64,000 bases of DNA, taken from NCBI GenBank assembly GCA_965222655.1, contig CBDCUP010000010.1, positions 372,848 to 436,847 on the forward strand, read 5' to 3'. This document shows positions 1 to 64,000 of the stretch, piece by piece. Source of the DNA: Acidobacteriota bacterium (lineage in GTDB: Bacteria > Acidobacteriota > UBA6911 > RPQK01 > JAJDTT01). A model generated the notes under the pieces. It was not told the origin of the DNA. It saw only the letters and a program-made list of their open reading frames with translations, and searched no databases. How positions within the stretch are numbered: position 1 is the stretch's first letter; the number at the start of each line of letters is the position of its first letter. The position numbers and the translations under genes are program-made.

Positions 1-36
1 CGACGATATCGATCTGCGAGCTGATTTCCGAACGGG

Positions 37-1203
37 TCAGAATGATTGTTTTTCGAGCCACGGGATCATCCTTTCGAAGGCAGCTTCGATCTGCTCCATG
101 GAGGTCGCGAAGCTGATCCGAAGCGCATTGTTGCATGAATCTCCGAACGCTCCGCCTGGAATCGTACAGACTCCAATTTCTTGCAGCATACGCATCGCCA
201 GGTCGAACCCATCTACCTGAGGAGGCAGAGATGGCATGATGTAGAAGGCACCATCAGGCCGATATCCGGTCAGATGAGGGCACTCCTCAACCAGATCAAC
301 GACCCGATCGCGCCGTTTCCGATAGGCGTGGACCATGTCTGCAACGCAGCTCTGATCTCCTTCCAAGGCAGCGATTGAGGCCCACTGGGCGGGCGTGTTC
401 TCATTGGTGCTGATGAACATGTGATAGCGCTGAAGGGCGGCAATGTTGTCAGCGCTGGAAATAGCCCAACCCAACCGGCAGCCGGCCATGGCGTAGGTCT
501 TGGAAACGCTATTGGCTACAATGACGTTGTCGAGAGTGGGCGAGCAGGTCAAGGCGGTAGCGTACTCGCCTCCGTCTAGAATCAGGCGCTCATAGACTTC
601 GTCGCTAATCAAAGCCAGTCCATGCTCGGATGCCGCCCTGCAGATCCCTTCCACAATGGAGCGAGGATAAACAGTGCCAGTGGGATTTCCAGGCGAGCTG
701 AGCATGATCGCGCAGGTGTTCTCATTGATCGCCGACAGGACCTGCTGGAGATCCAGCTGATATCCGTTCTCGGCAGTGGTGACAACCGGTCGCGGGATCG
801 CTCCGGCCATCCTGATCACGTGCACCAGGACAAAGACCGGCTCTACCACGATCACCTCCATCCCCGGCTTCACCGCCGCCGTAAGGGCCATGAACATCGC
901 CTGACAGCAGCCGGTCGTAATCAGCACATTGTTGGCGTCGAGATCGATACCGTAGCGCCCATTGTAGGAGCTGGCGACGGCCTCTCGAAGTTGGGGCAGC
1001 CCGGCGTCGAGCTCGTAGCGGGTCTTGCCTTCGCGCAAGGCCTTTACATAGGCTTCGACGATGTGGGGAGGCGTGGGGAAGTCCGGTTGTCCGATCGAGA
1101 GATGGACAACATCCTCCATTGCAGATGCCGTATTGAACATCTTGCGAATAGGAGAAAACGGCAAAGCCGTCAACATCGGATTCCAGTCAATACCTGCTGT
1201 CAT
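37..1203 (-). CDS. PLP-dependent aminotransferase class I/II (aspartate aminotransferase-like)
   Basis: 388 aa; LSIGQPDF, SPGNPTG, SDEVY and SVSKTYAMAGCRLG (PLP lysine) motifs. Confidence 0.9.
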   Translation of the reverse strand: MTAGIDWNPMLTALPFSPIRKMFNTASAMEDVVHLSIGQPDFPTPPHIVEAYVKALREGKTRYELDAGLPQLREAVASSYNGRYGIDLDANNVLITTGCCQAMFMALTAAVKPGMEVIVVEPVFVLVHVIRMAGAIPRPVVTTAENGYQLDLQQVLSAINENTCAIMLSSPGNPTGTVYPRSIVEGICRAASEHGLALISDEVYERLILDGGEYATALTCSPTLDNVIVANSVSKTYAMAGCRLGWAISSADNIAALQRYHMFISTNENTPAQWASIAALEGDQSCVADMVHAYRKRRDRVVDLVEECPHLTGYRPDGAFYIMPSLPPQVDGFDLAMRMLQEIGVCTIPGGAFGDSCNNALRISFATSMEQIEAAFERMIPWLEKQSF

Positions 1204-1263
1204 GGAAATCTACCTTAGCCGAACGCGGTATCTTCCGCTACCCTCGGCTGCCCTCGTCCAGAA

Positions 1264-4200
1264 TCATGCTCGCTTTTGGAACCGCGTCGCTATGAACTCC
1301 CTTCCCTCCATTGCCAGGCTGAAGAGGGTTGGGACAAGCACCAGGGTAAAGACGGTGGACACCAGCAGCCCCCCCAGGACCACGCTGCCAAGACCGCGAT
1401 AGAGTTCGCTCCCAGCACCCGGGAAGAGCACCAATGGGGCGAGGCCAAAGACGGTCGTCGTGGTGGTCATGAAGATGGGACGAATCCGCGTGCTGATGGA
1501 CTCCAAAATCGACTCATTGGGCGCGAGTCCTTCGAATCGGATGTGGTTGAGCGATTGATGGACGATGAGGATGGCGTTGTTGACCACGGTGCCCACTAGA
1601 ATGACGAAACCCAACATCGTGAGCACGTCCAGCGCCTGAGGGGGCTGCCCTTGAAACCAGAGATACACACCCAGCAGCCTCAGGCCCAGAATCCCTCCTA
1701 CCGCCCCCAACGGCACACTCAGGATTATTACGAGCGGGTAGAGCCAAGATTCGAACAGTGCAGCCATCAGCAGGTAGGTGATCAACAAAGCAAAAAAGAG
1801 GTTCCAGCGCATCGCCTGCCAGGTGTCCTGTAACTTATCCGCGGTCCCACTCAAGCTGATCAAGATCTCTTGTCCGATAGACTCGCGCTCTCGCAGGGGA
1901 TCGAGGATTCCCTCATTGATGAGATCGATTGCTTCTTCGAGCGCCACTTCAGGAGGTGGAATCACTCGGATCGTGATGGCGCGCAGCCGTTCGCGGTGAT
2001 TGATCTGTTCGGGACCGTAGCTGATATCGATGTTAGCCAGCGAGTCCAGCCGAACGGGAGCACGAACCTCGGGAGTCGCCACATAGAGGCCCTTCAAGTC
2101 CTGGGTTCGACCTTCGTAGTTCGGATTGCCTATGAGGGTCAGGTCTACCCGGTGACCACCGACAAAATAGTCGGCCGCATAGGCTCCATCGACCAATGCG
2201 TCGACCGCATACCCCAGATCTCGGGCACTCACACCCATTTCCTTGGATTGAAGCAGCTTGGGCGTTACGTGCATCTCAGGAGAAGACAGGTCCAGGCTTG
2301 GAATGGGACGAGCCTGGCTGTCGGGAACTACCTGTCCAACCTGGGCCAGAATCTCCTTCCCAAGCTCCACCAGCGGTATCAGCTCTGGCCCGGAAATTTC
2401 GATATCGATATTCCGACCGACTGAGAGCCCGCGCTGGAAGAGACTACTCTGATTGGCCACGATGATGGTCCCTGGCAACTTGTCCTGCAGGCTGCGCACC
2501 AGCGGAATGAGCTCGCCAGCCCGGGTGGGGTCTGCCGATCTCAGGCCCAGGAAGGCCTGCCGGCGTCGGGCCACATAGAAAAAGTCGTGGATGGCAGGAT
2601 AGTCGAGCTGCTGAGCCTCTTCGGAGTCGGGATCGATGTCCCAGTACTTTTGGAGCGCGTCTTCGACGGTCTGTCCCATTTCCATGACGCGGTCCGGATG
2701 GTATCCCGGGGGCGGCATCAAGAGACCGATCACCAGGTTTCGATTGCCACTTGGCAGGTACTCGATCTTGGGCCAAAACAGAAGAGTCAACAGTGTTGCC
2801 AAGCCAACCAGGGCTCCGACAACCACAACGCGGCGCATCAGACCCCCCTGAATCCAGCGATTTACCTGGATGACCTGTCGCACAAACTCAGAAGCCCACC
2901 GGTCCAAACGTGCCAGGAATCTACCGATTCCACCCGAGGAAAGCCGCCCTGAGGGCACAGTTTTCGTGCCCTCTCCCCCTTTTCGGAATAGCCTGGAGGC
3001 CGAAGTAGGAATGACGGTCACCGAGATCAAGAGAGAGAGGCCTACGGCGGAACTGATCGCAAGGGCGATGTCACGAAAGAGCTGACCGGCTTCCTCCTGG
3101 ACGAACAGAATCGGCAGGAACACCGCCAGGGTGGTCAAAGTGGAGGCGACCACTGCCCCCCAAACTTCCTTGGTTGCCCTCTCGGCCGCCTCATACGGAC
3201 TATGTCCCATCTGGTAGTGGCGGTAGATGTTCTCGAGCACAACCACGGCATTGTCGACCAGCATCCCGACCGCGAATGCCAAACCAGCCAGGCTGATCAC
3301 ATTGAGAGATCTCCCCATCAGATGAAGCATCAAAAAGGATCCGATGATGCTGGTGGGAATAGCCAATCCGATCACCAGGGTCGACCGACCGCTGCGCAGG
3401 AACACCAGCAGGACCAGGAGCGTCAACAAGCCCCCGACGACAATGTTCTGGTTGACCAGTCTGATTGCGGAATAGATATAATCGGTCTCGTCGTAGACCT
3501 GAGTCAAGAGAAGACCTCGGTCTCGCAGAATGGTTTCGTTCAGCACCTGCATCTGGCGGCGCAGCCCCTTCATGACTTCCAGAACGTTGGCGCCGGTCTC
3601 TCGCTGTGCATTGATGGCCAGACTGGCAAAGCCGAATCGACGAACGAACCCATCCGGTTTCTTATGGCCCAGGTGGATCCCTCCCGTCACAACCACGTCG
3701 CGGAGATATACCGGTGAACCATCATGAATCGCCAAGACCTGTTCGGCGACTGCTTCGGGTGAACGAAACTGACCCAGGGTGCGGACAACGTAGCGACGCT
3801 TTCCCTCCCAGAAGTCTCCCCCGGAGGTGTCCTTGTTCTGCTCCAGCAGTACTTGTCGAACCGCCTGCATCGTCAGCTGGCGGGCAGCCAGCTTGTGGGG
3901 GTCCAGTACCACCTGGAACTCCAGTTCTCGCCCACCCAGGATGTTCGAATTGGATACGCCGGGAACCCGCTCCAGTCGTGCCTCAATGGCATCTTCGGCA
4001 AACTTTCTCAGCTTCGGGATGTCGATTTTTGAAGGCAGAAGGTCTTCGACCTCGGGAAAGCGGCCCGTCAATCTCCGTAGTCGAAGCTCCGCCAAGCCTG
4101 GATTGGGAGTATCGAGAACCGTATCCAGCTCTCTGGCCAGCTCGGATTCGGGATCGATGTGTCGGAGACTTTCCTGAAAAGCCTCGATCGTCTCGGCCGG

Positions 4201-4641
4201 TGGCATGCGAGCGCTGAGGATGAACCAGGCAATCGCACGATCTGACGCGCTCGAGGTACTGATCACGGGTTCGTCGGCATTCTCGGGGTACTCGGGCACT
4301 TGAGAAAGGCGGCTGTTCACTTTGAGCAGCGCCTCATCCATGTTGATCCCGACCAAGAATTCGAGATTGATGCGCGCCAATGAGTCCTGGCTCTCGGAAC
4401 TCATCTTGGTGACGCCTTCGACTCCTTGCAGCTGCTCTTCCTGTTCCTGGACGATCTCCAGCTCGACTTCCTGCGGGCTCGCTCCAGGCCAGCGAGTCTG
4501 GACCGTGATGGTGGGGATCTCGACTTCCGGCGTCAGCTGCATCGGCATCCGGACCAACGAGATCGACCCGAAGAGCGCCAGAAGGATCACCCCCACGGCA
4601 ATCTTGATCGGATTCTGGAGAAAGGCTTTGATGGGATGCAT
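1264..4641 (-). CDS. RND efflux transporter permease subunit (AcrB/AcrD/AcrF family)
   Basis: 1125 aa; WPGASPQEVE, GMLVDNAVVVLENI, GTVVNNAIL and RIRPIFMTT motifs; about 12 TM segments. Confidence 0.92.
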   Translation of the reverse strand: MHPIKAFLQNPIKIAVGVILLALFGSISLVRMPMQLTPEVEIPTITVQTRWPGASPQEVELEIVQEQEEQLQGVEGVTKMSSESQDSLARINLEFLVGINMDEALLKVNSRLSQVPEYPENADEPVISTSSASDRAIAWFILSARMPPAETIEAFQESLRHIDPESELARELDTVLDTPNPGLAELRLRRLTGRFPEVEDLLPSKIDIPKLRKFAEDAIEARLERVPGVSNSNILGGRELEFQVVLDPHKLAARQLTMQAVRQVLLEQNKDTSGGDFWEGKRRYVVRTLGQFRSPEAVAEQVLAIHDGSPVYLRDVVVTGGIHLGHKKPDGFVRRFGFASLAINAQRETGANVLEVMKGLRRQMQVLNETILRDRGLLLTQVYDETDYIYSAIRLVNQNIVVGGLLTLLVLLVFLRSGRSTLVIGLAIPTSIIGSFLMLHLMGRSLNVISLAGLAFAVGMLVDNAVVVLENIYRHYQMGHSPYEAAERATKEVWGAVVASTLTTLAVFLPILFVQEEAGQLFRDIALAISSAVGLSLLISVTVIPTSASRLFRKGGEGTKTVPSGRLSSGGIGRFLARLDRWASEFVRQVIQVNRWIQGGLMRRVVVVGALVGLATLLTLLFWPKIEYLPSGNRNLVIGLLMPPPGYHPDRVMEMGQTVEDALQKYWDIDPDSEEAQQLDYPAIHDFFYVARRRQAFLGLRSADPTRAGELIPLVRSLQDKLPGTIIVANQSSLFQRGLSVGRNIDIEISGPELIPLVELGKEILAQVGQVVPDSQARPIPSLDLSSPEMHVTPKLLQSKEMGVSARDLGYAVDALVDGAYAADYFVGGHRVDLTLIGNPNYEGRTQDLKGLYVATPEVRAPVRLDSLANIDISYGPEQINHRERLRAITIRVIPPPEVALEEAIDLINEGILDPLRERESIGQEILISLSGTADKLQDTWQAMRWNLFFALLITYLLMAALFESWLYPLVIILSVPLGAVGGILGLRLLGVYLWFQGQPPQALDVLTMLGFVILVGTVVNNAILIVHQSLNHIRFEGLAPNESILESISTRIRPIFMTTTTTVFGLAPLVLFPGAGSELYRGLGSVVLGGLLVSTVFTLVLVPTLFSLAMEGREFIATRFQKRA

Positions 4642-4708
4642 GGTTTAGTTGCTGAGCGGAGGTACGGGGGCTGCCCCTTGGAGAACAGGCCCTATAATTG
4701 GGTCCTTA

Positions 4709-4890
4709 GGGCTCTGTCAAAAATAACTTCGCATTCTGGCATCTCATCTTCACACCATCTTCGGCCGCTCCTCAATCGCGAAATCCCTCAACGTAGACCC
4801 GGCTACGCCTGCGGTTTCGCTCAATCGTTCGCGACCAAACCTGGCGCAAATCTGAGCGCCAACTCTGCGAAGTTATTCTTGACAGGGCCC
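4709..4890. mobile_element. ~182-bp MITE-like element between the RND genes
   Basis: Terminal inverted repeats gggctctgtcaaaaataacttcgca (4709-4733) and tgcgaagttattcttgacagggccc (4866-4890), 2 mismatches; flanked by tta / tca; no ORF inside. Confidence 0.72.
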
Positions 4891-4914
4891 TCAGCGCTTC
4901 TATTCGAAATCGCC

Positions 4915-6267
4915 TCAACCCTCCTCTGGCTCGACTCTCACGATCCTGACGACGGCGCCGGGGCGCAGTCGCTCATTGCCTTCGACCACAACCCGGTCGC
5001 CCTCCTGCAGCTTGCCGATCACCTGAATCAGCCCACCATCTGCCAGGCCGATCTCCACATCGACCGGGTGAGCTGTAATCTCCTTGTTCTCGGCGTCGTG
5101 CTTGAGAACAAAAACACGCGGCGTCCGCCCGCCTAGAACCAGGGCGTTCTTGGGCACAAGCAAGGAAGAGTGTGGCTTCCCCACCGCCAACAGCACCCGA
5201 GCCAGCATCCCGGCCTTTAGCAGATGGCCGTTGCCCTGACGTGGGTTGTCGACTCGGAGCTTGACCGGAAACGTTCGCGAGCGTAGGTCGGCCTGTGGAA
5301 CGATTCGGACTACCGTTCCCTGCAGCGGCTTCTCCAACTCCTCGAGAATCTTTCCATTCAGTGCTTCGAGTTGTATCGGCTGGATCGTTCCTACTTCGAC
5401 GTAGGAAATGTGGGCTTCCGGAATCGAGATCTCGATTTCTACCGGATCCAGCTCGACCACATCGACGACTGGATCTCCGCGGCGAATCCAAGCCCCTATC
5501 TCGGTGTGCTTCTTGACCACATAACCATCGAAAGGCGCCCGGATGGTGTGCTTTCCGAGAAGATCTTGAATGCGTCGAATCTCCTCCTCCTGGAAACGCA
5601 CCACGGCTCTGGCTTGCGCGATCCTTTCTGGTCGAGGTCCCTGAACGGACAGGTCGTAGGCAGCCTGGGCCCCCAGATGACTCTGTTCTGCGGCAAGCCA
5701 GGACGAGGTCGCTCCGTCCAACTCATCCTGGGATACGGTGCCACTCTCGAAGAGCGACTTCATGCGCTTGTATTGGGAACGAGAGTACTCCATCAGGGCC
5801 CGGGCATCGAGGACCCGAGCCTTGGCCTGAGCGATCTCCTGGGGTTGCGATCCATGCTCTAGTTCCGCCAGTCCCTGTTCTCGGACATCCAGCTGAGCCC
5901 GGGCAGCCGCCAGCTCGATCTCCAGGGTCTTGGAACGGAGACGTGCCACCGGATCACCCTTACGAACTTCTTCTCCGTCGTTGACCAGGACCTGATGCAC
6001 TCGCCCATCGGCACCACTGCCAACAACGGTTCGCCGCGCAGGCATCACGCTTCCTATGAACGTCTCGCCGGCAGTCAGCTCGCGCTGCACAACAGTCGAG
6101 ACCACGACGGGAACACCAGCATCCTGAGCCCATCCAGAGTTGGAAAGGGGCGAACCCAACAGGACTAGGAGAGCAACGTTTATGGTGGTCCGCAATTGCC
6201 GAAAGGAGAAAAGACGAGCTGAAATAACTTGATTGTTTCCTCGGAAAGTCTCCACTGCAGCCCTCAT
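4915..6267 (-). CDS. RND efflux periplasmic adaptor (membrane fusion protein)
   Basis: Lipoyl-like VKKGDPV-type motifs, long coiled coil, IRAPFDG, VEGNERLRPG; upstream of the RND permease. True start probably downstream of the ORF start. Confidence 0.88.
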   Translation of the reverse strand: MRAAVETFRGNNQVISARLFSFRQLRTTINVALLVLLGSPLSNSGWAQDAGVPVVVSTVVQRELTAGETFIGSVMPARRTVVGSGADGRVHQVLVNDGEEVRKGDPVARLRSKTLEIELAAARAQLDVREQGLAELEHGSQPQEIAQAKARVLDARALMEYSRSQYKRMKSLFESGTVSQDELDGATSSWLAAEQSHLGAQAAYDLSVQGPRPERIAQARAVVRFQEEEIRRIQDLLGKHTIRAPFDGYVVKKHTEIGAWIRRGDPVVDVVELDPVEIEISIPEAHISYVEVGTIQPIQLEALNGKILEELEKPLQGTVVRIVPQADLRSRTFPVKLRVDNPRQGNGHLLKAGMLARVLLAVGKPHSSLLVPKNALVLGGRTPRVFVLKHDAENKEITAHPVDVEIGLADGGLIQVIGKLQEGDRVVVEGNERLRPGAVVRIVRVEPEEG

Positions 6268-6371
6268 CTCGTGAGCATATTATCAGTTTGCGTGGAGTTT
6301 CGCGGTGCTACGTTCAGCCCGTCACCCAATTGTTGCAAATCCCCCTCGGGGGCGAGTCTGTAGCGAGCCCA

Positions 6372-7172
6372 CTAGTGTTCCAGGACGCTCTTCAGAAATT
6401 CCCTGGTGCGGGGATGGTGGGGACGCGAAAAAATCACTTCGGGCAGGCCGGCTTCTACGATCCGTCCCGCTTCCAGAAAGACCACACGATCTGCGATTTC
6501 CTGCGCAAAGCGCATATGATGGGTCACGATCAGCATCGTGATGTCGCTCTCTCGAGCCAATCTCCGCAACACATTCAGAACCTCGCCCACCAGCTCCGGA
6601 TCCAAGGCAGAGGTCACTTCGTCGAAAAGCATGATCCTGGGTCGCATCGCCAGCGCCCGAGCGATCGCCACACGCTGTTTCTGCCCTCCAGAAAGCTGTG
6701 CGGGATAGGCGTAGACCTTGTCGGTCAGGCCGATCAATTCCAGAAGTTCCAATGCGCGGCCACGAGCCTCCTCCTTGGATAATCCCAGAACCCTCACAGG
6801 CGCCTCGGTCAGATTTCGGAGGACGTTCATATGGGGAAACAAGTTGAACTGCTGAAAGATCATGCCCACCTTGCGCCGAATCTTTCGCAGATGTCGCTCA
6901 TCGGCCGAGACCTGTCGCCCCTTCCGGAGGGTGGCCCAGACGCTCTCCCCTTCGATCCGGATCTCTCCCGAATCGACCCTCTCCAGAGTCATCAAAAGGC
7001 GAAGAATTGTGGACTTCCCAGAACCGCTGGGGCCTATGAGAGCAACTTTTTCTGACGGCGCCGCGGCAAGATCGAGATCGTCCAATACCAGCAGATCACC
7101 ATAGGACTTGCGGACCCGCCGTATTTCTAGGATCGGGTCCACTTGAGGCTTCTGACTACTCGGATGGGACAA
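6372..7172 (-). CDS. ehuA: Ectoine/hydroxyectoine (polar amino acid) ABC transporter ATP-binding protein
   Basis: Walker A GPSGSGKS, LSGGQKQRVAIARALAMRP, FDEVTSALDPELVGEVL; operon context. Confidence 0.82.
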   Translation of the reverse strand: MSHPSSQKPQVDPILEIRRVRKSYGDLLVLDDLDLAAAPSEKVALIGPSGSGKSTILRLLMTLERVDSGEIRIEGESVWATLRKGRQVSADERHLRKIRRKVGMIFQQFNLFPHMNVLRNLTEAPVRVLGLSKEEARGRALELLELIGLTDKVYAYPAQLSGGQKQRVAIARALAMRPRIMLFDEVTSALDPELVGEVLNVLRRLARESDITMLIVTHHMRFAQEIADRVVFLEAGRIVEAGLPEVIFSRPHHPRTREFLKSVLEH

Positions 7173-7812
7173 ATCGTGCCTCCAGCTTCTCGACCAACCT
7201 GGTGGACAGCAGACTGGCTATCAAGAACAGGATACCCACTATCGTCAAAGGCTCCAGATAACGGAAGCTCTCTGCGCCGATCAGCTTCGCGGTTTGTAGC
7301 AGCTCGCCAACCGTAATCGCCGCCAACACCGGAGTCTCCTTGAACATCGCTACCAGATAGTTCCCCAACGCCGGGATCATGGGTGGAATGGCTTGCGGCA
7401 AGACGACGGACCTGTAGGTATCCAATACGCTCAGGTTCAGCGCCATGGCTGCCTCCCACTGACCTCGGGGTAGATTGTCGATGCCGGCACGGTATATCTC
7501 AGCGGTATAAGCGCTGTAGTGAAGCCCCAGAGCAATCACACCGGTGACCAGAGGCGACCAGGTAAGGCCAAAGGAAGGCAGCACATAGAATAGGAAATAG
7601 ACCTGGACCAACAACGGGGTGCTTCTAATGAACTCGACCGCCCAGGTTGCTGACCATGCAATCAGGCGACTATCGGAACGCCGCAGGAGAGCCCAGACGA
7701 GGCCCAGCAGCAGCGCCACTACCATCCCCAGGAGACTGGCCTGCACCGTCACCAGGAACGCAGAGAGCAAAGCTGGCAGAATCTCCCACGCCAGGTTCCA
7801 GTCGAAGCTCAC
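7156..7812 (-). CDS. ehuD: Ectoine/hydroxyectoine ABC transporter permease
   Basis: FIRSTPLLVQ, HYSAYTAEIYRAG, PQAIPPMIPALGNYLVAMFKETP. GTG start at 7812 (VSFDW) overlaps the ehuC stop. Confidence 0.8.
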   Translation of the reverse strand: MSFDWNLAWEILPALLSAFLVTVQASLLGMVVALLLGLVWALLRRSDSRLIAWSATWAVEFIRSTPLLVQVYFLFYVLPSFGLTWSPLVTGVIALGLHYSAYTAEIYRAGIDNLPRGQWEAAMALNLSVLDTYRSVVLPQAIPPMIPALGNYLVAMFKETPVLAAITVGELLQTAKLIGAESFRYLEPLTIVGILFLIASLLSTRLVEKLEARFVPSE

Positions 7813-8471
7813 TTTACCCCACCGTAGTCCTGACCGATCGCGAGCCTCCGCTCCAGGCTTCTCATCCCGAATGTAATGACCAGGGAAAGCAAAAAGTAGA
7901 GCAGCAAAATCAGACCGAAGATTTCTCCCGAGCGAAAAGTCGCAGTTCGCAGAGTCTGCCCTCGAAATGTCAGCTCGTTCAGAGTAATCAGCGAGACCAG
8001 GGCCGTGCCCTTGAGCAGCTCGATGAACAGGTTTCCAAACGGAGGAATCATTTTGAGCACGGCCTGTGGCAAAACGATGCGCCAAAGGGTTTGTCGTTCA
8101 CTCAGGTTCAGGGCGACGGCCGCCTCTGTCTGCTCCCTGGGTACCGACTTGATTGCTCCTCTAACGACCTCAGATCCATAGGCCCCTGCGTTCAGGCCGA
8201 GGACGAGGATGCCGGCCGCCATTGCATCGAGGCTGATTCCCACCAGGGGTAGAGCGAAGTAGACCCAGAAGAGCTGTACCAGGGCTGATGTTCCCCGAAA
8301 TATATCGACGTAGATTCTCGCCAGCGAGCGTCGGAATAGACTGCGAGACAGACGTCCCAAGCCTGCGATGAAAGCAGCCAGAAGCGCGACCGCCGCCGCT
8401 CCCAGAGTCAGCTGGACGGTGACTAGCACTCCCGACAAGAGAACTGGCAAGAGATCTAGAGGCATGAGCAC
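7809..8471 (-). CDS. ehuC: Ectoine/hydroxyectoine ABC transporter permease
   Basis: FRGTSALVQLFW, GAYGSEVVRGA, IPPFGNLFIELLKGTAL. Confidence 0.8.
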   Translation of the reverse strand: MLMPLDLLPVLLSGVLVTVQLTLGAAAVALLAAFIAGLGRLSRSLFRRSLARIYVDIFRGTSALVQLFWVYFALPLVGISLDAMAAGILVLGLNAGAYGSEVVRGAIKSVPREQTEAAVALNLSERQTLWRIVLPQAVLKMIPPFGNLFIELLKGTALVSLITLNELTFRGQTLRTATFRSGEIFGLILLLYFLLSLVITFGMRSLERRLAIGQDYGGVK

Positions 8472-8487
8472 TCCGGACTCCAGATAC

Positions 8488-9465
8488 TCAAGGCTGTGGA
8501 GGACGGCACAACTCTTCCCGGGTAACCCCAGTGGGAAGCTCCGTCGCGGTGAATCCGAAGGCCTCGATCATTTCGAGATGCTGATCTGTCCCAATGAAGC
8601 TCTTCAGATGGCGATCGAATTCCTCCAGGAACTGAGCGTCATCCTTGCGAAACCCGATTCCGCTGCAGAGACGAGTAGGCTCCCCGGGGACATTCGGACG
8701 GTTGAAGGGCTGGGCCCTTTCCAGGCTGGGATCGCCGGCCTTTCGAAGCATATCCTTGTGTGCAGGAACCGGGCCTGCCAAGGCGTCCACCCGATCGGCC
8801 TGGAGTCCCGCGATCGCGCTGGGGGCATCCGGAAAGATCAGGATTCGATCCTGGGGTAGGCCGACCGCACGGGCAAAGCGCAGCTCGACCCCACCTGAGA
8901 CTACCGCCAGTCGGGCCTCTGGGTTCCTGACGACATCCCTGTATCCATGCAGGTCGAGCGGGTTTCCAGCCTTGACAATGAATCCCTGGCCAATGCATGA
9001 AATGGGCTCGGAAAAATTGATCTCACGGCAGCGTGGTGGAATGATCCACATTCCCGCCGCAATGACGTCGAAGCGGCCGGCCTTCAGTCCAGGGATCAGG
9101 GAGGCAAACTCCGTGAGGACCCCCTCGAAGTCCGCTACTTCCATCTTCTTCAATATGTGCCGCGTCACTTCGACCGACTCTCCGACGAGCTTACCGCTCT
9201 CGTTGTCGTAGTAGGCAAAAGGGGCCTCGTTGGCATAACCGATCCGAACTACCCCGTCGCGACCGAAACCCTCTTGAGTGCCTCCGTCACGACCGCCGGA
9301 ACAGCCCGGCAGAATCAGGGCGGTAGCCAACAATGCCACCCGCCTCCACCTTCCGTTTCGAGAGGGTAATGACGTTTCTGAGGAGGACGACCCAGTCGAG
9401 ATTGAGGGCCTTCGGCGGGGAAAAGCTGCAGTCGAATTAGACTTCCGGCGACATCGTGGGAACAT
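8488..9465 (-). CDS. ehuB: Ectoine/hydroxyectoine ABC transporter substrate-binding protein
   Basis: IGYANEAPFAY, EFASLIPGLKAGRFDVIAAGM; lipobox-like LILPGC. Start uncertain (ATG at 9465 chosen). Confidence 0.75.
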   Translation of the reverse strand: MFPRCRRKSNSTAAFPRRRPSISTGSSSSETSLPSRNGRWRRVALLATALILPGCSGGRDGGTQEGFGRDGVVRIGYANEAPFAYYDNESGKLVGESVEVTRHILKKMEVADFEGVLTEFASLIPGLKAGRFDVIAAGMWIIPPRCREINFSEPISCIGQGFIVKAGNPLDLHGYRDVVRNPEARLAVVSGGVELRFARAVGLPQDRILIFPDAPSAIAGLQADRVDALAGPVPAHKDMLRKAGDPSLERAQPFNRPNVPGEPTRLCSGIGFRKDDAQFLEEFDRHLKSFIGTDQHLEMIEAFGFTATELPTGVTREELCRPPQP

Positions 9466-9622
9466 CGGGCGAGCAGTGTACACGGGGGTCAAGAGTGCAT
9501 GCAAGAAGCCCCTGTGCTCCCTCTCCCCAGCAGGAAGCACAGCCGTCTGCATGGGTAGTCTGATTGGCTCACCCTACAATTCCCCTTCCACAACGCGATC
9601 TTCGCGATCATACTCTGCTTTC

Positions 9623-11596
9623 GTGGGCACTACCTTTACCACACTCGACCTGATCATCTTCTTCGGGTCGCTGACCGCGGTCATGGCGATCGGTCTGCTT
9701 GCCGGGCGCAAGGAGGAAACCTCAGAGGACTACTTCCTCGCCGGTAGAAGGATTCCGTGGTGGGGCGTGGCCGGATCGATCTTTGGCAGTAACGTCAGTG
9801 CCAACCACATGATTGGCATGATGGGCATTGGCTTCAGTGTGGGCTTCGCTCAAAGCCATTTCGAACTGGGAGCGATCGCCGGTTTGATGCTCCTTTGCTA
9901 CGGCTTCCTGCCGGTCTATCGAAAGCTGAAGGTCTACACTCTCGCTGAATACCTGGGCCTACGCTACGACGATCGTAGCCGTCTCGCCTACGCCGTCATC
10001 ATGATCTTGATCATGGCGGTGGTCCAGTTGGTTCCTGCCCTCTACATCGGAGCCCGGTCGACCTGCATCCTGATGGGCGGAGAGGCGGTCGAGCAGGTTT
10101 CGCTCGCCGTCGATCCCGCGGCCGACTCAACCGACTCAGCCATTTCGTCGAGCTCGTCAACCGGCTCGGACCAGGTTGAGAATGAACCCTCTACCAGACT
10201 CAACGTTAATCGCTTCTACTACGCTTTGTTCGTGATCGCCCTGGCCGTGATATCAGCCAGCTACACGATCTTTGGAGGCCTGAAGGCGGTCATTTGGACT
10301 GATGTAATGCAGTCGTTCCTGCTGCTCCTGGCCGGAATTGTCCTGGCATTGCTCACTTTCGACCAGATCGGTGGCTGGGGCGAGATGATGCTGCGAGATC
10401 GAGCGGGAGATGGAAAGATGCACCTGTATCTTCCCAGCCACCATCCCGAACTCCCGTGGACTGGAGTACTGACAGGTCTGATGGCCCTGCACTTCTTCTA
10501 CTGGGGAACCAATCAATTCATCGTGCAGCGGGCGCTGGCGGCACGCAGCTACTCCGAGGCTCGGATCGGCATCGTGGCCGCAGGTTTCTTGAAGCTGCTG
10601 ATTCCCTTCTTCGCTATCGGCACCGGCGTGGCCGCCTTCTACTTGTTCCAGGAGCGGCTTCCCCACCGTACCATCGCTCCCGATACTGCTTTCACAGAGC
10701 TGGTTCTGCTTGTGGTACAGCCAATCGGTTTCGGCATCGTCGGGTGTATTTCAGCGGGCGTCATCGGAGCGATCCTGTCCTCGATCGACTCGATGATGAA
10801 CTCGGCAGCGACAATTGTCACGATGGACATCTATCGGAAATACATCAATCCCAACGCCACCGATGCCCAGATGATCCGAATCGGCCGGCTCTCAATTGTC
10901 GCGTTCGTGTCGCTGGCCGCCCTGATGGCGATCTGGGTGCTCGACCCCAACTCGGACAAGAACTTCTTTCTCCAGATCGTCGATTACCAGGGCTATTTGA
11001 CTCCTGGGCTACTGGTCGTGTTTGTGCTGGGACTCTTCTGGAGGGGCGCGACGGCTACCGGTGCCTTCACCACGATCCTTGCCGGAGTTCCCCTCTCCGG
11101 GCTGGTGGAACTGGTCTACAATTCCTACCTGGGGACGATACCCGGGATCACAGTCTATCTGGGGGAGCGGCTCAACTTCTTCCACCGCGTCTTTGCCGTG
11201 ATTGTCTTGTGCTGCGTTGTCCACGTCCTGGTCAGCCGACTCGGTGGGAAGGATCAGAAGAAGCAGTCTCTGGTGTGGGCCGATCTCGGGGATCGTGATC
11301 CCAGGGCTCTCCGCCGTTTGCTCTACTTCCTGCTACTCTGGATCTCTACCCTGGCTGGGCTCGGCTTTGCCCTTCATTCGGGCCAGATTTCACCCACTCT
11401 GGGGGCCTGGCTGGGCGCGCTAACGACACTACTTCTACTACCCTTCGCCCGGGCTGCCGGCCTCGGTTCTGATCGCGGAGACGATACTCGAGGCAACACT
11501 CCCTCGACTCCAGGGACTGGACTGCTCAAAGACGACCTGACCTGGGCAAGCCTCCTCTGCTCTGCAGCCGTGTTCATGATGTACTACTTCTACTGA
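9623..11596 (+). CDS. Sodium:solute symporter (SSS family, sugar/inositol type)
   Basis: DYFLAGRRIPWW, TIFGGLKAVIWTDVMQ, YWGTNQFIVQRALAA, SSIDSMMNSAAT. GTG start at 9623; the longer ORF start overlaps ehuB. Confidence 0.88.
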   Translation: MGTTFTTLDLIIFFGSLTAVMAIGLLAGRKEETSEDYFLAGRRIPWWGVAGSIFGSNVSANHMIGMMGIGFSVGFAQSHFELGAIAGLMLLCYGFLPVYRKLKVYTLAEYLGLRYDDRSRLAYAVIMILIMAVVQLVPALYIGARSTCILMGGEAVEQVSLAVDPAADSTDSAISSSSSTGSDQVENEPSTRLNVNRFYYALFVIALAVISASYTIFGGLKAVIWTDVMQSFLLLLAGIVLALLTFDQIGGWGEMMLRDRAGDGKMHLYLPSHHPELPWTGVLTGLMALHFFYWGTNQFIVQRALAARSYSEARIGIVAAGFLKLLIPFFAIGTGVAAFYLFQERLPHRTIAPDTAFTELVLLVVQPIGFGIVGCISAGVIGAILSSIDSMMNSAATIVTMDIYRKYINPNATDAQMIRIGRLSIVAFVSLAALMAIWVLDPNSDKNFFLQIVDYQGYLTPGLLVVFVLGLFWRGATATGAFTTILAGVPLSGLVELVYNSYLGTIPGITVYLGERLNFFHRVFAVIVLCCVVHVLVSRLGGKDQKKQSLVWADLGDRDPRALRRLLYFLLLWISTLAGLGFALHSGQISPTLGAWLGALTTLLLLPFARAAGLGSDRGDDTRGNTPSTPGTGLLKDDLTWASLLCSAAVFMMYYFY

Positions 11597-11764
11597 TCCG
11601 TCTGGCACCTGGAGACGGGACTGACTACGTTTGGTGGGAATCCTTCGTGACTTTCGAGTCAGGTTCGGAACGCAGGACACAAGAACGCCCACCCCCAGGT
11701 TGCGGTTTTCAGGTGCCTTGGCCCAAAGGGTCGGGATCCTTGGCTTCGAAGATCAAGAGAGGTC

Positions 11765-11978
11765 AATCCCAACGGGATTGTGTCTGCTAGCCCAGGGTTT
11801 CTGAACCCTGGGTACAGCTTAGCCCCACCAGAATCAACCCGGAACGGGTTGCGTACAAGGGGAATAGCGCCTCTCGATAGACTATGTACGCAACCCCCGA
11901 TGGGGTTGAAGCCAAGGGGAGGGTCGTTCACCCAGGGTTCGGAAACCCTGGGCTGACAGACGGAATCCCTTCAGGATT
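11765..11978. repeat. REPIN-like composite inverted repeat (nested hairpins)
   Basis: Left arm aatcccaacgggatt / gtctgctagcccagggtttctgaaccctgggt / aacccggaacgggttgcgtaca is mirrored by tgtacgcaacccccgatggggtt / acccagggttcggaaaccctgggctgacagac / aatcccttcaggatt. Confidence 0.8.
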
Positions 11979-12092
11979 CACGGACTCTCCGACTTCTGGA
12001 ATCAAATGTCAACGAGGCCAACGCCAAGGGCGGACTCGTGCACTTTGTTCGTGCAGATGCTTCCCTCTTGAAGTTGGGGCCGGTGCCTCTAG

Positions 12093-12267
12093 CCCGCATT
12101 TCTCACACCCAGTCTACTGCGAGGCCGCAATCATCCGCCCTGACTGTGTTACGCTCCGTCGGCCTCCTCGACGTACTGTCAAAGTACGACTGCGGTGGCC
12201 TCGGTCGCAAGCCTTGTCAGGACAGCGCTTTCGGCCTCTCGCTACGACCGGGTATGAGAAATGCGGG
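12093..12267. mobile_element. 175-bp MITE flanked by CTAG
   Basis: TIRs cccgcatttctcacacccagtc and gaccgggtatgagaaatgcggg (2 mismatches in 22); CTAG at 12089-12092 and 12268-12271. Confidence 0.8.
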
Positions 12268-12469
12268 CTAGGGAGATTGTGCGAAAACGCACTTCACCAC
12301 TGGTTGGTCTGAGGCGATGCCTCACCAGGCTGGAACTTCATCTGCTAGCTTGGATGCAAGAAGCGCGCAACCCATTGCTTTAAAGTTGGATAGGACTTTC
12401 TCCGAGCGATTGTCTGAAAACCGTGTCACGGCTTTCCAGGCCGTGCTTGTAGGTCCAGGCGGTTGGCTG

Positions 12470-12799
12470 TCACTCCTGGGAGGATTCCCCCACCACATCT
12501 TGAAGCCAGGAGAAGGCAGCCACAGTGGCCGGAAGCCCGAGGGTCGAGGCGGCCAGGGCCACCACTTGCTCCATCTCTTCAGTCGTGATTCCGATGGCTT
12601 CCCCTTTGCGAACGTTGGAGTGGACAGCGCCTTCTCTCATCGCTCCGATGGCGATACCTAGCTTGACAAGCCGCACAGTCTTGCCGTCTAGCGGGCCCTC
12701 CTGTCCCTGTTCTGCCATAAGGTCCCAGGCCTGTGACAGTTTCGGATAGCGCCGAACGAATCTCTGGTACATCTTCGGAGGTTTCGGTGACACGCTCAT
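12470..12799 (-). CDS. Carboxymuconolactone decarboxylase/AhpD-family protein
   Basis: GPLDGKTVRLVKLGIAIG...AVHSNVRKG..G.T.EEMEQV; ATG at 12799 gives 109 aa. Confidence 0.78.
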   Translation of the reverse strand: MSVSPKPPKMYQRFVRRYPKLSQAWDLMAEQGQEGPLDGKTVRLVKLGIAIGAMREGAVHSNVRKGEAIGITTEEMEQVVALAASTLGLPATVAAFSWLQDVVGESSQE

Positions 12800-12917
12800 A
12801 CTCACATCCTGACTACTGGTGCTCGAACATTGAAGTTTCCGGGAGCCCCCCATCCCCAAGCCAATCGCTTCTCGAAAAAACTCAGTCCCATTCTCCTTGG
12901 CAGATCCCGAGATGGCC

Positions 12918-14363
12918 TCAAGCAAGCATCTGCTTGACGACATTTCCCCCGACATCGGTCAGACGAAAGTCTCTCCCCATGTGACGGTAGGTCAGATCGG
13001 TATGTTTCAGCCCCAGGCAGTGCAGAATGGTTGCCTGCAGGTCGTGCACCAGGACCTTGTCCTTCACCACGCTCAAGCCTAGCTCGTCGGTTTGCCCTAT
13101 GACCTGACCTCCCCTGATCCCTCCACCGGCAAGCCACATGCTGTAGCCCTTGGGATGATGGTCTCGTCCCGCGCCGTCGTCGGAGCCCTTGGCGGTCTGG
13201 GATACTTCACCCATGGGTGTGCGGCCGAACTCGCCTCCCCAAACGACCAGGGTCGAGTCCAGTAAGCCTCGCTGCTTGAGGTCCTTTATCAAGGCAGCAG
13301 CTGGCTTGTCGGTGATGTCGCAATTCTCCTTGAGCTTCTCGTTGAGTTTGTTGTGCTGATCCCAGCTTGCGTGAGCGAGCATCACGAAACGCACGCCCCG
13401 CTCCACCATTCGTCGAGCCAGCAGGCAGTTGGTTCCATACTGCTGGGTGATTTCCTCGTCGATACCGTACATCTCCCGGACGTGCCGGGGCTCGTCGGCA
13501 AAATCCAGCAAATCCGGAGCCGCTGACTGCATACGAAAGGCCAGTTCGTAAGATGCGATCCGCGAGGCGATCTCCAGGTCTCCGGTGTCCTGGCTATGCC
13601 TCGAGTTGAGATCACGGAGCGCGTCAAGTCCCAGTCTCTGCATCTCGGGGCTGACACCTGGGGGGTTGGAGAGGAACAGAATCGGATCTCCCGAGTTCCG
13701 AAAAACAACACCCTCATGACTCGAGGGCAGGAAGCCGCTGGACCAGTTGCTGGCACCTCCACTGGTACCCCTTCCAGAGCTCAGTACGACGAAGCCGGGT
13801 AGGTTTTCCGATTCGCTTCCCAAGCCATAGGTGACCCATGAACCTACCGTTGGACGACCGACCAGAGGACTCCCGCTCATGAGCAGCGATTGGCCGGGAT
13901 GGTGATTGAAGGCTTCGCTTTCCATCGAACGTACCAGGCAAATCTCATCGGCAATGGTACGGGTGTGGGGCAACCAGTCAGAGATCTCCATCCCGCTCTC
14001 ACCGCAAGGCTGGAACTGACGAGGGCTCGCCATCGCCGAAGCGTTGGGCTTGATAAAGGCCAACTGTAGATTCTCCGTCAGGGAGGAGGAAAAGGGCTTC
14101 CCATGCCACTTCTGCAATTCTGGCTTGGGATCGAACAAATCAATCTGGCTGGGTGCGCCTGCCATGAAAAGAAAAATGACGTTCTTGGCCCTGGGGGTGA
14201 AGTGAGGGAGCTTCGGAGCCAGAGGATTGATCACGATGCCGGTGCCTGCGGCTCGCCCTTCCGTGGCCAGGAGATGAGCCAGAGCGGCGGTCCCCAACCC
14301 GCCCACACAGTGATGCAAAAAACTCCGCCGCGATTGAATGCGTAAGTACTGCTCCAGGATCAT
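12918..14363 (-). CDS. DUF1501 domain-containing protein (Tat-type signal, sulfatase-like)
   Basis: SRRSFL twin-arginine motif; KNVIFLFMAGAPSQIDLFDPKP, WGGEFGRTP, GRDHHP, LAGGGIRGG. Confidence 0.88.
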   Translation of the reverse strand: MILEQYLRIQSRRSFLHHCVGGLGTAALAHLLATEGRAAGTGIVINPLAPKLPHFTPRAKNVIFLFMAGAPSQIDLFDPKPELQKWHGKPFSSSLTENLQLAFIKPNASAMASPRQFQPCGESGMEISDWLPHTRTIADEICLVRSMESEAFNHHPGQSLLMSGSPLVGRPTVGSWVTYGLGSESENLPGFVVLSSGRGTSGGASNWSSGFLPSSHEGVVFRNSGDPILFLSNPPGVSPEMQRLGLDALRDLNSRHSQDTGDLEIASRIASYELAFRMQSAAPDLLDFADEPRHVREMYGIDEEITQQYGTNCLLARRMVERGVRFVMLAHASWDQHNKLNEKLKENCDITDKPAAALIKDLKQRGLLDSTLVVWGGEFGRTPMGEVSQTAKGSDDGAGRDHHPKGYSMWLAGGGIRGGQVIGQTDELGLSVVKDKVLVHDLQATILHCLGLKHTDLTYRHMGRDFRLTDVGGNVVKQMLA

Positions 14364-14367
14364 TGAT

Positions 14368-16662
14368 TTACTCCCTCGAGATGAACTCATCGAGATTCAA
14401 GAGAATTCGACTCATACCCACCCAGACCGAAGCTTCAACCGGGTCGATTCCATCTAGCTGAGCTGGAAACAGGGATTTCGGTGCAGCAGGGTCCTTCTCC
14501 AGTAGTTTCCTTTGCTCCACAGAAAAGGCGTAAAGACGTTCCTGCTCGGCGGTTGTAGCCCCTCGAATCAAGCAAAGTCGAAAGGCGTGGTCGAGGCGCG
14601 AGCGGAAATCGCTGCCGGGAGATTCCCAAAGAACGCGTGCTGCCAGAGCCTGCGATGCCTCGAAGAAGACAGGATCGTTCAACAGATTCAATGCCTGAAG
14701 CGGCGTGTTGGAACGCTCCCGACTGCAGGCGGCGGTACTGGCCTCGGGAGCATCGAAGTTCGCCAAAAAGGGATAAGGAACCGTTCGCTGGTAATGGATG
14801 TAAAGAGAGCGGCGGTATATGTCTGGTCCTTTACTGGTATCCCATTTTATGCCGTCGCCATATCCCAGCTTGGCAACGCCCTCCGGCAAGGGTGGTCGAA
14901 CACTCGGTCCCCCGATCCTCTTATCCAGAAGGCCGCTGGCCGCCAGCACACTGTCCCGAATCAACTCAGCCGGCAGTCGTACTCGCAACTGCCGGGCCAG
15001 CAAGACATTTCCAGGGTCCCGCTCCAGCAGTTCGGGTCGGGTCCTGGAGGACTGACGATAGGTTGCCGAGCTGACAATCAAGCGGTGGATATGCTTTAGA
15101 CTCCAGCCGCTTCGGATCAACTCACTGCCCAACCAATCGAGAAGCCTTGGATGTGAGGGAGGCTCCCCCTGGGTGCCAAAGTTTTCTGAGGTTGGGACCA
15201 GTCCCCTGCCAAAGTATTCCTGCCAGATCCGATTTACCGTCACCCGAGCGGTCAGGGGATTCTCAGGGGAGATCAGCCACCTCGCAAGATCGAGTCTGGT
15301 GGCGTTACCGGAAACACCCAACCTCCCCAGAAACTTCGGTATTTCGGAGTCCACTTCCAGGCCCGGAAGATCCCACTGCCCGCGCAGGTGGATATGGGTG
15401 TTGCCAGGCTTGGGGCTGCGTTTCATGGTCTGTGCCCGACTCAGCCCCGGAAAGGACTCCTCCAGGGCATCTAACTTCTCATCGAGCTCCTTGAATCTGG
15501 TTTGCTCAAACTCCTCCTCTGTCAGCACTCGCTTATAGTTCTTGACGAAGAACTTGGAGAGGAGATAGGCATCCCGAGGCGTCCTTTCGCTGGGGTCGGT
15601 GTGCAGGATCCGCTGTCCATCTTCGCCGTCATCCACATAGATGCGCAGGATGTCGTAGGTGAGATCCCAGAGGGGTAACTTTCCGGGCGCCGCTCCAGCC
15701 TGCCTTAATCTTTCCTCCCAAGGAGGCTGCAGATCGGGGACTCCGTATTGCTTCAGAAGCTCCTTTTTGTTTCGTTCAAACTCGGGAAGCGCACGCAAAT
15801 ACGGTCCCATCTCACCTGCGAGAGGTGCGTCGATATTGACTTCATTGGCGCTGTCGAAGAAGGAAAAAAAGCGGTAGAAGTCCTTCTGGGATATCGGATC
15901 ATACTTATGGTCATGACATTGGGCGCAGCCTACGGTCAGTCCTAGCCAGACGGTCCCTACGGTCGCCGTTCGATCGACTACCTCTTCGAACCGGTACTGA
16001 TCCACATCGACACCCCCCTCGATGTTTTTGAGGGTGTTCCGATGAAATCCAGTCGCGACTTTTTGTTCTGTGGTCGCACTGGGAAGCAGGTCCCCGGCCA
16101 GCTGTTCGATGGTGAATTGGTCGAAGGGTAAGCCTCTATTCAGGGCATTGATCACCCAATGACGATACCGCCAGGCATGCGGTCTCGGGTTGTCCTTTTC
16201 GTATCCGTCACTGTCGGCGTAGCGTGCCTGGTCGAGCCAATGCCTGGCCCACTTTTCACCATAGTGTTCGGATTCCAGCAGTTGCTCGACTAGCTGCTCG
16301 TAGGACCGGCTGCTGTCGTCGGCCAAGAATCTGGACGACTCCTCGGGCGAAGGCGGCAAACCTGCCAGGTCCAGACTCACGCGGCGCAGCAGAGTCACCT
16401 TGTCGGTTTCTGGAGACGGTTCGATCCCCTCGGATTCAAGCCTGGCCAGGACAAAATTGTCGATAGGATTTCGTACCCAAGCCTGATTCCGAACCACGGG
16501 CGGTTGAGGCCTGCGGAGCAGCTCAAAGGCCCAATGACCTTTTTCCTGGATAGGAGCGACGGAGGAAGCGACTTCTGAGCCCTGGGCGCGGACACAGGTC
16601 CCGACGGTCAACAATGCCAGAATCAGGATCTGGGATCTGGTATACAACGTCAGATATCGCAT
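14368..16662 (-). CDS. DUF1549/DUF1553 (PSCyt2/PSD1) domain protein
   Basis: RNPIDNF, LLRRVSLDLAGLPP, WARHWLDQARYADSDG, CAQCHDHKYDPISQ, NPLTARVTVNR, PLQALNLLND; directly upstream of DUF1501. Confidence 0.88.
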   Translation of the reverse strand: MRYLTLYTRSQILILALLTVGTCVRAQGSEVASSVAPIQEKGHWAFELLRRPQPPVVRNQAWVRNPIDNFVLARLESEGIEPSPETDKVTLLRRVSLDLAGLPPSPEESSRFLADDSSRSYEQLVEQLLESEHYGEKWARHWLDQARYADSDGYEKDNPRPHAWRYRHWVINALNRGLPFDQFTIEQLAGDLLPSATTEQKVATGFHRNTLKNIEGGVDVDQYRFEEVVDRTATVGTVWLGLTVGCAQCHDHKYDPISQKDFYRFFSFFDSANEVNIDAPLAGEMGPYLRALPEFERNKKELLKQYGVPDLQPPWEERLRQAGAAPGKLPLWDLTYDILRIYVDDGEDGQRILHTDPSERTPRDAYLLSKFFVKNYKRVLTEEEFEQTRFKELDEKLDALEESFPGLSRAQTMKRSPKPGNTHIHLRGQWDLPGLEVDSEIPKFLGRLGVSGNATRLDLARWLISPENPLTARVTVNRIWQEYFGRGLVPTSENFGTQGEPPSHPRLLDWLGSELIRSGWSLKHIHRLIVSSATYRQSSRTRPELLERDPGNVLLARQLRVRLPAELIRDSVLAASGLLDKRIGGPSVRPPLPEGVAKLGYGDGIKWDTSKGPDIYRRSLYIHYQRTVPYPFLANFDAPEASTAACSRERSNTPLQALNLLNDPVFFEASQALAARVLWESPGSDFRSRLDHAFRLCLIRGATTAEQERLYAFSVEQRKLLEKDPAAPKSLFPAQLDGIDPVEASVWVGMSRILLNLDEFISRE

Positions 16663-16876
16663 TCTTTCTCCTTCGCAGCCACGATTCTACGCCCCCGAGT
16701 ACTCTAAACCAACCGCAGGGACTCGTGCTGTAAGCGCCGGATCTCTAGCCGACGAGTGGGGCAACAGCTCGCGGCCGTACCTGACAAGTCCCACTGCTGC
16801 CTTTCTACCCCCTGGGAGATTCAATCCAGGTTTAGAGCGAGATACAATTTAACCTATACGATAGACTATAGCCGCC

Positions 16877-18025
16877 ATGAAATATGACTTGCTCATCAAG
16901 GGCGGAACACTCGTCGATCCGGCCGAGGGCATTCACGCTCACAAGGATATTGGCTTTGCGAACAACCTGGTCTCCGAGATAGGCGACAATCTACCCGAGC
17001 AGGAAGCACGAAATGTCCTGGATGCCAGGGAACGTCTGGTAACACCGGGAATGATCGATCTGCATGTCCATGTCTTTCCCGGGGTCAGCCACTTCGGAAT
17101 CGACCCAGATCCGACCTGCCTTGCGAGGGGCGCTACCACAGTCGTCGATGCCGGATCCGCCGGTGCTGATACCTTTCCGGGTTTCCGCAAGTTCGTGATC
17201 GACGTCAGCGCCACCCGTATTTTTGCACAACTCAATATCTCGTCCCAGGGCATGTTGACCGAGGAGATCGGTGAGTTCGAGATTCCGGAGTATGCGAACG
17301 TCGACAAGGCTTGCAAGATGATCGAGCAGCACCGCGACGTGATCCTGGGTGTGAAGGTGCGCCTGACCCGAGACACTATCGTCAGTGAGCGCTCGGGCAT
17401 GCTGCCATTGGAGCGTGCCCGCGAGGCCGCAGATGCCTGCGGATTGCCAATCATGGTTCATCCTCAAGCGGCCTGGTGTGACTCGATTGACGACATATTG
17501 AACATCATGCGCGAGCGCGACATCCTCACTCACTGCTTTCACGGCATGCAGTGCGGCATTCTGGATGAGCAAGGTCAAGTGCGCCACTCGGTTCACGAAG
17601 CCATGGAGCGAGGCGTTATTTTCGACGTGGGACACGGCGCTGGATCTTTTTCCTGGAGAGTGGTTGAGAGCGCTTTGGAACAGGGGATTCAGCCACAAAC
17701 CATCTCATCGGATCTCCACATCTACAACGTGAACGGACCCGTTTACGATCTGGCCAACGTCGTCACCAAGTTCCTACACCTGGGTCTGTCTCTGGATGAG
17801 GCCATTGCCAAGGTCACCTCGATCCCAGCTCGTACCATCTTGATGGAGGATAAGATAGGCACCCTCGCCGCTGGAGCTTGGGGCGACGCTACGATTTTCG
17901 AGCTGCGCCAGGGCAGGTTCCAGTTACTGGATGCCCTGGGCGAAACTCGATCAGCAAACCGGAGTCTGGAACCGGTTGCCGTGGTCAAGGGCGGGCGGCT
18001 CTACCGCCAAGCAAGGAACTCGTGA
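16877..18025 (+). CDS. Amidohydrolase/deacetylase-family metallohydrolase (dihydroorotase-like)
   Basis: PGMIDLHVH, GATTVVDAGSAG, carboxylatable K (GVKVR), THCFHG, FDVGHGAGSF, ISSDLH. Confidence 0.85.
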   Translation: MKYDLLIKGGTLVDPAEGIHAHKDIGFANNLVSEIGDNLPEQEARNVLDARERLVTPGMIDLHVHVFPGVSHFGIDPDPTCLARGATTVVDAGSAGADTFPGFRKFVIDVSATRIFAQLNISSQGMLTEEIGEFEIPEYANVDKACKMIEQHRDVILGVKVRLTRDTIVSERSGMLPLERAREAADACGLPIMVHPQAAWCDSIDDILNIMRERDILTHCFHGMQCGILDEQGQVRHSVHEAMERGVIFDVGHGAGSFSWRVVESALEQGIQPQTISSDLHIYNVNGPVYDLANVVTKFLHLGLSLDEAIAKVTSIPARTILMEDKIGTLAAGAWGDATIFELRQGRFQLLDALGETRSANRSLEPVAVVKGGRLYRQARNS

Positions 18026-18079
18026 ACTGTAACCCCTGAATCGTAGCGCATGAGTCTGCGCGGCAGATCATCGCAGCCT

Positions 18080-18505
18080 ATGAATTTTTTCGACAAGCTA
18101 GTATTCCTGGTGGGTCTAGCACTCTGTTTCCTGGGTGCACTCGGCCTCATCGGCAGTCTTGGAAACCTGGTGGATCCAAAGAATACGTCTGTGTGGACAT
18201 ACGTTCTGGCGACTCTGTTTCTGGGAATTCTGCCTTCCGCTCTTGGCCTATGGATCTGTCGTCATGCCAGACAAAAGGGCAAACGACGAGCCAGTGAGGC
18301 CGCCGAGCGAACCATCCTCCAGCTGGCTCGTGAGCGGAATGGGAAACTCACCGTCGCCGATGTAGCGATGAACACCTCGCTCTCATCTTCCAAAGCCAAG
18401 GAAGCACTCGACCAGCTTGATCTCGATCGGCTCGCAGATATGCATGTCTCCGAATCGGGTGTGGTCGTTTATCACATTCATGGCGTGGGCGAGGACGGCG
18501 GCTAG
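18080..18505 (+). CDS. Hypothetical membrane protein (2 TM + C-terminal winged-helix-like segment)
   Basis: Two hydrophobic helices, then ILQLARERNGKLTVADVAMNTSLS...VSESGVVVYH. Confidence 0.6.
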   Translation: MNFFDKLVFLVGLALCFLGALGLIGSLGNLVDPKNTSVWTYVLATLFLGILPSALGLWICRHARQKGKRRASEAAERTILQLARERNGKLTVADVAMNTSLSSSKAKEALDQLDLDRLADMHVSESGVVVYHIHGVGEDGG

Positions 18506-18813
18506 ACGTCTCAATCCGTCCTGGCGCTCCAACTCCGATCCAGCCAAACAAGACCACGATCGACTCGTTCAAGCAGCAGTGCCTTCCCGGAAATTTGTCC
18601 CCTTCAGTGTGTCTTGGAAACTGAGGCAAACAGCGAAATAGGGCGCAGCTAGGGTGCCGAGTCGCACCCCCCTCACTTAACAGTCTCGGAATTTCAATCA
18701 AGTGAGCTGTTCTCTGAGACCGCCCTTTCGTCACAGCCGGGGTGTCCCGAAACAGCCTTTTACGGCCTTGGCCGTCGGCACGAAGTGCCTACTTAAATTA
18801 CCTGGCTAGAGCC

Positions 18814-18841
18814 TAAAGATTTCGGGGCTACGTGTCGAAAA
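18814..18841 (+). promoter_or_regulatory. Possible sigma28 promoter of motA
   Basis: TAAA-N16-GTCGAAAA versus consensus TAAA-N15-GCCGATAA; imperfect. Confidence 0.4.
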
Positions 18842-18889
18842 ATACTAGGGAGCAGGTTCACATCGACTCTCTCGTACCTGTAGGGCATT

Positions 18890-19672
18890 ATGGATATCGG
18901 AACTCTCGTTGGAATCATCTCTGCATTCATCCTGGTCGCCCTTGCGATGGTGGTAGGGGGGCAACCCCAGGTATTCATTGACCCACCCTCCCTGCTAATC
19001 GTCTTCTGTGGAACCGCTGCCACGACTTTCGTACAGTTTCCCGTCGCCCGTGTGAAGCGGACACTTGCTGTCGTCAAGAACGCATTTTCATTCTCCATCA
19101 GGACACCCGAAGATCTGATCGAGGAGCTGGTAGAGCTATGCCGGACTTCGCGCCAGAAGGGACTGCTCTCACTCGACGACTATAAAACCGATGATGCCTT
19201 TCTCAAACAGGGCATCCAGCTCGTTGTGGATGGGACGGGTGAAGAAGCCGTTCAACAGATCCTGTCCATCGACATTGCCAATCTCCAGCGCCGCCATCGT
19301 GAAGGACAGGAGGTCCTGAAGGGGATCGCGGAGACGGCGCCAGCGTTCGGAATGATCGGGACCCTGATCGGTCTTATCATGATGTTGGCCAACATGGACG
19401 ACGTTAGCAGCCTGGGACCGTCGATGGCCACAGCCATCACAACCACACTCTATGGAGCCTTGGTTGCCAACCTGGCAGCATCCCCCCTGGCCAAGAAGCT
19501 GGCGATCCGCAGCCAGGAGGAAACACTGAACCGAGAACTGACCCTGGAAGGTCTGCTCAATCTGCTCAGAGGCGAAAACTCTCAGATTCTGCAGAGCGTT
19601 CTTGGAGCCTTCCTGGCCCGAAAGGAGCTAGGCGAGCCAGCTGACGAAGAGCCCGAAGCGAAGGCAGCCTAG
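18890..19672 (+). CDS. motA: Flagellar stator protein MotA/PomA
   Basis: MDIGTLVG, FIDPPSLLIV.GT, RQKGLLSL, PAFGMIGTLIGLIMML.N, AITTTLYG; 260 aa. Confidence 0.88.
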   Translation: MDIGTLVGIISAFILVALAMVVGGQPQVFIDPPSLLIVFCGTAATTFVQFPVARVKRTLAVVKNAFSFSIRTPEDLIEELVELCRTSRQKGLLSLDDYKTDDAFLKQGIQLVVDGTGEEAVQQILSIDIANLQRRHREGQEVLKGIAETAPAFGMIGTLIGLIMMLANMDDVSSLGPSMATAITTTLYGALVANLAASPLAKKLAIRSQEETLNRELTLEGLLNLLRGENSQILQSVLGAFLARKELGEPADEEPEAKAA

Positions 19673-19682
19673 CCGCCTAGCC

Positions 19683-22104
19683 CTGCCCTTTACCCGTAAT
19701 TCGGTACAGGACAAAGTCATGTTTCTGGGTCTCCCAGAGCGAAGCCTTCACACAGGAGCCGGAGGTGTGAATAGCCCTGCCATATCAACTCATGACCCGG
19801 GGGCGCATCCTGGTTGCGTCCTAGGTATCCTCCGATGCGCGCCACCAGCCGTACCGCCTCACCCAGCTGCGAGGGCGGGTTCAAGCTTTTTTTTTGGCGT
19901 AGGCCCCCAGGACATGGAGTTCAAGATCCGAGAAGAGCACCTCGGCGGGCAGTTCCGGGGTTTCTCTGCCCAGCAGAGTCATCAGCATAATCCGCCAGGC
20001 GATGACCAGGTTGATCGCAATCGCCCGGCTGAGGCGCTCGGCGCTTCGGTGGGCGATCTCTTCGATGCGGCAGCCGGACTTCAGCACCCGGTGCCAGTCT
20101 TCAATGCGCCAACGCAGGCAATACCAGCGTAGGCATTGAACCGCCGCTTCGGGCGAGGCGAGAGTGGCGGTAGTCAGAAGGAACCACTCGATGGCTTCGG
20201 TTCCCGCAGGCGGAGAGTCCTCCCGCGCCTGAATCACCCAGATCTCGATGGGCTCCTTATCCGGGTAATATTTCGGGGGGCGAAGTTGGATCCGCCGATA
20301 GCGGACCGAGAGCTCCGCCCGGCGGCGGGGCCTCTGGGGCCGGGCCTTTCGCTTACTGAGCTTGGGCCGAGCGCTCTGGCGCGGCACCTGGACGCGGACC
20401 TGGGTCTGTACCGGCTCCTGTACGAGCGCTTCGAAAAGCTTGAACGGCTCCTCCGTGATGCCGCGGTTGTGTTGGGCGCGCACCAGTAGGTCGACCCCCG
20501 GGTAACGGCGTTGCTCCTCGAACAGCTCGAAGATATCCGCTTCCCGGTCGCAGACGTTGATCAGTCGCGTCTGGGGCATTTGGGCCGCCACTTCTCCGAG
20601 CTCGCGCAGCGCTTGAATCCAGCAGAAGGTCTGTTTTTCCTCGATCGGGATGGCCCAGCTCGGTCGCTTCTCTTGCGGCGATTTCAACTGCGGCGCCAGA
20701 CACTGGGCGCGCAAGACCCCCAGCGGAAGTCCATTGGGGGCCACGGCCAAGGTCGAATGCAGGTGCAATCCCCGACTCTGGGCGCCGGTCTGGTTGCTGC
20801 CGATCACTCCCAGACCTTCACACTGAGCCAGGCTCGTATAGTCCAGATCGGTGCCGTCCTGCAGGCACAACACGGTGCGCTGCCCCTGCATGCGCCGCAG
20901 GGTGCGTTGCCGGTGAGGCTGCAGAATCTGGGGCAGGCTCACCGCGGCCTCGTCCGGGTGGTCGATCAATCGGTAGTAGGCCTTGACCGCCGGCCAATCC
21001 CCCTGGGCCACCCCGCTAAAGGCACGACCCGGTTCCTGCGCCTTGGACTCCACAATGTTCACCAGTCTTCGGCTCAGCCGCGCGTCCCCCAGCGGCGCGC
21101 CGCCAAACTCCTCTTCCGCCCAACTCTCGGCCTCGACCCCCTGGGCCGGAGCCAGCGGCCCCAAGCCGGCCCCCTCGGCCAACCCCAGGCGGGCGCGGAA
21201 CTCCGGCTCCAGCGCATACACATAGATGTCCTTGATCGTTTCCTCCCGCTGGGTGAAACGATCCTGCCGACCCCGACCCTGGGTTCGGCCCACCCGGGTC
21301 CAGTTCGCTGCCCGATAGGATGCCCCCGAAAACCGGCTCGTGTCTACAAAACTCTCGACCAACCAGGGACGGTACCCATAGCGCTGCTCGAAGTCTTCGG
21401 CCAGCCGCTGCAGGCTCAGGCTCAACACCCGCGAGGCCAGGTTCTGACACTGCACGCTGGGTCGGATCAGAAAACGGCTCAGGCACACGACCCCGTGCAG
21501 ATGGGCGCGCCTTTGCTCCGCATCCCAACCGATCCAGCGGTCCCGGTCCACGAGTTGCAACGCCGCGGCGGCAAAGCCCAGGCCCCCCAGCCAGCCGTGC
21601 TCGGAGCCGAGCAGATAGCGCAGCTGCCGTCCCACCAAGGGCCCAGCCCCCAGCGGATGCTCTTCGATCATCAGCTCGTTCCAGATCCGCATCTGCCCCG
21701 GCTCGCCCACCCCGATCAACTCCAGCCCCCGCACCTCCCCCACCTGCTCGGGCACCCCGATCGGCTCCTCCACTGGAGCCGCCAACCGTCGCGGACGGGG
21801 CGCCCCTTTCTGGATCCGTGGGGGCGGCAGCCGAAAACAGCCCTTCGCTTCCAGCTCCCGCAACGCCTTCAGGCAACCTCCCCGCTGGGGCCGCCCGCCG
21901 GGGTCATAGAATCGCAACTGATCGCAAAGAAAACCGGCCAACTCGCTTCGCGAAGAGAAATCCCCTTCTTCCAGCAGCCGGCTTACATACTCGATGCTCT
22001 CGGGCTTCGACAGGGTACGCTTGATCTGATTCTGGAGCTGCATGCCGCTCAGTTTGAACGACCCGAAACTCTTTGTCCAGTCCTTTATTACGGGTAAAGG
22101 GCAG
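19683..22104 (-). mobile_element. IS4-family (IS50/Tn5-like) insertion sequence, 2422 bp
   Basis: 18-bp perfect TIR ctgccctttacccgtaat / attacgggtaaagggcag; 8-bp TSD gcctagcc at 19675-19682 and 22105-22112. Confidence 0.9.
19717..22043 (-). CDS. IS4-family transposase with DUF4338-like N-terminal domain; -1 frameshift at A9 run
   Basis: Tn5-like LGDARLSRRL, QDGTDLDY, LHLHST, VCDREADIFEL, YCLRWRIEDWHRVLKSGC. ORF stops at AYAKKKA; the -1 frame from the T9 run (19887-19895 on +) continues SLNPPSQLGEAVRLVARIGGYLGRNQDAPPGHELIWQGY to a stop at 19717. Confidence 0.85.
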
Positions 22105-22242
22105 GCCTAGCCAGGCTAGGGTAGGCTGGAATATAAATACGGAACGTTTGCAGATAGGGATTGGGGGCATCAGTTTCGGCGCCACCTTTCCGATAGAGCT
22201 CTCTCTGGATTCGACCGATAAGACCAACTGAGGCAACGATCT

Positions 22243-23325
22243 ATGTCTAACTTTCCCGAACAAGTAGTGGTAGACCGGCAACTGTCCCCTATCCTGGTCG
22301 TGGATGACGAGCCGATGATCAGAGATCCTCTCGCAGGATACCTTAGTGGTCAGGGCTTCGCTTGTGACACAGCCGGAACCGGCTCAGAAGCACTGGATAA
22401 GCTTGAGGCAGCTGAGTTTGCTCTTGTCATCGCAGACATACGGATGCCGGGTTTCAGCGGCCTCGAACTCCTGGACAGCCTGGCAGAGGATTACCCTGAC
22501 GTGGCCGTCATCATGATCACCGCGGTTGCCGACGTTCAAACCGCGGTTCACACCATGAAGCAGGGCGCCTACGACTACATTACCAAGCCATTCAACCTGG
22601 ACGAGGTCCTCAAGAGCGTGCATCGTGCGCTGCACCTACGGCTTCTTCGTCTGGAAGATCAGAAGGTCGAGGAGAACCTCCAGGGCCTACTTCAAAGCAA
22701 ATCCTCGGCGCTGAACTCCGCCCTGCAGGATTTGAAACAGAATCGGGAGATCACGCTCGAGACACTGATGAAAGCACTCGACGCACGGGGACATGAGACT
22801 CAATGTCATTCCCAGAGGGTCCAAGCCTACAGCATTCACCTGGCACAACAGATAGGAATCACAAGCGACCAGCTCACTGACCTGGCTCACGGTGCCCTTC
22901 TCCACGACATCGGCAAGATTGGCATTCCAGATGGGATACTCCTCAAGCCAGGTCCCCTGACTCCCGGCGAGTGGACCATCATGAAGCAACATCCCGTCAT
23001 CGGATACGACATTGTCAACGGCACCAACTTCCTGAAAAGGTCGACTCGTGTGGTTCTATGCCATCACGAACGGTACGACGGGAAGGGCTATCCAAACGGA
23101 TTGGCGGGAGACGATATCCCGCTCGAGGCACGCATCTTCTCCATCTTGGATGCCTACGACGCCATGACGACCGATCGACCCTATCGTCAGGCGCTCTCAG
23201 CCGAAGCAGTGAAGGCCCAGCTAGAAGAACACGCTAACTCTCAGTTCGACCCCGACGTCCTTCAGGAGTTTTTCAAGATCCCCGCGGAGGAATTCCAGGT
23301 GATCGGTTCCAGCTGCGTCCAGTAG
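22243..23325 (+). CDS. Response regulator with HD-GYP domain (RpfG-type c-di-GMP phosphodiesterase)
   Basis: REC: VVDDE, IADIRMPG, MITA, ITKPF. HD-GYP: LHDIGKIG, HHERYDGKGYP, DAYDAMTTDRPYR. Confidence 0.92.
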   Translation: MSNFPEQVVVDRQLSPILVVDDEPMIRDPLAGYLSGQGFACDTAGTGSEALDKLEAAEFALVIADIRMPGFSGLELLDSLAEDYPDVAVIMITAVADVQTAVHTMKQGAYDYITKPFNLDEVLKSVHRALHLRLLRLEDQKVEENLQGLLQSKSSALNSALQDLKQNREITLETLMKALDARGHETQCHSQRVQAYSIHLAQQIGITSDQLTDLAHGALLHDIGKIGIPDGILLKPGPLTPGEWTIMKQHPVIGYDIVNGTNFLKRSTRVVLCHHERYDGKGYPNGLAGDDIPLEARIFSILDAYDAMTTDRPYRQALSAEAVKAQLEEHANSQFDPDVLQEFFKIPAEEFQVIGSSCVQ

Positions 23326-23439
23326 CATTCATCTCTAATTCATCTCCAATTCTAGAATAGTCAGTCCCACCTGGGCCGCCCCTCCCTCCCACCCGCCGAA
23401 GACTCTCGACGACATCAGCACGCATCTTCTCCTCAGCCC

Positions 23440-23466
23440 TACAGTTTCTCTCCCGGAAGCCGATAA
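23440..23466 (+). promoter_or_regulatory. sigma28 (FliA) promoter of flagellin
   Basis: TACAGTTT-N11-GCCGATAA, one mismatch to extended consensus TAAAGTTT-N11-GCCGATAA. Confidence 0.82.
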
Positions 23467-23515
23467 GAGAGATGAATGAAAAAAGGGTCTGCCGGTACCC
23501 ATGAACCGGCAAGGG

Positions 23516-23549
23516 GCAAGGATGCTCCGAAAAAACTTTCAAGGAGGAA
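23516..23549 (+). promoter_or_regulatory. Putative CsrA sites in the fliC leader
   Basis: gcaAGGAtgc mini-hairpin (23516-23525) plus AGGA in the SD (aaggagg); csrA and fliW are in the window. Confidence 0.55.
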
Positions 23550-23551
23550 AG

Positions 23552-24412
23552 ATGAGTAGCGCATTCAGTGTCATCACCAACCTTCCGAGCTTGGTGGCAC
23601 AGCACAACGCCACCCAGAATCAGCAAGGCCTGCAGAGAACGCTCTTTCGCCTCTCGACGGGTCAGCGCTTGTTCCGGGGGGGAGAGGATCCTGCTGGACT
23701 CGCCTTGGCCGACGGCCTGAACGGTCAAATTAGGACCCTGGAACAGTCCATTCGCAACGCCAACGACGGTGTAGGTTTTGCACAAACTGCGGATAGCGGT
23801 CTGGGCCAAGTCCAGAACCTTCTGTCCAGGGCGGCTTCGCTTCTGGCCGAGGCAGAATCCGACACCAACAGTAGCGGAGTCGTGGCCATCGAAACCGAGC
23901 TAGGACAGATCTACCAAGAAATCGACCGGATCGGATCCGCTACTTCCTTCAATGGAACCAGCGTGTTCTCGGATACGGCGCGAGGCATTTTCGTAGGAGA
24001 TACCCAGAACCTGACCGCCGCCAACTCCACGATCTCGTTCACCACGAGCGCACTCAATACCAGTGGTCTGGGTGTCAACGATGGAATCGCAGGCAGCGGG
24101 TCGACTCTTACGGTGGACATTTCGGGCACCAACTCGGCTACCTCGATGCTGACCGAAGTGGAAGCCGCTATCGATTTGGTTGCCGCCAGTCGCGGACGTC
24201 TCGGAGCGTCCATGAATCGTCTGGAGACTTCCGTGTCGGTGATGCAGTCTCAGGTCCAAAACCTGACGGCCGCCGAGTCACAGATTCGAGATGCAGACTT
24301 CGCTTCTGAGATCGCGAATCTGACTAAGTTCCAGATCTTATCTCAGGTGGGCGTAGCAGCCATGGCTCAGGCCAACGCTGTACCCCAGAGCGTACTATCC
24401 CTCTTCCAGTAA
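23552..24412 (+). CDS. fliC: Flagellin (short, 286 aa)
   Basis: RLSTGQR, DPAGLALA, QSIRNANDG, RGRLGASMNRL, ESQIRDADFA.E..NLTK.QIL.Q; SD aggagg upstream. Confidence 0.93.
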   Translation: MSSAFSVITNLPSLVAQHNATQNQQGLQRTLFRLSTGQRLFRGGEDPAGLALADGLNGQIRTLEQSIRNANDGVGFAQTADSGLGQVQNLLSRAASLLAEAESDTNSSGVVAIETELGQIYQEIDRIGSATSFNGTSVFSDTARGIFVGDTQNLTAANSTISFTTSALNTSGLGVNDGIAGSGSTLTVDISGTNSATSMLTEVEAAIDLVAASRGRLGASMNRLETSVSVMQSQVQNLTAAESQIRDADFASEIANLTKFQILSQVGVAAMAQANAVPQSVLSLFQ

Positions 24413-24432
24413 GAGAGGGCCACTCGCCAAGG

Positions 24433-24475
24433 CTTGGGCTGAGCTGAGTTCCCTAGGAACTCTGTTCGGCCCAAG
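24433..24475. terminator. Stem-loop after fliC (terminator/processing hairpin)
   Basis: cttgggctga...gagttcc cta ggaactc...tcggcccaag; no clear U-tract. Confidence 0.45.
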
Positions 24476-24490
24476 TGAAGGAGTGAAACC

Positions 24491-24826
24491 ATGGACACAG
24501 GCGTAATCAATCAAATCGAGACCTCATCGGTCGGAACCAACGTTCCCGCCCGAAAGCAGGAAGCAGAGTTGTCTGCACCTAGAAAGAGTTCGGAGGAGGA
24601 TCGGCCCCAGAAACTGGCACCAGCCAAGCAGATGACGCCGGCGCCAATACCTGAAACGAGCCGTTCCGTTACTTTCGAAATTGACAAGCAGTCCAATCAG
24701 CTCTACATCAAAGTCGTTGATCGCCATACTGGAGAGGTAGTCAGACAAATCCCTCCCGAGGCACTGCGAAATATGGCCAAGCAGATGGAGCAGATGAAGG
24801 GCAACATCCTTGACACGAACGCCTGA
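24491..24826 (+). CDS. flaG: FlaG family protein
   Basis: FEIDKQSNQLYIKVVDRHTGEVVRQIPPE; between fliC and fliD. Confidence 0.85.
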   Translation: MDTGVINQIETSSVGTNVPARKQEAELSAPRKSSEEDRPQKLAPAKQMTPAPIPETSRSVTFEIDKQSNQLYIKVVDRHTGEVVRQIPPEALRNMAKQMEQMKGNILDTNA

Positions 24827-24851
24827 CGAATCAGTTTTGTAGGAAAAGACA

Positions 24852-26771
24852 ATGGGAAGTGTTGGAGGTGCTTTTGGCGGTGGTCTGGATGTTCAAGGGA
24901 TCGTCCAACAAATCCTTTTTGTTGAGGCAGCTCCCATCCGGCGACTGGAATCGGAGAAGGGCAGCATCGAGAGTCGCATCAGCGCCTACAACTCGCTGAC
25001 CTCGAAGCTTAGCTCGCTGCAATCCACCATCGAGAGTCTCAATAGCTCCGAGAATTTCGGAGCACGACTGGCCAAGTCCTCTGACGAGGACTCGCTGACT
25101 GCTAACGCTACCAGCGATGCGGCCGTTGGAACCTACCAGATTCAAGTCAGCCGCCTGGCCCTGTTCGACAACTTCGCATCCGATTCCAGTTTCGTTGCCT
25201 CTGATGCCGCTATCGGTACCGGGAGCTTCGATCTCACCGTCGGAACGACGACGACCAACATCACCATAGACTCGACAAGTAACACTTTGGCCGGCCTCAA
25301 GAGCGCCATCAATAATTCCGGAGCAGATGTCAACGCCGCCATCGTGAATGATGGATCAGGCTTCAGGCTCACAATCACCAGCGATACTTCGGGTTCGGAT
25401 AGCGCCATCTCGATCTCGAACAACACCCTACAGCTCGAAGACACCACTCCCTTCACCTTCAGCAGAACTCACAGCATTGCCTCGACCTCCGAACTGGACG
25501 CGAGTCTGACCGTAAACGGCCTCAGCGTCACCGGGAGCAGCAACACGGTCGAGGACGTCATCGAAGGCGTCACCTTGAACCTTTCGGGAACTCCCGCCAG
25601 CACCATTACCCTGACAGTCTCCAACGACACCGAGATGGTCAAGACCAAGATCCAGGAGTTCGTCGACGCCTACAACGACGCCTACAGCTACATCAACGAT
25701 CAGTTCAGCTACAATGCCGCCGCCGAGACCGCGGGGGCTCTCGCAGGAGACGGTACGCTTCGACGAATTCAATCGAGTCTTGCCGCCATCGTGAGTCGCT
25801 CTGTTGATGGGCTAGCAGGCCCCGTCAACAATTTCAGCAGCGCGGGCATCGCGCTTCAGAATGACGGAACACTTGAGGTAGATTCGAGCAAACTGGACAC
25901 CAACCTTGCGGACAATTTCGCCGACATCCAGAAACTTTTTATTGCCTCTGGGGAGGCCACCAACTCGAACGTGGTCTTTTTGGGCGTCGGAGCGACAACC
26001 GAGGCGGGTACCTACGAGATCACAATCACCCAGTTGGCAGAGGCCGCCACAATCACCTCAACCAACGCCATCCCGGGAACTCTTGGAACCGATGAGACAC
26101 TCACTTTTACCCTGGGATCGGAGACCTCAATCTTCAATCTGACCTCAGCCATGACGATCGATGACATCATCAGCGGCCTCACCACTCAGTTTGCGACGGA
26201 CAGTATTGCTCTTACGGCTTCAAAGGATGCCAGCGACCACCTGGTCATAACCTCCAACGACAAGGGCGCGGGGGTGTCTCTAACTGTGGTCTCAGATGTG
26301 GATGGAGTGGGCACGGGAATCGGGACTTCAGGCCTCTCCGACAGCGGTCAGGATCTGGACGGGACTATCAAAGACACTGCGACATCTATAGTTTACGCCG
26401 CCCGGGCCAGCGCAGCAGACATTCTGATCGGCGAGGACGGTCCGGTCAAAGACCTACAGATTCAGTTCCTGGGTTCCACTACCGGCGTTTTCGGGAACCT
26501 TACCGTGAGTCTCGGCTATGCCGAACAGCTCGAACACAACTTGAAGCAGAACACAGATTCCCTGGAAGGTCCGCTTGCCGATGCGGTTACCGGGCTCGAA
26601 GCCTCCATCAGACGCCTCGACGACAACATCAGAGACCTCGAAGACCGCCTGGACCTTAGAGAGCAGGTTCTTCTGCGGCAATTCTCAAAGGCCGATCAAG
26701 CCCTTGCACAACTGGCTAATCTGCAATCAACCATAGGCAGCCAGCTCCAGTCGAGTCTGATACCCAGATAG
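24852..26771 (+). CDS. fliD: Flagellar filament capping protein
   Basis: GLDVQGIVQQI, GTYQIQVSRLA, NTVEDVIEGVTLNL, FVDAYN, C-terminal QFSKAD. Confidence 0.92.
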   Translation: MGSVGGAFGGGLDVQGIVQQILFVEAAPIRRLESEKGSIESRISAYNSLTSKLSSLQSTIESLNSSENFGARLAKSSDEDSLTANATSDAAVGTYQIQVSRLALFDNFASDSSFVASDAAIGTGSFDLTVGTTTTNITIDSTSNTLAGLKSAINNSGADVNAAIVNDGSGFRLTITSDTSGSDSAISISNNTLQLEDTTPFTFSRTHSIASTSELDASLTVNGLSVTGSSNTVEDVIEGVTLNLSGTPASTITLTVSNDTEMVKTKIQEFVDAYNDAYSYINDQFSYNAAAETAGALAGDGTLRRIQSSLAAIVSRSVDGLAGPVNNFSSAGIALQNDGTLEVDSSKLDTNLADNFADIQKLFIASGEATNSNVVFLGVGATTEAGTYEITITQLAEAATITSTNAIPGTLGTDETLTFTLGSETSIFNLTSAMTIDDIISGLTTQFATDSIALTASKDASDHLVITSNDKGAGVSLTVVSDVDGVGTGIGTSGLSDSGQDLDGTIKDTATSIVYAARASAADILIGEDGPVKDLQIQFLGSTTGVFGNLTVSLGYAEQLEHNLKQNTDSLEGPLADAVTGLEASIRRLDDNIRDLEDRLDLREQVLLRQFSKADQALAQLANLQSTIGSQLQSSLIPR

Positions 26772-26798
26772 AAGCAGCAAGAGGAAAGCATCAACAAC

Positions 26799-27218
26799 AT
26801 GGCACACGCACCGAACTACGCAAACTACTACAAGAAAATGGAGATCAACACCGCCGGTCCCTTCGAGCTGATCTTGATCCTTTACCGGGGGGCAATAGAC
26901 AATCTCAAACGCGCCAGACAACACTTTGACCAAGGCAACATCGAACAGAGAGTCCTCTGTCTCAATCGGGCAGTGGGCATGATCGGCGAGCTTCAGTCGG
27001 CTCTCGACTTCGAGCGCGGAAAAGAGATCGCGTCCCACCTGGGGCGGTTGTACAGCTACATGCAGGGTCGCCTGATAGACGTCAATCTGAAAAGGCAACC
27101 AGAGGCCTTGGACGAGGTTGCCAAGCTGCTGGAAATCTTGAAATCTGCGTGGGAAGGAGCCCAACCGCGATCCGTACAGCAGGAGGGCTCGCAGCTCTCA
27201 GGGGTCGCCGCCAGGTGA
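26799..27218 (+). CDS. fliS: Flagellar export chaperone
   Basis: INTAGPFELILILYRGAI, LQSALDFERGKEIASHLGRLYSYM. Confidence 0.9.
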   Translation: MAHAPNYANYYKKMEINTAGPFELILILYRGAIDNLKRARQHFDQGNIEQRVLCLNRAVGMIGELQSALDFERGKEIASHLGRLYSYMQGRLIDVNLKRQPEALDEVAKLLEILKSAWEGAQPRSVQQEGSQLSGVAAR

Positions 27219-27574
27219 GCAACGCCTTCCAACCCTACCAAACCCTTACCAAGCTGCTTCAGAGTCAGGCAAGGGCGCTCGAGGTGAAGGATACCCAGAG
27301 ACTCGAGGCGATCCGCCCACTGATCGAGAAGTACTCGGGACGAATCGGCGAACAGGAGTCCGAACTGCAACACCTCACCTCAGATGAAAAAGTAGTTCTG
27401 AGGCGCCTCTTGACAGACATTCAGCAACAGATCACGAGCAACCAGGAAGGCTGGAAGCACTATCGCGGCGAGCTAGCCAAAGCTCGTTCCCAGCTGCGCG
27501 AAACACGCCGCTTCGCTCAACAGGTCTCAAGTATCTCCTCACCAAGAAGACCCCGCTTTCAGCAGACCGGGTAG
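27215..27574 (+). CDS. Helical protein after fliS (FliT-like by position)
   Basis: GTG start overlapping the fliS stop (GTGA); predicted helical. Assignment is from synteny only. Confidence 0.5.
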   Translation: MSNAFQPYQTLTKLLQSQARALEVKDTQRLEAIRPLIEKYSGRIGEQESELQHLTSDEKVVLRRLLTDIQQQITSNQEGWKHYRGELAKARSQLRETRRFAQQVSSISSPRRPRFQQTG

Positions 27575-27993
27575 TCCGGGGGTACACCTATGAGTGTCCC
27601 GACGTGCTGCTGACACTGGTGAGAAACCCCCATCTGCTCGACTACCTGTTTCCTCAACCACCCGAACGACCGGTCTGGCCATCGGCTACTGCGCTAGAGA
27701 CCCCTTGGTCGAGAAAAAATTCACAAACTGATCAAGTTTCCTGCCTCTGTGTGATGTAGTTTCCAAAGAGACCGCTTCAGCGGTCTGGCGCGAAGCGTAT
27801 TAGACCCGGCCTTCAGGCCGGGGTCAGCTGCGGGCCATCCCTCCGGAGGGCCTTTCAAGGTCCTTCTCGAACCGCGGCTTTAGCCATCTTCGACCCGGAA
27901 CCTGGCTGAAGCCTGTATTCGAGAAGCCCGCTAAAGCGGGCTCCGGCATCTGCTTGCTCGCCCACCCGGCCCTGAACGCCGGGTCTAATACGC

Positions 27994-29871
27994 GCGTGCC
28001 GGGCACGCGCGCTGTCTGGGAGGGTGCAAGTCCCTCCGCCAACCTGATGGAGGTGAAGGCTAGCGAAGCACAAGGGCGTCACCGCGAGGTGGGGTCTGAA
28101 GGAAGTGTGGAGCAAACGTACGAGCCGACGCACAGAAACTGGATAAGTAGGCGCCAAGGTCGGACGAGTCAGCGCGTGGTGACGAAGTCCATATCCATCA
28201 AGATCCGGAAGCGTAAATCCAGCGGTTGTGTACGGAAAGACAGCGTCCTTACCCCGGGAGGCCTGGGAGGCTGTCCCTTGAAGGACAGGTGGAATCGTAA
28301 GGTTTCATAGCGCCCTCCAGGAGTCCGCAGAGGGCATAGTAGGTGGGGAAACTCACGGAAGGCCCGAACGGTAGGGAGAGGTTAGTAGGTGTCCAATCTT
28401 AAGGGTGATCAACAGAGGCAGAGAAGTCCGAAGCGGACCTCAAACCGAACAGCTGGGGTGCGGCCCCAGGGAAGCGGGGAGACGGCGGATTCATCCTTAG
28501 CGAAAGGGCGAACCGAAGGCCCGATGTTTGGTGAGAACGTCATGGAGGAGATATGCGAGCGAAGTAATCTGGAAGCGGCGTTGAGACGAGTGCGAGCGAA
28601 CCGAGGGGGTCCGGGAGTGGACGGGATGACCGTCGATGAACTGCCGGAGTACCTGAAGGCGAACTGGCGGTCGATCAAAGAACAGCTGCTGTGCGGGGAG
28701 TATCAACCGCGACCTGTCAAGGGGGTGGAGATTCCGAAACCGGGAAGGAAAGACAAGCGAAGACTCGGGATTCCGTGTGTGATCGATCGATTTATCGAGC
28801 AAGCGATGCTGCAAGTGCTGCAACGCAAGTGGGATCGCACGTTCTCAGAGTCCAGCTATGGCTATCGACCGGGGCGCAGGGCTCATCAGGCAGTGGCGCG
28901 TGCCCAAGACTACGTGAAAGCGGGCTACGGGACCGTGGTCGATCTCGATTTAGAAAAGTTTTTCGATCGAGTTCACCACGATCGTTTGCTGAGCCGGCTG
29001 GCGCGGGAGATTGGGGACAAGCGGGTACTGAAGTTGATCCGAGCGTATCTAAGCGCGGGGATTCTGCGGTACGGACTGGTGAGTGCGCCGACGGAAGGGA
29101 CGCCGCAAGGCAGCCCCCTGTCCCCCTTTCTCTCGAACGTGGTTCTGGATGAGCTGGACGAGGAACTGGAGCGCCGGGGTCCCCGTTTTGTCCGCTATGC
29201 CGATGACTGCAACATTTATGTGCGGAGTCGGCGGGCGGGGGAGCGAGTGATGGCGAGTGTGAGCCGGTTTGTGAGCCAGCGACTGAAACTGCGTGTCAAT
29301 CGGGAGAAGAGTGCGGTGGATGAGCCCCAGAAGCGGAAGTTCTTAGGCTTCACGTTCACGGGAGGCCGATCGCCCAACCGGCGCAAGATTGCGCCGGAAT
29401 CGATCCAGCGGTTTCGATCCCGGGTGCGTCGTTTAACGCGGCGTAACCGGGGGATCAGCCTGGAGCAGCGTGTGGACGAATTGTCCCGCTACCTCCGGGG
29501 CTGGATTGGATACTTTGGGTACGTCGAGAGCCCCTGGGTCCTGCGGGGTCTGGACAGCTGGATTCGTCGTCGCCTGCGCAGCGTCCAATGGAAACAGTGG
29601 AAGGTCTACCGGCGACGCCAGGCGGAGTTGATCCGGCTGGGCGTGAGTCGGGATATGGCCCAGCGGACCGCGTGGAGCGTCAAGGGCCCTTGGGCCCTCA
29701 GTCAAGCGCCCGGGGTCCGGATAGCGCTTCCGAATGCTTATTTCGATCGGTTAGGTCTTCCTCGGTTGGCTAATCATCAGCGCATTCAACCCTAGCGAAC
29801 CGCCTTGGTACGGACCCGTATGCCTGGTGGTGTGGGAGGGGAAGGCCCGTGAGGGCTTCCCCTATCCCGAG
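27994..29871 (+). mobile_element. Group II intron, class C (IIC)-like, 1878 nt
   Basis: DI motifs gggtgcaagtccc and gcgaggtggggtctgaaggaag; DV gaacCGCcttggtacggacccgtatgcctggtggtgt; DVI with bulged A at 29864; boundaries fixed by exon reconstitution. Confidence 0.92.
28389..29795 (+). CDS. ltrA: Group II intron reverse transcriptase/maturase (no endonuclease domain)
   Basis: GGPGVDG, RRLGIPCVIDR, SYGYRPGR, DLDLEKFFD, GTPQGSPLSP, RYADD; C-terminal maturase X domain. Confidence 0.95.
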   Translation: MSNLKGDQQRQRSPKRTSNRTAGVRPQGSGETADSSLAKGRTEGPMFGENVMEEICERSNLEAALRRVRANRGGPGVDGMTVDELPEYLKANWRSIKEQLLCGEYQPRPVKGVEIPKPGRKDKRRLGIPCVIDRFIEQAMLQVLQRKWDRTFSESSYGYRPGRRAHQAVARAQDYVKAGYGTVVDLDLEKFFDRVHHDRLLSRLAREIGDKRVLKLIRAYLSAGILRYGLVSAPTEGTPQGSPLSPFLSNVVLDELDEELERRGPRFVRYADDCNIYVRSRRAGERVMASVSRFVSQRLKLRVNREKSAVDEPQKRKFLGFTFTGGRSPNRRKIAPESIQRFRSRVRRLTRRNRGISLEQRVDELSRYLRGWIGYFGYVESPWVLRGLDSWIRRRLRSVQWKQWKVYRRRQAELIRLGVSRDMAQRTAWSVKGPWALSQAPGVRIALPNAYFDRLGLPRLANHQRIQP

Positions 29872-30164
29872 TTCGCGCCAGACCGCTGAAGCGACCTCCC
29901 TGAACGGGACACATCCACCCAAGGTCAGCGTTCCTCGGCGGTATGAGGTCGGTCGTGAGGCACCAAATCCAAGACTGGCCGCCCTATTCGGGTTTTCAGA
30001 ATCCACTTTCGAAAAGTGGCCCTCCTGATGCCATGCCCCCCAAGGGCAACATCTCGGAGAGCTGGCTTGAGAGGATTCACCTGGATGTATATCGGCCAAA
30101 CCGGAAAAGTGAAATCAAAGTTTGATCGTCCGACAAAGGGAACAGTACGCGGTTATATAGTACG

Positions 30165-30426
30165 GATTTTCCTGTTTGACGGGGAGAAGGTGATGGTGGT
30201 CTCTATCCAAACGGAGCCAACCCTTGAAGCGGAAGCCCCAAGACTACTGTTTGTCTATCCAGAGGGTTCCTCGAGGGGTGTTTTCGAGGGTTATCTGCCC
30301 TTGTCCTACAACATCGCACCGGACGACCAACGGTTTTTGTTCATCCAGCAGGGGTGGCCGACCCAAATCAACGTCGTTCTCAACTGGTTCGAAGAGCTCA
30401 AGCGGCTGGCGCCGACGGGCAACTGA
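30165..30426 (+). pseudogene. Orphan C-terminal fragment of a Ser/Thr kinase-PD40/TolB-like protein
   Basis: KVMVVSIQTEPT...PRLLF...YNIAPDDQRFLFI...INVVLNWFEELKRL resembles the terminus of acidobacterial kinase-PD40 proteins; no N-terminal part present. Confidence 0.6.
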
Positions 30427-30501
30427 GGCCGACCCTCGGCTCCAAGCCGAGGGGTTCGGAGGATGTGGAATCGAATTCGACCCATCCCGCTGACCTTCGG
30501 C

Positions 30502-30577
30502 GTAGCGGCGGGCTCCAGGCCGCCGTCAGTCGAGCTAGGCTCGACCCGAAAGACTTCGGCCTGGAGGCCAAAGCTAC
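30502..30577. repeat. GTAG-type REP doublet
   Basis: GTAGcggcgggctccaggccg ... cggcctggaggccaaagCTAC with inner hairpin gtcgagc-tag-gctcgac. Confidence 0.6.
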
Positions 30578-30583
30578 GTCAGA

Positions 30584-30810
30584 GACCGACTCTGTTCGAA
30601 TGTGCGGCGATCCAGGATGTTCTGGTCGTCGGGAAGGCGCTGAATGAGCGAGAGACCGGTGAGCGGAAAGTCGAACTGGATCGGATGGCCGCTATGCTGA
30701 GTCGAGTGGGCGGAAGAGGAGACTACATCGAGGAAGCTCCACTGATTTATGGACGTTCGGATGTCGATACCGATAGCGATTTCGATACCGATTTCGATAG
30801 GAGACAGTAG
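30584..30810 (+). pseudogene. C-terminal fragment of a four-helix-bundle (IVS-like) protein
   Basis: ECAAIQDVLVVGKAL...KVELDRMAAMLSRVGGRG...YG..D.DTDSDFDTD; lacks its own N-terminus. Confidence 0.55.
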
Positions 30811-30880
30811 AGCCACCGCTAAACAAAAGTTAGCGGGTCCACGTCATCCAAATCGGTATCGGTATCGGTATCGCTATCGA
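30764..30880. repeat. Inverted hexamer tracts (cgatac)n / (atcggt)n
   Basis: tcgataccgatagcgatttcgataccgatttcgat at 30764-30798 and atcggtatcggtatcggtatcgctatcga at 30852-30880. Confidence 0.8.
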
Positions 30881-31370
30881 ACCGCCATGGGTTTAGGACA
30901 CGGCAAGCCTTGGACGTCCCTAGCTGTCGCGGGCACGCATCTCTGTGACTATCGTTGACTTTGACTACTAATGGTATGGTCTAAATAGCGTTAATTCAAC
31001 CAAACCCAATATTCCTCACCTTCCGTACTATTCGGAAGATAAGTTGGTATTTTTCCTTTCTCGATGAATTCATCACGCCACTTGGGGGGGAGCAACGCGA
31101 CCTGAGCCACATGGATGTATATAGCCCAAGCCGGAAACTAGTCGGCGATGGTAAGCGCCGAGTGGAACAGTGTTCTTGCAGCGAATCTTCTCCCGACTGA
31201 TCGCAATAAGCCGATTGCAATAAGCCGAGTAGCCTCGTCAAAATTCTGTCGAGACCGCCACAGGCTGTGACAACCCAAGCCTCAGGAACCGTCCAAACCG
31301 GACACCTGTAGCTGTTTTTATCGGGCTAATCGCCTCATCCCGCACCGGAAACCCGGTCAAGACCGTCATT

Positions 31371-31386
31371 TGGCACGCCGCTTGCT
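31371..31386 (+). promoter_or_regulatory. sigma54 (-24/-12) promoter at the head of the glycosylation island
   Basis: TGGCAC-GCCGC-TTGCT, exact consensus, 25 nt upstream of the ATG at 31412. Confidence 0.72.
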
Positions 31387-31411
31387 ACGCCAGGGTTCAG
31401 CAAAGGTCACG

Positions 31412-31816
31412 ATGAAAAAAAAGAACCTGATGCGACAAGCCCTCTATGAAACCTACTTATGCGGTCATGATCTGAAAAGAGTCTGCGCCAACATTCAGGA
31501 GCAGATCCAGCAGGGCGAGGAGAGCAAGGTCCTCGCAAACATGAAGGAGTTCCTGGACGGAGTGGGCTGCATCTCGCAGGCCCTGCACATGACCGAGGCA
31601 GTCCACCAGGACTACCAAATCAGCTTTGATCTGCATGACTTGCAGCGGGTATTGAATCCGCTGGTCGAGGCTCTGGAGAGCCGCGACTTCGGATCAATCG
31701 ATGAGATTCTCAGCTACGACTTCCTACCGCTTTTGGACGGTTGGTCGGCTCAGCTGGCTCAAATCGAGCCGACAGGGGCGCTCAGCGATGCCGGGACGGG
31801 CAACCTGTCGTCATGA
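31412..31816 (+). CDS. Hypothetical helical protein coupled to maf
   Basis: 134 aa; ends with ALESRDFGSIDEILSYDFLP; ATGA overlap with the maf start. Confidence 0.7.
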   Translation: MKKKNLMRQALYETYLCGHDLKRVCANIQEQIQQGEESKVLANMKEFLDGVGCISQALHMTEAVHQDYQISFDLHDLQRVLNPLVEALESRDFGSIDEILSYDFLPLLDGWSAQLAQIEPTGALSDAGTGNLSS

Positions 31817-32161
31817 TCCAGATCGAACATGATCAGGCCAGGAATGGCCAACCGATCCTTCGCGCAGTTGACCCGGACGGCCGAAAGGTCCTGCTTCACA
31901 GCCGCTACGATCCGGAGCGGGAAGCCCAGCAGTGGTGTGACCAACTCGAGTGTAAAGAGCGCGATGTCATCCTTTTGTACGGACTTGGGCTCGGGTACCA
32001 CGTCAAGCCACTCTTATCGAGGCAGAACAGACCCATCTTCGCCGTCGAGCCCAATTCAGAGGTGATCGACATAAGCAGGAAGCTGAATCCATCCTTCTTC
32101 GATGGCGGTGATGTCCAGGTGGTGACCGACTGGGAAGAGTTCAAGTCTGCCTCCTCCCAGA

Positions 32162-33902
32162 GGCAGCGCAACAATTTTTCTGTAATTTCAGGGTCGGTTG
32201 TGGGACAGGATCCTCCTCTCTTGGCTCTCGGGTGCAGAAAGCAGTGGCCCGTGAGCCGCTCGCTGTGAATCTCTCTAAGGCAACCAGCAGATCTATCAAA
32301 ATGAGAGGCCGGAGCAGCTTGCACTACTCGCAGAGAGCGATTCAGCGCCCCCACCTCCTTCTCCAAGAAAAGAGGCCCTGTCAGAAGCCCTCAGAGCCAC
32401 GATCGCGGGCTGCCCCTTACCGAGAACCCTCGCTGATCTGAGGGTCTCGGGTTTAGGGAAACGCTCTTCTAGGATGCCTCCTCTTCTTGCCAGCTCTCCA
32501 GGTTCAGATAGCAGCGGCCCGTGAGCCACTCGTCGTGAATCTCCGCCAGCACGGCTGAGATCAGTCGCAACGCCGAGTCGATATGGGGGAAGATTCCCAC
32601 CACTCGAGTGCGGCGCCGGATCTGTTTGTTGAGATTCTCCACGCCGTTAATCGTCCGGATCTTCTTGTGCAGACTGCGGGGGAAGGCGTAGACCGTCAAC
32701 CCCTCGCGCACGTTGTCTTCCATCCACTGGGCCAGTGCCTGGTTGGTTTCGGTGAACGCCTTGATCTTGCGTTTGAGCATGGCTTCGGCATCCTCGAGGG
32801 TGGGGCTGTTGAAGATGTCCCGCATCGCTTGGCCGATCTGGCCCCGCTCTTGGAGCCGACGGGCAAAGCGCTGAGCATTCTGGCTCAGATGAAACTGGCA
32901 GCGCTGCCAGGGAACCGCGGGAAACACCGCTCGTCGAGCGGCCTTCAGTCCCGCGTGGTCGTCACTGACGACGAGCTCCATTCCCTTGAGTCCCCGCCCG
33001 GCCAGATCCTCAAAAAACGCTCTCCAGTGGACCTCCGCCTCGCTCAGCCGGGCGCTCAGACCCAAGACCTCACGGTGACCGGAAGCCTGCACACCGACTG
33101 CCTTGAGGATGGCCAGGTCCTGAACTCGTCCATCGACACGGACTTTCTCGTAATGGGCGTCCAGGTAGACGAAGGGATACTCACCGCTCAGCGGCCGGCT
33201 ACGGAACTTCTCCAGCTCCTCATCCAGCAGGGAGGCGACCCGTGAGACCTGGCTGGCGGAGATCTCCGTGCCACACAGCTGCTCGGTGATTTCCGTGACC
33301 TTGCGCGTGGAGACGCCCATGACATACATCTCGGCAATGGCCAACTTCAGCGCCTTTTCCGAGCGGCAGCCCTTCTCCAGCGATTGAGGGTAGAACGACA
33401 GCCCTCGCACCTGAGGGATCTTCAGTCGGAGCTCTCCCACACGCGTGGCGATCTTCTTGTCCTTGTAACCGTTGGCGTGGCCCCGTCGCTGGCTCGTTCT
33501 CTCGTAGGGCTCGGCTCCCAGAAACTCCGACCGTTCCAATCCCATGGCCAAGTTCAAGAGCTTCTCCAACACCTTGCGAAAGGTCTCCGTTCCTTCTTGG
33601 ATCAACGCCTCTAGGATCTCTCGTGGTACTCTGTCTTCCAGGTCTGGGGCCATTGGATTCTCCTTTCATTTTGGATGAATGATTTAGAGAATCTTGTCCC
33701 AGACCTCTGACGGCTCAACCCTTCGGCTGACGGCCTTTGGCCCCCTTCCGGGGGGGCCCGGCGCGCAGCGCCGCACGGCTCAGGCTGCACTCGGCCTACA
33801 GCCTCCTTCCGCCTGAGCCGCGCCAGGTTCCTCGTCAACCCAATCCTCGGTATCCCGAGAAATTCCCTCTTAACGGGAAATTACAGAAAGAACGGTACAC
33901 TC
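32162..33902 (-). mobile_element. IS256-family insertion sequence
   Basis: Junction direct repeat ctcctcccaga (32151-32161 / 33900-33910; 8-bp TSD reading ctcccaga); imperfect TIRs share tttctgtaatttc. Confidence 0.9.
32469..33653 (-). CDS. IS256-family (Mutator) transposase
   Basis: RRGHANGY, GVSTRKV, YPFVYLDAHYEKVR, VVSDDHAGL, WQRCQFH, IRTINGVENLNKQIRRRTRV. Confidence 0.93.
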   Translation of the reverse strand: MAPDLEDRVPREILEALIQEGTETFRKVLEKLLNLAMGLERSEFLGAEPYERTSQRRGHANGYKDKKIATRVGELRLKIPQVRGLSFYPQSLEKGCRSEKALKLAIAEMYVMGVSTRKVTEITEQLCGTEISASQVSRVASLLDEELEKFRSRPLSGEYPFVYLDAHYEKVRVDGRVQDLAILKAVGVQASGHREVLGLSARLSEAEVHWRAFFEDLAGRGLKGMELVVSDDHAGLKAARRAVFPAVPWQRCQFHLSQNAQRFARRLQERGQIGQAMRDIFNSPTLEDAEAMLKRKIKAFTETNQALAQWMEDNVREGLTVYAFPRSLHKKIRTINGVENLNKQIRRRTRVVGIFPHIDSALRLISAVLAEIHDEWLTGRCYLNLESWQEEEAS

Positions 33903-35337
33903 CTCCCAGAGCGCAAGTCCTTGGCAAAACATATTCTTCGCCAAGATACCCAGCTATCCAAAACTCTACCAGAGCCACTACCGTACCTTCACCGAAAAAC
34001 TGAAGCGCGAACTGCTGCGAGTTCAGGCAGACCGCACGACGGCGATCATCCACAGCAAGGCCTGGCAGACGAACTTCCTCAAGAATATCCGCTATCTGGA
34101 AGAGAGCGTTCCGGTGGCGACGACTTTCAATGAATTCGTCAAGCAGCCGGTGATCATCGTGTCAGGGGGTCCGTCCCTGACAAAGAACATGCACCTGCTC
34201 AAGGAAGCCAAGGGCAAGGCCCTGATTCTAGCCGTAGGGGCGGTAGTCAAGCTCTTGATCGAAAACAACATTCGTCCGGATCTGATCGTCTCCTTTGACG
34301 GAAACCTGGATAACTATCGACATTTTGAGGGCGTAGAACTTCCGGATGTCACACTGATCTACGATCCCATCATCCACTACAAGGTGGTCGAAGAGCACGC
34401 CGGGCCAAAGTCGATCATGCTCGTCCACGAGAACTGGCTGGAAGATGTCCTGGGAGAAACCATAGGAAAACTGATGCCGGGGCCATCGATCGCCAATACT
34501 GCTTTCGACTTCGCCTACCGGCTGGGTGCTGACCCCATCATCTTTATTGGGCAGGACCTCTCCTACGAAGACAGCTATCACGCTGAAGGTATCGGGACCG
34601 TTACCGACAATCGCGAACTCACTGAGTCAGTCCCAGGTCAGGACGGCAATCCCGTCCGCACCAGTAAGCCTCTGCTGACATTCCTGCACTGGTTCGAGGA
34701 ACGCTTCAGGACTCTGAAGGGCGAGCGAACCATCATCAACGCAACGGAAGGGGGCGCCAACATCAGGGGAACCCAGAATCTTCCACTCCTTGAGGCCCTG
34801 AAGACCTACTGTAATCGAGACCTGACTGAACCCATCAGCCGGCTCAACCAGATCCTGTCACAGACCCCCTCCTACGATATGCTGTCGTTCAGGCGCGCTT
34901 TGGCGACCGCCTACCGAAAATCCCAGGCACTCAGCGAAATGTGTAGCACTGGCGCGCGTCTTTCCCAGAAGCTGATCGATCACTTCTCAGGTCGGCAAAC
35001 GTGCGACGTGCCAAAGATCCTGAAAAAGCTGAATAGGCTGGATCGAAAGCTACAGGCATCTAAATCCGACCTTCGTCCCCTGGTCTACATTCTCTACCCC
35101 ATCATCCAGATTTCCGAGAGTACCCAGATCAATCCGGACCAGAGACAGCTGGAATCGGCTCGGCATTTCTACTTCCTATACTGGCAACTATCCCGTGCGT
35201 TCAGATACGTCAATCCTCTGCTCAAGGAGATCCTTGAGCACCACAAACCAACGTCGGCAACCGCCCAGAAGTCGCCCACAATCCACTGATGAAAGCGCAA
35301 GCCGTTTCTAACCCGCATTTTCGGAGCAGGGTTTTGA

Positions 35338-36679
<1,342 letters not shown>

Positions 36680-37993
36680 GCCTGTCCGCCAAACGGTTCT
36701 CCCCTACGGGACACACAGCATCGACGAGAGCGACATAGAGTCGGTCGTAGAGGTCCTTCGGTCAGGCTGGCTGACCACCGGACCCAAGGTTAGCGAATTC
36801 GAGCAGACCTTTGCCGAGTTTGTTCATGCGCCGCACGCCCTCAGTGTCAGCAGTGGGACCGCCGGCCTGCACGCCGCGATGTACGCCTTGGAAATCGGCC
36901 CCGGAGATGAAGTCATCGTTCCGGCGCTGACCTTTGCTGCTACCGCAAATGCTGTCGTCTACCAGGGGGGAACGCCGGTCTTCACCGATGTCGACCCCAG
37001 GACCCTGCTCCTGGATCCGCTTCAAGTCGAGAGGAACCTGACGTCGAGAACCAAGGCGATTGTGGGAGTGGACTATGCGGGCCAACCTTGCGACTACAGT
37101 GCCTTGCAGGATCTGGCCGAGCGTGAGGGTCTAGGTCTGGTTGCCGATGCCTGTCATTCATTGGGAGCTCGAGACCTCGGTCGACCAGTGGGAAGCCTCA
37201 GTCACCTCTCTGTCTTCAGTATGCACCCCGTCAAATCCATCACCTCAGCCGAGGGCGGAGTGGTCAGCACCTTCGACCCCGCCCTGGCCAACCGAATCAG
37301 GCTGTTTCGAAACCATGGGCTCAGCAAGGATCATCGTCAGCGGAACGAAGAAGGCTCCTGGTTCTACGAGATCAGTGACCTGGGCTACAACTATCGATTG
37401 AGCGACCTTCAGTGTGCCCTGGCGAAGAGTCAGCTTCGCAAACTACCCTCCTGGTTGGAACGAAGGAGATCCATTGCAAAGCTCTACGACTCGGCCCTGG
37501 CAGGTTGCGGCCAGGTTGTGCCCGTTCAGACCAGAGCCGGCGTCTCGCATGCACGCCATCTCTACGTAATCAGGCTGAGACTCGACCGTCTGAAAGTAGA
37601 CAGAACGGAGATATTCAAAGCTCTCCAGCACGAAGGAATCGGGGTCAACGTTCACTATATTCCGGTGCATTTGCATCCCTTCTACCGTCGTGTGTTGCGC
37701 ACTGGATCCGGACTCTGTCCAGTCGCCGAAACCGCCTACCAGGAGATCCTTTCCCTCCCGATCTTTCCGGCGATGACAGACCAGGATGTCGACGACGTAA
37801 TCCAGGCCCTCTTCAAGGTACTGAACGCCTATTCTCGGGACCGTTTCCAGCAGCTGAGTAAGAGCTTCGGGAGGGGCGACTCGAATCCTTCCCGCCCCTT
37901 CTCTCGGGATACGAGCAGGGCGGAGCGGATCCGAATAGGGTCCTAGCAGCCTGTCGGACTTAACTTACAGGCGTTTCTGAAATTTAAGTTTAA

Positions 37994-39730
37994 CCTAAAT
38001 TGAGCGATTCTACTCATTTTAGCGAAAATGAAGGTCGCACAGATGCGAGTTCCGACGGCAGAGGGTTCCGGGTGAGTTCAGAAGGGTGGAGGGTGGCGAT
38101 TTTCCCTCGCGAAAGGGAGCAGCGACCCTGAGCCGAGGCGATAGCGGGCACACGGGGGCCCTGAGGCTGGAAGGAGGCTTTGGTTTTTTGAGATTTAGAC
38201 CCAGGCGAAAGGCGGCGGGTGGGCGCTCTTGCGCCAGAGCCGGTCGATTTGAAGCTGCTTCCAGGTGGCGGCCGTTACTTTCAGCAGGATCTGGCCGGCA
38301 TGGCGGACGATTTTCCCCGCCACGTCGATGATCCGCCGACGTAAGGTCGTGGGGTAGCAGTTGAGCGGCACCACCGGCTGGCACACATCTTCCTTGAAAC
38401 ACTCGTAAAGGAAAAAGGCCACCAGCAACGTGTAGTAATAGGCCGCGTTGGCAGCAAAGCGTTTAAACGGAAGAGTCTGTGAGGTAAAGTCCTTCAGGGC
38501 TCGATGCACTAACTCATCGGCTCCCCGTCCCTGATAGCCTTGCAGGATCGCCTCGGCTTGAAGCCAACGCTCGAGCCCCGCTTGCTGGAGCTGCTCGTCC
38601 ACGGCGGAGCCGCAACCGAGATTGGTGTACAGGATCTGATCGGGACGGGCAAAGGCCAAAAGGCGCTGCTGATCCTCATAAGCCGGTCGGCAGAACAGGG
38701 CCCGGCGGAACTTCTCCCAGCTACCCCGCCGGTTTCCCAGTTCCACATAGTGCCACTCCTGATCGCCGTTGCGAGAGACTCCCCAGGCCGTTTCCTCCAG
38801 CTGCAAGATGTACTGTTGCACATCGCCATAGAGCTTGCCGGCGACGATGTAGCCGACCTGGAGTTCTTCCAAGACCTTCAGCAGCTTCTGATCGAAAAAG
38901 CCGCTGTCCAGGCGCACGATGATGGGTACCTCGGAGCGGTACTTTCGGCGAATCTTCCGGATCAGATGACTCAGGGTCTTCGGGGCCGTGTCGGCGTGGT
39001 TGGAGTGCTTGTCTCCTCCCCGAAAGACGGCATCGATGAGCAAGCGGCCCCAGGTGACCTGAAGCGGCTGAAACCCTTTGACTCGTTTGTAGGTCGGCGC
39101 CACGCCGTGGCGCTGGGGGGCCTCGTCGTTGTCCATCACCATGGTATCCATCCCCAGCAGAATCAGGGGCGGCTGTTGCAATCGCAGCCGCCACAGGAAC
39201 AGCTGCTGCAGGAGTCGGCGAAAGAGCCAGATGCGCCACATGGAAAAGCGGCCGAAAAAGCGCTTGACCGCGTGAGAGGACAGCAAGGCCTCGGGCTTCG
39301 TCTCGATCGCTGCTCCATAGCCCGGATCCTCCTTCAAGGCTTCGAAGGACACCAAATGGCGACTCGATCCGTCTAGGAAGAAGCACCACAGCTGTTTGAA
39401 GATCTCCGTCACCGGCTGTCCTTTGCGGCTTTTGCGCAAGGAGCCAAACAGCCGATCCAGATCAGGGTCCAGACCCAAGCTCCGCACATAGCGGACAAAC
39501 AGGCTCAGCCCGGCGCGTCCGGTCAAGGTCTCCGAGGTGGGTTGCACGTCGTCTATCCTTCGGGAAACAGACGCCTCAGAATGACGGGGAAGGGTGCTAT
39601 AGTGGCTCACAGTTGTTTTACCTTCTGGGTTAGGAGCTTTTCGGTAGCCCATCTACCGCTAACTCCTAGCCCAGCAACATCTTAACTCAAAGATGTGACA
39701 TCCCTAGGCCCATCAATCGCTCAATTTAGG
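37994..39730 (-). mobile_element. IS1380-family element nested in the IS1182 end
   Basis: 16-bp perfect TIR cctaaattgagcgatt / aatcgctcaatttagg; 5-bp TSD tttaa (37989-37993, 39731-39735). Confidence 0.9.
38195..39652 (-). CDS. IS1380-family transposase
   Basis: LTGRAGLSLF, LGMDTMVMDND, IVRLDSGF, YQGRGADELVHRALKD, LPFKRFAANAAYY, TLRRRIIDVAGKIVRHAG. Start uncertain. Confidence 0.87.
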   Translation of the reverse strand: MGYRKAPNPEGKTTVSHYSTLPRHSEASVSRRIDDVQPTSETLTGRAGLSLFVRYVRSLGLDPDLDRLFGSLRKSRKGQPVTEIFKQLWCFFLDGSSRHLVSFEALKEDPGYGAAIETKPEALLSSHAVKRFFGRFSMWRIWLFRRLLQQLFLWRLRLQQPPLILLGMDTMVMDNDEAPQRHGVAPTYKRVKGFQPLQVTWGRLLIDAVFRGGDKHSNHADTAPKTLSHLIRKIRRKYRSEVPIIVRLDSGFFDQKLLKVLEELQVGYIVAGKLYGDVQQYILQLEETAWGVSRNGDQEWHYVELGNRRGSWEKFRRALFCRPAYEDQQRLLAFARPDQILYTNLGCGSAVDEQLQQAGLERWLQAEAILQGYQGRGADELVHRALKDFTSQTLPFKRFAANAAYYYTLLVAFFLYECFKEDVCQPVVPLNCYPTTLRRRIIDVAGKIVRHAGQILLKVTAATWKQLQIDRLWRKSAHPPPFAWV

Positions 39731-39832
39731 TTTAAGGTTTGATTAAAAGTGTTGCATGACCAAGCACGAAAAGCGATGAGTCATCTGCTCTGCGGCGGTG
39801 ATTTGGCCGCTGAAACGACGCGGCCCACCTCT

Positions 39833-41217
39833 TCAGAGGGTGGCACGGGCCATCGTCGGCTGGCGGCAGGAGAGGTTGTACATTCTTTTCAGATTCCAGG
39901 CGATGCTGGCCAGAGTCCACTCCCGGTCTGCTGCCTCCGCTCCTCTGAGAGAGAACTGCGTAAAGCCCATCACCGATTTGATGATCCCAAAGACGGGCTC
40001 CGGGACGGCTTTGCGTTGCCCGTAAATGGCTCGACCCGCGGGGGTCTTCAACCGGTATCTCATCTGCTCCACCGCATCGGCGTCTTGCCCGGGCGGCTCC
40101 GGTTGTTTCCAGCGTTCGGTCGGCCGCAAGTGGTGGGCTTCCCGCTCGACCGCAATATAGGGGACAATCGCGTGCTCGCCACAAAGCTCCACGTTGGGGC
40201 CACTGAAGTAGCCGCTGTCGGCCAGCAACTCCTGGGCCCGACCCAGCGACTCGGGCAGGGCTTGCAGCGCCGCCAGGGCCGGCTCCAATTCTTTCTTGTC
40301 GTTGGCGTTTTGCGTGACATGAGCCGCCACAATCAAGAAGCTGTCGTTATCGACCAAGGCCTGAGCGTTGTAGCATTGCTCAAATCCCCCGCCCGAGACC
40401 GGCATGATCCGAGACTCTTCATCCGTCAGATTGATCTGATCCTGGTCTCGAATTCCTCCTTGGGGCGGTTGGGGGGGCGACCCCGCGGTTTGTTTCCCCG
40501 TTTCCTCTGGGCTTGCCGCTTGGCCACTTTGGCTTCATATTCGGCCTGCTCACCTGCCTGCCGCTCGGCCGCCCGCTGGGCCAGCTTCTGCTTTGCTTCC
40601 TCGATCGCTTTCAACCGTTCCTCCCGCCGCGCCAGCTCAGCCGGGATGTCCATCCCTTCCGTTTCTTCTCGTCCATCCGCTGCCTCGGCCAGCCGCATCA
40701 ACTCTTCCACTTCTTCTCGCAGCCGCGCTTCCAGCTTCCGGATGTGCCCCCAACTCAACGCACTGTGCTTGGAGGCATTGGCTTTGACCTTCGTGCCATC
40801 CAAACTCACGCGGCCCAACTTCAGAAATCCCATCGCCTGGGCCAGCAGCAAGATCTCCACAAACAGCGGCTTCAGCTCTTGCAAAAATCGCTTCCGGAAA
40901 TGGGCGAGGGTGTCGTGATCCGGATGCGTGTTGCCGGCGAGGTAGCGAAACGCCACCGAATCGTAGCTGGCTTGCTCCAACTTCCGACTCGAAAACACCC
41001 CCGTGGCATAGCCGTAAAACAACAACGCCAGCATCATGGCCGGATGGTAGCCTTCCGATCCCCGCTTCGTGTAGGAATCCTCCAGCTTCCTCAGCTCCAG
41101 CTTGCTCACAACCTCCACCACGAAGCGAGCCAGATGCGTCTCCGGCAGCCATTCCTGCACCGAAGGGGGAAACAGATAAGGAGTCTCTCGATCGACTACT
41201 TTAAATCGATTCGCCAT
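39833..41217 (-). pseudogene. IS1182-family transposase, frameshifted at a C7 run
   Basis: N-part YLFPPSVQEWLP, YHPAMMLALLFYGY, SRKLE, PDHDTL, DGTKVKANAS. The -1 frame after G7 (40471-40477 on +) gives QINLTDEESRIM, YNAQA, LADSGY, RKAVPEPVFGIIK. Confidence 0.85.
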
Positions 41218-41281
41218 CACTAATGATGCCTGTGGGGTATGACCTCGAAAGTCCGACAGGCTGCTAGCGAGGAGAGAAGTC

Positions 41282-43021
41282 ATGACGATCCGGAAACAAG
41301 ACGGGAGCCCCGACCTCCCATCAAGGTCGGCGACCTGTCAGTTCGTGGCTGAGGTGTCGAGCAATCACAGTCAGGATCTTGAACGATGCCTTCGATTCAT
41401 TGAGCGCGCCGCCGAGATAGGCTGCAGCGCGGTCAAGTTTCAGCTATTCCGAGTGGATCAGCTCTTTGCTTCCGAGATCCTGCGCCACAGCGCCGAACAC
41501 CGTCAGAGAAGCGCCTGGGAGCTACCCGCTTCCTTCCTTCCGGATCTAGCAGAAAAATGCCGTGCCACCGGCATCAAGTTTGCCTGTACGCCCTTCGATC
41601 TGGAGGCGGTGGAGCAACTCGCTCCCTACGTGGACATTTACAAGGTCGCCTCTTACGAGTTGCTCTGGCATCCCCTCTTGGAAGCCTGCGCTGCGACTGG
41701 CAAGCCCTTAGTCGTTTCAACCGGCATGGCGACCCTGGATGAGATCCGGGCAGCGGTCGATCAGATCAGGTTGTCTGGGTGCAAGGATCTTACCCTGCTG
41801 CACTGCCATTCCCACTACCCCACCCCGGTGGAGGACTGCAATCTGGCAGCTATCGCGACCATGCGGCAAGCTTTCGACTGTCCCGTCGGCTGGTCCGACC
41901 ACAGTGCTCGACCGGAGGTGATCTACCGGGCAGCCTATCGCTGGGGTGCCTCCATGATCGAGTTCCACTTCGACCTGGACGGTCAGGGTGAGGAATTCGG
42001 ACCCGGCCACTGCTGGCTCTCCAGTGAGATTCAGCACGTCATTGGCGCAGTTCAATCAGGGTTTGCCGCCGATGGCAATCCCCAGAAACTCCCCACCGAG
42101 CGAGAGCAGCAGGAACGCACCTGGCGGGCCGATCCCGGCGACGGACTACGCCCCCTGAAGTCGACTCGAAAACTCCTTGTCAAGAACCGGGCTCAGCCCG
42201 CAAGTGTCCAGGGCGAAGCTGGCACGACCGACCAGAGCACGGCATCCGAGGCGTGTGTGATGGCGGTCGTTCAGGCCCGAATGGGCTCAACCCGACTGCC
42301 GGGAAAGGTCATGAGACCGATCCTCGGGCATCCCATGCTGTGGCACGTCGTCCAGCGAGTAGGACAGACTTCCGGCGTAGGCAAGCTGGTTGTGGCCACC
42401 TCCGATCAACCGTCGGACGAGCCGATCCGCCGCTTCTGCCAGGAAAATCATATCGTCTGCACAGCCGGCAGCGAGCAGGACGTGCTCGACCGTTTCTACC
42501 AGACAGCCTGCCAACATAGGGGCGACCCGCTGCTGCGAGTGACGGCGGACTGTCCCTTTGTCGACCCGAGATTGATCGAAAGGCTCCTGGAGCTTTTCCG
42601 GTCTGCCCCCTACGACCATGTTGGAGTCGCCACAGGTGCGGGCGCTCTCCATTCCGACCGCGGCCGTTTCCCGGACGGACTCGACACAGAGTGTTTCAGC
42701 TCTGAAGCCCTGCGCCGAACCTGGACCAACGCGACCAGGTCCTCTGACCGAGAACACGTGACCCCATACATGTGGCGGGTCCCGGGTAGGTTTCGGAACG
42801 GAGCCCTGTTCCCTCGCAAGAACTATTGTCAGCACCGCTGGACTGTGGATACGGAATCCGACTTCGATCTGGTTCGGAGGGTTTACGAAGCTCTCTATCG
42901 GAAACACCAGGCCTTTTCAATGGATGAGATATTGGACTACTTGTCCGAACACCCTGAGCTGGCCCTGCTCAACCACGATCTCATAGGCGCCGAGCAATAC
43001 CATACGGTTTGGGGCCAGTAG
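41282..43021 (+). CDS. Fusion: NeuB/PseI-family nonulosonate synthase (no SAF domain) + SpsF/PseF-type cytidylyltransferase
   Basis: AEVSSNH, AVKFQ, YKVASYE, STGMAT, LHC...YPTP, GWSDHS, IEFHF; linker; then VVQARMGSTRLPGKV, GSEQDVLDR, RVTADCP, REHVTPY, RWTVDTESD; single open frame. Confidence 0.85.
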   Translation: MTIRKQDGSPDLPSRSATCQFVAEVSSNHSQDLERCLRFIERAAEIGCSAVKFQLFRVDQLFASEILRHSAEHRQRSAWELPASFLPDLAEKCRATGIKFACTPFDLEAVEQLAPYVDIYKVASYELLWHPLLEACAATGKPLVVSTGMATLDEIRAAVDQIRLSGCKDLTLLHCHSHYPTPVEDCNLAAIATMRQAFDCPVGWSDHSARPEVIYRAAYRWGASMIEFHFDLDGQGEEFGPGHCWLSSEIQHVIGAVQSGFAADGNPQKLPTEREQQERTWRADPGDGLRPLKSTRKLLVKNRAQPASVQGEAGTTDQSTASEACVMAVVQARMGSTRLPGKVMRPILGHPMLWHVVQRVGQTSGVGKLVVATSDQPSDEPIRRFCQENHIVCTAGSEQDVLDRFYQTACQHRGDPLLRVTADCPFVDPRLIERLLELFRSAPYDHVGVATGAGALHSDRGRFPDGLDTECFSSEALRRTWTNATRSSDREHVTPYMWRVPGRFRNGALFPRKNYCQHRWTVDTESDFDLVRRVYEALYRKHQAFSMDEILDYLSEHPELALLNHDLIGAEQYHTVWGQ

Positions 43022-43092
43022 GACCTGGCACCAATCCCCTGGATGGCTGCGGGGATGGGCGTGCCCGAGCGGCGCGCCAAGGAGAAGATCTA

Positions 43093-44400
43093 GTGAAAGG
43101 ACAACTCCTGTATCAGAAGGCCAAGACATTGATCCCGGGAGGGATCCAGCTCTTGTCCAAGCGACCCGAACTCTTTCTGCCCGAGCAATGGCCCACCTAT
43201 TACCAATCCGCCAAGGGAATCGAGATAACGGACCTGGATGGTCAGACCTACCTGGACATGAGTATCATGAGCGTGGGCGCCTGCGTGTTGGGATATGCGG
43301 ATCCCGACGTAAACAGCGCGGTGCTGGAGTCGGTCGAGCGCGGATCGATGTGCACCTTGAACGCGCCCGAAGAAGTCGAGCTGGCCGAGCTACTCTGCGA
43401 TCTCCATCCCTGGGCACAGATGGCAAGATATGCCCGCTCGGGCGGCGAAGCCATGTCGGTTGCAGTCCGCATCGCCCGCACCCACACTCGGCGGGACAAG
43501 GTCGCCTTCTGTGGATATCACGGCTGGACCGACTGGTATGTGGCCGCCAATCTGAGCAATAGCACCGCCCTGGACGAGCACTTGATGTCCGGTATCGAAC
43601 CAGCCGGAGTTCCCAGCGGTCTGAGCGGAAGCGCTCTTTCCTTCTCCTACAACCGTATCGACCAACTGCGGGCCATCGTCGAAGAACATGGCAAGGAACT
43701 GGCGGCCATTGTCATGGAGCCTCAGCGTGATGCCAACATCGTCCCTGGATTCCTGGAAGAAGTACGGCAGCTCGCCACCGATTCGGGAGCCGTTCTGGTC
43801 TTCGACGAGATCACTTCTGGATTTCGCATGACGGTGGGGGGGATCCATCTGCTGCTGGGAATCGAGCCGGATCTCGCTGTTTTCGCCAAAGCGATGGCGA
43901 ACGGTTACGCGATGTCCGCAGTCATCGGGTCGAGCCGTGTCATGGAGTCGGCCCAATCTTCCTTCATCAGTAGCACCAACTGGACAGATCGGGTAGGACC
44001 CGTCGCGGCTCTGGCCACCATCCGAAAATTCCGCCAGCACAATGTCCACGAGCACCTCATTCACATCGGTGGCCAGGTAATTCAAGGATGGCAGCGGACG
44101 GCCAAACTCACCCAACTTCCCCTCGAGGCAGGGGGTCTTGGGCCACTCGCCCACTTCAGTTTCAAGACCGACCGCGACGTCCTGCTCTGCACTCTGTTCA
44201 TTCAGATGATGATGGAAGAAGGATTCCTGGCCTTCACCCAGTTCAAACCCTCCTTCGCCCATCAACAACACCATGTGGAGAGCTACCTGGAGGCCCTTGA
44301 AAGGAGTTTTCGAGTCCTCGCCGAAATCAGGTCGGATGAGGAGGGTCAAGCCCTACTCAAGGGTCCGCAAGCCCGGCGGGGCTTCTTTCAGGTTCACTAA
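43093..44400 (+). CDS. Class III aminotransferase (glutamate-1-semialdehyde aminomutase-like)
   Basis: GIQLLSKRPE, DLDGQTYLDM, RSGGEAMS.AVRIAR, GYHGW.DW, LVFDEITSGFR, FAKAMANG. GTG start at 43093. Confidence 0.85.
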   Translation: MKGQLLYQKAKTLIPGGIQLLSKRPELFLPEQWPTYYQSAKGIEITDLDGQTYLDMSIMSVGACVLGYADPDVNSAVLESVERGSMCTLNAPEEVELAELLCDLHPWAQMARYARSGGEAMSVAVRIARTHTRRDKVAFCGYHGWTDWYVAANLSNSTALDEHLMSGIEPAGVPSGLSGSALSFSYNRIDQLRAIVEEHGKELAAIVMEPQRDANIVPGFLEEVRQLATDSGAVLVFDEITSGFRMTVGGIHLLLGIEPDLAVFAKAMANGYAMSAVIGSSRVMESAQSSFISSTNWTDRVGPVAALATIRKFRQHNVHEHLIHIGGQVIQGWQRTAKLTQLPLEAGGLGPLAHFSFKTDRDVLLCTLFIQMMMEEGFLAFTQFKPSFAHQQHHVESYLEALERSFRVLAEIRSDEEGQALLKGPQARRGFFQVH

Positions 44401-44434
44401 CCCAGTTAGGTGAGTCGAGGCATAGAGACTCCCC

Positions 44435-45481
44435 ATGAATCATCATCCCTCGATCCTCTTTCGCTGTGAAGCCTCTCCCGAGATTGGGATGGGACACCTG
44501 ATACGCTGCCTGGCACTGGCGGAAGAGCTGCAGAAGACTCACGGCTTCCAGGTTTCGTTCGCCATGAACTTCGATGCCAGCGGCTCTGAGCTGGTCCGCC
44601 GGGAGGGCTATCGGCTCTACACACCGGGTATCAACACGGGCACGGCCGGGGAAAGCTGGCTCGAGACTGTTCTGCTCAGGGTGGGCCCCGACGTCTTGGT
44701 CCTGGATATCAGGAATGGCCCCTCCGCCGAATTGTTGAGCAACGCCCGAGTCCAGAGACGCCTGATCGTTACGATTGACGATCCTGAATCGAAGAGACTC
44801 GCAGCCGATCTGGCCTTTTATCCGGGAGCACCCCAAGCGCACCGACTCGACTGGACAGGGTTTGGGGGACGGCTTTTTGCGGCTCCCGAGTGGGCGATCC
44901 TACGCCGTCACTTCTGGGTAAACAGAGCAAGCAACGGGAACACGCCTCTGCGCGTTCTGATCACCACAGGAGGTAGTGATCCGGCCGGTCTCGCTCTCAA
45001 GGCAGTCCGCGCGGTCGATCAGGTGGAGGAAAGATTCGAGCCTGCCATCATGCTGGGGCCGGCCTTCTGCCACCTTGCGGCCCTACAAGAACTACTGGCT
45101 CGGACCCGCAAGGACTTCAGAATTCACACCGACCCAGGCGACGTGGCAGGGCTCATGAACCAGTCCGACCTGGCCGTTACCTCTTTCGGGGTCACAGCTT
45201 ACGAGCTGGCAGCACTGGGTGTCCCCAGCGTCTACCTTTGCCTCTCAGACGACCACTCGGCCTCCGCCTCAGTCCTCGATTCCCTGGGCGTCGGAATCAA
45301 TGCAGGAGTCCATTCCGATTCTGCTTCCCAGGACCTCTTGACCGAGAAAACTTCACTCCTGCTTCGAGACAGCCGATTGCGAAATCGCATGTCGGAGACA
45401 GCGTCCGCAACATTCGACGCGCTGGGCGCCAGTCGGATCAGCAGCCAGATCGTCTCACACCTGGAACAGCGAGGTCACTGA
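44435..45481 (+). CDS. pseG: UDP-sugar hydrolase of the PseG/SpsG family
   Basis: IGMGHLIRCLALA, ILRRHF, LITTGGSDP, DLAVTSFGVTAYELAALGVP. Confidence 0.78.
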   Translation: MNHHPSILFRCEASPEIGMGHLIRCLALAEELQKTHGFQVSFAMNFDASGSELVRREGYRLYTPGINTGTAGESWLETVLLRVGPDVLVLDIRNGPSAELLSNARVQRRLIVTIDDPESKRLAADLAFYPGAPQAHRLDWTGFGGRLFAAPEWAILRRHFWVNRASNGNTPLRVLITTGGSDPAGLALKAVRAVDQVEERFEPAIMLGPAFCHLAALQELLARTRKDFRIHTDPGDVAGLMNQSDLAVTSFGVTAYELAALGVPSVYLCLSDDHSASASVLDSLGVGINAGVHSDSASQDLLTEKTSLLLRDSRLRNRMSETASATFDALGASRISSQIVSHLEQRGH

Positions 45482-46584
45482 TGAGCTCCCAGGAAACTCT
45501 CGTCACCATTGGAATCTGCGTCTACAACGGCGAGCCCTTCTTAAGGCAGACATTGAACAGTGCACTGTCCCAGACCCATCAGAATCTCGAGATCATCCTA
45601 TTCAACGACGGAAGTACGGATCGGACGCCTTCGGTATTGGATGAGTTTTCGGACCCTAGAATCCATCGGGTCGATTCGAATCGGAATCTGGGCGTGGGCT
45701 ACGCACGACAGGTGGTCAAGACGCTCGCCAGGGGAGAGTACTTTGCCTGGTTGGACGCTGACGACATCTATCATCCGGATAGAATAGAAACGCTGCTCCG
45801 CCACGCCTTGGATCACGGTTCCGACCTCACCTGTGACGTTTACCGCTTGATGACCCACCAGGGCGAGATCACCGCGCAGACCTACCGTCTACCCGAGAAG
45901 GTCTCATCCGACCCTCACTTCACACGGTTGTTCGAGCGCAACGTCATGATTCCTCACCCCCTCACCAGCGCCAGATGTCTGAAGTCAGTGGAATATGACA
46001 CCGATCTCCAGGTCTCAGATGACTACGACTTCTGGTTGAAGGCCTCTTATGCGGGTTATCTGTTTTCGTTTGTGGACGAGATCAAACTCGACTACCGCCT
46101 GACTGAGGGTTCGCTGACGTCGGATCCGAAGCGCAGCCGAGCTGAGACCAGGGAGATCCTGGGTAAGTACCCGGTTCCAGCGTTGGCAGCCCTCTATCAG
46201 AAAAGGGGGTTCTCCCGGAAGCACATCAACTACATGCAATGTCTGCAGTATCTGTTTCGCCAGGATTACGAGTCCGCACTTTCGTTTGCCTTCCAACCCT
46301 GGCCGGACGAAGAAGATGTCGATCAGGACTTCTACCAGGGAACCCTTCTTCTCCGTGACTCCCAACTACCCGACGCCAGGATGCACCTGGAAAGCCATCT
46401 CTCTCGGCATCCAGAATCACCCGCAGGCAAGAACAACCTGGGGGTGTTGCTCCGGTTGACGGGGGAGACGGGCGGATCCTGTTTCAGCGACGCTCTCGGC
46501 ATTCTCCCTGACTATCAAGATGCGGCAGACAACCTGGCAAGCAGCAGCAGAGGAATCATTACCGATACCCAGATCCGGGTTTGA
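45481..46584 (+). CDS. Glycosyltransferase family 2 with C-terminal TPR-like region
   Basis: TIGICVYNGE, EIILFNDGSTD, GEYFAWLDADD, DYDFWLK; C-terminal KNNLGVLL...DAADNL. Confidence 0.85.
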   Translation: MSSQETLVTIGICVYNGEPFLRQTLNSALSQTHQNLEIILFNDGSTDRTPSVLDEFSDPRIHRVDSNRNLGVGYARQVVKTLARGEYFAWLDADDIYHPDRIETLLRHALDHGSDLTCDVYRLMTHQGEITAQTYRLPEKVSSDPHFTRLFERNVMIPHPLTSARCLKSVEYDTDLQVSDDYDFWLKASYAGYLFSFVDEIKLDYRLTEGSLTSDPKRSRAETREILGKYPVPALAALYQKRGFSRKHINYMQCLQYLFRQDYESALSFAFQPWPDEEDVDQDFYQGTLLLRDSQLPDARMHLESHLSRHPESPAGKNNLGVLLRLTGETGGSCFSDALGILPDYQDAADNLASSSRGIITDTQIRV

Positions 46585-46636
46585 ACATCGCCTCGGCAGC
46601 GCGCTAGGCGGGAGGCGAGCCAGGAGGCTCAACACG

Positions 46637-48308
46637 ATGCTCTACAAGAAAATAGACTTCGAATGCGAGTGCGCAATCGAACTTTTTAGGGTCATCCGGT
46701 AAATGGGGAGGTGGGGACGTGGTTGGCACCTTCCGGATCCCAAATCTGCTCCCCGTTCGCTTGTCCATATAGTCGGCTGCAGTAGCAGAGGCCGTGGGAA
46801 CTGTGGAAAACTCCGAGCGACATCGAACCGGGCCAGCAAGCCCGTGATACGGAGTTTTCCAAGCGCTGTGCGAACGGTGGAAAAACAACTGCGAGCACTT
46901 GCCAGTTCTCCTCTAGAACTACTTGTTTTTCCACGGTTTGCATAGTGCGGCAGTTTCCATGGCCTGCCTTTGACTGGCGGCACCTCCCCATTTACCGGAT
47001 GAACCACTTTTTACCGCTTGCAACTACCACTGTGACTACTGCAGCGGCCCGCGAGCCAAGAAGCTGGTGCGACGGGGTCGGACCCCGGAGGACGTCGATC
47101 AAGTGCTTCGCTTCTTCAATGACTCTGGAAAGAAGTGGCTGATTGGAATGTCGGGGGGAGAGCCGACGGTTCATCCCTTCTTCGGCGACCTGGTCAGTGG
47201 TCTGAACAAAAAACACGCGTTCTACTTTTTCACGAACCTCACTTTCGACGTCGAATCGTTCATGAAACTGGTGTCCGCAGATCAGGTCCAGTACATGAAA
47301 ACATCCCTACATCCCGAAGCCGACGTCGAAACCTTCCTGGAGAAATACGAGCTTCTCTTCGGGTTCGGCTACAACCCGATCCTGATCATGGTATCTGCCC
47401 CCGATACCTTCGACCGGATCAGTCATGTCGCTGATTTCTGCCGGGACCGCCAATACCCTTTCACCCTCTCCGTCATGGAGGGGCCCTACCAGGACAAAAA
47501 CTATCCCAACGACTACAGCGAGCCAGAGGAGCGCTTCATCGAGGAGCACACGGCCGAGGCAGGAAACCTGATCCGGCTATTTTCGAAGACTGCAGGCGGA
47601 CTGAACACCTTGGGACTCTCCTGTCCTGCCGGCCATCAGAGCTTTGTCCTGGATCTGGAGAGCGGCAACGTGTTCAGCTGCGAATCGGTCAACCACATCC
47701 ATGGGAACATCTACGAGGGAACCTTCTCTCCAAGCTCCCAGGACATCACCTGCCCGGCCGTCAATGGCTGTGTGGGCTACGACCGCTCGCCCCTATTGCC
47801 CGGAGCCTACAGGGATTTCTTTACCGAAGGCTGGAACTACTGGCACCTGAAAGACGTCAAGAGCGAACCCGATTACCCCAAGAATCTTCATCAAACCATC
47901 CAGGCCAATCAGAAGGCCTCGGGAGAGATGATCGAGACTGCCCTGGACGCAATTCATCAGCGGATCTCGGGCAACGACACACTGTTTTGGGGCGCGGGCA
48001 TCTACGGAGCAAAAGTTCTCTACAACTTCCACAAGAAATTCCCCGACGCATCTGACGGGAACTCTGCCGGCAGTGTCATCGGCTTCATCGACTCACTGAA
48101 GGACCGACGGAAGACTACGGTTCTTGGACTGCCGGTCTACAGTCCCCAGGACGGAATCGTCAACCGCGCCAAGAAGATTCTGATCACCTCCTATGCCTTC
48201 GAGCGGGACATTCTCGAGGTCGCCAAGAATCTCGGGGTGAAGTCGGAGGTGATCGCCTTGCATCGGGACATCCTGAACTCGATTGGCATCCGCTATGCCA
48301 TCTTCTAA
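46637..48308 (+). pseudogene. Radical SAM protein with C-terminal Rossmann-like domain, interrupted by 317-bp MITE
   Basis: 46637-46688 + 47014-48308 = 448-aa ORF: MLYKKIDFECECAIELFTACNYHCDYC (CxxxCxxC), SGGEPT, FTNL, SLH; C-terminal FWGAGIYG...IGFIDS. Confidence 0.85.
46689..47005. mobile_element. 317-bp MITE, copy 2
   Basis: Same TIRs as copy 1; 8-bp TSD acttttta (46681-46688, 47006-47013); 4 substitutions versus copy 1. Confidence 0.95.
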
Positions 48309-48335
48309 CCCGGATCGAGAAAGGCATCTTTTCTG

Positions 48336-50366
48336 ATGGAAGGACTTCAGCTGCCTACGGCTAGCGCAGCGCCCGGAGCTCTCACCGCATCTTCGGACTG
48401 CCTGAGCCTGTATACCCTCTTTCATCTCAACCTGGCCTACTCATCAATCGAAGAGGAGCTTCGCCCCCAGGTCATCCAACGCTGCTATTGGCCACTGCTG
48501 GAGCTGACTCGACAGCTTCAGATTCCGTGTGGCATTGAGGCCTCGGGCTACACCCTCGAAGCAATCGCTGCCCTGGACCCTGGTTGGGTTGACGAGCTGA
48601 GAATTCTGACCACGGCGGGGTTGTGCGAATTCGTCGGCAGCGGCTACGCTCAGCTGATCGGTCCCCTGGTCCCCGAGAAAGTCAACGGTGTCAACCAACG
48701 TCTTGGCCGTGAGGTCTATGAACAGCTGTTGGGGTTTGCTCCCCGCCTCGCCCTGGTGAACGAGCAGGCCTACTCTGCCAGCATGGTGAGTCTTTACCAT
48801 CAAGCCGGGTACGAGGCCATCTTGATGGAGTGGGACAACCCGGCCTCCGCGCACCCAGAATGGGACCCCAGCTGGCACTACCTGCCCCAATTGGCGTGTG
48901 GACCAGGCGATGAGGAGATAGGTCTGATCTGGAACACCTCTATCGCCTTCCAGAAATTTCAACGTTACGTTCATTCCGAGATCGATCTGGACGAGTATCT
49001 GATCTATCTCCAGGGACACGCCGACCTCCATGCTGGGGCCTTCTTGCTTTACGGCAACGACGTGGAGATTTTTGACTTTCGGCCCGGTCGGTACCATACA
49101 GAGGCGCCTCTCAGCAGCAGCAGCAACGAGTGGACGCGAATATCCGAGCTGTTCCAGGTGTTGAAGCTAGACCCACGCTTCAGTTTCGCTTCACCCAGCC
49201 AGGTCCTGGACTTGATGGGAATGCCGGGATCCGGCAACCGACTCAGTCTGGAGTCGGCAGCCGAGCCGATTCCTGTCAAAAAGCAGAATAAATACAACAT
49301 TACCCGTTGGGCCGTCACGGGCCGAAACGATCTCGCAATCAACACGGCCTGCTGGCAATGCTATCGAGCTTTGGAAGAAAAGACTGCGCCCGGAGACGAT
49401 CTGTGGCGAGAGTTATGCTACCTGTGGAGCAGCGATTTCCGCACCCATATAAGCCCAAATCGTTGGGACAACTACGGCAAACGGCTTGCCGATTTCAAAC
49501 AAAGGCTCTCCATCCGAAAGCCGGCGAGGACCGATTCAGAAGAGAATACGTCCGCGACACACCCAAAGGCACGCCTTCCAGGAAGCATCATAGAAGAGCG
49601 GGGAAACCATATCATCATCCGCAGCGATCAGGTCCGGATTTCCCTGAATCGAAGGCGCGGTCTAGCCCTCGATCGTCTCGGATTCGGATCAGATGGTGAA
49701 AGCAATCTGGTTGGCACCCTCGCCCACGGTTACTACCAGGACATCGCCCTGGGATCGGACTGGTACAGCGGCCACGTGACCCTGGAGTGCTTCGGTCGCC
49801 CCAAGGTGACCGACCTTGAACCCGTAGAGCCGACGATCGAGGAATGTCCGGAGTGGGTGCAAGTCAAGGCAGAGGTTCCCACTCCTCTCGGTCCTGTTCG
49901 CAAGAGAATCAGGGTCTTCCTTGGAATTCCGAGGGTCGAGCTAAGCTACGACATCGATTGGCAAAAAGTTCCCATCGGGGCGCTGAGGATAGGCCACTTC
50001 ACCTTGAACCCTGAGGCTTTCGACCGTTCTCTGCTCTACTATCGGACTCATCTGGGGGGACGCGAAGAGGAAGAGTTCCATCTGAGCGGGACACAGGTGG
50101 ACCACACGGCTCCGGTTTCCTTCGGCGTCTCTGCACGCCATGCCGTCGGAATGACGGATGGTTCCGTCGAGTTCGGAGATGGCTCTGCCAAGCTGAGGTT
50201 GGAAGTCGACCAGGAGCAGGCGGCTCTGGTGGGAATGGTCATCTATCGGGAAGTAGACGATAGCTTCTTCTGTCGGCTGGCGCTCTCTGCTCAGGAAGTA
50301 GACGAAACCAGAAGGGGACGAACCGAAGTGTTAAGGATTCGGTCTACAATCGCGCTAAGCGCCTGA
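48336..50366 (+). CDS. Glycoside hydrolase family 57-like / polysaccharide-deacetylase-fold protein
   Basis: FHLNLAYSSI, CYWPLL, EASGYTLE, GSGYAQLIGPL, VNEQAYS, YGNDVEIF, WSSDFRTHI. Confidence 0.68.
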   Translation: MEGLQLPTASAAPGALTASSDCLSLYTLFHLNLAYSSIEEELRPQVIQRCYWPLLELTRQLQIPCGIEASGYTLEAIAALDPGWVDELRILTTAGLCEFVGSGYAQLIGPLVPEKVNGVNQRLGREVYEQLLGFAPRLALVNEQAYSASMVSLYHQAGYEAILMEWDNPASAHPEWDPSWHYLPQLACGPGDEEIGLIWNTSIAFQKFQRYVHSEIDLDEYLIYLQGHADLHAGAFLLYGNDVEIFDFRPGRYHTEAPLSSSSNEWTRISELFQVLKLDPRFSFASPSQVLDLMGMPGSGNRLSLESAAEPIPVKKQNKYNITRWAVTGRNDLAINTACWQCYRALEEKTAPGDDLWRELCYLWSSDFRTHISPNRWDNYGKRLADFKQRLSIRKPARTDSEENTSATHPKARLPGSIIEERGNHIIIRSDQVRISLNRRRGLALDRLGFGSDGESNLVGTLAHGYYQDIALGSDWYSGHVTLECFGRPKVTDLEPVEPTIEECPEWVQVKAEVPTPLGPVRKRIRVFLGIPRVELSYDIDWQKVPIGALRIGHFTLNPEAFDRSLLYYRTHLGGREEEEFHLSGTQVDHTAPVSFGVSARHAVGMTDGSVEFGDGSAKLRLEVDQEQAALVGMVIYREVDDSFFCRLALSAQEVDETRRGRTEVLRIRSTIALSA

Positions 50367-50401
50367 TTCACCACTTTCCGACCCCAAGACGTCGGCTTCG
50401 A

Positions 50402-51415
50402 TCAGGCCGCCTGGGAATGAAGGCCGGTGCCCTCGTCGCACCTCGATGACTGACCGTCCTCTATCAACCTCTTACTCACCGAGTCGAGCAGGCAGTCAAG
50501 CTCGTCAGGATCGCTAACCTGCACCAGGCGTTTCTGCAGATTCTCCAGGTTGGAGTACTGCTTCAAGTAGCGCGTGATGTGCTTTCGAATCAGGATAAGA
50601 GACGTGCTCTGGCCGTAGAAATCGGACATCCGCTTGAAGTGTCTTCGGATGAAATTGGCCTTCTCGGTGAAATCGACCTGGGATCGATCACGCCGCCCAA
50701 AGATCCAGGGGTTTCCCATCGCACCCCGCCCAATCATTACTGCCGTACATCCGGTGTGACGCTTTATCCGATCGATGTCTGCCACGCAGCGAACGTCTCC
50801 ATTGCCGATCACAGGCACTGTGGCGATCTCCACAACGCGGGCAATAGCGTCCCAGTCGGCCTGGCCACTGTAGGCTTGCGTCTTCGTCCGAGCATGGATC
50901 GCCACCAGGCTGGCACCGTTATCTTGCAGGGCGCGCACAACGTCCAGGTAGTTACGCGAGTCGTCGTCCCAACCGAGCCGAATCTTGCCGCTGACCGGAA
51001 TCGTCAATGTGCTGGAAAGACGCGAGAAGATTCGGCCGATTTTTCGGGGATCTCGAAGCAATCCAGCCCCGGCTCCGCGGCCACTCACCTTGCGTACTGA
51101 GCAGCCCATATTGAGGTCGACAGCGTCGGGGCCTAGCGCCTCGATTCGCCTGGCCACCTCGACGATTCGATCTTCCTCGCCGTCAAAAATCTGAAAGGTG
51201 ACCGGGCGCTCCTCGGGACGATAGGAAAGCATCTGAAGCGTTCTCTCTCGAGGGCCTGCCAGATAAGCAGCGGCCGAGACAAACTCGGTATAGCTCATCG
51301 CCGATCCGTATTCCCTGCAGAGAGATCGATAAGGAAGATCGCTGAAACCTGCCATCGGCGACAGGACGAGATCTCCGTAGACAGGTATCTCTCTGACCCG
51401 GAATGTGGGCGCCAT
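50402..51415 (-). CDS. dusB: tRNA-dihydrouridine synthase (DusB-like)
   Basis: LSPMAGFSDLPYR, DLNMGC, GAGLL, KIRLGW, IHART, VIGNGDV, VMIGRGAMGNPWIF. ATG at 51415. Confidence 0.86.
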   Translation of the reverse strand: MAPTFRVREIPVYGDLVLSPMAGFSDLPYRSLCREYGSAMSYTEFVSAAAYLAGPRERTLQMLSYRPEERPVTFQIFDGEEDRIVEVARRIEALGPDAVDLNMGCSVRKVSGRGAGAGLLRDPRKIGRIFSRLSSTLTIPVSGKIRLGWDDDSRNYLDVVRALQDNGASLVAIHARTKTQAYSGQADWDAIARVVEIATVPVIGNGDVRCVADIDRIKRHTGCTAVMIGRGAMGNPWIFGRRDRSQVDFTEKANFIRRHFKRMSDFYGQSTSLILIRKHITRYLKQYSNLENLQKRLVQVSDPDELDCLLDSVSKRLIEDGQSSRCDEGTGLHSQAA

Positions 51416-51563
51416 AGTGCGGCCTCGGCGGAGGTGACTACCAGCATTCATCTCAATAGCATAGGACCTGGGGGTGGGACTTCGCAACCTAACGAAACCA
51501 GGCTGAGCCTTCATTGGCGAGGAGATCATGCAAGAGACACGAACTGACCGAGACGGATCCTGC

Positions 51564-51621
51564 GTAGGATGGGCACTCTTGCCCGTCACTGTTTCTCGAC
51601 GGGCAGGAGTGCCCATCCTAC
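51564..51621. repeat. GTAG-type REP doublet (REPIN)
   Basis: GTAGgatgggcactcttgcccgtc-N10-gacgggcaggagtgcccatcCTAC; 24-bp arms, 1 mismatch. Confidence 0.85.
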
Positions 51622-51737
51622 AACGGACACAGTGCCATCGATCTTCGTGGCTCGAGACAACCAGAATTTCTTTTTCGAATGGGGCCGGCCCGGCTGGGGA
51701 CCGCATGGACCTGAAACTTCTACGATCGACGTGAGGT

Positions 51738-51971
51738 CTATTTTCCCTTTTTCTTCAACCGTGCGAGGAGCTCGGAAGAAGGGACAGCTGACTTGCTTGC
51801 CAGTTGATTCTGGCTGACGATGGCTTCGTAGATTTCATGGCGATGAACGGGGATCTCGCGAGGCGCATTGATTCCAATGCGGATCTGGTCTCGATTGATC
51901 GAGAGTACGGTCACCCGGATGTTGTCCGAGATAACCAGACTCTCACCAACCTTGCGAGTGAAGACGAGCAT
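51738..51971 (-). CDS. csrA: Carbon storage regulator
   Basis: MLVFTRKVGESLVI...IRIGINAPREIPVHRHEIY, with a C-terminal extension. Confidence 0.95.
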   Translation of the reverse strand: MLVFTRKVGESLVISDNIRVTVLSINRDQIRIGINAPREIPVHRHEIYEAIVSQNQLASKSAVPSSELLARLKKKGK

Positions 51972-52409
51972 TCACCAAGTTTCCATAAGGGGGCGCTCGA
52001 TCGGGTAACCCTGTCCAAGCAGAACAATCTGGGCTGCCTTGCTGTTGTCGGAGTTGACGACCACAGGCGCCAACAGATTCATGGTCGCTTTCAGGGCATC
52101 CTCCGATACCGTTACGACACACCAGATAAGCAGATCCGAGTCGTCTTTGAGCTCCAGGGTACTCTTCTGATCCGCCGTCAATTCTACCTCGTAGTCGGGT
52201 TCCAATACCAGTGGATCGACCACAGGAAAGGAGATTTCCGGTTGCTCGATTGACTGCAGGAATCTAAGCGGCTCGCAGGCTTTTGTATCGATCAGGAGAA
52301 AGCGGCGCAGTTGCTCAAACCCTGGCATTCCCCCCGGGAACAAGATCACGTCCTCATCCCTGAAATCAACCGTTCCAAAATTGGTGGTGGCTAGGCTAGT
52401 AGGCATCAA
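51972..52409 (-). CDS. fliW: Flagellar assembly factor / CsrA antagonist
   Basis: FPGGMPGFE, FLQSIEQPEISF, TMNLLAPVVVN, AQIVL; adjacent to csrA. Confidence 0.9.
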   Translation of the reverse strand: MMPTSLATTNFGTVDFRDEDVILFPGGMPGFEQLRRFLLIDTKACEPLRFLQSIEQPEISFPVVDPLVLEPDYEVELTADQKSTLELKDDSDLLIWCVVTVSEDALKATMNLLAPVVVNSDNSKAAQIVLLGQGYPIERPLMETW

Positions 52410-53293
52410 CCCAGAATATCGAAGAGGGTCGATTGGTTCAGTCGAGCTCCGACCGCCATGGAGGCCCTCAAGGCCGTCTCGTCCTGCAGAAGCTGGGAAA
52501 TAGAGTTCGCAATATCGGCATCCTCCAGATGAGAGGCCTCCTTTGTCAGCGCCAGTCGTTCCTCAGCATGCCGACTATTGGCATCCTCGACCTGATTCAA
52601 GGTCTGGGCGACCTTCACCCGAGCAGCATCCACATGTTCCGCAGCGGCGGTCAGCTTTGGCAGAAGGGCCAGGACTGCGTCGGCATCCGACGCCCTGAGG
52701 TTGCTGGCCACTGCGGCGACGGTGTTAAGGAGATCGGAGTCTGTTTCAGTGAAAACGGCGGACCCCACAATGTTGGAATTCACACTGAGGCTATCGGCAA
52801 TCTCAATCGGGTGGACATACCCGTCACCCTCGTAAGTATAGGTCGATCCCGAAAGAACGAAGGGCTGGGTGAGAACCTCACTGCCTGCAAAAATCCGCTC
52901 GCCGTCGACCGAGGTATTCCCGATGAATACCATGTTCTCGAGAATCTGTTCGATCTCGGTGGCAATGGCGTCCTGCTCCTGTGGAGAACGGATTCCGTTG
53001 ATGCCCTGATTCGCCTTTTCGGTGACAGTGTTGATCAAGTTTCTTAGTGAGTTGAGACTACCGGAAGTAGTCCCCATCTTGACTTCAACCCGCTGGGCGT
53101 TCCTCGAGTGCTGATTGATCCGAGCCATACTGTCACGCAGACGCAGCAACCGCGCAGTTCCCACCGGGTCCTGGGAGGGCCTGGTGATTTTCTTGCCCGA
53201 GCTGACCTCGTTGCTCCGTCTTGCAACCCGCTCACGAACCTGCTCCAGGTTCGTCAGGAAGTTGCGAATCATGCTGTTATCAGAAACTCTCAT
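52406..53293 (-). CDS. flgL: Hook-filament junction protein
   Basis: MRVSD, SSGKKITRPSQDPVG, IFAG, LEDADIA. Confidence 0.9.
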   Translation of the reverse strand: MRVSDNSMIRNFLTNLEQVRERVARRSNEVSSGKKITRPSQDPVGTARLLRLRDSMARINQHSRNAQRVEVKMGTTSGSLNSLRNLINTVTEKANQGINGIRSPQEQDAIATEIEQILENMVFIGNTSVDGERIFAGSEVLTQPFVLSGSTYTYEGDGYVHPIEIADSLSVNSNIVGSAVFTETDSDLLNTVAAVASNLRASDADAVLALLPKLTAAAEHVDAARVKVAQTLNQVEDANSRHAEERLALTKEASHLEDADIANSISQLLQDETALRASMAVGARLNQSTLFDILG

Positions 53294-53303
53294 TTCCCAT
53301 CCA

Positions 53304-54680
53304 TTATCTGATTAAGTTCATGGTCTCGGCCAGCAACTCGTCCAGGGTTCTTATCACCCTGGCCGTAGCTTGAAAGGAGCGTTGATACTGAATCATGTTG
53401 ACCGCTTCCTCGTCGAGAGAGACTCCCGAAAAGGAGTCCCGCTGATTCTCCAGCTGGGTGAGAACGCGATCTTGCCCTGCCATGTCTTCTTGAACCTCTC
53501 GCGCCGCTAGACCTGCGTCGAAAACCAGTTCGGAGAAGAACTCGCTGAAGGTCCGGTCGCCCAATTCTGTCAGACTGCTACCGCGGAGATCCGCGATCTG
53601 CTGAGCGACCACTCCATTGCCTGGACCGGATCCGATCGCTCCAGCCGCAACCATAGCCGGCTCCAGCGCGGGATTGACCGCCAAGGTGGAGGCCTCGCTT
53701 CCAACTACGGGAACGTTGAAAAAATTACGGCCGCTGATATCGTCCAGCCCCTCACCGCTTTGGTGCAGTGTATTGACTTTGTCAGCCAAAGTCGCGGCCA
53801 AGGTGTTCAATTCACCTCGAAAGCTCGGAAAAACTTGAGATTGCAATTCAAGCGTGCCTCCCAGCCTTCCCTCGTTGACGCTGGAAGTAATATCCACTCC
53901 ATCAACCGCTAGAGTGAACGCTCCCGAGGTCTCATCCAGCTCGATTGTATGCGCCGTGTGACCGTGCATAAGGAGCCGGCCTGTCCCGACGGTCGTGACA
54001 TGCAGACCCTGATCGGTCTGATAGTAGTGAAAGTCAATCTCTTCAGCCAACTGACGTAAGAGCTGTTCCTGTCGGTCTTGAAGAGGTCCCGCATCTGTCT
54101 CCTGACGTCGCAGAGACGTCACCTCTGCATCGACCTTGGCGAGTTGCTTGAGAATTGAATTAGCGTGAGAGACCGAGTTGCGAGCTTCAGCCCGGTTGTT
54201 CAACTCGAGTGAGGCAAGTGCCTGCGCTGTATTGTTGATCACGTCGGCAGTTCGCTGTCCCTCTGCCAGTACTGACTGTCGAAACTCGACCGAAGAGGGA
54301 TTCGACTCGAGCTCCAGAAAACTATCGAAGAATCGGGAAATCTGTTGGGAAACGCCGGACCCCTCGGATCCATACAGGACGGTTTCAATCTGCTCCAGGG
54401 TGAACCTTTGCCCATTCAGGTTTCCTCTCCTCTGGAGTTCACCCAGAATGCGGGTCTCGATGAGACTGTTCCGAGTGGAGGTAATCCGGTCAATTTCCAC
54501 CCCACTTCCCAGGACACCAAAAGAGAAAGTTGCCACCTGAGAACTTTCAAAAACAGGTCGCCGGCGACTGTAACCTGGTGTGTTGACGTTGGCGACGTTC
54601 TCACTCACCACCGACAGAGCCGCTTCCAGGCTTGCAAGAGTCCTTGCGCCAGCCCTTAAACCGTCAAATAAGCCACTCAT
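53304..54680 (-). CDS. flgK: Hook-associated protein 1
   Basis: ENVANVNTPGYSR, GSGV, SGVSLDEEAVNMIQYQRSFQA. Confidence 0.93.
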   Translation of the reverse strand: MSGLFDGLRAGARTLASLEAALSVVSENVANVNTPGYSRRRPVFESSQVATFSFGVLGSGVEIDRITSTRNSLIETRILGELQRRGNLNGQRFTLEQIETVLYGSEGSGVSQQISRFFDSFLELESNPSSVEFRQSVLAEGQRTADVINNTAQALASLELNNRAEARNSVSHANSILKQLAKVDAEVTSLRRQETDAGPLQDRQEQLLRQLAEEIDFHYYQTDQGLHVTTVGTGRLLMHGHTAHTIELDETSGAFTLAVDGVDITSSVNEGRLGGTLELQSQVFPSFRGELNTLAATLADKVNTLHQSGEGLDDISGRNFFNVPVVGSEASTLAVNPALEPAMVAAGAIGSGPGNGVVAQQIADLRGSSLTELGDRTFSEFFSELVFDAGLAAREVQEDMAGQDRVLTQLENQRDSFSGVSLDEEAVNMIQYQRSFQATARVIRTLDELLAETMNLIR

Positions 54681-54699
54681 TGCTTGAGACTCGAATAGT

Positions 54700-55158
54700 T
54701 CAGCACGCGAAATTGGTCCGTGTTACGCCTTCTGTATTGGGACTCAACTGGCCTTCTCCGTCATAGCTTGCGACGTTCCGAAAAATCTCTTGGAGCAGAC
54801 CTTGGGCGAAGGAAAATGAGCCATAGATATAGCGATAGTTCCGCAGGTTGACACGAAGCAGCCCCCGGATAGCAGCCTCCAGGCGCCGCCGTAGGGTTCG
54901 GGCTTCCACTCGACGCTCCCCTTCCAGTCCCCGAATCCATTGGGAGACAGAGGTGTCACCCAAAAGGGCCCTGATCCGGTCCTCGGTGTTCCGGATGGCA
55001 TGAGTCAGCGGAGTCTCTGGATCGGTCTTTTCCTGGGAGTCCAAACCTACCTGCGAAAGCCCTTCAAACCGCAAGACTTGCGTCTCGAGGAGCTTTTCAT
55101 AGAGGTTCACCTCTTGCTCGAGAAGGTCTGCGACGTCTTGGAACTCCATGCTGGTCAT
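54700..55158 (-). CDS. flgN: Flagellar export chaperone FlgN-like
   Basis: Helical, ends with SYDGEG; lies between flgM and flgK. Confidence 0.65.
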   Translation of the reverse strand: MTSMEFQDVADLLEQEVNLYEKLLETQVLRFEGLSQVGLDSQEKTDPETPLTHAIRNTEDRIRALLGDTSVSQWIRGLEGERRVEARTLRRRLEAAIRGLLRVNLRNYRYIYGSFSFAQGLLQEIFRNVASYDGEGQLSPNTEGVTRTNFAC

Positions 55159-55337
55159 ACTCGGATGTCCAGGTTCAAAGCGGAAGGAGCTTCGGGCGCC
55201 TGGCCAGGCGCCTGTTTGGGGCGCTCATTCCGCAGGGGGAACGGCGGCTGGGACTTGCGCCTCCTCTTCCGTTTGGAGGAACTGGTTCGCTCGACGCGGA
55301 CCCAGGGGGTTTGAATGACAGAACTGCGCTCCAGCAT
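55155..55337 (-). CDS. Small basic hypothetical protein (60 aa)
   Basis: GGAGG SD 7 nt upstream; TGA overlaps the flgN ATG; KRKRRRK tract. Confidence 0.45.
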   Translation of the reverse strand: MLERSSVIQTPWVRVERTSSSKRKRRRKSQPPFPLRNERPKQAPGQAPEAPSALNLDIRV

Positions 55338-55409
55338 CTTGCACCTCCCAAGTTGGAGGGATCACTGTTGGAGCGGCGTGCGCCCCTCAGCTACCCCGGG
55401 AAAGCGCGC

Positions 55410-55712
55410 TCAAGCCTGCTCGTCGACAATACCGCCCTTGATCATCGACTCGGCGACTACATCAGCCTTGATATCGTAGGTCCCTGCTTTCAGCTTTTCC
55501 GAGATTGCGTGAACACGCTCGGAACGCACCTCAGGGGCCTCGCGTACCTTCTGCTGATAAGTCTCGAGTTGCCGGCTCGAGGCAGAAAACTCCAGTCGGT
55601 CTCCGACCTGATTCAGCTCCTGAACTTTCTTGGATTGTTCCTGAGCCGAGTTCTCGGTCTGGCCGACGTGCAGCTTAGAATCAATAAATGGATTGCTTCC
55701 GTCGATCTTCAT
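55410..55712 (-). CDS. flgM: Anti-sigma28 factor
   Basis: DRLEFS...APEVRSERVHAISEKLKAGTYDIKADVVAESM. Confidence 0.9.
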   Translation of the reverse strand: MKIDGSNPFIDSKLHVGQTENSAQEQSKKVQELNQVGDRLEFSASSRQLETYQQKVREAPEVRSERVHAISEKLKAGTYDIKADVVAESMIKGGIVDEQA

Positions 55713-55744
55713 AAGCCCTTACCTTCCACCTTTCATAACCAGAC

Positions 55745-55771
55745 TTATCGGACCTCACCCAAAGAACTTTA
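55745..55771 (-). promoter_or_regulatory. sigma28 promoter of flgM
   Basis: On the minus strand TAAAGTTC-N11-TCCGATAA. Confidence 0.75.
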
Positions 55772-55791
55772 CCCCGAATTTGTGATCAGGG

Positions 55792-56508
55792 TCACATTTT
55801 CACAAATTGTTCTATTTTTTGCGGTTGACTTGTCAAAGGATGCACCAGCTGGCCTCCTTTTTCCATTTCTATATGCAAGTGGGGCCCGGTCGCTCTTCCT
55901 GTCTGGCCCACCCGACCCAAAACCTGGTTGGAAGCCACCTCCTCGCCGGTTTGGACCAGTGCCTCCTTAAGGTGAGCGTAGCGGACGCGCGTGCCTTCGG
56001 GGTCTTCAACGATGACCGTATTCCCATACCCTTGCCGCCACCCCGAGAAAACAACCTTCCCACTTCCCAGAGACGGTACCGGGGTTCCTTCGGGCGCAGC
56101 CAGATCTACCCCCTTGTGATATCGCTGTTCCCCATTTATTGGATCGCGACGCCAACCCATATCGGAGACCGGACGGTAGGGACTCTCAGTCGCTGCTGGG
56201 GTTTCCACTGGGCTCCCGTTTTTCCGACCGATCTGAGATTCAAGCAAGTCCGCAATTCCCAGACTCTGCTTGCTCGCCAGGGAGCGAGCCAGCTGATGAT
56301 CCATCATCTCCATGTAGGTCTCATGTCCGGATTCCTTGGGAAACAGGCCTCCGCTTTCCACACTTTGCCGCATGGTCTTCAACATATAGGCCAGCAGAAG
56401 AGCCTCGAATTCCTGGGCGACCTCTGGAATAGTACGCCCATTTCGAATACTCGCCAAAGAATCGCCCATCAGGGGCTGGACAAAAGCGCTGCTAATCGAT
56501 TCCGTCAT
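55792..56508 (-). CDS. flgJ: FlgJ-like rod-binding domain fused to an M23 peptidase
   Basis: VAQEFEALLLAYMLKTMR (rod-binding); HKGVD (HxxxD), GYGNTV, YAHL, ATGPHLH (HxH). Confidence 0.8.
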   Translation of the reverse strand: MTESISSAFVQPLMGDSLASIRNGRTIPEVAQEFEALLLAYMLKTMRQSVESGGLFPKESGHETYMEMMDHQLARSLASKQSLGIADLLESQIGRKNGSPVETPAATESPYRPVSDMGWRRDPINGEQRYHKGVDLAAPEGTPVPSLGSGKVVFSGWRQGYGNTVIVEDPEGTRVRYAHLKEALVQTGEEVASNQVLGRVGQTGRATGPHLHIEMEKGGQLVHPLTSQPQKIEQFVKM

Positions 56509-56510
56509 GT

Positions 56511-57614
56511 TCAGATAATCTCCAATGTCGCCTGCACGGCACCCGCGGCCTTGACCGCCTGTATGATCGCAAAGATGTCTCGAGGGGTCGCTCCTATCGC
56601 ATTGAGTGCCCGCACCACTTCATCGATGGTGGCACCATCCTCTATTATCATCTGCTTGGCTGGCTCCTCGGTCACCTCGACTGTCTGATTGGGTACGACG
56701 GCGGTCTCTCCGCCCGAGAATGGGGACGGTTGAGAAATCGCGAACTGGGTGCCGATCTGGACGGCCAATGCCCCATGCACGATGGCCACAGCCGAGATTC
56801 GGACCTCCTTGCCAAAAATGATCGTGCCCGTCTTTTCGTTCAGAACGATCTTGGCAATGCGGTCCACCTCCAGAGTCTGGTTTTCGATCGTAGCGATAAA
56901 GGGGACGATGTCGGACCGGTATTTTTCCGGCACTTTGACTTCGACGGCTTTGCTGTCGAGCGGTCGAGCGATACCAGTGACCACCTCCCGGTTGATTACA
57001 TCAGCCAATCGGCTGGCCGTCGTAAAATCACCTTCGTTGAGAACCAGATTGAGCACGGCTCTACCCTGCAGCGAGAAATCGACCTCCTGTTCCACGGTCC
57101 CCCCTCCCGGCACTCGACCCACGGTGGGCTGATTTTTCTGCACAGAGGAGGTTGCCGTCTTAGCGGAGAAACCACCGATCGAAACAGCTCCCTGGGCGAG
57201 CACATAGGGCCGTCCGTCGCGTGCCGCCAATTCTGTCATGAGGAGCATTCCCCCCTGCAGGCTGTCGGCGTCACCGATGGAAGACGCAGTGACATCGATT
57301 CGGCTACCGGTACGAGCGAAAGCAGGGAGAGAGGCTGTCACCATGACGGCGGCTGTGTTGGTGACCTGGATCGAACGCGCAGGGACGGTGATTCCCTGCC
57401 GATTCAGGAGATTGGTGAGCGTCTGAGTTGTAAAAAAGGTCTGCCGGCTGTCACCGGTTCCATCCAGACCGACAACCAGACCATAGCCTATCAGCATGTT
57501 CTCACGAACACCTTGAAACCGGGCCACGTCCTTGATTCTGGAGGACTCTCCCCAGAGACTAGCGGTCAGGAGCAATGCGCCGACAACCATGGAAAGGCAG
57601 AGGGGCTTTCTCAT
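56511..57614 (-). CDS. flgI: Flagellar P-ring protein
   Basis: RIKDVA, GYGLVVGLDGTGD, AAVMVTA, DADSLQGG, VLNEKTGTI, LNAIGATPRD. Confidence 0.95.
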   Translation of the reverse strand: MRKPLCLSMVVGALLLTASLWGESSRIKDVARFQGVRENMLIGYGLVVGLDGTGDSRQTFFTTQTLTNLLNRQGITVPARSIQVTNTAAVMVTASLPAFARTGSRIDVTASSIGDADSLQGGMLLMTELAARDGRPYVLAQGAVSIGGFSAKTATSSVQKNQPTVGRVPGGGTVEQEVDFSLQGRAVLNLVLNEGDFTTASRLADVINREVVTGIARPLDSKAVEVKVPEKYRSDIVPFIATIENQTLEVDRIAKIVLNEKTGTIIFGKEVRISAVAIVHGALAVQIGTQFAISQPSPFSGGETAVVPNQTVEVTEEPAKQMIIEDGATIDEVVRALNAIGATPRDIFAIIQAVKAAGAVQATLEII

Positions 57615-57700
57615 TGACTACTTCCAGCAGAGGCCGCAGAGCCGCTCTTGACGGGAGGCGACGTTGGGACGTTCATGGTTTGGCAGTGTTCCACGTCAAT

Positions 57701-58381
57701 CTAGAAAGGCCAGACTCCGGACAGCACACGAAAAAGCACTCCAGGTTTCTGAGCTTCCGACACGGTACCCCTTCCCAGAACCCGGATCTCCAGTTCAGCC
57801 AGCTCCGTCGACAAGATCGCGTTGTTTGGGGAAATGTCTTGAGGACGGGCGATACCCCTGACAACTACCATCTGTCTTTCGTCGTTGATCTCAATCTCAC
57901 GGTTGCCTTCGAGCAGAAGCGAGGCGTTGGGAAACACTTCAACTACTCGAGCGGCGATGCTGGTGCGCAAGACACTTCTTCTTGTGGTCGAGGCGTCCCC
58001 GCTGAAGTCGCGCGTCCGAGATCCACCAGCGAGGTTCGGCAGCTCGGAAACCAACTTCTCAAGCCCGTAGAGATTAGGAAACTTAGAGTCGATGTTCTCA
58101 GCTCTGGAGCTTTCTGTCGTGGCCTCGGCCAGTGCACTCGTCTCTTCGAACACTTGGATCGTCACGATATCGGCTAGACGACTCGCCCTGAGATCTCGAA
58201 ATCCTCCGGCCAGAGAAGAAGTTTCCGAATACAGGGATCCTTGTGCCTGCCGGTTATCGCTAGGCAAAGATCTCGCCTGACGGACATACTCCGAGAGTGT
58301 ATCTCCGGATCCGGACTTCTTGGCTGATCCCCCACATCCGGCCACAGTCAGTAGAAACATAAGAAGCAAAAGGACGTTCAT
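57701..58381 (-). CDS. flgH: Flagellar L-ring lipoprotein
   Basis: Lipobox VAGC; IVTIQVFE, PNASLLLEG, VRGIARPQDISPNN. Confidence 0.92.
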   Translation of the reverse strand: MNVLLLLMFLLTVAGCGGSAKKSGSGDTLSEYVRQARSLPSDNRQAQGSLYSETSSLAGGFRDLRASRLADIVTIQVFEETSALAEATTESSRAENIDSKFPNLYGLEKLVSELPNLAGGSRTRDFSGDASTTRRSVLRTSIAARVVEVFPNASLLLEGNREIEINDERQMVVVRGIARPQDISPNNAILSTELAELEIRVLGRGTVSEAQKPGVLFRVLSGVWPF

Positions 58382-59352
58382 CCGATTTCCTCCGGAAGCA
58401 GAACCCGTACGCGTTTGTTCCCAATCACCTGGACCCTCAGAAGCTGTTGACTATCCAGGTTCTCAACCTGGATCGTGTCTCCGAGAGTCCCTCCATCCCG
58501 CGCCTTGCCCTGTGTGCTGACGCGAAAGCCTCGCCCCTGGGCAATGATGGTCACCAGATCGTTTCTCGCTACCAGTTGCGGAACTTTGAGGTGCCTTGTG
58601 CCCAGCACCTGCCCCTCAGGAAGGTCGCGCTTGGCAACCAGGTTCACGACCTGGTCAGTACGAGTGTAGAACGACCCTAAGCGATTGAAGCTTCGTTCCT
58701 CCAGATGAAGATCTGAAGCCTGGAGTCTATGGCCGAACGCGACAGGACGAGCGAGCACTAGAACACGGGCCTGGGCCGAGGCATAGATCCTCGCCCACTG
58801 ACTCTTGATGAGTGTCCCGTCGACGATGAAATCCAGTTTCAGAGTGAGACCATCCAAGCGGTTTACGGGGTTGGGCAGACGCACCCGGACCTGTAAATCT
58901 CCTCGTGGAAGGACCACGTCCTGAGGCACATCGATTCTCATGAGGTCGAAGGTCACGTCCGACCGATGGTCTTCAAACGCTTCCCGCACCGCTCCCTCGA
59001 TTACCGACCGACCCACTACCTGGCTTTGACGAGTGATGAGAATCCGTTCCGGCATTTGCAGACGGATGTCTCGCAGATCGACGGCCCCTTTCTTTAGCTG
59101 GTGTACCAGATAGGTCTTTTCCAGCCAGCGGTAGTGACCAGGATAGGGAGAGTAGCCGAGGGGAAACCCGCTGAGCTGATCGGACGGCGGCTCTATCCGG
59201 GCGATGTCGCCCAGGGAAATGCTCTCGGTGCTGACCTCGACTCGCTCTGGAATACGTACTGTCTGGCCCATGCCCAGGGATAGCAGACTGCCCAGGACCC
59301 AGAGCGAGGGCAAGGTGCGCAAAAATGACGAAAACGTCAGAATTCGGGTCAT
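58378..59352 (-). CDS. flgA: P-ring formation chaperone
   Basis: C-terminal SAF-like LVARNDLVTI...GKARDGGTLGDTIQVENLDS. ATG at 59352. Confidence 0.85.
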   Translation of the reverse strand: MTRILTFSSFLRTLPSLWVLGSLLSLGMGQTVRIPERVEVSTESISLGDIARIEPPSDQLSGFPLGYSPYPGHYRWLEKTYLVHQLKKGAVDLRDIRLQMPERILITRQSQVVGRSVIEGAVREAFEDHRSDVTFDLMRIDVPQDVVLPRGDLQVRVRLPNPVNRLDGLTLKLDFIVDGTLIKSQWARIYASAQARVLVLARPVAFGHRLQASDLHLEERSFNRLGSFYTRTDQVVNLVAKRDLPEGQVLGTRHLKVPQLVARNDLVTIIAQGRGFRVSTQGKARDGGTLGDTIQVENLDSQQLLRVQVIGNKRVRVLLPEEIG

Positions 59353-59359
59353 CGTAATA

Positions 59360-60148
59360 CTATCTCGTGAGGTTGTTGACCTGCTCGTACATCTCATCTG
59401 CCGAGCGGACTACTCTCGAACTCGTTTCGTAAGCGCGCTGGCTCACGATGAGATTGATCATCTCCTCAACGATGTTCACATTGGACTGTTCAAGAAACCC
59501 CTGATTCAATCTTCCCAGGCCGTTTTCGCTGGGTGCTCCGGTGACGGGATCTCCGCTGGCGGTGGTGGGAAGAAAGAGATTCTTGCCAATGCTGTCCAAC
59601 CCGGCAGGATTCGCAAAGCTCGCGATCTCGATCCGGCCCACCTGCTGGGCATTGTTCTGGCCCGGCAGACTGACGGATATGGTTCCGTCTTCAGCGATCG
59701 CAATCTTGGAGCCTTCCTGAGGAATGGAGATCTGGGGTTCGAGAGGGTCGCCGGAGGCAGTCACCAGATTGCCTTCGCGATTCAGATGAAAAGCGCCTGC
59801 TCGACTGAAAGCAATCTGTCCATCTGGCATCCTGACCTGGAAGAAACCCCGACCTGCGATCACGACGTCCAGTTGGTTACCTGTTGCCACAAAATCACCC
59901 TGAGTGAAGATGATTTCGTTGGAAACCGCTTGGGTACCCAGGCCGATTTGCAGACCCGTGGGAATTTCCGTTGAGGAAGAGGCATTGCTCCCAGGAGCGA
60001 TCAGGTTCTGATAAAGCAAATCCTGGAACTGGGTGCGCCTCTGCTTGAAGCCGGTCGTGTTCACATTGGCAATATTGTGGGCAATATTGTCGATATTGAT
60101 CTGCAATGCTTCCATCCCGGTGGCAGCGGTATAAAGTGCCCTTAGCAT
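59360..60148 (-). CDS. flgG: Distal rod protein
   Basis: MLRALYTAATGM, NIANVNTTGFK, FQDLLYQ, TGNQLD, SRAG.F, LEQSNVNIVEEM. Confidence 0.95.
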   Translation of the reverse strand: MLRALYTAATGMEALQINIDNIAHNIANVNTTGFKQRRTQFQDLLYQNLIAPGSNASSSTEIPTGLQIGLGTQAVSNEIIFTQGDFVATGNQLDVVIAGRGFFQVRMPDGQIAFSRAGAFHLNREGNLVTASGDPLEPQISIPQEGSKIAIAEDGTISVSLPGQNNAQQVGRIEIASFANPAGLDSIGKNLFLPTTASGDPVTGAPSENGLGRLNQGFLEQSNVNIVEEMINLIVSQRAYETSSRVVRSADEMYEQVNNLTR

Positions 60149-60171
60149 TAGAATCCTCCAATTAAGACCAG

Positions 60172-60921
60172 TTATAAGCGACCTACGTCATCCAAGACCC
60201 TGCGGTCCACAACGTCAGTGAGAGATCGAGTCACTCGATTCAACATTTCGAAGCTGCGCATGATCGAGATCATATCGGCCAAGCCTGCAATCGGGTTCAC
60301 GTTGGACTGCTCCAGGAATCCCTGCATTACCCTGATCTCACTGGGAGTCGACTTGACAGCCCCGCTACCAGCCACGAACAAACTTCCACCGATGCTGGCC
60401 AGATGGCGGGTGTCCTTGAAGGCAGAGATCCTCAGCTTTCCTACCTGAGCCCCATCCACACTGACTTCTCCGGCGCTTGAGATCTCAATGGCTCCCTGGG
60501 GAAGCACGAGTCTGGCTTTCTCCCCGGGTCTGGTCCCCACCTTCAACAAGGGATAGCCGTCTCCGGATACGAGTTCGTTACGCGGGTTGATGCGAAAGCT
60601 GCCGTTCCGGGAATAGCCGAGGCCATTGGGAGTATCTACCGTGAAGAATCCGTTCCCTGACAGGGCCACGTGCAGCGGGTTATCCGTCTTGAGTAGTTCT
60701 CCGGGACTCATGTCGACAGCAGTTGTAATCGTCACCAGCGGGCCGTTTGTGGCTCTCTCGAGTTCGGTAGTTCCTTCAGGCAGATTACTGACATTGGTAA
60801 ACGCAATCAGTTGCTTCTTGAACCCGGGTGACTGCAGGTTGGACGAGTTGTTGGACGCGACATCCAACGCCCTGGCTCTGCTGTTTAGTCCTGTAAAGGC
60901 CATGAACAAGCTATTGCTCAT
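60172..60921 (-). CDS. flgF: Flagellar rod protein
   Basis: NSSNLQSPGFKK, TDNPLHVAL.G.GFF, YSRNGSF, LEQSNVN. ATG at 60921. Confidence 0.85.
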   Translation of the reverse strand: MSNSLFMAFTGLNSRARALDVASNNSSNLQSPGFKKQLIAFTNVSNLPEGTTELERATNGPLVTITTAVDMSPGELLKTDNPLHVALSGNGFFTVDTPNGLGYSRNGSFRINPRNELVSGDGYPLLKVGTRPGEKARLVLPQGAIEISSAGEVSVDGAQVGKLRISAFKDTRHLASIGGSLFVAGSGAVKSTPSEIRVMQGFLEQSNVNPIAGLADMISIMRSFEMLNRVTRSLTDVVDRRVLDDVGRL

Positions 60922-60956
60922 AATTCTCCTTCGTGAAGGCACGACTCAGATAGACA

Positions 60957-60972
60957 AGCAAATCTGGTGCCA
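60957..60972 (-). promoter_or_regulatory. sigma54 promoter of the flgF operon
   Basis: Minus strand TGGCAC-CAGAT-TTGCT, 35 nt upstream of flgF. Confidence 0.78.
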
Positions 60973-61031
60973 ACCGCTGCCAAGTGAGTTTTTCCGGGCC
61001 GAATTTTTCAGACCCGGTCGCAGCCGAGTGC

Positions 61032-61047
61032 CGCAAGAGAGGTGCCA
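61032..61047 (-). promoter_or_regulatory. Second sigma54-like site upstream of flgF
   Basis: Minus strand TGGCAC-CTCTC-TTGCG. Confidence 0.5.
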
Positions 61048-61119
61048 ACAAGCACTGCCACTGAGAGTAACGCAGGAGACGCCGGTGTTTGTCTCTTTGT
61101 GTGAGCATGATATTTGGGT

Positions 61120-61992
61120 CTAGGCTTCGACGATAGCAGTGGGCACTTCTTGCCCAATCGTCCCGGCAAACTTCTCCTGCGAGCGTTCGATAAACAGATC
61201 AAACCAGTGACTGCGCCGAACGTATCTGCACCAAAGACTCTGCCCCAGAGATTCGATTCGCAGCTCTCGGGCACCGAATTCTCTCAAACGGGAAACCACC
61301 TCGCCCAGAATCTCTCGGGGACGAGCGGTCTCGAAATGCAAGATCTTGCTTGATGAATCCTTGTGGGCTTTAAGAAACTTCTGCAACCCCTTCTCGATGT
61401 TGTCATCGCTTGCCAGAAAGGCGTGCACGGAACAATCGAGCATCTTCCGCAGCATATGAACCACAGATACTGGATTGTTTGCGGCCGTGACGACTACCAG
61501 AGAGCCAGCAGTCTTGTTGTACTCGAGAGGAAGCATCCGGAGCTCGAGATAGAGTCTCTTGGGAACTCGATCGAGAAGATTTCCGCTCAAGTCCGGTTTG
61601 ATTTCGTCTATCCAGGGAAAGCCTAGTTGTTGGCTCAGAGTTGCCGTCAGCTCTCGTGAACTGACGAAATTAAGACGAGTCAGCCACTCTCCGGTGCTGC
61701 CACCTTGTTGAGCCTGCTTTCCAAGCGCGGCCTCCAACTGATCTTTGGTGATGACCCCCTTCTCCACCAAAATGTACCCGAGTCGGGACTTTCTGATATC
61801 CAGAGGCTCCTGCTCAGAACCTTCCCAGAACCGCTGGATGGCCGGCAGGATCGCTCCTTCAAGGCACTCTATAGAGCAATACCATTGGCGCTCCCAGTGA
61901 ACGCCCTGACGCACGACCGGTTGGAGCCATTGACGCAAGAGGCTCTCCCTCTGGTCGCACAATAGGTTACTGCAGGGTACGGCCTTCATCAT
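61120..61992 (-). CDS. Stand-alone MshEN (GspE/PilB N-terminal) domain protein without ATPase
   Basis: RLGYILVEKGVITKDQLEAALGKQ fits the 24-residue MshEN motif; N-terminal CSNLLC...WYCSIEC; no Walker A. Confidence 0.78.
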   Translation of the reverse strand: MMKAVPCSNLLCDQRESLLRQWLQPVVRQGVHWERQWYCSIECLEGAILPAIQRFWEGSEQEPLDIRKSRLGYILVEKGVITKDQLEAALGKQAQQGGSTGEWLTRLNFVSSRELTATLSQQLGFPWIDEIKPDLSGNLLDRVPKRLYLELRMLPLEYNKTAGSLVVVTAANNPVSVVHMLRKMLDCSVHAFLASDDNIEKGLQKFLKAHKDSSSKILHFETARPREILGEVVSRLREFGARELRIESLGQSLWCRYVRRSHWFDLFIERSQEKFAGTIGQEVPTAIVEA

Positions 61993-62461
61993 TAATTCCC
62001 TGTTCTGCGAAATGTCTTTGTAGACCCAGGACCAATTCGGTTTCACCCCTTCGGAGACCCAACTTTTGCGAGATCTCCCCCGAGGTGAGTCCCCTTTCAG
62101 CCAGTGACAGGACGTGGTGTTTCTTGTCCAGTCCGGTGGGAAGAAAGTCTTCCGAAGTATTTGAGGGTGCTGCTTGTCCCAGACCGATTCTTCCGAGGGT
62201 GACCTGGAGGGCCTTGAGCTTCTCGGCGTGGGTCTTCTCGAGAGATCCCAACCTCGCTTCCAACTTGGACTCAGCCATCTCGCGAATCTCCTTCAGGTCA
62301 GTCAAGAGCCGACTGATCTCTGTCTGATCTCTTCTGATAGAAATGCAAACAAGAAGGAGTGCAAAGAAGAATGCGAGCAGCAGATAGGGAATAGCGATTG
62401 AGGTTGCTTCAATCGAGATGACGTCCGCCAGGGTTGCCCAGATCTGCGCCAGATATCTCAT
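61967..62461 (-). CDS. Membrane-anchored coiled-coil protein with C-terminal HTH-like motif (flagellar locus hypothetical)
   Basis: N-terminal TM; VLSLAERGLTSGEISQKLGLRRGETELVL. Confidence 0.7.
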   Translation of the reverse strand: MRYLAQIWATLADVISIEATSIAIPYLLLAFFFALLLVCISIRRDQTEISRLLTDLKEIREMAESKLEARLGSLEKTHAEKLKALQVTLGRIGLGQAAPSNTSEDFLPTGLDKKHHVLSLAERGLTSGEISQKLGLRRGETELVLGLQRHFAEQGINDEGRTLQ

Positions 62462-63081
62462 TGCGAATCTCCTAGCGAAGCGATTCGCGCAGCCGGGGTG
62501 TCGATCTCAGTGATTTGGATCCCGTAGTATCCATCGATTGAGACGATCTTTCCCCGCGCGAACATCTTTTCATTGACCTTCAAGACCGCTGGCTCGTCTG
62601 GAGCCTGGTCCAGGGCCAGCACCGATCCAGAGGTCAACGTCAAGATGTCCTTCAACGGAAGGCAGGTCGATCCGAAGCTAACCGTGAGGGGCAGCTCGAT
62701 GTCCAGAATACGCCGCACCACAGCTGGGTATTCCTGGGTCGACTTCACTTTCTCTGGCGGCCTGGTCGGAGTGACATCTTCAGCCGGAACCTTCTCGGAC
62801 GCTATGGTCGCGGCCGGCTCACTCTGAGCGACGTCTTCAGCCGGAACCTTCTCGGACGCTATTGTCGCGGCTGGCTCACTCCGAGCGACGTCTTCACCCG
62901 GAGCCTTCTCGGACGCTATGGTCGCGGCCGGCTCACTCTGAGCGACGTCTTCACCCGGAGCCTTCTCAGACGCTATTGTCGCGGCTGACGCACTCTGGGT
63001 GACATCTTCATCTGGAGCCTCTGCAGGAGGAGCCGTAGAGGCGGCTTCGTCCTGATCTTGGGGCATCTCTGGTTCGGTCAT
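62458..63081 (-). CDS. fliN: Flagellar motor switch protein with repeat-expanded N-terminus
   Basis: C-terminal SpoA domain ILDIELPLTVSFG...LTSGSVLALD...FARGKIVSIDGYYGIQITEI. Confidence 0.88.
   Translation of the reverse strand: MTEPEMPQDQDEAASTAPPAEAPDEDVTQSASAATIASEKAPGEDVAQSEPAATIASEKAPGEDVARSEPAATIASEKVPAEDVAQSEPAATIASEKVPAEDVTPTRPPEKVKSTQEYPAVVRRILDIELPLTVSFGSTCLPLKDILTLTSGSVLALDQAPDEPAVLKVNEKMFARGKIVSIDGYYGIQITEIDTPAARIASLGDSQ
62771..63010 (-). repeat. 57-bp (19-aa) tandem repeat, about 4.2 copies, in fliN
   Basis: Units start at 62771, 62828, 62885, 62942, 62999; peptide unit EDVAQSEPAATIASEK(A/V)P(G/A). Confidence 0.95.
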
Positions 63082-63091
63082 GAGTTCTCCT

Positions 63092-64000
63092 CTATACGAT
63101 CTGAATCGCTTTTCGATGCTCGGAAATCACGATCTTCGCCGCGAACTTGTTGGCGTTGTTCAGGGACACTTCCAGGGGCGCCTCCAAACGGTGCTCCAAC
63201 CGGACGACGTCCCCAGCCTTCAGGTCCAGGATCTCTTTCACGCGCAACGGAGTCTGGCTGATTCGAGCCTCGATCCAGGTGGGTAGGTCAGGCACGACTT
63301 TATTCATTTTCAGGATCTGCTCCGCCAGGTCTGGCGGGGGTATCTTGTCTTCCTGGAGGCCCGGAGACAGAGACTCCAGAAAGGGCTCGGGGAATCCCCA
63401 GTAGACGTGACCTACGACCGAACCCACCGTCATCTTCATCCGAACGAAAAATATCGGCTGCGTCGCGCTATAGAACTGGAGGAGCCTGGGCCGTGTCTCG
63501 CGGGAGTCAATGCTCGTCTCAAGCTTGACCAGGTAGCTCCATGCGGTCTCCAACTCGTTTCGCAGGAGGTCCACCACAGATTCAAAGACACTCTGCTCGA
63601 GGTCGGTCACTGTGTGCTCACTCTCAAGCGGGGTGGGCTGTCCCCCCATGAGAATCGAAATGATGGCGTGAACGATTTCACTTTCGATGCAGAGACCGAC
63701 ACGAAGCTCGCCAGGTTGAATTCGCAGGTACCACATCGAGGATGGTTCCGGCAGCGAGTGGGTGAACTGCCGATAACTGAGCATGTTCACTCCGAGGAAC
63801 TTCAAGCCCACAAAGGTGCGCAGGACCGTCGACAGCGCCGACGCCGTCTTGTGGGCGAAGGTGTCGCACCCTATACCCAAGATACCGACGACTTCCTGAG
63901 ACAGGCTCCCGGTTTGCGCCAGGGGAAACAGGTTCTGATCTTCGCCCACACTGAGTTCGGCCGACTCCTCATCATCTTCGACTTGATGGGGGGAGTGAAC
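63092..64000 (-). CDS. fliM: Flagellar motor switch protein (5'-partial, runs off the window)
   Basis: SYRQFTHSLPEP, LMGG, TDLEQ, SRETRPRLLQ, C-terminal ILDLKAGDVVRLE; frame stays open to 64000. Confidence 0.88.
   Translation of the reverse strand, partial: VHSPHQVEDDEESAELSVGEDQNLFPLAQTGSLSQEVVGILGIGCDTFAHKTASALSTVLRTFVGLKFLGVNMLSYRQFTHSLPEPSSMWYLRIQPGELRVGLCIESEIVHAIISILMGGQPTPLESEHTVTDLEQSVFESVVDLLRNELETAWSYLVKLETSIDSRETRPRLLQFYSATQPIFFVRMKMTVGSVVGHVYWGFPEPFLESLSPGLQEDKIPPPDLAEQILKMNKVVPDLPTWIEARISQTPLRVKEILDLKAGDVVRLEHRLEAPLEVSLNNANKFAAKIVISEHRKAIQIV

Follow-up and report, generated by a model that had tools for sequence, protein, structure and literature searches.

In the genome of this acidobacterium a group II intron has, in the recent past, multiplied to 27 nearly identical copies, 26 of which sit at one identical base of a conserved ~60-nt motif belonging to an interspersed hairpin repeat, here called family X. 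We put at roughly 0.87 the probability that this is an active class C (IIC) intron, devoid of a DNA endonuclease (En) domain, that retrohomes into one position of a repeat specific to its genus. An earlier note on the window (the whole 64,000-nt stretch of DNA analysed here) had placed a IIC intron 9 nt downstream of a hairpin that is not a terminator, in one arm of a ~240-bp inverted repeat following the fliS operon, and had proposed that a multicopy repeat supplies such an intron with homing sites throughout the genome. Position, intron class and multicopy target all stand, the inverted repeat measuring ~253 bp when the intron is left out, and the comparison of occupied with empty sites and the mapping of EBS1/IBS1 called for in that note are both reported below.

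The layout of the locus is given in Table 1. Joined across the intron (27964-27993 + 29872-29898), the right arm of the inverted-repeat doublet yields the reverse complement of the left arm, with 90% complementarity over 30 nt and 93% over 27 nt; the left arm is itself an unoccupied target site (nhmmer site C10:400641(-), 67 bits). The doublet is nested in a larger repeat of ~400 bp (~27694-29955 including the intron), whose outer parts, the a-end and the b-end, also flank a single hairpin in two short paralogues elsewhere in the genome (C11:67792-67932 and C20:35207-35367). The intron boundaries are unambiguous, as the same ends are found in all 27 genomic copies and can be read against empty sites such as the left arm. 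Hairpin B, which precedes the insertion, comprises 7-8 bp with a TGAA loop and, in most copies, a bulged C. No canonical terminator, that is, a hairpin followed by a T run, is predicted at the target, and this copy of the repeat is intergenic.

Table 1. Features of the intron-bearing doublet, with positions numbered along the window.
Feature	Position	Strand	Details
flaG, fliD, fliS			genes upstream of the intron-bearing inverted-repeat doublet
Outer left part (a-end) of composite repeat	27694..27767	.	alignment of 22 doublet loci
Left arm of doublet, empty target site	27768..27824	-	inverted repeats I1 + I2
Left-arm hairpin C'	27770-27785		minus-strand site
Left-arm junction	between 27794 and 27795		minus-strand site
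Left-arm hairpin B'	27804-27824		minus-strand site
Doublet spacer	27825..27963	.	139 nt
Further hairpin in doublet spacer	27923-27944		gaagcccgctaaagcgggctcc
Hairpin B of right arm	27964-27984	+	acccggccctgaacgccgggt; 5'-exon stem-loop, DNA fold
Linker	27985..27993	+	CTAATACGC (ctaatacgc), 9 nt
IBS1	27989-27993	+	UACGC; TACGC unvarying in 26/26 occupied sites; pairs with EBS1 GCGUG
Group IIC intron	27994..29871	+	1878 nt, 5' GCGUG...CCCGAG 3'; 27 genomic copies with the same ends
D1 stem-loop carrying EBS1	28168..28183	+	GUCA[GCGCGUGG]UGAC, 8-nt loop
EBS1	28174-28178	+	GCGUG, complementary to UACGC
Intron-encoded reverse transcriptase/maturase	28524..29795	+	423 aa, ATG at 28524; Pfam RVT_1 + GIIM only
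RT YADD	29196-29207		
Domain V	29798-29831	+	CGC catalytic triad (AACCGCC...); RNA fold of last 83 nt
Domain VI	29834-29868	+	bulged A 8 nt from 3' end; RNA fold
3' exon half of right arm	29872..29898	+	begins ttcgcgccagaccgctgaagcg
IBS3	29872		T, then TCGCGCC
Hairpin C of right arm	29880-29897	+	covariation
Outer right part (b-end) of composite repeat	29899..29955	.	

Searched against Rfam, the insertion scores 118 bits with group-II-D1D4-3 and 45 bits with D1D4-1; the D5-D6 model gives no match on the intron, and domains V and VI, located by RNA folding, are presumably comparable to those of the Oceanobacillus iheyensis IIC intron. Pfam finds RVT_1 and GIIM alone in the open reading frame, and no En domain. 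Among reverse transcriptases (RTs) of solved structure the nearest is that of GsI-IIC (PDB 6ar1, E=4e-142, 477 bits); the Eubacterium rectale IIC RT scores 342 bits, and the IIA protein LtrA and a IIB RT ~104 bits. On these similarity scores the insertion appears to belong to the bacterial class C introns. Its ends depart from GUGYG...AY, which is a consensus feature of class C and not a class-defining one: all 27 copies begin with GCGUG, and all but one end in GAG, the remaining copy ending in GAT. Private to the copy in the window is an A>C change at 29182 that substitutes Pro for His six residues ahead of the YADD motif.

The 27 full-length copies are distributed over 10 contigs; 18 are identical and the other nine carry one SNP each, corresponding to ~99.95% identity among copies. 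The common target is composed of hairpin B, CTANTACGC^TTCGCGCC (the caret marks the insertion point) and hairpin C, and reads acccggccctgaaggaccggtctaWtacgc^ttcgcgccagNccgctgaagcgg at occupied sites. The distance from the end of hairpin B to the junction is 9 nt at all 26 sites. The target cores of the intron copies have a pairwise identity of only 80% (range 64-98%), their hosts span several flank subfamilies, and either arm of a doublet is used (left arm in 7 doublets, right arm in 9), with BLAST identity between copies ending exactly at the intron ends. The sole exception (C18:802557-804434) follows a hairpin and CCGC^U at a distance of 11 nt, within another multicopy intron-like element. 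These data support the multicopy repeat, and not transcription terminators, as the landing pad of the intron, and with 26 of 27 copies in family X the possibility that other copies follow ordinary, unrelated terminators does not hold.

Nor is the inverted repeat single-copy. Family X numbers 79 copies in this genome, arranged as 27 inverted doublets and 25 singletons, of which 53 are empty and about one third are filled. The arms are 57-nt inverted repeats whose relative orientation is constant in 27/27 doublets, at a junction spacing of 200 bp (22 doublets) or ~287 bp (5 doublets). Family X, which is older than the intron and independent of it, was found in each of the six genomes of the genus, even in the one without any intron match, with 10-88 empty copies per genome in the five sister genomes. 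The motif was not found in the 11 genomes of other genera searched, and among the genomes searched family X is a genus-specific interspersed repeat. Compensatory changes affect 3/8 pairs of hairpin B across 45 distinct copies and, for hairpins B (21 nt) and C (18 nt) together, five pairs are altered on both sides; paired cells amount to 91.6% versus 81.7% in shuffles and ≤39% in slid controls. DNA folds of the target have z-scores of -2.3 to -4.1 and put the junction between the two hairpins, within the linker. In the two short paralogues mentioned above, one hairpin C takes the place of the C', core and C of full elements, so that the core of the doublet is a discrete unit. In the sister genomes G004 and G001 the region downstream of fliS diverges directly after the gene and is devoid of the whole repeat, and no clean empty allele of the locus was obtained from these two genomes. 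Since the repeat is absent from the orthologous locus and its core is discrete, it is, or was, mobile. A search of the doublet for MITE characteristics identified no ordinary direct target duplication and no parent IS.

The earlier note had called the target a REP/REPIN arm. This name is partly justified, in that the architecture, REP-like covarying hairpins in inverted doublets, is as described; beyond architecture it does not carry over. At 250-340 bp the doublets are far larger than typical REPINs, and the 79 copies compare with >100 copies typical of REPs, genome-wide gene context having been assessed by a crude heuristic only. Nine distinct Y1 loci were scanned for pieces of the motifs of family X and of a second repeat family, Y, within 1.5 kb, and of the genome's 19 Y1_Tnp matches not one has the family X motif on both sides. 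A single RAYT-like gene (NF047646; 74.5 bits, cut-off 80) was located ~380 bp away from an occupied site; no repeat lies on the far side of this gene, and the five repeat-bearing sister genomes all lack it. With no consistent association at the Y1 loci or in the sister genomes, a link between a RAYT and family X was rejected.

Whether a site is occupied depends on its integrity. Intact sites are filled in 26 of 64 cases and defective ones, which carry an additional G at +1 or a hairpin that is broken or truncated, in 0 of 15 (Fisher p=0.0016, the threshold for an intact site having been set after seeing the data), which divides the family into 26 filled, 38 intact empty and 15 defective sites. 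The sites with an extra G at +1 (0/7 occupied) form one arm subfamily and are probably related by descent, not independent. Elsewhere in the genome, 624 ACGC^T sites with a comparably stable upstream hairpin are all unoccupied, reflecting either further determinants within the repeat or the clearance by selection of insertions in genes, two readings that these counts cannot separate. Doublets with both arms filled number 0 of 19 intact ones, against 3.1 expected (P=0.015).

The pairing of EBS1 with IBS1 covaries across four intron variants. In the main intron it comprises 5 bp, GCGUG with UACGC; two variants in G004 combine GAAUG with UAUUC and CCGAG with UUCGG, and the G001 variants and an ORF-less relic in a third genome, G000, combine GCCUG with ACGGC. 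Each of these diverged sister-species variants sits after a hairpin of family Y. No convincing EBS3 could be assigned, the only perfect covariant of IBS3, intron nt 247, falling within the basal stem of D1. In other phyla, introns related at 60-65% RT identity have GUGUG at the 5' end and GAU at the 3' end, and each copy stands behind a different ordinary terminator.

Judged by raw GC skew, 21 of 27 introns lie on the G-rich strand. After excision of the introns from the sequence the ratio becomes 18 versus 8 (p=0.08), or 11 versus 5 for singly filled doublets, so that a replication-strand bias, as would be expected of introns without an En domain, shows up as a weak trend only. Relative to neighbouring genes there is no orientation bias (16/27 reading in the direction of the upstream gene, by a crude ORF and GC3 heuristic). 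In Logan contigs the intron has ~27-45x the depth of unique flank in DNA-like runs, and in metatranscriptomes a depth of 47-247 versus 0-4.4 for the flank; these contigs break at repeats, and they yielded neither an empty nor a spliced junction specific to a locus.

From these observations we propose the following course of events. The intron RNP would recognise hairpin B as a DNA stem-loop ending 9 nt upstream, as in other IIC introns, and the exact phosphodiester would be set by the 5-bp EBS1-IBS1 pairing (GCGUG with UACGC) together with the U at +1. The intron RNA would then reverse-splice into the linker that separates hairpin B from hairpin C, where the target would be single-stranded, and be copied into DNA, probably from replication-fork primers because the protein has no En domain. 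EBS1 is GC-rich and does not match a U tract, and the only abundant genomic source of a hairpin followed by UACGC^U would be family X, not the terminators. That the sites are neutral, as the earlier note had it, seems likely.

The same distribution could in principle arise without retrohoming, by homologous recombination or ectopic gene conversion in which an occupied repeat converts an empty one. The repeats share 60-400 bp at 64-98% identity around the site, enough in principle to support ectopic conversion. On either side of the junction, however, occupied sites diverge from each other within 5-12 nt, upstream as tctaA/T/Ctacgc and tcgaatacgc and downstream as ttcgcgcCag, ttcgcgcAag, ttcgcgAcag and ttcgcgGcag, and they include three different hairpin-B types, so that conversion tracts would have had to end right at the intron in many independent events. 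Moreover, the exceptional copy occupies a site without homology to the repeat and yet with a hairpin and CGC^U, EBS1 covaries with the target in sister lineages, for which recombination has no need, and flanking haplotypes common to occupied but missing from empty sites were not seen. We consider conversion very improbable, and give even less credence to passive transport, by which one repeat would have received the intron once and then transposed, MITE- or REPIN-like, with the intron inside. Such transport would agree with the discreteness of the doublet core relative to the short paralogues and with the absence of the repeat from the orthologous fliS-downstream region in two sister species, but it conflicts with introns that are ~99.95% identical in host repeats that are 64-98% identical. 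The hosts, moreover, comprise doublets of 200 bp and of 287 bp as well as singletons, their outer ends are of four types, intron-bearing copies are scattered over old, divergent repeat subfamilies, and both the use of left and right arms (7 and 9 doublets) and the stop of BLAST identity precisely at the intron ends speak against a jointly moving unit.

A further alternative differs from retrohoming into family X by degree, on the matter of determinants beyond the hairpin and IBS1/IBS3. It holds that the intron is not adapted to the repeat at all, that any hairpin followed by NCGC^U is used, and that insertions elsewhere, mostly genic, are purged by selection. For IIC introns a stem-loop with 3-4 bp of IBS1 is known to suffice (PMC1702495), the exceptional copy did use a different hairpin with a 3-bp IBS1 match, and many of the 624 alternative sites are probably in coding sequence. 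Still, the contrast of 26/62 with 0/624 is extreme and some of the 624 must be intergenic, and in three species each of the four intron variants is located in a repeat hairpin to which its EBS1 is matched; we therefore hold this alternative to be unlikely, if by no means negligible. Retrohoming into family X may, on the other hand, be part of something larger. Tentatively, and with somewhat better prospects than the preceding alternative, the whole IIC lineage in the genus could be a specialised parasite of interspersed hairpin repeats that jumps between repeat modules via EBS1, reads more of the repeat than a generic hairpin plus IBS1 and is barred from the second arm of a doublet. Four EBS1/target combinations occur in three species, and switches between modules involve 1-4 EBS1 bases. 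Exclusion from the second arm could possibly come about through confinement of the target to one replication strand, or through lethality of two inverted 1.9-kb introns. If this wider reading is true, repeat families and IIC introns co-evolve and repeat-homing constitutes a fourth natural target class.

A 2015 review distinguishes three natural target types of bacterial group II introns, namely long homing sites, terminators and attC sites (PMC4424553), to which the interspersed hairpin repeat adds a fourth, used with near-complete fidelity. What is new is the target variant, recognition of a hairpin plus IBS1 by IIC introns being known already. The filled, intact empty and defective sites, supplemented by the four EBS1 variants from sister species, form a natural data set on how a IIC RNP reads DNA. 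The system also exemplifies a retroelement that attains high copy number without hitting genes and that is retargeted between repeat modules by a few EBS1 base changes, which is of relevance to hairpin-guided gene-targeting tools derived from compact IIC introns and their thermostable RTs.

The closest known systems are the terminator-homing class C introns B.h.I1 (Bacillus halodurans), O.i.I1 and GsI-IIC (Geobacillus stearothermophilus), for which a target consisting of a stem-loop just ahead of the insertion point together with brief IBS1 and IBS3 elements has been described, with mention of "other inverted repeats" (PMC1702495, PMC4424553). The present intron shares with them an RT that is nearest to that of GsI-IIC, the lack of an En domain, a compact ribozyme with the D5 CGC triad, and a target made up of an upstream stem-loop with short IBS1 and IBS3. 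It differs in that its hairpin has no T run and is not a predicted terminator, in that 26 of 27 copies lie in one repeated sequence instead of many different terminators, and in its GC-rich, 5-bp EBS1 and its 5' end, GCGUG and not GUGYG. In its high copy number (27) it is like GsI-IIC, which reportedly, in work of Mohr et al. from 2018, multiplied to high copy number. Integron attC sites are the targets of the IIC-attC introns, S.ma.I2 and its relatives (PMC4424553). Here too the target is a repeated, imperfect and bulged stem-loop of another element, as the bulged C of hairpin B illustrates, but the repeat is an interspersed chromosomal element found in one genus, and no integron or attC surroundings came to notice in the sequence inspected. 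REP-type palindromes also serve as landing sites for ISPpu9, ISPpu10, IS1397 and the intron of Pseudomonas putida KT2440, and Tobes and Pareja (2006) list 2/9 (22%) of the KT2440 group II intron copies as REP-associated, compared with 100% for several IS families (PMC1525189). Against that 22%, given there in a table without a mechanism, stand 96% of copies at a fixed nucleotide in the present genome, with EBS1-IBS1 pairing mapped and retargeting seen across species. RmInt1 of Sinorhizobium meliloti, finally, is an En-less intron that homes into the multicopy ISRm2011-2; it is IIB-like (class D) and reads a long target in a coding IS by means of EBS1, EBS2 and EBS3. Both introns are En-less and have their home site in a multicopy element, which provides many safe targets, but the intron described here belongs to IIC and needs, within a repeat that is non-coding, a hairpin and 5 bp of pairing.

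The insertion lies in a repeat-rich intergenic stretch 3' of flaG, fliD and fliS (Pfam) and one more small ORF, within a doublet of ~253 bp once the insertion is discounted. The repeat finder pairs 27795-27824 with 27964-27993 (30 nt, 90%) and 27768-27794 with 29872-29898 (27 nt, 93%). Since the arms pair across the insertion, the left arm is an inverted, unbroken copy of the right one and fixes the empty site with single-base precision. The earlier note had placed the insertion after a hairpin, in an arm of an inverted repeat past the fliS operon, which both the sequence and this pairing confirm. As to its nature, the insertion is a group II intron of class C. On the plus strand, Rfam models score 118 bits (group-II-D1D4-3) and 45 bits (D1D4-1), its ORF comprises RVT_1 and GIIM domains and nothing else, and the solved structures nearest to its RT are the GsI-IIC RT (E=4e-142, 477 bits) and then the E. 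rectale IIC RT, with IIA and IIB RTs at ~104 bits. In the fold of the terminal 83 nt, D5 shows a CGC triad and the bulged A of D6 stands 8 nt before the end. The ends, GCGUG...GAG, are unusual and are set by 27 copies and the empty sites, the flanking letters leaving no room for a boundary shift. The window copy carries a private A>C at 29182 (intron nt 1189), changing His to Pro in ...RRG(H>P)RFVRYADD, six residues ahead of the YADD active site; the position is A in the other 26 copies and in every public contig aligned to the window, and from its sequence this copy may need RT from its siblings. In four metatranscriptomes the entire intron is found in RNA contigs at a depth far above that of unique flank, a depth that is uninformative on splicing.

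Coordinates of the intron, its target and related elements. Bare positions refer to the window; G000 is the window's own genome, C its contigs, L loci, and G001, G004 and G005 are sister genomes of the same genus. Where a target is listed, its last exon bases are given.
Feature	Location	Strand	Detail
Composite repeat enclosing the doublet	~27694-29955		~400 bp without the intron
Left arm	27768-27824
Hairpin upstream of the insertion	27964-27984		acccggccctgaacgccgggt
Linker between hairpin and insertion	27985-27993		ctaatacgc
Insertion	27994-29871		1878 nt
D1 loop with EBS1	28168-28183		GUCA[GCGCGUGG]UGAC
Intron ORF	28524-29795
Sequence directly 3' of the insertion	starts 29872		ttcgcgccagaccgctgaagcg
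Twintron copy	G000 C18:802557-804434 (locus L011 3058-4935)	minus
ORF-less derivatives	G000 C21:666264-666938; G004 L029-L031, L034, L037; G005 L032
G004 intron variant 1			EBS1 GAAUG, target ...UAUUC
G004 intron variant 2			EBS1 CCGAG, target ...UUCGG
G001 copies and G000 ORF-less relic			EBS1 GCCUG, target ...ACGGC
RAYT-like gene	G000 C18:392763-393503 (locus L013 3264-4007)

The assembly searched (9.47 Mb, 22 contigs) holds 27 full-length intron copies, 18 of them identical and nine with a single SNP, together with an ORF-less relative of 675 nt (87-90% identity) and one small fragment. As many as 26 of the 27 occupy the same exact base of the motif acccggccctgaaggaccggtctaWtacgc↓ttcgcgccagNccgctgaagcgg (arrow, junction), in which hairpin B, a 9-nt linker, the junction, 8-9 nt and hairpin C follow one another and which forms the core of a genus-specific interspersed repeat, family X. 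Searching a profile of the 60-nt motif against the genome after intron removal returned 79 sites, 26 filled and 53 empty, with 27 inverted doublets of constant mutual orientation (spaced by 200 bp in 22 and ~287 bp in five) and 25 singletons. These counts support the proposal that a multicopy repeat supplies genome-wide homing sites. The sole copy outside family X is a twintron: it follows gtgggtgaaagtcccac and 11 nt ending CCGC↓U, and its host is a different intron-like element (multicopy, ~940 nt, Rfam group-II-D1D4-4), which it enters in D1, ~60 nt in, and of which there are several uninterrupted copies (e.g., C3:1012067-1013010 and C22:1716159-1717055). A second repeat family, Y, has hairpins that are followed by ORF-less derivatives of the intron lineage (~400-675 nt, 83-94% identity), and contigs of low depth lacking ~1255 nt of the ORF are present in two public runs (X4, X5).

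The repeat serves as the target and does not belong to the intron. Intron copies are ~99.95% identical, against 80% pairwise identity (64-98%) for the 64-nt target cores; there are several subfamilies of flanks, and the filled arm of a doublet can be either one. Variation among the occupied sites begins within 5-12 nt of the junction on both sides, which speaks against the intron having been copied by gene conversion or carried about inside a transposing repeat. The five remaining genomes of the genus all contain the empty-site pattern GGTCTANTACGCTTCGCGC, with 10-88 occurrences apiece, and in one of them (46 occurrences) the intron has zero matches. A search of 11 genomes from other genera did not find the pattern.

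Within the motif, five of the 15 pairs of hairpins B and C change on both sides, in 52 cells, which is compensatory change; paired cells amount to 91.6%; shuffling lowers this to 81.7%, and sliding the partners to 39% or less. Folded as single-stranded DNA, the site is predicted to form both hairpins, leaving the junction on the linker that separates them. The invariant junction CGC↓TTCGCG (window 27991-28000 with 29872-29893) has CGCTGAAGCG of hairpin C as a possible alternative partner, here and in some other copies, as predicted for single-stranded DNA of the window copy and one consensus variant; this pairing would put the insertion site inside a stem. Mapping of EBS1 and IBS1, suggested as a check in the earlier note, yielded an 8-nt D1 loop whose GCGUG complements UACGC, the five exon bases before the insertion point, at a position matching that of EBS1 in the O. 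iheyensis intron. This loop covaries with the target in the sister genomes (see the table), where the G004 and G001 variants, like the G000 ORF-less relic, all lie after family Y hairpins. Intron nt 247 (window 28240) is A where the 3' exon begins with U and C where it begins with G, which is Watson-Crick complementarity to IBS3 without exception. However, this nucleotide belongs to the basal helix of D1, where it faces nt 22 (window 28015), which is changed from U to A in the same variants, giving an A-C mismatch; the search for EBS3 yielded no assignment.

The intron occupies 26 of the 64 sites that combine ACGC↓U with a stable hairpin, and none of the 15 defective ones (seven with an extra G at +1, eight with a broken or truncated hairpin; Fisher p=0.0016), with the intact-site threshold set post hoc, after the data had been seen. 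All extra-G sites belong to one arm subfamily and are probably related by descent. Their arms, acgc-g-ttcgcg, carry the G exactly at the insertion point and none of the seven is occupied (e.g., C3:223140, C18:137366 and C19:94948, in coordinates of the intron-excised genome); they may be naturally resistant alleles, IBS3 being changed and the spacing shifted. Elsewhere in the genome, a comparably stable hairpin ends 8-12 nt upstream of 624 ACGC↓T sites, all of them unfilled, versus 26/62 filled in the repeat. Part of this gap must reflect selection against insertions in genes, while the remainder may reflect extra determinants in the repeat.

That the target is a repeat arm and not a terminator also holds: no terminator-like site is predicted there and a T run is absent. 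Relatives outside the genus (RT identity 60-65%, mostly from Acidobacteriota MAGs, 5' end GUGUG) follow classical hairpin plus T-run terminators, each copy within a genome at another one, from which we infer that a U-tract-matching EBS1 was swapped in this lineage for GC-rich ones fitting the repeat linkers. Of the doublets, 19 have two intact arms; 13 of these are singly and none doubly filled, where 3.06 doubly filled would be expected (P=0.015). Instability of two inverted 1.9-kb copies 200 bp apart may be the cause, or, alternatively, strand-specific targeting at replication forks; a GC-skew test of the latter gave 18 vs 8 (p=0.08), and 12 vs 3 where skew is strong, which is only suggestive.

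By architecture family X is a REP/REPIN, with small covarying hairpins, inverted doublets, confinement to a single lineage and an intergenic position at the one locus closely examined. That part of the earlier label stands, whereas REPIN in the strict sense is not established: the doublets far exceed classical REPINs in size, the copy number is modest, and none of 19 matches in the genome shows the family-X motif on both sides of a Y1 transposase, the defining RAYT link. A single-copy RAYT-like gene (NF047646, 74.5 bits, cut-off 80) lies ~380 bp from an intron-occupied repeat, adjoining a truncated 287-type element, and is absent from five sister genomes, all of which carry the repeat. Two short paralogues of the composite repeat (C11:67792-67932 and C20:35207-35367) share its outer ends, with a single hairpin (aggccgctgaagcgacct) replacing the ~250-bp doublet. 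As they have one hairpin C against hairpin C', a ~235-bp core and hairpin C in full elements, the doublet core is separable and looks like a discrete unit that arose at a simpler REP hairpin, by insertion there or by expansion of it. We call family X a REPIN- or MITE-like repeat with a putative mobiliser. Family Y, target of the G001 and G004 intron variants, reads GTAG-c-tttggcctccaggccgaag ... cgagcctttggctcg ... ggcctagagaccaccgCTAC and is found genome-wide in G000 (e.g., 5' flank of C21:666938), with ~200 copies of the end hairpins (first hairpin included) and 62 of the inner one; its layout resembles that of a classical REP doublet with a GTAG tag. G000 is very repeat-rich, with a ~1118-bp element, presumably an insertion sequence, in >40 copies of 99-100% identity (BLAST of C18:799957-802556) and a ~137-bp element in >150 copies of 75-97% identity.

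Overall, the interpretation of the earlier note is supported, save for the strict-sense REPIN. The known requirements of IIC introns are a stem-loop and 3-4 bp of IBS1 and IBS3, and these introns are found after terminators "or other inverted repeats" (PMC1702495). A 2015 review lists three bacterial target types, namely homing sites, terminators and attC (PMC4424553), and Tobes and Pareja counted two of nine intron copies in P. putida KT2440 as REP-associated (PMC1525189); our full-text literature search found no account of a IIC intron homing systematically into an interspersed repeat family. The mechanism, then, is the one already known for IIC introns, and new with respect to these systems are the target class, the fidelity and the retargeting of EBS1 across species.

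Follow-up and report, generated by a model that had tools for sequence, protein, structure and literature searches.

The termini GUGYG and AY are the consensus of group IIC introns, and an intron in the 64,000-nt stretch of Acidobacteriota DNA analysed here (hereafter, the window) has neither, beginning with GCGUG and ending with AG. These motifs are a consensus and not a strict requirement, and variations have been reported (PMC4238363). The locus thus raises the question of whether such ends mark the decay of a dead element or belong to an intron that works with altered termini. We find that positions 27994-29871 very probably represent a bacterial group IIC intron that is mobile and combines a ribozyme with an RT/maturase, and in which the gamma-gamma' pair, joining the first nucleotide of J2/3 to the last of the intron, has changed to C-G. 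The features on which this reading is based are listed in Table 1.

Table 1. The intron, its structural elements and its flanks, with positions in the window
Feature	Start	End	Strand	Description
Left arm of palindromic element	27768	27824	.	Complementary to 27964-27993 plus 29872-29898; inverted repeats I1 and I2
Local stem-loop	27964	27984	+	Stem 27965-27970 with 27978-27983, then a 9-10 nt spacer; IIC-type 5'-exon hairpin motif
IBS1 (ACGC)	27990	27993	+	Last four 5'-exon nucleotides; pairs with EBS1 28174-28177
Complete group IIC intron	27994	29871	+	1878 nt, 5' GCGUG to CCCGAG 3'
5' terminal motif GCGUG	27994	27998	+	Consensus GUGYG, U2 to C; column-for-column alignment with GTGTG of relatives
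Domain I core	28078	28248	+	Rfam RF02001 (group-II-D1D4-3), 117.9 bits, E = 1.5e-23
EBS1 (GCGU)	28174	28177	+	Within the 8-nt loop of hairpin 28168-28183
Candidate EBS3 (A)	28240	28240	+	Proposed partner T29872
Domain II, J2/3 and domain III	28286	28364	+	Rfam RF01998 (group-II-D1D4-1), 44.7 bits
J2/3 triplet CGC	28326	28328	+	C28326 = gamma; consensus triplet AGC; placed by Rfam alignment
RT/maturase ORF	28526	29795	+	423 aa from ATG 28526; open from GTG 28389; in domain IV
Domain V	29799	29831	+	CGC triad 29801-29803 pairs with G29829, U29828 and G29827; loop GACC 29813-29816; bulge ~29820-29821
Domain VI	29833	29869	+	Bulged branch-site A29864, 7 nt from the 3' end
3' terminal dinucleotide AG	29870	29871	+	G29871 = gamma'; consensus AY; aligns with the terminal T of ...CCGAT in ~150 relatives
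3' exon	29872	29898	+	Distal right arm of palindromic element; T29872 = IBS3

The intron interrupts an inverted repeat, and its removal joins 27978-27993 to 29872-29893 and restores GCCGGGTCTAATACGCTTCGCGCCAGACCGCTGAAGCG, the exact reverse complement of 27773-27810. The restored repeat is perfect over 38 nt, has a single match in the window and was matched in none of 100 shuffles. Sliding of the boundaries under a perfect repeat is precluded by two differences, G27994 versus T29872 and C27993 versus G29871. The predicted exon junction, C27993-T29872, joins ...TCTAATACGC to TTCGCGCC..., and four of five uninterrupted repeat arms match it, reading (A/G)CGC^TTCGCGC. Furthermore, the flank of a related locus, L084, holds an empty target of the type occupied by the introns L086 and L088, whose sequence agrees with the proposed junction and has no additional G.

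The interrupted repeat forms the right-hand arm of a long palindrome located downstream of fliD/fliS-like genes and, when reconstituted, this element folds as one long hairpin (-182.8 kcal/mol). The geometry is alike in the relatives, in which a stem-loop and a spacer of ~8-10 nt or a T-run come right before the intron; more distant relatives sit downstream of terminator-like hairpins with T-runs. Position -1 of IBS1 pairs with EBS1 in 121 of 121 relatives, through six pair types, and the two motifs covary in the same register (CAC/GUG in L084, GGC/GCC in L086/L088 and CCUA/UAGG in L093). The window intron thus has an upstream stem-loop, a short IBS1-EBS1 pairing and an inverted-repeat target, the features of 5'-exon recognition in class C. 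On the 3' side, the candidate EBS3-IBS3 pair takes the form A-U in the window intron, L089 and L084, C-G in L086/L088 and U-A in L093; the same column gives U-U in L090, L094 and L174/L175, pairs in 11.6% of its cells family-wide and lies beside an invariant G that could instead pair with the usual IBS3 T or C. The ends of the intron are therefore fixed by the restoration of the repeat, the uninterrupted arms, the alignment to ~130 relatives and the IBS1-EBS1 covariation, in agreement with the boundaries 27994-29871 of the original prediction. Direct reading and the alignment to relatives likewise confirm the ends GCGUG...CCCGAG that it gave.

The two Rfam models RF02001 and RF01998, together with the consensus fold of domains V and VI, account for the six-domain architecture of class C (DI, J2/3-DIII, DV and DVI). 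The domain V triad is CGC, as opposed to AGC (C29801-G29802-C29803), and J2/3 is of the xGC type (C28326-G28327-C28328); the bulged domain VI A29864 is found within the 6-8 nt from the 3' end that are characteristic of the class, and the penultimate A29870 is kept. The RNAalifold consensus of 90 relatives supports both the triad and the bulged A, with compensatory changes at 14 of 27 domain V/VI pairs (8 of the 14 consensus domain VI pairs), indicating selection on the ribozyme helices. The Rfam model of domains V and VI, RF00029, gave no match to the window even at E <= 10. This model fails also on L032, L084, L086, L170, L173 and L093, and barely passes on L001, where its last position falls on the terminal T. 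Decay can be ruled out as the cause of the failure, given that all relatives with a 13-nt domain V 5' strand fail too; the model fails because this subfamily carries an extra domain V nucleotide.

The intron-encoded protein (IEP), whose ORF stops 3 nt short of domain V, is identical in sequence to P0001 and contains the Pfam domains RVT_1 and GIIM alone. It is thus an RT/maturase without a DNA endonuclease domain, as is typical of class C. Among solved structures, the GsI-IIC RT is the closest relative (6AR1, full-length match of residues 7-416 to 4-411, E = 9e-143), and the group II intron RT/maturase 7UIM comes second (E = 1.2e-101). Within the window clade, dN/dS of the IEP is 0.17-0.23 at a dS of ~0.5, that is, the protein is under purifying selection. 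P0001 belongs to a 90% cluster of 133 members, and several of these share Mb-scale contigs.

The literature describes gamma-gamma' as a contact between a purine in J2/3 and a pyrimidine at the intron end, and the AY consensus derives from it (PMC4238363); in the Oceanobacillus iheyensis intron, J2/3 is A287-G288-C289, and A287 pairs with U412 (PMC3669008). The J2/3 segment of the window intron reads GAGTC-CGC-AGAGGGCATAGT, with C at 28326, and RF01998 aligns this C with the A of the consensus GUC-AGC-AGA. A single-sequence nhmmer search for J2/3 was insensitive, yielding 6 matches, and iterated profiles were used instead. In the profile alignments of ~160 relatives, the gamma base is A in 153, C in 10 and G in 1, so that the earlier assignment of C28326 to gamma is well founded in both types of alignment. 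The gamma base and the last nucleotide pair in all 121 distinct relatives (A-U in 114, C-G in 6 and G-U in 1), and a search for C/U or A/G mismatches between them in all loci examined found none. All introns with gamma A terminate in U. Conversely, gamma C goes with a terminal G in every case (the window intron, L081, L083, L084/85, L086/87, L088, L089, L093, L176 and L177-182), the IIC introns of this type with a 3' end on the contig numbering 16, and no close homologue with gamma C ending in AY was found. The proposal that an A-U to C-G covariation keeps gamma-gamma' intact is upheld by these counts. The comparison supports the view that, in the window lineage, the usual purine-pyrimidine A-U pair has been flipped to C28326-G29871, giving AG in place of AY, and this C-G pair would serve as gamma-gamma' both when the exons are ligated and in reverse splicing.

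The C-G combination occurs in two separately supported IIC clades. The window clade (bootstrap 100%) nests with the A-U introns L170/171, L173/175, L090-092 and L094 at 99-100%, and the second clade consists of L093, L176 and L177-182 (bootstrap 100%). The two C-G clades are sister in 0 of 100 replicates, and therefore at least two coordinated switches are needed. In addition, L202 is a third, distant C-G case, with the 5' end GUGCG (confirmed by the pairing of IBS1 GCA with EBS1 UGC), C-G-A in J2/3 and GAG at the 3' end. Independent origins of C-G are accordingly few, two or three. Given its presence in two IIC clades and in a distant AGC-triad intron, we tentatively suggest that group II introns might be able to adopt, stably and repeatedly, a gamma-gamma' pair of reversed polarity, the pyrimidine lying in J2/3 and the purine closing the intron at its 3' end. 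A scan of viral contigs, by pattern, for the window-type 3' end produced no matches.

A shift of the 3' boundary by one nucleotide would remove the unusual end altogether: the intron would then end at A29870, and G29871 would be the first exon nucleotide, with IBS3 fixed as G. A diverged, uninterrupted repeat arm in L089 (5843-5875) is compatible with such an exonic G, as its sequence, TACGC-G-TTCGC, has one more G at the junction. However, this G is absent from the left arm in the window and from three further arms, an intronic G is required by the empty L086/L088-type site in L084, and G29871 aligns with the terminal U of ~150 relatives. Moreover, the G is constant at all sites, whereas the next base varies between T, G and A, and the shift leaves unexplained the change of gamma from A to C in every G-bearing IIC intron. 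We consider this placement very improbable. Even less credible is that the ends result from random decay of a dead intron, with the gamma C and the 3' G being unrelated mutations, although the deviations from GUGYG and AY and the failure of RF00029 could suggest degeneration. The same three non-canonical states are fixed throughout the window clade, whose IEPs are 80-100% identical and whose members occupy at least four independent insertion sites (L084, L086, L088 and the window), and they recur in the second clade; because their flanks differ, these members are not assembly duplicates of one locus. The selection on the IEP, the retuning of EBS1 to new targets (it differs between the window intron, L084 and L086) and the lack of single-mutant intermediates among ~130 introns also argue against decay. 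The claim of the original prediction that this is a functional variant and not a decaying element thus holds at the level of the lineage, on account of the several independent insertion sites, the low dN/dS and the compensatory changes in domains V and VI. The lineage is apparently a working, retromobile variant and an uncommon natural form of a well-understood element.

The copy in the window is a different matter, and here the earlier statement that the IEP, the domain V triad and the domain VI bulged A look intact proves correct for these features but not for domain V as a whole, which carries a U29805-U29825 mismatch. Across 90 relatives, the respective pair (12-33) is GC in 77, AU in 8, CG in 4 and UU in 1, the window intron; the same-site orthologues L081 and L083 carry the mismatch as well. 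Being the sole broken pair at this position among the 90, it implies that the window copy may be weakened. It is possible, if somewhat doubtful, that the lineage is functional while this particular copy is a resident, vertically inherited element that, with its domain V weakened by the U-U, splices or moves poorly or never. L081-L083 (98.5-99.6% identity) and, at 92%, the more diverged L089 carry this insertion between the same flanks, which indicates vertical inheritance. L089 keeps A-U at the mismatched position, its IEP shows a truncation or frameshift (416 aa, with RVT_1 alone), and the P0001 cluster contains many truncated members. Nevertheless, the window IEP is full length and identical to a protein on other contigs, the remaining ribozyme motifs are all intact, and catalysis could survive one internal U-U located two pairs above the triad. 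The window copy is thus presumably still capable of splicing, despite its private mismatch.

For a functional intron with a C-G gamma-gamma' pair, the following course of events can be envisaged. The intron would have retrohomed, in the sense orientation, into the descending strand of the long DNA hairpin downstream of the flagellar gene cluster, past the small stem-loop, following the usual IIC target logic. The 5' exon would be selected by the hairpin and the 4-bp IBS1-EBS1 pairing (27990-27993 with 28174-28177). The 3' splice site would be set by the geometry of domain VI (branch A29864), by gamma-gamma' and, probably, by EBS3-IBS3 (A28240-U29872).

The 5' motif GCGUG is common to the whole window clade, L173-175, L091 and L093/L176/L177-182. 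Because it also occurs with A-U, in L173-175 and L091, C2 is not tied to gamma, and the U2 to C change in GUGYG is, on this comparison, a trait separate from the gamma flip. A pairing of gamma with intron nucleotide 2 in the first-step conformation has been proposed from molecular dynamics (PMC7275048). This U2-A287 pair, together with the observation that all 16 IIC C-G introns begin with GCGUG, raised the idea that C2 could be a prerequisite for the C-G flip; the idea is weakened by L202, with its GUGCG, and the origins of C-G are too few for statistics. Among the combinations of nucleotide 2, gamma and gamma' that we found, namely (U,A,U), (C,A,U), (C,C,G), (U,G,U) and (U,C,G), the nucleotide 2-gamma pair is lost in (C,A,U), (C,C,G) and (U,C,G), and (U,G,U) would keep only a wobble.

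Among known systems, the O. iheyensis intron O.i.I1 (structures such as 4FAQ) resembles the window intron in the domain layout, the xGC J2/3, the CGC triad (C358-G359-C360; PMC3669008) and the two-nucleotide domain V bulge. In both introns, the first J2/3 nucleotide pairs with the last nucleotide and the EBS3 is an A facing a 3'-exon U (A223 in O. iheyensis, a candidate in the window; PMC3669008). The two differ in that O.i.I1 has GUGUG...AU and A287-U412 where the window intron has GCGUG...AG and C28326-G29871, and the window intron has an ORF in domain IV and a domain V 5' strand that is one nucleotide longer. B.h.I1 of Bacillus halodurans and GsI-IIC of Geobacillus stearothermophilus share with the window intron the IEP class lacking an endonuclease domain, as well as a short IBS1 and an insertion site immediately past a DNA stem-loop (PMC1702495, PMC4424553). 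Unlike these terminator-inserting introns, the window intron and L084/L086/L088 target a palindromic repeat arm without a T-run, and the terminal nucleotides of the window intron are non-canonical.

Another bacterial mobile intron that departs from the 3' AY is the class D intron RmInt1 of Sinorhizobium meliloti, for which gamma-gamma' was shown by mutation to matter in the second step (PMC4238363). RmInt1 departs at the penultimate position (CC) and keeps a gamma purine and a gamma' pyrimidine (G-C), whereas the window intron keeps the penultimate A and reverses the purine-pyrimidine polarity of gamma-gamma'. Spliceosomal GC-AG introns have the same terminal dinucleotides as the window intron, 5' GC and 3' AG, a likeness in letters alone. 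Group II and spliceosomal introns are considered to be related, and no equivalent of gamma-gamma' has been reported for the spliceosome (PMC4424553); nothing in the window data shows an evolutionary link behind the GC-AG resemblance. A literature search for GCGUG and group II introns returned nothing relevant; earlier descriptions of G-terminal introns, for instance in a curated intron database, are possible. The window intron is an uncommon variant and not a new class of element.

This variant matters because the group II 3' splice site is positioned by few tertiary contacts, of which gamma-gamma' is one. Lineages of the window type appear to have maintained a pair of reversed polarity across diversification and new insertions, natural evidence that selection at gamma-gamma' acts on base-pairing and not on base identity. 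A 3' AG, like that at the 3' splice site of nuclear introns, would thus be compatible with group II chemistry. In practice, pipelines that require GUGYG...AY for boundary calling (PMC4028801), as well as the Rfam model of domains V and VI, will mis-call or miss such introns. If the reversed-pair reading is true, these introns constitute a natural test of the proposed pairing between nucleotide 2 and gamma, and the lineages would be ready-made material for studying both this contact and the selection of the 3' splice site.

The insert at window positions 27994-29871 (+ strand) was matched by the Rfam models D1D4-3 (28078-28248, 117.9 bits) and D1D4-1 (28286-28364, 44.7 bits), and contains an ORF that ends at 29795 and comprises 468 codons from GTG 28389, or 423 codons from ATG 28526. 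The intron-encoded protein (IEP) carries RVT_1 and GIIM domains and no others; its best solved relative, over the full length, is the GsI-IIC reverse transcriptase (6AR1, E = 9e-143), followed by 7UIM (E = 1.2e-101), a chain deposited under no more specific name than group II intron reverse transcriptase/maturase. More distant relatives from genomes and metagenomes occupy the classical IIC location, their initial GTGTGCC directly following a GC-rich hairpin and a T-run. With the exception of the consensus termini, the intron displays every testable IIC feature. It lies ~420 nt downstream of, and on the same strand as, three ORFs (24852-27574), which, as read from their sequences, appear to encode a flagellar filament cap FliD-like protein (639 aa), a FliS-like chaperone (139 aa) and a 141-aa product, in that order.

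The ends read from the sequence, GCGTG and CCCGAG, are the non-canonical termini of the original prediction, which had placed both boundaries by a regenerated 38-nt inverted repeat. This placement was confirmed: the flanks joined without the insert (GCCGGGTCTAATACGC^TTCGCGCCAGACCGCTGAAGCG, with ^ marking the junction) are exactly reverse-complementary to 27773-27810, and the rejoined 38-mer matches at a single place in the window, against no match in 100 shuffles. The insert-free sequence (27760-27993 joined to 29872-29910) is predicted to fold into one long hairpin (-182.8 kcal/mol) with a perfectly paired basal stem of 38 bp, and a repeat finder splits the inverted repeat into halves (27795-27824 with 27964-27993, and 27768-27794 with 29872-29898). 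Because the bases flanking each junction differ, a perfect repeat allows only a single pair of boundaries.

If the 3' boundary were shifted by one base, the terminal G would be exonic, and one diverged repeat arm in L089 (L-numbers denote loci or contigs carrying related introns), with an extra G at the junction, is the sole datum in favor of such a shift. However, four of the five uninterrupted arm copies (the left arm in the window, two in L089 and one in L081) read (A/G)CGC^TTCGCGC, and the 3' flank of L084 holds an empty L086/L088 target, cacggc^ggcctgg, which fits only with an intronic G. In ~150 relatives, the terminal T of ...CTAT(C/G)CCGAT is aligned with the terminal G, which we accordingly read as the last intron nucleotide. 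On the 5' side, the last exon base, IBS1(-1), pairs with the third base of the 8-nt EBS1 loop in 121 of 121 distinct relatives, by six pair types, and within the window clade EBS1 follows each target in the same register. The IBS1/EBS1 pairs include ACGC/GCGU in the window, CAC/GUG in L084, GGC/GCC in L086/L088 and CCUA/UAGG in L093.

The intron targets a ~230-bp palindromic element with ~57-nt arms (27768-27993 plus 29872-29898). The element is single-copy in the window and appears to belong to a dispersed, REP- or MITE-like repeat family, because arms related to its own are found again in L089 (2256-2284, 5738-5767, 5843-5875) and L081 (620-647), two related contigs. The target in L084, L086 and L088 is a different palindromic repeat (ggtctccaggcc...ggcctggagacc).

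In the Oceanobacillus iheyensis intron, gamma-gamma' is A287-U412, that is, the first J2/3 adenine with the terminal U, in agreement with the original prediction; the other reference positions are A223 of EBS3, the triad C358-G359-C360 and the branch A406 (PMC3669008). Profile alignments place C28326 at gamma, the position assigned to it originally, in a column with A in 153 relatives, C in 10 and G in one. Diagnostic segments of 121 distinct introns were aligned without gaps over 63 columns; gamma pairs with the last nucleotide in every row (A-U in 114, C-G in six, G-U in one), and neither C with U nor A with G was found among the introns examined, which bears out the proposed A-U to C-G covariation retaining gamma-gamma'. 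The structure taken as a whole outscored each of 500 shuffles and every slid control. The C-G introns comprise those at the window site (window, L081-L083 and L089), those at other, mutually different sites (L084/85, L086/87 and L088) and a second group (L093, L176 and L177-182). The sole G-U wobble relative, L045 (G at gamma, 511; terminal U at intron end 2051), may represent an intermediate-type state.

In neighbor-joining trees of the IEPs (100 bootstraps), the window clade and the L093/L176/L177 clade were each recovered at 100%, as was the grouping of the window clade with the A-U introns L170, L171, L173, L175 and L090-L092; the same grouping with L094 added obtained 99%, and the two C-G clades were never sisters (0%). 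Two coordinated A-U to C-G switches are the most parsimonious history, the alternative being a single switch followed by three coordinated reversions; both histories involve several double changes of which no intermediates survive. L202 (~545-2640 of the viral contig IMGVR_UViG_3300022745_000045) holds a third, independent G-terminal intron, a distant group II intron with an IEP 45% identical to that of the window, an AGC triad in domain V (DV) and J2/3 C-G-A, with C at gamma. Its 5' end, GUGCG, is backed by the pairing of IBS1 GCA with EBS1 UGC, and its 3' end reads CUACUCGAG.

The C at intron position 2 is a plain U-to-C change, the remainder of the 5' end being aligned with relatives. In the L173 tandem pair, GCGTG of the second copy directly follows the terminal T of the first, so GCGTG is a true 5' end. 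C2 also occurs in A-U introns (L173-175 and L091) and therefore lies outside the gamma-gamma' compensation. Simulations of the O. iheyensis intron are reported to show gamma A287 paired with U2 ahead of the second step (PMC7275048). The possibility that loss of U2 frees gamma to change was considered, and 16 of 16 IIC C-G introns have C2, but the idea is weakened by L202, which combines U2 with C-G, and by the small number of independent origins. Nucleotide 2, gamma and gamma' occur together as (U,A,U), (C,A,U), (C,C,G), (U,G,U) and (U,C,G); the pair between nucleotide 2 and gamma is not conserved in (C,A,U), (C,C,G) and (U,C,G), and only a wobble would form in (U,G,U).

The DV/DVI model RF00029 had no match in the window even at E <= 10, failed on the close and intermediate relatives L032, L084, L086, L170, L173 and L093, and barely passed on L001 (44.7 bits vs a threshold of 40), where its final position is the nucleotide assigned as the last intron base. 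In this subfamily, the DV 5' strand is longer by one nucleotide. Both domains were recovered in a consensus fold of 90 relatives, with 27 pairs, 14 of which show compensatory changes.

Features of the 3' region of the intron in the window
Feature	Position	Basis
Domain V	29799-29831	consensus fold of 90 relatives
CGC triad	29801-29803	consensus fold of 90 relatives
Domain VI	29833-29869	consensus fold of 90 relatives
Bulged A	29864	consensus fold of 90 relatives
3' tail	A29870-G29871	terminal G aligned with the terminal T of ~150 relatives

The ORF with its domains, the triad and the bulged A are intact, as predicted, but the DV helix carries a private mismatch, U29805-U29825, at a position where no other pair is broken among the 90 relatives: the window has T at 29805 where the other clade members have A and form A-U. 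This T is shared with the same-site copies L081 and L083 and is absent from the same-site copy in L089.

The lineage with GCGUG...AG ends appears to behave as an active retroelement, because in the window clade IEP dN/dS is 0.17-0.23 at dS of 0.2-0.5 and EBS1 has been retuned to new targets, the ribozyme helices bear compensatory substitutions, and the 90% identity cluster of P0001, the protein identical to the window IEP, has 133 members. Many of these are truncated forms (181-389 aa), and several are found together on individual Mb-scale contigs, implying that the host genomes carry the intron family in multiple copies, many of them degraded. The proposal of a functional variant rather than decay accordingly fits the lineage, whereas the window copy, with its weakened DV helix, may be somewhat impaired. 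The intron at the window site was evidently inherited vertically, judging from the L089 copy, which is 92% identical, flanks included. That copy is decaying: its IEP is disrupted (L089 3001-4367), with a 416-aa product containing RVT_1 only and, after it, a separate 51-aa ORF. In L088, a second intron copy is present as a 5' fragment (1270-1420; 91% identity) at a homologous target (ttcgagcctttggctcgacggacggc^), with a G3-to-C change (GCCTGCC) and broken off after ~150 nt.

Among related introns, a Y1 transposase gene (PF01797, IS200/IS605 type) lies directly upstream of the IIC intron in L173, L175, L178, L179 and L180, and L177-L182 have near-identical 5' flanks and differing 3' flanks (three variants), which suggests that the intron occupies the IS end bearing the hairpin and moves together with it. 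Tandem copies, in which the second abuts the last nucleotide of the first, occur in L173 (2554/2555), L004 (4328/4329), L013 and L025, consistent with DVI serving as a stem-loop target for IIC insertion; nested intron copies also seem to be present in L013.

According to a study of RmInt1, gamma is a purine, and the two states common in nature are A-U and G-C (PMC4238363). Within the searchable literature, to which this check was confined, neither GCGUG nor G-terminal group II introns were found described. The GCGUG...AG intron is a naturally occurring variant of a known element and no new kind of system: the polarity of its gamma-gamma' pair is reversed, which gives a 3' AG, and this state arose on more than one occasion. 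The finding is relevant to specialists in RNA and mobile elements and has a practical bearing on intron annotation.

Follow-up and report, generated by a model that had tools for sequence, protein, structure and literature searches.

Insertions in the glycosylation island

The 64-kb stretch of DNA analyzed here, referred to as the window, carries flagellar genes next to a flagellin glycosylation island (positions 31371-50366), in which several genes are split by mobile elements. This raises the question whether the insertions are directed against the sugar pathway or belong to a wider process. The original prediction described an island selectively riddled with five insertions, with the flagellar machinery left intact. 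Our preferred answer, to which we assign a probability of about 0.68, is that a genome-wide load of IS elements and MITEs accompanies decay of flagellar motility across the clade, with the sugar pathway not being a specific target. For comparison we used seven sister assemblies (A to G), which are at least 99.5% identical to the window where aligned, and at least 99.7% once two short or low-coverage stretches are set aside. The first interrupted gene is maf:

31813..32162, + strand: maf 5' fragment (flagellin glycosyltransferase, Maf/PseD-like), codons 1-116, partial Pfam Maf_flag10_N match
32163..33899, - strand: IS256-family element (Transposase_mut), 12-bp direct repeat CTCCTCCCAGAG on both sides, empty site in sibling species L035
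33912..35289, + strand: maf 3' fragment, MptE-like catalytic region (PF01973, E=9.5e-41)

The element encodes a transposase at 32469-33653 (- strand; Pfam Transposase_mut, E=1.6e-110), and the direct repeats occupy 32151-32162 and 33900-33911. Upon excision in silico, the maf fragments join in frame to a single ORF of 575 aa, which is colinear with the intact 575-aa orthologues P0001 and P0002 (90% and 82% identity, respectively). Each of the five sister assemblies with intact coverage of the site has the insertion, B, C, D and F among them, and a remnant persists at a deletion junction in a sixth, A. No other gene disruption in the window is common to all sampled strains, and this one presumably abolishes Maf function.

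Two further genes are split by copies of one MITE:

35353..36679, + strand: pseB (UDP-GlcNAc 4,6-dehydratase, inverting; TIGR03589), split by MITE-A copy 1
35677..35993, no strand assigned: MITE-A copy 1, 317 bp, 25-nt TIRs, 8-bp TSD CAAAAAAC at 35669-35676 and 35994-36001
46637..48308, + strand: radical-SAM gene, split by MITE-A copy 2; unsplit 448-aa allele in B, C, E and A
46689..47005, no strand assigned: MITE-A copy 2, TSD ACTTTTTA at 46681-46688 and 47006-47013

Removal of copy 1 yields a PseB of 333 aa that is identical to the unsplit sister allele, which scores 453.8 against TIGR03589 (cut-off 407.75). This copy is missing from B, C, F and both sibling species, and present in D (L012). 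Copy 2 is inserted past codon 17 of the radical-SAM gene and 5' of the CNYHCDYC (CxxxCxxC) motif, which is thereby severed from the start codon; without it, the gene encodes 448 aa with one substitution in comparison to the sister allele. At the same site, D carries a MITE copy that is 94% identical to that of the window and inverted, and judging from these sequences the site appears to have been struck twice, separately in the window and in D.

The remaining two insertions had been placed at the pseC stop codon:

36642..37946, + strand: pseC aminotransferase, intact, 434 aa (TIGR03588)
37943..41267, - strand: IS1182-like element, perfect 19-nt TIRs CTAGCAGCCTGTCGGACTT, absent in L035 and L045
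37994..39730, - strand: IS1380-like element nested in the IS1182-like element, transposase 38195-39652, TSD TTTAA

Both elements are indeed located there, but pseC itself is undisrupted, because the IS1182-like element abuts its stop codon, the TAG falling within the terminal CTAG of the element. The protein scores 448.5 against TIGR03588 (cut-off 423.5), and the sisters possess the same 434-aa protein. While the IS1182 transposase is intact in the sisters (461 aa; DUF772, DDE_Tnp_1 and DDE_Tnp_1_6), the copy in the window is dead, owing to a -1 frameshift at 40470, in a G-run where all sisters have one extra G, and to the nested IS1380-like element. The latter (transposase with DDE_Tnp_1_4, E=1.3e-31) occupies this position in the window only; the empty site is visible in sister strains such as B, and a copy with 100% identity resides at another place in the related genome L030.

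The other genes of the island are intact:

41282..43021, + strand: NeuB/PseI-like synthase fused to a CMP-sugar cytidylyltransferase (PseI-PseF-like), Pfam NeuB and CTP_transf_3
43093-44400, + strand: class-III aminotransferase, gene length as in sisters
44435-45481, + strand: PseG-like gene, gene length as in sisters
45481-46584, + strand: GT2 glycosyltransferase, gene length as in sisters
48336..50366, + strand: GH57-family gene, right island edge; an ATP-grasp gene takes this position in the sibling species

The PseI-PseF-like assignment rests on Pfam, the NCBIfam PseI and NeuB matches falling under their cut-offs; RBS and ATG of this gene lie 14 nt past the end of the IS1182-like element. 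No PseH homologue was recognized in the glycosylation locus.

The insertions are real and probably not reversible switches

All five insertions withstand scrutiny: for each, a sister strain or species shows the empty site, TSDs are clean, and the target ORFs maf, pseB and radical-SAM are otherwise unmutated, since excision restores them in full. Alternatively, the window might be a chimeric consensus of several strains, the five insertions never having shared one chromosome. In favor of this, the population is evidently a mixture in which just these insertions are polymorphic, one sample (D) yielded assemblies interrupted at these repeats, and the nested IS1380-like element, an IS4-like element (see below) and the radical-SAM MITE in its present form were seen in the window alone. 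However, every junction shows a proper TSD with a matching empty site, independent assemblies reproduce the IS256, IS1182 and MITE-pseB junctions, and neighboring insertions are spaced by less than 6 kb, i.e. within single long reads. We therefore regard an artefact as quite improbable.

Switching by insertion and precise excision of IS256 is known from other loci, e.g. ica in Staphylococcus epidermidis. Reversible on/off switching of flagellar glycosylation by these insertions, as in a contingency locus, would agree with this property of IS256-family elements and with the otherwise unmutated ORFs. Nevertheless, this idea is already largely refuted and has very little chance of being correct: an empty maf site occurs in none of the six sister assemblies of the species that cover the site, and one strain has suffered an irreversible 7.7-kb deletion. 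Moreover, the IS256 end in the window lacks 2 bp, the IS1182 transposase is both frameshifted and interrupted, and reversion would be required at three separate knockouts.

Insertion load outside the island

At least 11 elements, mobile or repeat, were counted in the window. Six lie beyond the island, two of these inside the flagellar cluster (the IS4/Tn5-like element and the group II intron):

4702..4894, no strand assigned: MITE-like repeat, 193 bp, ~24-nt TIRs, intergenic among efflux-pump genes; copies at other sites in a related MAG and L045
11620-11990: small repeat/MITE family
19683..22104, - strand: IS4/Tn5-like element, 2422 bp, 18-bp TIRs, TSD GCCTAGCC, 720-aa transposase at 19881-22043
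27760-27993, + strand: MITE-like repeat, 234 bp, directly 5' of the group II intron; copy in a related MAG
~27994-29871 (approximate bounds), + strand: group II intron, RT/maturase ORF 28389-29795 (RVT_1 and GIIM)
30415-30589: small repeat/MITE family

The IS4/Tn5-like element, whose transposase comprises DruA, Tnp_DNA_bind and DDE_Tnp_1 domains, lies 10 bp past the motA stop codon and is private to the window; it is missing from sisters A, B, C and D, and the empty site was found. The group II intron (Rfam group-II D1D4, 117.9 and 44.7 bits), located between fliS-orf119 and the island, is present in all sister strains but not in the sibling species.

Given these elements, the case for selective riddling becomes weak. 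Four of ten insertions into native DNA fall in the island, which makes up 25% of that DNA (P=0.23); restriction to large or verified elements gives 4/6 (P=0.04, with boundaries chosen post hoc). The sole real contrast within the window concerns insertions inside genes, i.e. 3/4 in the island versus 0/6 outside (Fisher P=0.033). Per kb, polymorphic insertion events number ~0.23 for the island, 0.19 for flagellar genes and 0.17 for the non-flagellar flank. The density elsewhere is thus largely equal, as far as measurable here, "genome-wide" referring to a total of ~100 kb of flanking and scattered samples, some of which were picked for containing IS. The wider load is also apparent from ~five more IS-related genes within 21 kb of locus L030, from at least 14 contigs ending at MITE-A in a related MAG, and from 10 copies of four further small repeat families in 88.7 kb of that MAG.

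A target-site hotspot, the island drawing insertions by its composition or through recent acquisition, could account for the MITE duplicating A/T-rich 8-mers (CAAAAAAC, ACTTTTTA and ACAATTTG) and for the apparent double hit in the radical-SAM gene. Yet GC content of the island (0.55-0.60) is that of the remaining window, and insertion density per native kb is just ~2-fold higher than outside, a difference that is not significant. In addition, the island is syntenic in three species with dS of ~0.3 as in neighboring genes, which marks it as vertically inherited on sequence grounds. A hotspot is consequently highly improbable.

Order of events and lesions in sister strains and sibling species

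Comparison with the sister genomes provided the empty sites and also the order of events. The oldest state, common to every strain covering the respective site, comprises the IS256-family element in maf, the IS1182-like element at the pseC stop codon and the group II intron. Both MITEs and the IS1380-like element form a young, polymorphic layer and are, together with the IS4-like element, all private or rare. Later lesions differ by strain. The window and assembly D carry MITEs in pseB and the radical-SAM gene, whereas A lacks window positions 31613-32156 and 33501-41185, the latter being the 7.7-kb deletion; maf, pseB and pseC are gone. B and C possess maf::IS256 but no later island lesion, the remaining pse genes being intact and identical; therefore, the pathway may still serve there, e.g. 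for another glycoconjugate. These patterns support the earlier proposal that a first hit relaxed selection on the rest; in this species maf was hit first, which probably had this effect.

Sparing of the flagellar machinery holds for the window, whose flagellar CDSs have no private indel or insertion, but not for the sister strains. MITE-A is found in flgH of E, B and C have a MITE variant and an IS1595 in the flgJ-flgM interval, and frameshifts affect motA and fliD in B as well as flgK and flgJ in E. Some of these frameshift calls stem from assemblies with a coverage of 10-27x and may be erroneous; this is countered by the single small indel (28 bp, in G) that the low-coverage assemblies show across the 18.7-kb non-flagellar flank. 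Unrelated genes were struck as well: the MITE is inserted in the PSD1 gene of C, another IS in the DUF1501 gene of D, and the 28-bp indel frameshifts the CMD gene of G. A carries a 504-bp MITE. As to selective constraint, dN/dS against the sister species is 0.10-0.28 for island genes, which is the range of flagellar genes, and 0.10-0.17 for the split genes, like intact flagellar genes. Inactivation must therefore be recent.

In both sibling species the glycosylation island is intact, and the flagellar genes are hit instead: one carries IS21 inside the flagellin gene, and the other a clean motA-to-fliD deletion together with an IS in the 3' end of fliD. Motility loss, as previously suggested, is thus plausible, but the pattern resembles clade-wide decay of the entire apparatus and not a first step confined to the glycan.

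Relaxed or positive selection

Inactivation of maf and subsequently of the pse genes could also have been favored, the glycosylated filament being a liability as phage receptor or target of host recognition. The IS256 allele would then have swept to fixation and later knockouts would have locked in the loss. Parallel loss in three sibling species (maf::IS256, flagellin::IS21 and the motA-flagellin-fliD deletion), each of which should block the glycosylated filament, speaks in favor, as does the unique position of maf::IS256 among the window's gene disruptions; its presence in all sampled strains could mean that it was favored. One pathway takes every coding hit in the window, an observation that fits relaxed and positive selection alike. 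However, relaxed selection alone predicts parallel hits at 0.17-0.23 polymorphic events per kb everywhere, PSD1, DUF1501 and CMD are struck at similar rates, and the glycan genes are the very part that stays intact in the sibling species, arguing against the glycan as target. Both the selective benefit and the sweep thus appear doubtful. The island is not a target of the insertions, nothing indicates that the glycan as such was selected against, and we infer relaxed rather than positive selection.

Under the preferred reading, IS elements, MITEs and group II introns would be abundant and still active in genomes of this lineage. Before the sampled strains diverged, their common ancestor would have received an IS256-family element in maf, which encodes a putative flagellin pseudaminyl-transferase; the IS1182-like element between pseC and pseI-F and the group II intron near fliS would be of equal age. 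Filament assembly needs Maf-dependent glycosylation in characterized systems, and for this reason the maf knockout probably abolished glycosylated filaments, rendering the pse genes, and probably the flagellar regulon as a whole, dispensable. Strains would then have acquired differing secondary lesions by chance from genome-wide transposition, the window gaining MITEs in pseB and the radical-SAM gene, IS1380 in IS1182 and the IS4-like element after motA. The island would appear selectively hit in one strain because coding insertions are no longer purged there and a single genome was sampled.

Comparison with known systems

As in ica of S. epidermidis, an IS256-family element resides within a surface-structure gene and is flanked by a short target duplication. 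Unlike in ica phase variation, excised alleles are found in 0/6 covering sister assemblies, and irreversible deletions come after the lesion. Variation of maf in Campylobacter results from homopolymer slippage, whereas it is caused by IS here. The locus otherwise resembles the Maf/Pse loci of Aeromonas caviae, Campylobacter and Helicobacter (PMC3426422, PMC4065374) in that maf, pseB, pseC, a PseG-like gene and a PseI-like synthase with cytidylyltransferase adjoin flagellin, fliD and fliS. It differs by the fusion of PseI and PseF, by the lack of a recognized PseH homologue and by additional class-III aminotransferase, GT2, radical-SAM and GH57 genes. In the A. caviae maf1 mutant, flagellin is unglycosylated and intracellular, the polar flagellum is absent and cells are non-motile (PMC3426422).

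Dense mobile elements, IS-bounded deletions, many strain-specific pseudogenes and decaying dispensable systems are shared with young symbionts, e.g. the luminous symbionts of ceratioid anglerfish (PMC6020299) and Sodalis glossinidius (PMC7067036). In contrast to these, host association is only a lead here, and the genome is not yet small, as the largest sister contig (strain A, 42x) spans 4.73 Mb. The lead comes from the MITE, which also occurs in a MAG with a name suggestive of the sponge grounds of Langseth Ridge (PMC8826442).

In Shigella, the flhDC flagellar operon was lost through IS (PMC7373316). Like in Shigella and other recently host-restricted bacteria, an expanded IS load is accompanied by IS insertions and IS-associated deletions that remove flagellar function, and lineages differ in lesion but converge on the same phenotype. 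Unlike in Shigella, the first shared hit concerns a flagellin glycosyltransferase instead of the master regulator, MITEs are involved along with group II introns, and the bacteria are uncultivated Acidobacteriota known from metagenomes, whose non-motility is deduced and not observed. Taken together, the process is of a known kind, in a new lineage.

Gene content of the window and the Pse-type locus

Pfam and NCBIfam scans assigned the genes of the window as follows:

1-18.5 kb: transporter genes, a PSD1/PSCyt2 gene and a DUF1501 gene
18.9-27.6 kb: motA, response regulator with HD domain, flagellin, flaG, fliD, fliS
31.4-50.4 kb: glycosylation block (the island), in the order DUF8042 gene, maf, pseB, pseC, NeuB/PseI-cytidylyltransferase fusion, class-III aminotransferase, PseG-like, GT2, radical-SAM, GH57
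opposite strand: dus, csrA, fliW, flgL, flgK, flgN, flgM, flgJ, flgI, flgH, flgA, flgG, flgF, fliN, fliM

The window contains no tRNA and hence no tRNA-linked integration site. Its GC profile reveals no compositional island, the only exception being a spike to 66% (background 57%) that is caused by an IS4-like element at 19683-22104. All named homologues of FlgI (63-68% identity) are labelled Acidobacteriota; together with the MITE shared with a related MAG, they are the basis of the taxonomic placement.

The Pse proteins were judged by the NCBIfam equivalog cut-offs, which PseB (inverting UDP-GlcNAc 4,6-dehydratase; TIGR03589, score 453.8 vs. 407.75, obtained with the intact sister allele, to which the window gene is identical after excision) and the aminotransferase PseC (TIGR03588, 448.5 vs. 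423.5) exceed, while the PseG-like protein (135.1 vs. 153.55) and the PseI-like synthase (179 vs. 340, a score level with NeuB) stay below. Support for the PseF-like cytidylyltransferase comes from a single Pfam domain, CTP_transf_3. No GNAT- or PseH-like ORF was present among the scanned island genes; the N-acetyltransferase PseH could be encoded elsewhere, or a different acyl group could be used. Maf matches PF01973 and part of PF20157, its intact orthologue P0001 additionally matches the NCBIfam PseD domain, and homologues on record are named “motility associated factor glycosyltransferase”. The gene is located downstream of fliC-flaG-fliD-fliS. By PseB, PseC and the position of Maf beside flagellin, the locus classifies as a putative Pse-type flagellin glycosylation locus, whose glycan is predicted to reside on flagellin. 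The gene 3’ of the radical-SAM gene is GH57 here (48336-50366), but ATP-grasp in both sibling species (from 20831 in contig L035 and from 20917 in contig L045), indicating that the right edge of the block varies between species.

Five insertions, three of which split maf, pseB and the radical-SAM gene

No fewer than 11 mobile or repeat elements lie in the window, five of them in the island and six elsewhere:

32469-33653: IS256 transposase, in maf
35677-35993: MITE copy 1, in pseB
37943-41267: IS1182, adjoining pseC
37994-39730: IS1380, nested in IS1182
46689-47005: MITE copy 2, in the radical-SAM gene
19683-22104: IS4/Tn5-like element, 10 bp past the motA stop
~28.0-29.9 kb: group II intron, after fliS and orf119
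4702-4894, 11620-11990, 27760-27993, 30415-30589: four small repeat families, with further copies elsewhere in related genomes

The original prediction described five island insertions with clean target site duplications (TSDs) in otherwise intact targets. All five are real and excision restores three ORFs, but the TSD of IS1182 is ambiguous and the pseC stop is not disrupted. The IS256 element encodes a Mutator-type DDE transposase (PF00872, E=1.6e-110), has imperfect terminal inverted repeats (TIRs) with a 13-bp core and sits between 12-bp direct repeats, which exceed the 8-9 bp TSD typical of the family. Excision of 1749 bp fuses 31813-32162 with 33912-35289 to a single maf ORF of 575 aa, which aligns over 100% of its length with intact 575-aa Maf proteins of two related organisms (90% and 82% identity). 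The left end of IS256 lacks 2 bp in the window (GC at 32161) that the sister strains keep.

Both MITE copies are 317 bp long, 99% identical to each other and bounded by 25-nt TIRs (96% identity; ends GGGTCATCCGGTAAATGGGGAGGTG). They are flanked by the target duplications CAAAAAAC and ACTTTTTA, and the TSD measures 8 bp at three clean sites. The sole ORF of the element (99 aa) has no Pfam match on record. Without copy 1, the PseB sequence matches the intact sister allele exactly; without copy 2, the radical-SAM protein has 448 aa and a single substitution. Copy 2 is inserted after codon 17 and thereby severs the CNYHCDYC motif from the start codon.

IS1182 possesses perfect 19-nt TIRs and a transposase with DUF772 and DDE_Tnp_1(_6) domains, in agreement with its family. 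Its TSD is ambiguous because the palindromic CTAG may be part of the TIR and the empty sites of the sibling species are too diverged. Since the TAG stop codon of pseC lies inside this terminal CTAG, pseC is intact; the downstream gene likewise retains its ribosome binding site and ATG, 14 nt past the IS end. The nested IS1380 (PF13701, DDE_Tnp_1_4, E=1.3e-31; 16-nt TIRs) duplicated TTTAA, which is single-copy at the empty site of the sister strains and conforms to the 4-5 bp TSD of the family. The IS1182 transposase carries a G7 run at 40464-40470, where every sister has G8, resulting in a frameshift. This frameshift and the nested IS1380 render the IS1182 copy dead. Judged by insertion sites and excised ORFs, the knockouts are thus maf, pseB and the radical-SAM gene, and pseC is not among them.

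Sister strains reveal the order of events

Sister contigs were recovered by exact-protein look-up from long-read metagenomes of seven samples, designated A-G (A, 4.73-Mb contig ERZ25766727 ctg362384, 42x; B, 96x; C, 3.2-Mb contig; D, 10x at locus L007; F, 1x contig). Over the aligned parts, their identity to the window is at least 99.5%, or at least 99.7% if two short or low-coverage stretches are set aside. The group II intron (A, B, C, D, F), IS256 in maf and IS1182 are present in every strain covering the respective site; strains B, C, D and F span the latter two sites. Owing to a deletion, strain A lacks window positions 31613-32156 and 33501-41185 and, with them, pseB and pseC in full, the remainder of maf and most of IS1182; remnants of IS256 and IS1182 mark the junction. 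The MITE in pseB is common to the window and D only, and among the sister assemblies the IS1380 insertion in IS1182 and the IS4-like element are found in the window only, the latter being missing from four sister strains. In C, the shared IS1182 is interrupted by a different IS256-like element. Strains A, B, C and E all have an intact radical-SAM gene. In D, this gene contains a different MITE copy, 94% identical and in opposite orientation, within ~20 nt of the site used in the window. This copy (L007 8456-8900, corresponding to window ~46681-47030) has one TIR shortened by 11 nt and an imperfect ~27-bp flanking duplication instead of 8 bp; it represents either another, independent hit at this position or an artefact of the 10x assembly.

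The hit in maf is old and common to the strains, and the lesions that followed in the island arose independently in individual strains, which is the order expected if, as previously proposed, the first hit relaxed selection on the rest. Reversible phase variation, i.e. behavior as a contingency locus with coexisting ON and OFF states, had also been put forward. It is contradicted by the sister strains: none of the six sister assemblies covering the site has an uninterrupted maf, and the deletion in A is irreversible. A chimeric assembly merged from several strains is likewise unlikely, as the TSDs are clean and the junctions are reproduced independently. In two assemblies, synteny ends right where the group II intron or IS1182 lies (L034 beyond 20534, L011 beyond 12885) and unrelated genes follow, reflecting either rearrangement among copies of a repeat or joins that the assembly made at repeats.

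The same elements strike outside the island

Within the window, 4/10 insertions into native DNA fall in the island, which makes up 25% of this DNA (P=0.23). Restricted to large or fully verified elements the share is 4/6 (P=0.04, with boundaries chosen post hoc). Position relative to genes does provide a real within-window contrast: three of the four island insertions lie inside genes, while all six others are intergenic (Fisher P=0.033).

The 720-aa transposase of the IS4-like element (2422 bp, 18-bp TIRs, 8-bp TSD GCCTAGCC) combines a DruA-like N-terminal part, in which 270 residues match the Druantia DruA family (PF14236, E=4e-35), with Tnp_DNA_bind and DDE_Tnp_1 domains. The group II intron (Rfam, 117.9 bits) contains an RT/maturase ORF. 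A 27-nt inverted repeat (93%; 27768-27794 and 29872-29898) flanks the intron and a 234-bp repeat; each arm holds a terminator-like hairpin, the intron ends being approximate, and the intron may have inserted into a palindromic terminator. Upstream of motA, a segment of ~107 bp (18681-18787) is missing in A, C and D, and B shows a rearrangement there. Bounded by ACTTAA repeats, this segment may be a further, very small mobile element or a footprint in the region of the motA promoter. Between intron and island, just downstream of a 115-aa ORF (30463-30810), hexamer repeats (ATCGGT/ATCGAT units, 30760-30880) form long inverted repeats that differ by one unit from all sisters.

In the sister strains, flagellar genes are hit as well. 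In E, the MITE truncates FlgH from 226 to 139 aa, and flgK and flgJ carry a 1-bp deletion and an 11-bp insertion, respectively. The flgH copy (L002 9310-9660, corresponding to window ~57975) lacks its right-hand TIR (22 nt) and shows a 12-bp flanking duplication (CACAAGAAGAAG); the insertion was either aberrant or trimmed later by a microhomology deletion. Strain B has a 2-bp deletion in motA, a net 5-nt deletion in fliD, split FlhF and FliN and a 260-bp MITE variant between flgJ and flgM, where C carries an IS1595. The non-flagellar flank acquired the MITE in the PSD1 gene (C), an IS in the DUF1501 gene (D), a 28-bp insertion in a CMD gene (G) and a 504-bp MITE (A; L031 ~4895-5398, corresponding to window ~12270). 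The latter, with TIRs CAATACTGTTCAYTTAAG and 10-bp TSD GGGCTAGGGA, belongs to a separate family private to A.

Polymorphic insertion events amount to ~0.23 per native kb in the island, ~0.19 in flagellar genes and ~0.17 in the non-flagellar flank. As far as measured, insertion density is thus largely as high elsewhere, which the original prediction had itself named as a refutation, and the claim that the island is hit selectively is weak: the same elements strike flagellar and unrelated genes. A second group II intron resides 2 kb past the left end of the window in all sisters. Look-up of IS1380 returned one other place, locus L030, where an identical copy is accompanied by about five further IS-related genes in 21 kb. 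Exact-protein look-ups of the window IS256 transposase, the DUF1501 protein from the first ATG and the 389-aa intron RT gave no record. The apparent selectivity is mostly a one-strain view of a genome rich in mobile elements throughout.

The 317-bp element qualifies as a MITE by its small size, TIRs and fixed-length TSD, and it is multicopy and polymorphic, with two copies in the window and sister copies in flgH, in the PSD1 gene and between flgJ and flgM. The family is transposing now. A scan of species-representative genomes with the MITE ends detected at least 17 loci, which is a lower bound, related MAGs contain at least 15, and at least 14 contigs of a related Acidobacteriota MAG end in the MITE. 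The IS1595 of C (L005 11878-12993) has an 8-bp TSD (AGTCTGGT) like the MITE, and over the first 9 nt its ends resemble those of the MITE (terminal GGGGTATCC vs. GGGTCATCC), a weak match that suggests it as a candidate autonomous partner.

Sibling species carry different lesions

Contig L035 (Maf 90% identical, ~89% nucleotide identity) has all island genes intact, the five insertion sites empty and no intron. Its flagellin gene is interrupted by a 3.3-kb IS21, and the regulator is preceded by an IS1182. The island is also intact in L045 (Maf 82% identical), but here a clean deletion corresponding to window 17648-25866 removed motA, regulator, flagellin, flaG and most of fliD, and an IS is found in the 3’ remnant of fliD. 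Three related species thus exhibit three different lesions, each of which should prevent a normal filament, and the glycan genes are the surviving part in two of the three.

For comparison of split and intact genes, dN/dS was determined against the 89%-identical L035, because the strains differ by ~0.1%; changes are therefore not assignable to one lineage. At dS ~0.3, the values for maf (0.17), pseB (0.13) and the radical-SAM gene (0.10) are within the range of the flagellar genes (0.05-0.33), indicating purifying selection for nearly all of the divergence and hence recent knockouts.

Discussion

The original prediction was sound in its details, but the picture was incomplete. In Aeromonas caviae, the flagellin of a maf1 mutant stays unglycosylated and inside the cell, no polar flagellum is formed and motility is lost (PMC3426422). 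By analogy, the insertion of IS256 into maf probably put an end to filament assembly in the species of the window. The pse genes and the flagellar regulon probably became dispensable thereafter, so that insertions and frameshifts that selection normally purges now persist.

Positive selection for loss is a less likely alternative, and maf::IS256 is indeed the sole gene disruption in the window common to all sampled strains. The intact islands of the sibling species argue that the glycan itself is an unlikely target. An association with sponges is a lead suggested by the name of a MITE-sharing MAG and by the enrichment of Acidobacteriota in Geodia sponges at Langseth Ridge (PMC8826442). That three sibling species of a possibly sponge-associated clade lost the filament independently (maf::IS256; flagellin::IS21; IS-adjacent motA-flagellin-fliD deletion) under host or phage selection rather than drift appears rather improbable to us. 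If the losses were selected, the population would show the adaptive loss of motility as a time series in nature, with the active MITE family as mutagen and the glycosyltransferase knockout as one favored entry point.

Returning to relaxed selection after the maf hit, the strains provide an ordered, testable series for the dismantling of a multi-gene organelle: a shared first hit in the flagellin glycosyltransferase, second hits varying between strains and other first hits in siblings. They also call for caution in single-genome inference, as a cluster of insertions in one pathway seemed targeted until sister genomes were compared. IS-driven pseudogenization and motility loss are textbook traits of bacteria entering a restricted lifestyle, and to our knowledge nearly all documented cases of IS-driven decay concern cultured pathogens or insect symbionts. 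The present case is a new, well-resolved example of this known process, caught at strain resolution in uncultivated Acidobacteriota through long-read metagenome assemblies. Its closest parallels are the IS-mediated loss of flagella in Shigella (PMC7373316) and the transposon-driven genome reduction of young symbionts (PMC6020299).

Follow-up and report, generated by a model that had tools for sequence, protein, structure and literature searches.

Insertion of an IS256-family element in a Maf-type gene of a flagellin-glycosylation island: a probable null allele, fixed and decaying, in a genome rich in IS

We analysed a 64-kb stretch of DNA (the window, by which we mean this stretch at its full length) in which a maf gene is split in two by an insertion sequence (IS). 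Upstream of maf lie genes for flagellin, FliD and FliS, and downstream of it those for PseB, PseC, a PseG-like protein and a NeuB-cytidylyltransferase fusion. PseC scores above the TIGR03588 cut-off, and the intact PseB of the sister assemblies reaches 453.8 bits on TIGR03589 (cut-off 407.75). The maf 5' fragment (31813..32161, plus strand) comprises codons 1-116 and matches the first 116 codons of the intact genes at loci L001 and L002. The ATG of maf overlaps the stop codon of the upstream DUF8042 gene. The 3' fragment (33905..35289, plus strand) holds nearly the whole MptE-like domain. Its first canonical in-frame start is the GTG at 34114, which opens a 391-aa ORF recorded on at least five other contigs.

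When 1749 bp are removed in silico, an ORF of 575 aa is restored, from the ATG at 31813 to the stop at 35289, and its frame includes ..KSASSQSASPWQN... The first-pass annotation had described this deletion and its product, and we confirm both: the intact orthologues P0001 (90% aa identity) and P0002 (82%) are each 575 aa long and align with the restored gene without a gap. These ungapped alignments indicate that the insertion is simple and that the repeat flanking it is not due to chance. The intact genes at L001 and L002 are at syntenic loci, without an IS in maf. The restored protein matches the MAF_flag10/MptE-like family PF01973 over residues 171-337 (E = 5.5e-43, 147 bits, cut-off 34.6). 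Its match to the Maf N-terminal family PF20157, carried by several homologues at 33-45% identity, is sub-threshold (20.5 bits, cut-off 23.5). On the NCBIfam PseD model NF050051 the score is 104 bits (cut-off 670), which places the protein outside this curated subfamily and relates it at the domain level. The closest named relatives are around 34% identical, and in the PDB 5MU5 ranks first (E = 2.7e-5). On these domain matches, the interrupted gene is one for a Maf-type (PF01973) protein.

The interrupting element (32162..33904, minus strand, 1743 bp) has imperfect terminal inverted repeats of 28 bp (32162-32189 and 33877-33904), matching at 20 of the 28 positions and including a perfect 13-nt core common to both, TTTCTGTAATTTC. 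Its transposase gene (32469..33653, minus strand) is full length (394 aa). The product matches PF00872 over profile positions 20-377 of 379 (E = 1.6e-110) and the IS256-family model NF033543 with 348.5 bits (cut-off 150). By these profiles the element is an IS256-family IS. It also has the traits usual in this family: one transposase of about 400 aa, imperfect terminal inverted repeats in the range of about 25-40 bp and a target duplication of 8 bp (in some members 9). The first-pass annotation had read the locus as a Maf-type gene split by such an element, which is borne out by both models, by PF01973 and by the gene context. The IS has a long 3' untranslated region, in which the transposase 3' end is duplicated in degenerate form (82%; 32207..32273). 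This duplicate also occurs in the copies L003 and L165, and is a trait of this IS subgroup.

Transposase copies at 98-99.5% aa identity are present on many other contigs. Exact look-up of the window transposase, and likewise of P0121, returned no record. In scans with the transposase the closest copy was 86% identical (aa) in GTDB genomes and 72% in JGI metagenomes, and the IS ends could not be fixed from these. The ends were set from L170, an independent copy flanked by the 8-bp duplication TCCCGCAA, and from about 60 copies of a related IS (around 72% aa identity), where they lie 15 nt outside the core at each end. Most copies of this related IS show perfect 8-bp duplications. The nearest copies, L003 and L165, are without any target duplication, and from them alone its length could be anything from 4 to 8 bp. 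It was settled by the sister assemblies and L170. An IS at 32163-33903 with the duplication TCCCAGAG was considered and dropped, because the sisters show CCCAGAGC with the IS at 32162-33904.

The sister assemblies L166, L167, L168, L169 and L173 (ENA samples ERZ25071132, ERZ26694896, ERZ25069191, ERZ26167216 and ERZ25068833, respectively) belong to the same species, are 99.5-99.8% identical and come from at least five samples. The IS occupies the same site in the same orientation in all six assemblies of the species (the window, L166-L169 and L173). Assemblies are consensus sequences in which rare revertant cells are invisible, and this occupancy holds at the consensus level. The best intact Maf relative is 90.6% identical (aa), and no intact allele above this value was found among 5.8 billion proteins. 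The maf 5' fragment is frameshifted in three of the five sisters, and remains so after in-silico excision of the IS. In L168 the cause is a 25-bp duplication after position 31955, while L169 and L173 have in common a 1-nt deletion at 32053. Some of these indels could be assembly errors, L173 being a 1x contig and L168 an 11x one. The recurrence of the 1-nt deletion in L169 and L173, which come from different samples, argues against this explanation in its case. Both maf halves are still open in the window, in L166 and in L167, where the excision product is in frame and 575 aa long. A branch-specific comparison of synonymous and non-synonymous changes in maf (50/37 on the window branch vs 185/108 in the intact neighbours, p = 0.38) gave no signal of relaxed constraint. 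Most of the window branch thus seems to have evolved under constraint, and the insertion to be young compared with the 10% divergence from L001.

The IS256-family element is not alone in this island. A 317-bp MITE (35677..35993) splits pseB (35350-36679) and is flanked by the 8-bp duplication CAAAAAAC. It is polymorphic: present in the window and in L168, absent from L166, L167 and L169, where pseB is intact. A second copy of the MITE, also of 317 bp and 98.7% identical (46689..47005, 8-bp duplication ACTTTTTA), interrupts a radical-SAM gene (46637-48308) a short distance upstream of the CxxxCxxC motif. An IS5-family element (37943..41267, minus strand) common to the sisters lies between pseC and the gene for the NeuB-cytidylyltransferase; in the window only, an IS4-family element (37994-39730) is nested in it. 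The polymorphism of the pseB MITE and the restriction of the IS4-family element to the window indicate that insertions are ongoing. An insertion of 3.65 kb relative to L001 (27580..31230, plus strand) contains a group II intron, with Rfam domains D1-D4 at 28078-28364 and a reverse transcriptase/maturase at 28389-29795. The IS load extends beyond the window: a 98% copy of the transposase is found on no fewer than 19 contigs from a single sample, and the related IS reaches dozens of copies per genome.

The repeat flanking the IS deserves separate treatment, its remodelled left junction being the one unusual feature of the locus. The first-pass annotation had reported a direct repeat of 11 bp; the repeat is indeed there, but its length is 12 bp. 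It reads CTCCTCCCAGAG and lies at 32151-32162 and 33900-33911, with a spacing of 1749 bp. In the whole window CTCCTCCCAGA has just two occurrences, at 32151 and 33900. In the left copy (32151..32162), CCCAGA at 32156-32161 is a remnant of the 8-bp target duplication, and the IS begins at 32162. In the right copy (33900..33911), CTCCT at 33900-33904 is the tip of the IS, and the intact duplication CCCAGAGC stands at 33905-33912. Six of the 12 bp are thus what remains of the target duplication, one is the first IS base and five (CTCCT) match the tip of the other IS end. All five sisters have the 8-bp duplication CCCAGAGC on both sides of the IS, whereas the left side in the window keeps 6 of the 8 bp. 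The sisters read CTACACCCAGAGC at the position of the left junction, from which the window differs by two substitutions (32153 C and 32155 T) and a 2-nt deletion, all absent from the five sisters. Judged against the sisters, the 12-bp repeat is not the original target duplication, and the altered left junction is a derived state found in the window lineage alone. Hence, the earlier claim that the junction homology exceeds an 8-bp duplication holds for the window but not for the original insertion. Deletion through the 12-bp repeat would give Ser-Ser where the sisters encode Tyr-Thr (Tyr114Ser, Thr115Ser), and the Tyr that is replaced is conserved in Maf homologues. The empty site derived in silico would read GCCTACACCCAGAGCGCAAG or GCCTCCTCCCAGAGCGCAAG.

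The left junction of the window runs from host sequence ending in ...GTCTGCC to TCCT-CCCAGA-GGCAGCGC..., i.e. an IS tip, CCCAGA and the other IS end. This is the order expected of a circle junction of the IS256 type whose spacer is 6 nt long. Circle junctions of the IS256 family have a spacer of around 6 bp (PMC7780238, PMC5065196), and in the circle and figure-eight junctions of ISCth4 the spacer of around 6 bp comes from the flank of the recipient end (PMC7780238). The predicted circle junction of the present element is ...ACACTCCT-CCCAGA-GGCAGCGC.... One might conceive, with considerable doubt, that a circle or tandem-dimer junction with its 6-nt spacer recombined into the donor site and left there the fossil of a transposition intermediate. 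Such recombination would rewrite the host flank, lengthen the repeat from 8 to 12 bp and favour deletion of the IS. No remodelling of this kind was found among related IS copies. On the junction sequences, a simple template switch from the right junction only leaves the 2-nt deletion unexplained, and we set it aside. Should reads confirm the remodelled junction, it would record in a natural genome the 6-nt-spacer transposition junction of IS256-family elements. If the process is real and recurrent, copy-out/paste-in elements would scar and reshape their own donor sites, and this would be visible in long-read metagenomes.

Taken together, we consider it highly probable that the interrupted maf is a fixed null allele decaying as a pseudogene in an IS-rich genome and not a programmed switch. 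The 1743-bp element would have inserted at maf codons 115-117, duplicating CCCAGAGC, in an ancestor shared by the whole sampled population and after the split from the lineage that is around 90% identical and has an intact gene. By parting the first 116 residues of the protein from its catalytic MptE-like domain, it probably made the split protein non-functional and the allele null. Strains would then have gained different frameshifts in the 5' fragment. In the window strain pseB and the radical-SAM gene, both part of this pseudaminic-acid island, have also been split by MITEs. Later, and in the window lineage only, the left junction between IS and host would have been rewritten, creating the 12-bp repeat at the expense of the conserved Tyr. 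That the genome is heavy with mobile elements points to an IS-driven erosion of flagellin glycosylation rather than to a programmed switch. The loss of the pathway is read here from the 64-kb window, and a paralogue of maf or pseB may lie elsewhere in the genome. The region would be better annotated as a flagellin-glycosylation island that is being dismantled by an IS256-family element, a two-copy MITE, IS4- and IS5-family elements and a group II intron.

The fixation of the allele across at least five samples could also mean that the loss of flagellin glycosylation was selected, for example as an escape from flagellotropic phages or from host recognition. It would also account for the hits in several genes of the island. 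Three genes of the one island are disrupted in the window, and its flagellar structural genes (those for flagellin, FliD, FliS, FlgK, FlgL and FlgA) are still open. However, drift or hitch-hiking in an IS-rich genome fits the same data, and the related species have an IS in flagellin (L001) or in fliD (L002), which fits a general erosion of motility genes equally well. We regard selected loss as unlikely.

The first-pass annotation had interpreted the locus as a candidate reversible ON/OFF switch. On this view the IS would leave precisely, through slippage or recombination of its flanking repeats, and glycosylation would come back on, an event that the 12-bp repeat would make more frequent. 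A perfect 12-bp repeat, a deletion through it that is in frame, open maf halves in the window, L166 and L167, and the lack of detectable relaxation of constraint all speak for this. Yet the site is occupied in six of six assemblies with no intact allele, and excision would not cure the frameshifts of three strains. Damage to the maf halves of relatives, which the same annotation had held to count against a switch, is precisely what these strains show, and the proposal is already partly refuted. In the window, the excision of the IS alone would not restore glycosylation since pseB and the radical-SAM gene are split too, and its product would carry Tyr114Ser and Thr115Ser. In the sisters, the repeat is an ordinary 8-bp duplication. 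Precise excision of IS256 is reported to be orders of magnitude rarer than insertion, is cited as transposase-independent, and IS256 in ica was not found in clinical isolates (PMC13640169, PMC4322838). A switch is thus very improbable.

Hardly credible is a split gene that still works, through the 391-aa C-terminal fragment or through both fragments, perhaps expressed from an outward promoter at the IS end: the C-terminal ORF retains residues 185-575, with nearly all of the MptE-like domain (171-337), and hybrid promoters can form at IS256-family ends (PMC7780238), but it lacks residues 1-184, and with them the GLGLGY region aligned to 5MU5 (a Maf structure) and 14 residues at the start of the Pfam domain, while the frameshifts accumulating in the 5' fragment and the loss of pseB in two strains fit a dead pathway.

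The decaying null allele that we favour also illustrates how a proposed IS switch can be tested without reads: independent long-read assemblies of the same species reveal fixation, secondary lesions and insertions that are still polymorphic.

How does this locus compare with known systems? The central PF01973 domain is also found in Maf1 of Aeromonas caviae (PMC3426422, PMC4065374), PseE of Helicobacter pylori (PMC7988653) and the Magnetospirillum protein of 5MU5. As in known Maf systems, the gene adjoins flagellin, fliD and fliS and a pseB-pseC-pseG-neuB/cytidylyltransferase set. Unlike the characterised proteins, this one is of low similarity and its gene is interrupted, and the transfer of nonulosonates to Ser/Thr of flagellin is putative here.

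Real reversible switches exist for maf genes and, by way of an IS, for a surface-polysaccharide gene. Karlyshev et al. 2002 reportedly found that maf genes of Campylobacter jejuni are phase-variable via homopolymeric G tracts, and Higgins et al. 2007 are said to have described the precise excision of IS492 in eps of Pseudoalteromonas atlantica. Those switches involve either slipped-strand tracts or high-frequency, transposase-driven excision, with coexisting states; neither feature is seen here.

Among IS, a close parallel is ISCth4 of Clostridium thermocellum, which serves as the structural and biochemical model for copy-out/paste-in transposition in the IS256 family (PMC7780238). Both elements encode one transposase of the Mutator DDE type, and they share imperfect terminal repeats with a conserved subterminal core and 8-bp target duplications. 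The present element differs from ISCth4 in its length (1743 vs 1503 bp) and in its 3' region of around 300 bp with the degenerate copy of the transposase 3' end, and its transposition by way of circles is putative.

Finally, the insertion and excision of IS256 in icaADBC of Staphylococcus epidermidis (Ziebuhr et al. 1999; Hennig & Ziebuhr 2008), as summarized in PMC4322838, PMC13640169 and PMC11178275, is the precedent for a switch. The two cases have in common that a surface-structure gene is inactivated by the insertion of an IS256-family element, flanked by an 8-bp duplication whose recombination could in principle reverse it. The host here is an uncultured environmental bacterium, probably of the Acidobacteriota to judge from the labels of the MAGs in which the closest IS relatives are found. 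However, both states were observed in staphylococci, whereas here six assemblies show the occupied state only, with secondary frameshifts. The staphylococcal case is itself now regarded as rare, and not as a natural switch.

The interrupted gene, judged by its domain and its context, encodes a Maf-type protein. The first-pass annotation had read it as a maf gene split by an IS256 element and restorable by deletion of 1749 bp, and this holds: after the deletion, 575 codons read open from the ATG at 31813 to the stop at 35289 and include the peptide originally quoted. The restored protein carries a PF01973 (MptE-like/Maf) domain (E 5.5e-43), and among solved structures it is best matched by 5MU5, a Magnetospirillum Maf. 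Its Maf N-terminal match is sub-threshold in the profile search, and it falls short of the curated PseD model. Two intact orthologues, P0001 (90% identity) and P0002 (82%), are both exactly 575 aa long, and their genes align with the restored maf with zero gaps. The inserted ORF (32469-33653, minus strand) encodes a full-length Mutator/IS256-family transposase of 394 aa, and all sequence-level tests place the element in the IS256 family. The direct repeat said to flank it is real, CTCCTCCCAGA occurring in the window only at 32151 and 33900, but it is one base longer than proposed: the 12-bp CTCCTCCCAGAG lies at 32151-32162 and 33900-33911, with a spacing of 1749 bp.

Among GTDB genomes and JGI metagenomes, the closest copies of the IS were either too distant or without duplications. 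A related IS (~72% amino acid identity), which MAGs labelled Acidobacteriota carry in dozens of copies, extends 15 nt beyond a shared 13-nt core at either end and has clean 8-bp duplications. The MAGs with the nearest IS relatives bear this label, which makes the window's host probably a member of the Acidobacteriota. An independent copy 98% identical to the window's IS (L170) has the same end geometry, with the duplication TCCCGCAA. These geometries place the element at 32162-33904 (1743 bp), with plus-strand ends GGCAGCGC... and ...ACACTCCT. It is made unusually long for the IS256 family by a tail of ~300 bp, within which lies a degenerate second copy of the transposase 3' end (32207-32273, matching 32471-32543). 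The tail is kept in L003 and L165, two of the closest IS copies, and in both the target duplication is absent. L165 carries an IS4-type element directly after the transposase stop codon. The missing duplications and this IS4-type element suggest frequent IS-mediated rearrangement.

The IS occupies the same maf site, in the same orientation, in five same-species assemblies from five ENA samples (L166, L167, L168, L169 and L173; 99.5-99.8% identical to the window), and several other contigs also carry the window's 391-aa C-terminal maf ORF. An empty maf site was never seen among the window and these five sisters, and a collection of 5.8 billion proteins holds no intact Maf above 90.6% identity. 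Hence, the insertion is fixed in everything sampled. The 5' maf fragment has also decayed. In L168, 25 bp are tandemly duplicated after window position 31955; L169 and L173, from different samples, have a common 1-nt deletion at position 32053; in all three, early stop codons persist after in-silico removal of the IS. A separate 41-bp deletion in L169 (equivalent to window 31747-31787) falls near the DUF8042 stop, a short way 5' of the maf start, and fuses the reading frames. With L002, a related locus with an intact maf, as outgroup, the window branch shows 50 synonymous and 37 non-synonymous changes in maf, against 185 and 108 in five intact neighbouring genes (p = 0.38). Most of this branch therefore evolved under constraint, which makes the insertion young against the 10% divergence separating the window from L001, the other related locus with an intact maf. 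It nevertheless predates the split of the six assemblies.

The surrounding island encodes, in order, a response regulator, flagellin, fliD, fliS, the small DUF8042 gene, maf, pseB, pseC, a neuB-cytidylyltransferase fusion, a class-III aminotransferase, a pseG-like gene, a GT2 glycosyltransferase and a radical-SAM gene; flgL, flgK and flgA lie farther along the window and are all open. Relative to the syntenic L001 (~89-90% DNA identity), a mobile element lies at every collinearity break, the IS256-family element in maf being one of them. A 3.65-kb block absent from L001 (27580-31230) contains a group II intron, whose Rfam D1-D4 match lies at 28078-28364 and whose reverse transcriptase/maturase is encoded at 28389-29795. 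The ~1.4 kb 3' of this reverse transcriptase contains a 6-nt unit, ATCGGT, of variable copy number at 30851. Two copies of a 317-bp MITE, 98.7% identical, with terminal inverted repeats GGGTCATCCGGTAAATGGGGAGGTG / CACCTCCCCATTTACCGGATGAACC and 8-bp duplications, split pseB (35677-35993) and the radical-SAM gene (46689-47005). When each MITE is removed in silico with one copy of its duplication, pseB and a radical-SAM ORF of 448 aa are recovered, so that three island genes are broken in the window, not one. Between pseC and neuB, an IS5-family element (37943-41267) is common to the sisters, and an IS4-family element nested within it, 50 bp from the left end (37994-39730), is found in the window only. 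The MITE in pseB is polymorphic, being present in the window and L168 only; together with the window-only IS4-family element, this indicates that mobile elements are still active in the population. Filament genes are struck repeatedly in this clade: in related species with an intact maf, an IS21-type element lies in flagellin (L001, 1975-5310) and a DDE transposase in fliD (L002, 5474-7943). A 720-aa ORF bordering the flagellar locus (19881-22043, minus strand) is an unusual-looking fusion, in which a DruA domain (Druantia-associated, PF14236) is joined to the DNA-binding domain of a Tn5-type transposase and to a DDE domain. Near the window end, a tandem direct repeat of ~114 nt (62766-63020) has overlapping copies 88.7% identical.

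Very probably, an IS256-family insertion inactivated maf in an IS-rich genome and this null allele became fixed, after which the pathway, made useless by the loss, eroded. Alternatively, loss of glycosylation may have been selected for, or the C-terminal Maf fragment may retain residual function. The first-pass annotation had instead proposed that precise excision makes the insertion a candidate reversible ON/OFF switch of flagellin glycosylation, and named accumulating stop codons in the maf halves of related genomes as refuting it; these are what L168, L169 and L173 contain. Rare slippage between the flanking repeats is always possible, but the empty site is unseen, maf and its pathway both carry additional lesions, and, even for IS256 in the ica locus, later work reported excision to be far rarer than insertion and detected no such insertion in clinical isolates (PMC13640169, PMC4322838). 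Two features of IS-mediated phase variation were lacking, namely coexisting occupied and empty alleles among the six assemblies and an otherwise intact pathway in the window, and we regard such a switch as improbable.

The interrupted maf has one peculiarity, at its left junction. In all five sisters the left junction reads ...GTCTGCCTACA, CCCAGAGC, GGCAGCGC and the right junction ...ACACTCCT, CCCAGAGC, GCAAG, which is an ordinary 8-bp target duplication. In the window only, the left junction (32140-32170) reads ...GTCTGCCTCCT, CCCAGA, GGCAGCGC, and carries two substitutions and a deletion of 2 nt relative to the sisters, all inside 9 nt; over 6.5 kb, only three further sites are window-specific relative to L166 and L167 (two SNPs and one 6-nt repeat-unit indel). 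The window junction is the derived one, because TAC (Tyr) is common to the sisters, L001 and L002. The 12-bp repeat is thus secondary, not the original target duplication. Deletion through it would yield Ser114-Ser115 where the sisters encode Tyr-Thr, and Maf homologues with as little as ~40% identity keep an aromatic residue at that Tyr position. The window junction may have arisen by recombination with a circle or tandem-dimer junction or by junction-to-junction conversion with a separate deletion, or it may be an assembly error. The same pattern is absent from all related IS copies examined.

What is new here, an IS256-family element still without a name and a maf disrupted by an IS, is of known kinds, and the remodelled left junction is the sole unusual detail. 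From 32153, the window matches the last four IS bases, then six flank bases, then the other IS end. IS256-family circles and figure-eight intermediates make such junctions, with a spacer of typically 6 bp (PMC7780238, PMC5065196). In sequence, the window junction has the same layout as an IS256-family circle junction with a 6-nt spacer.
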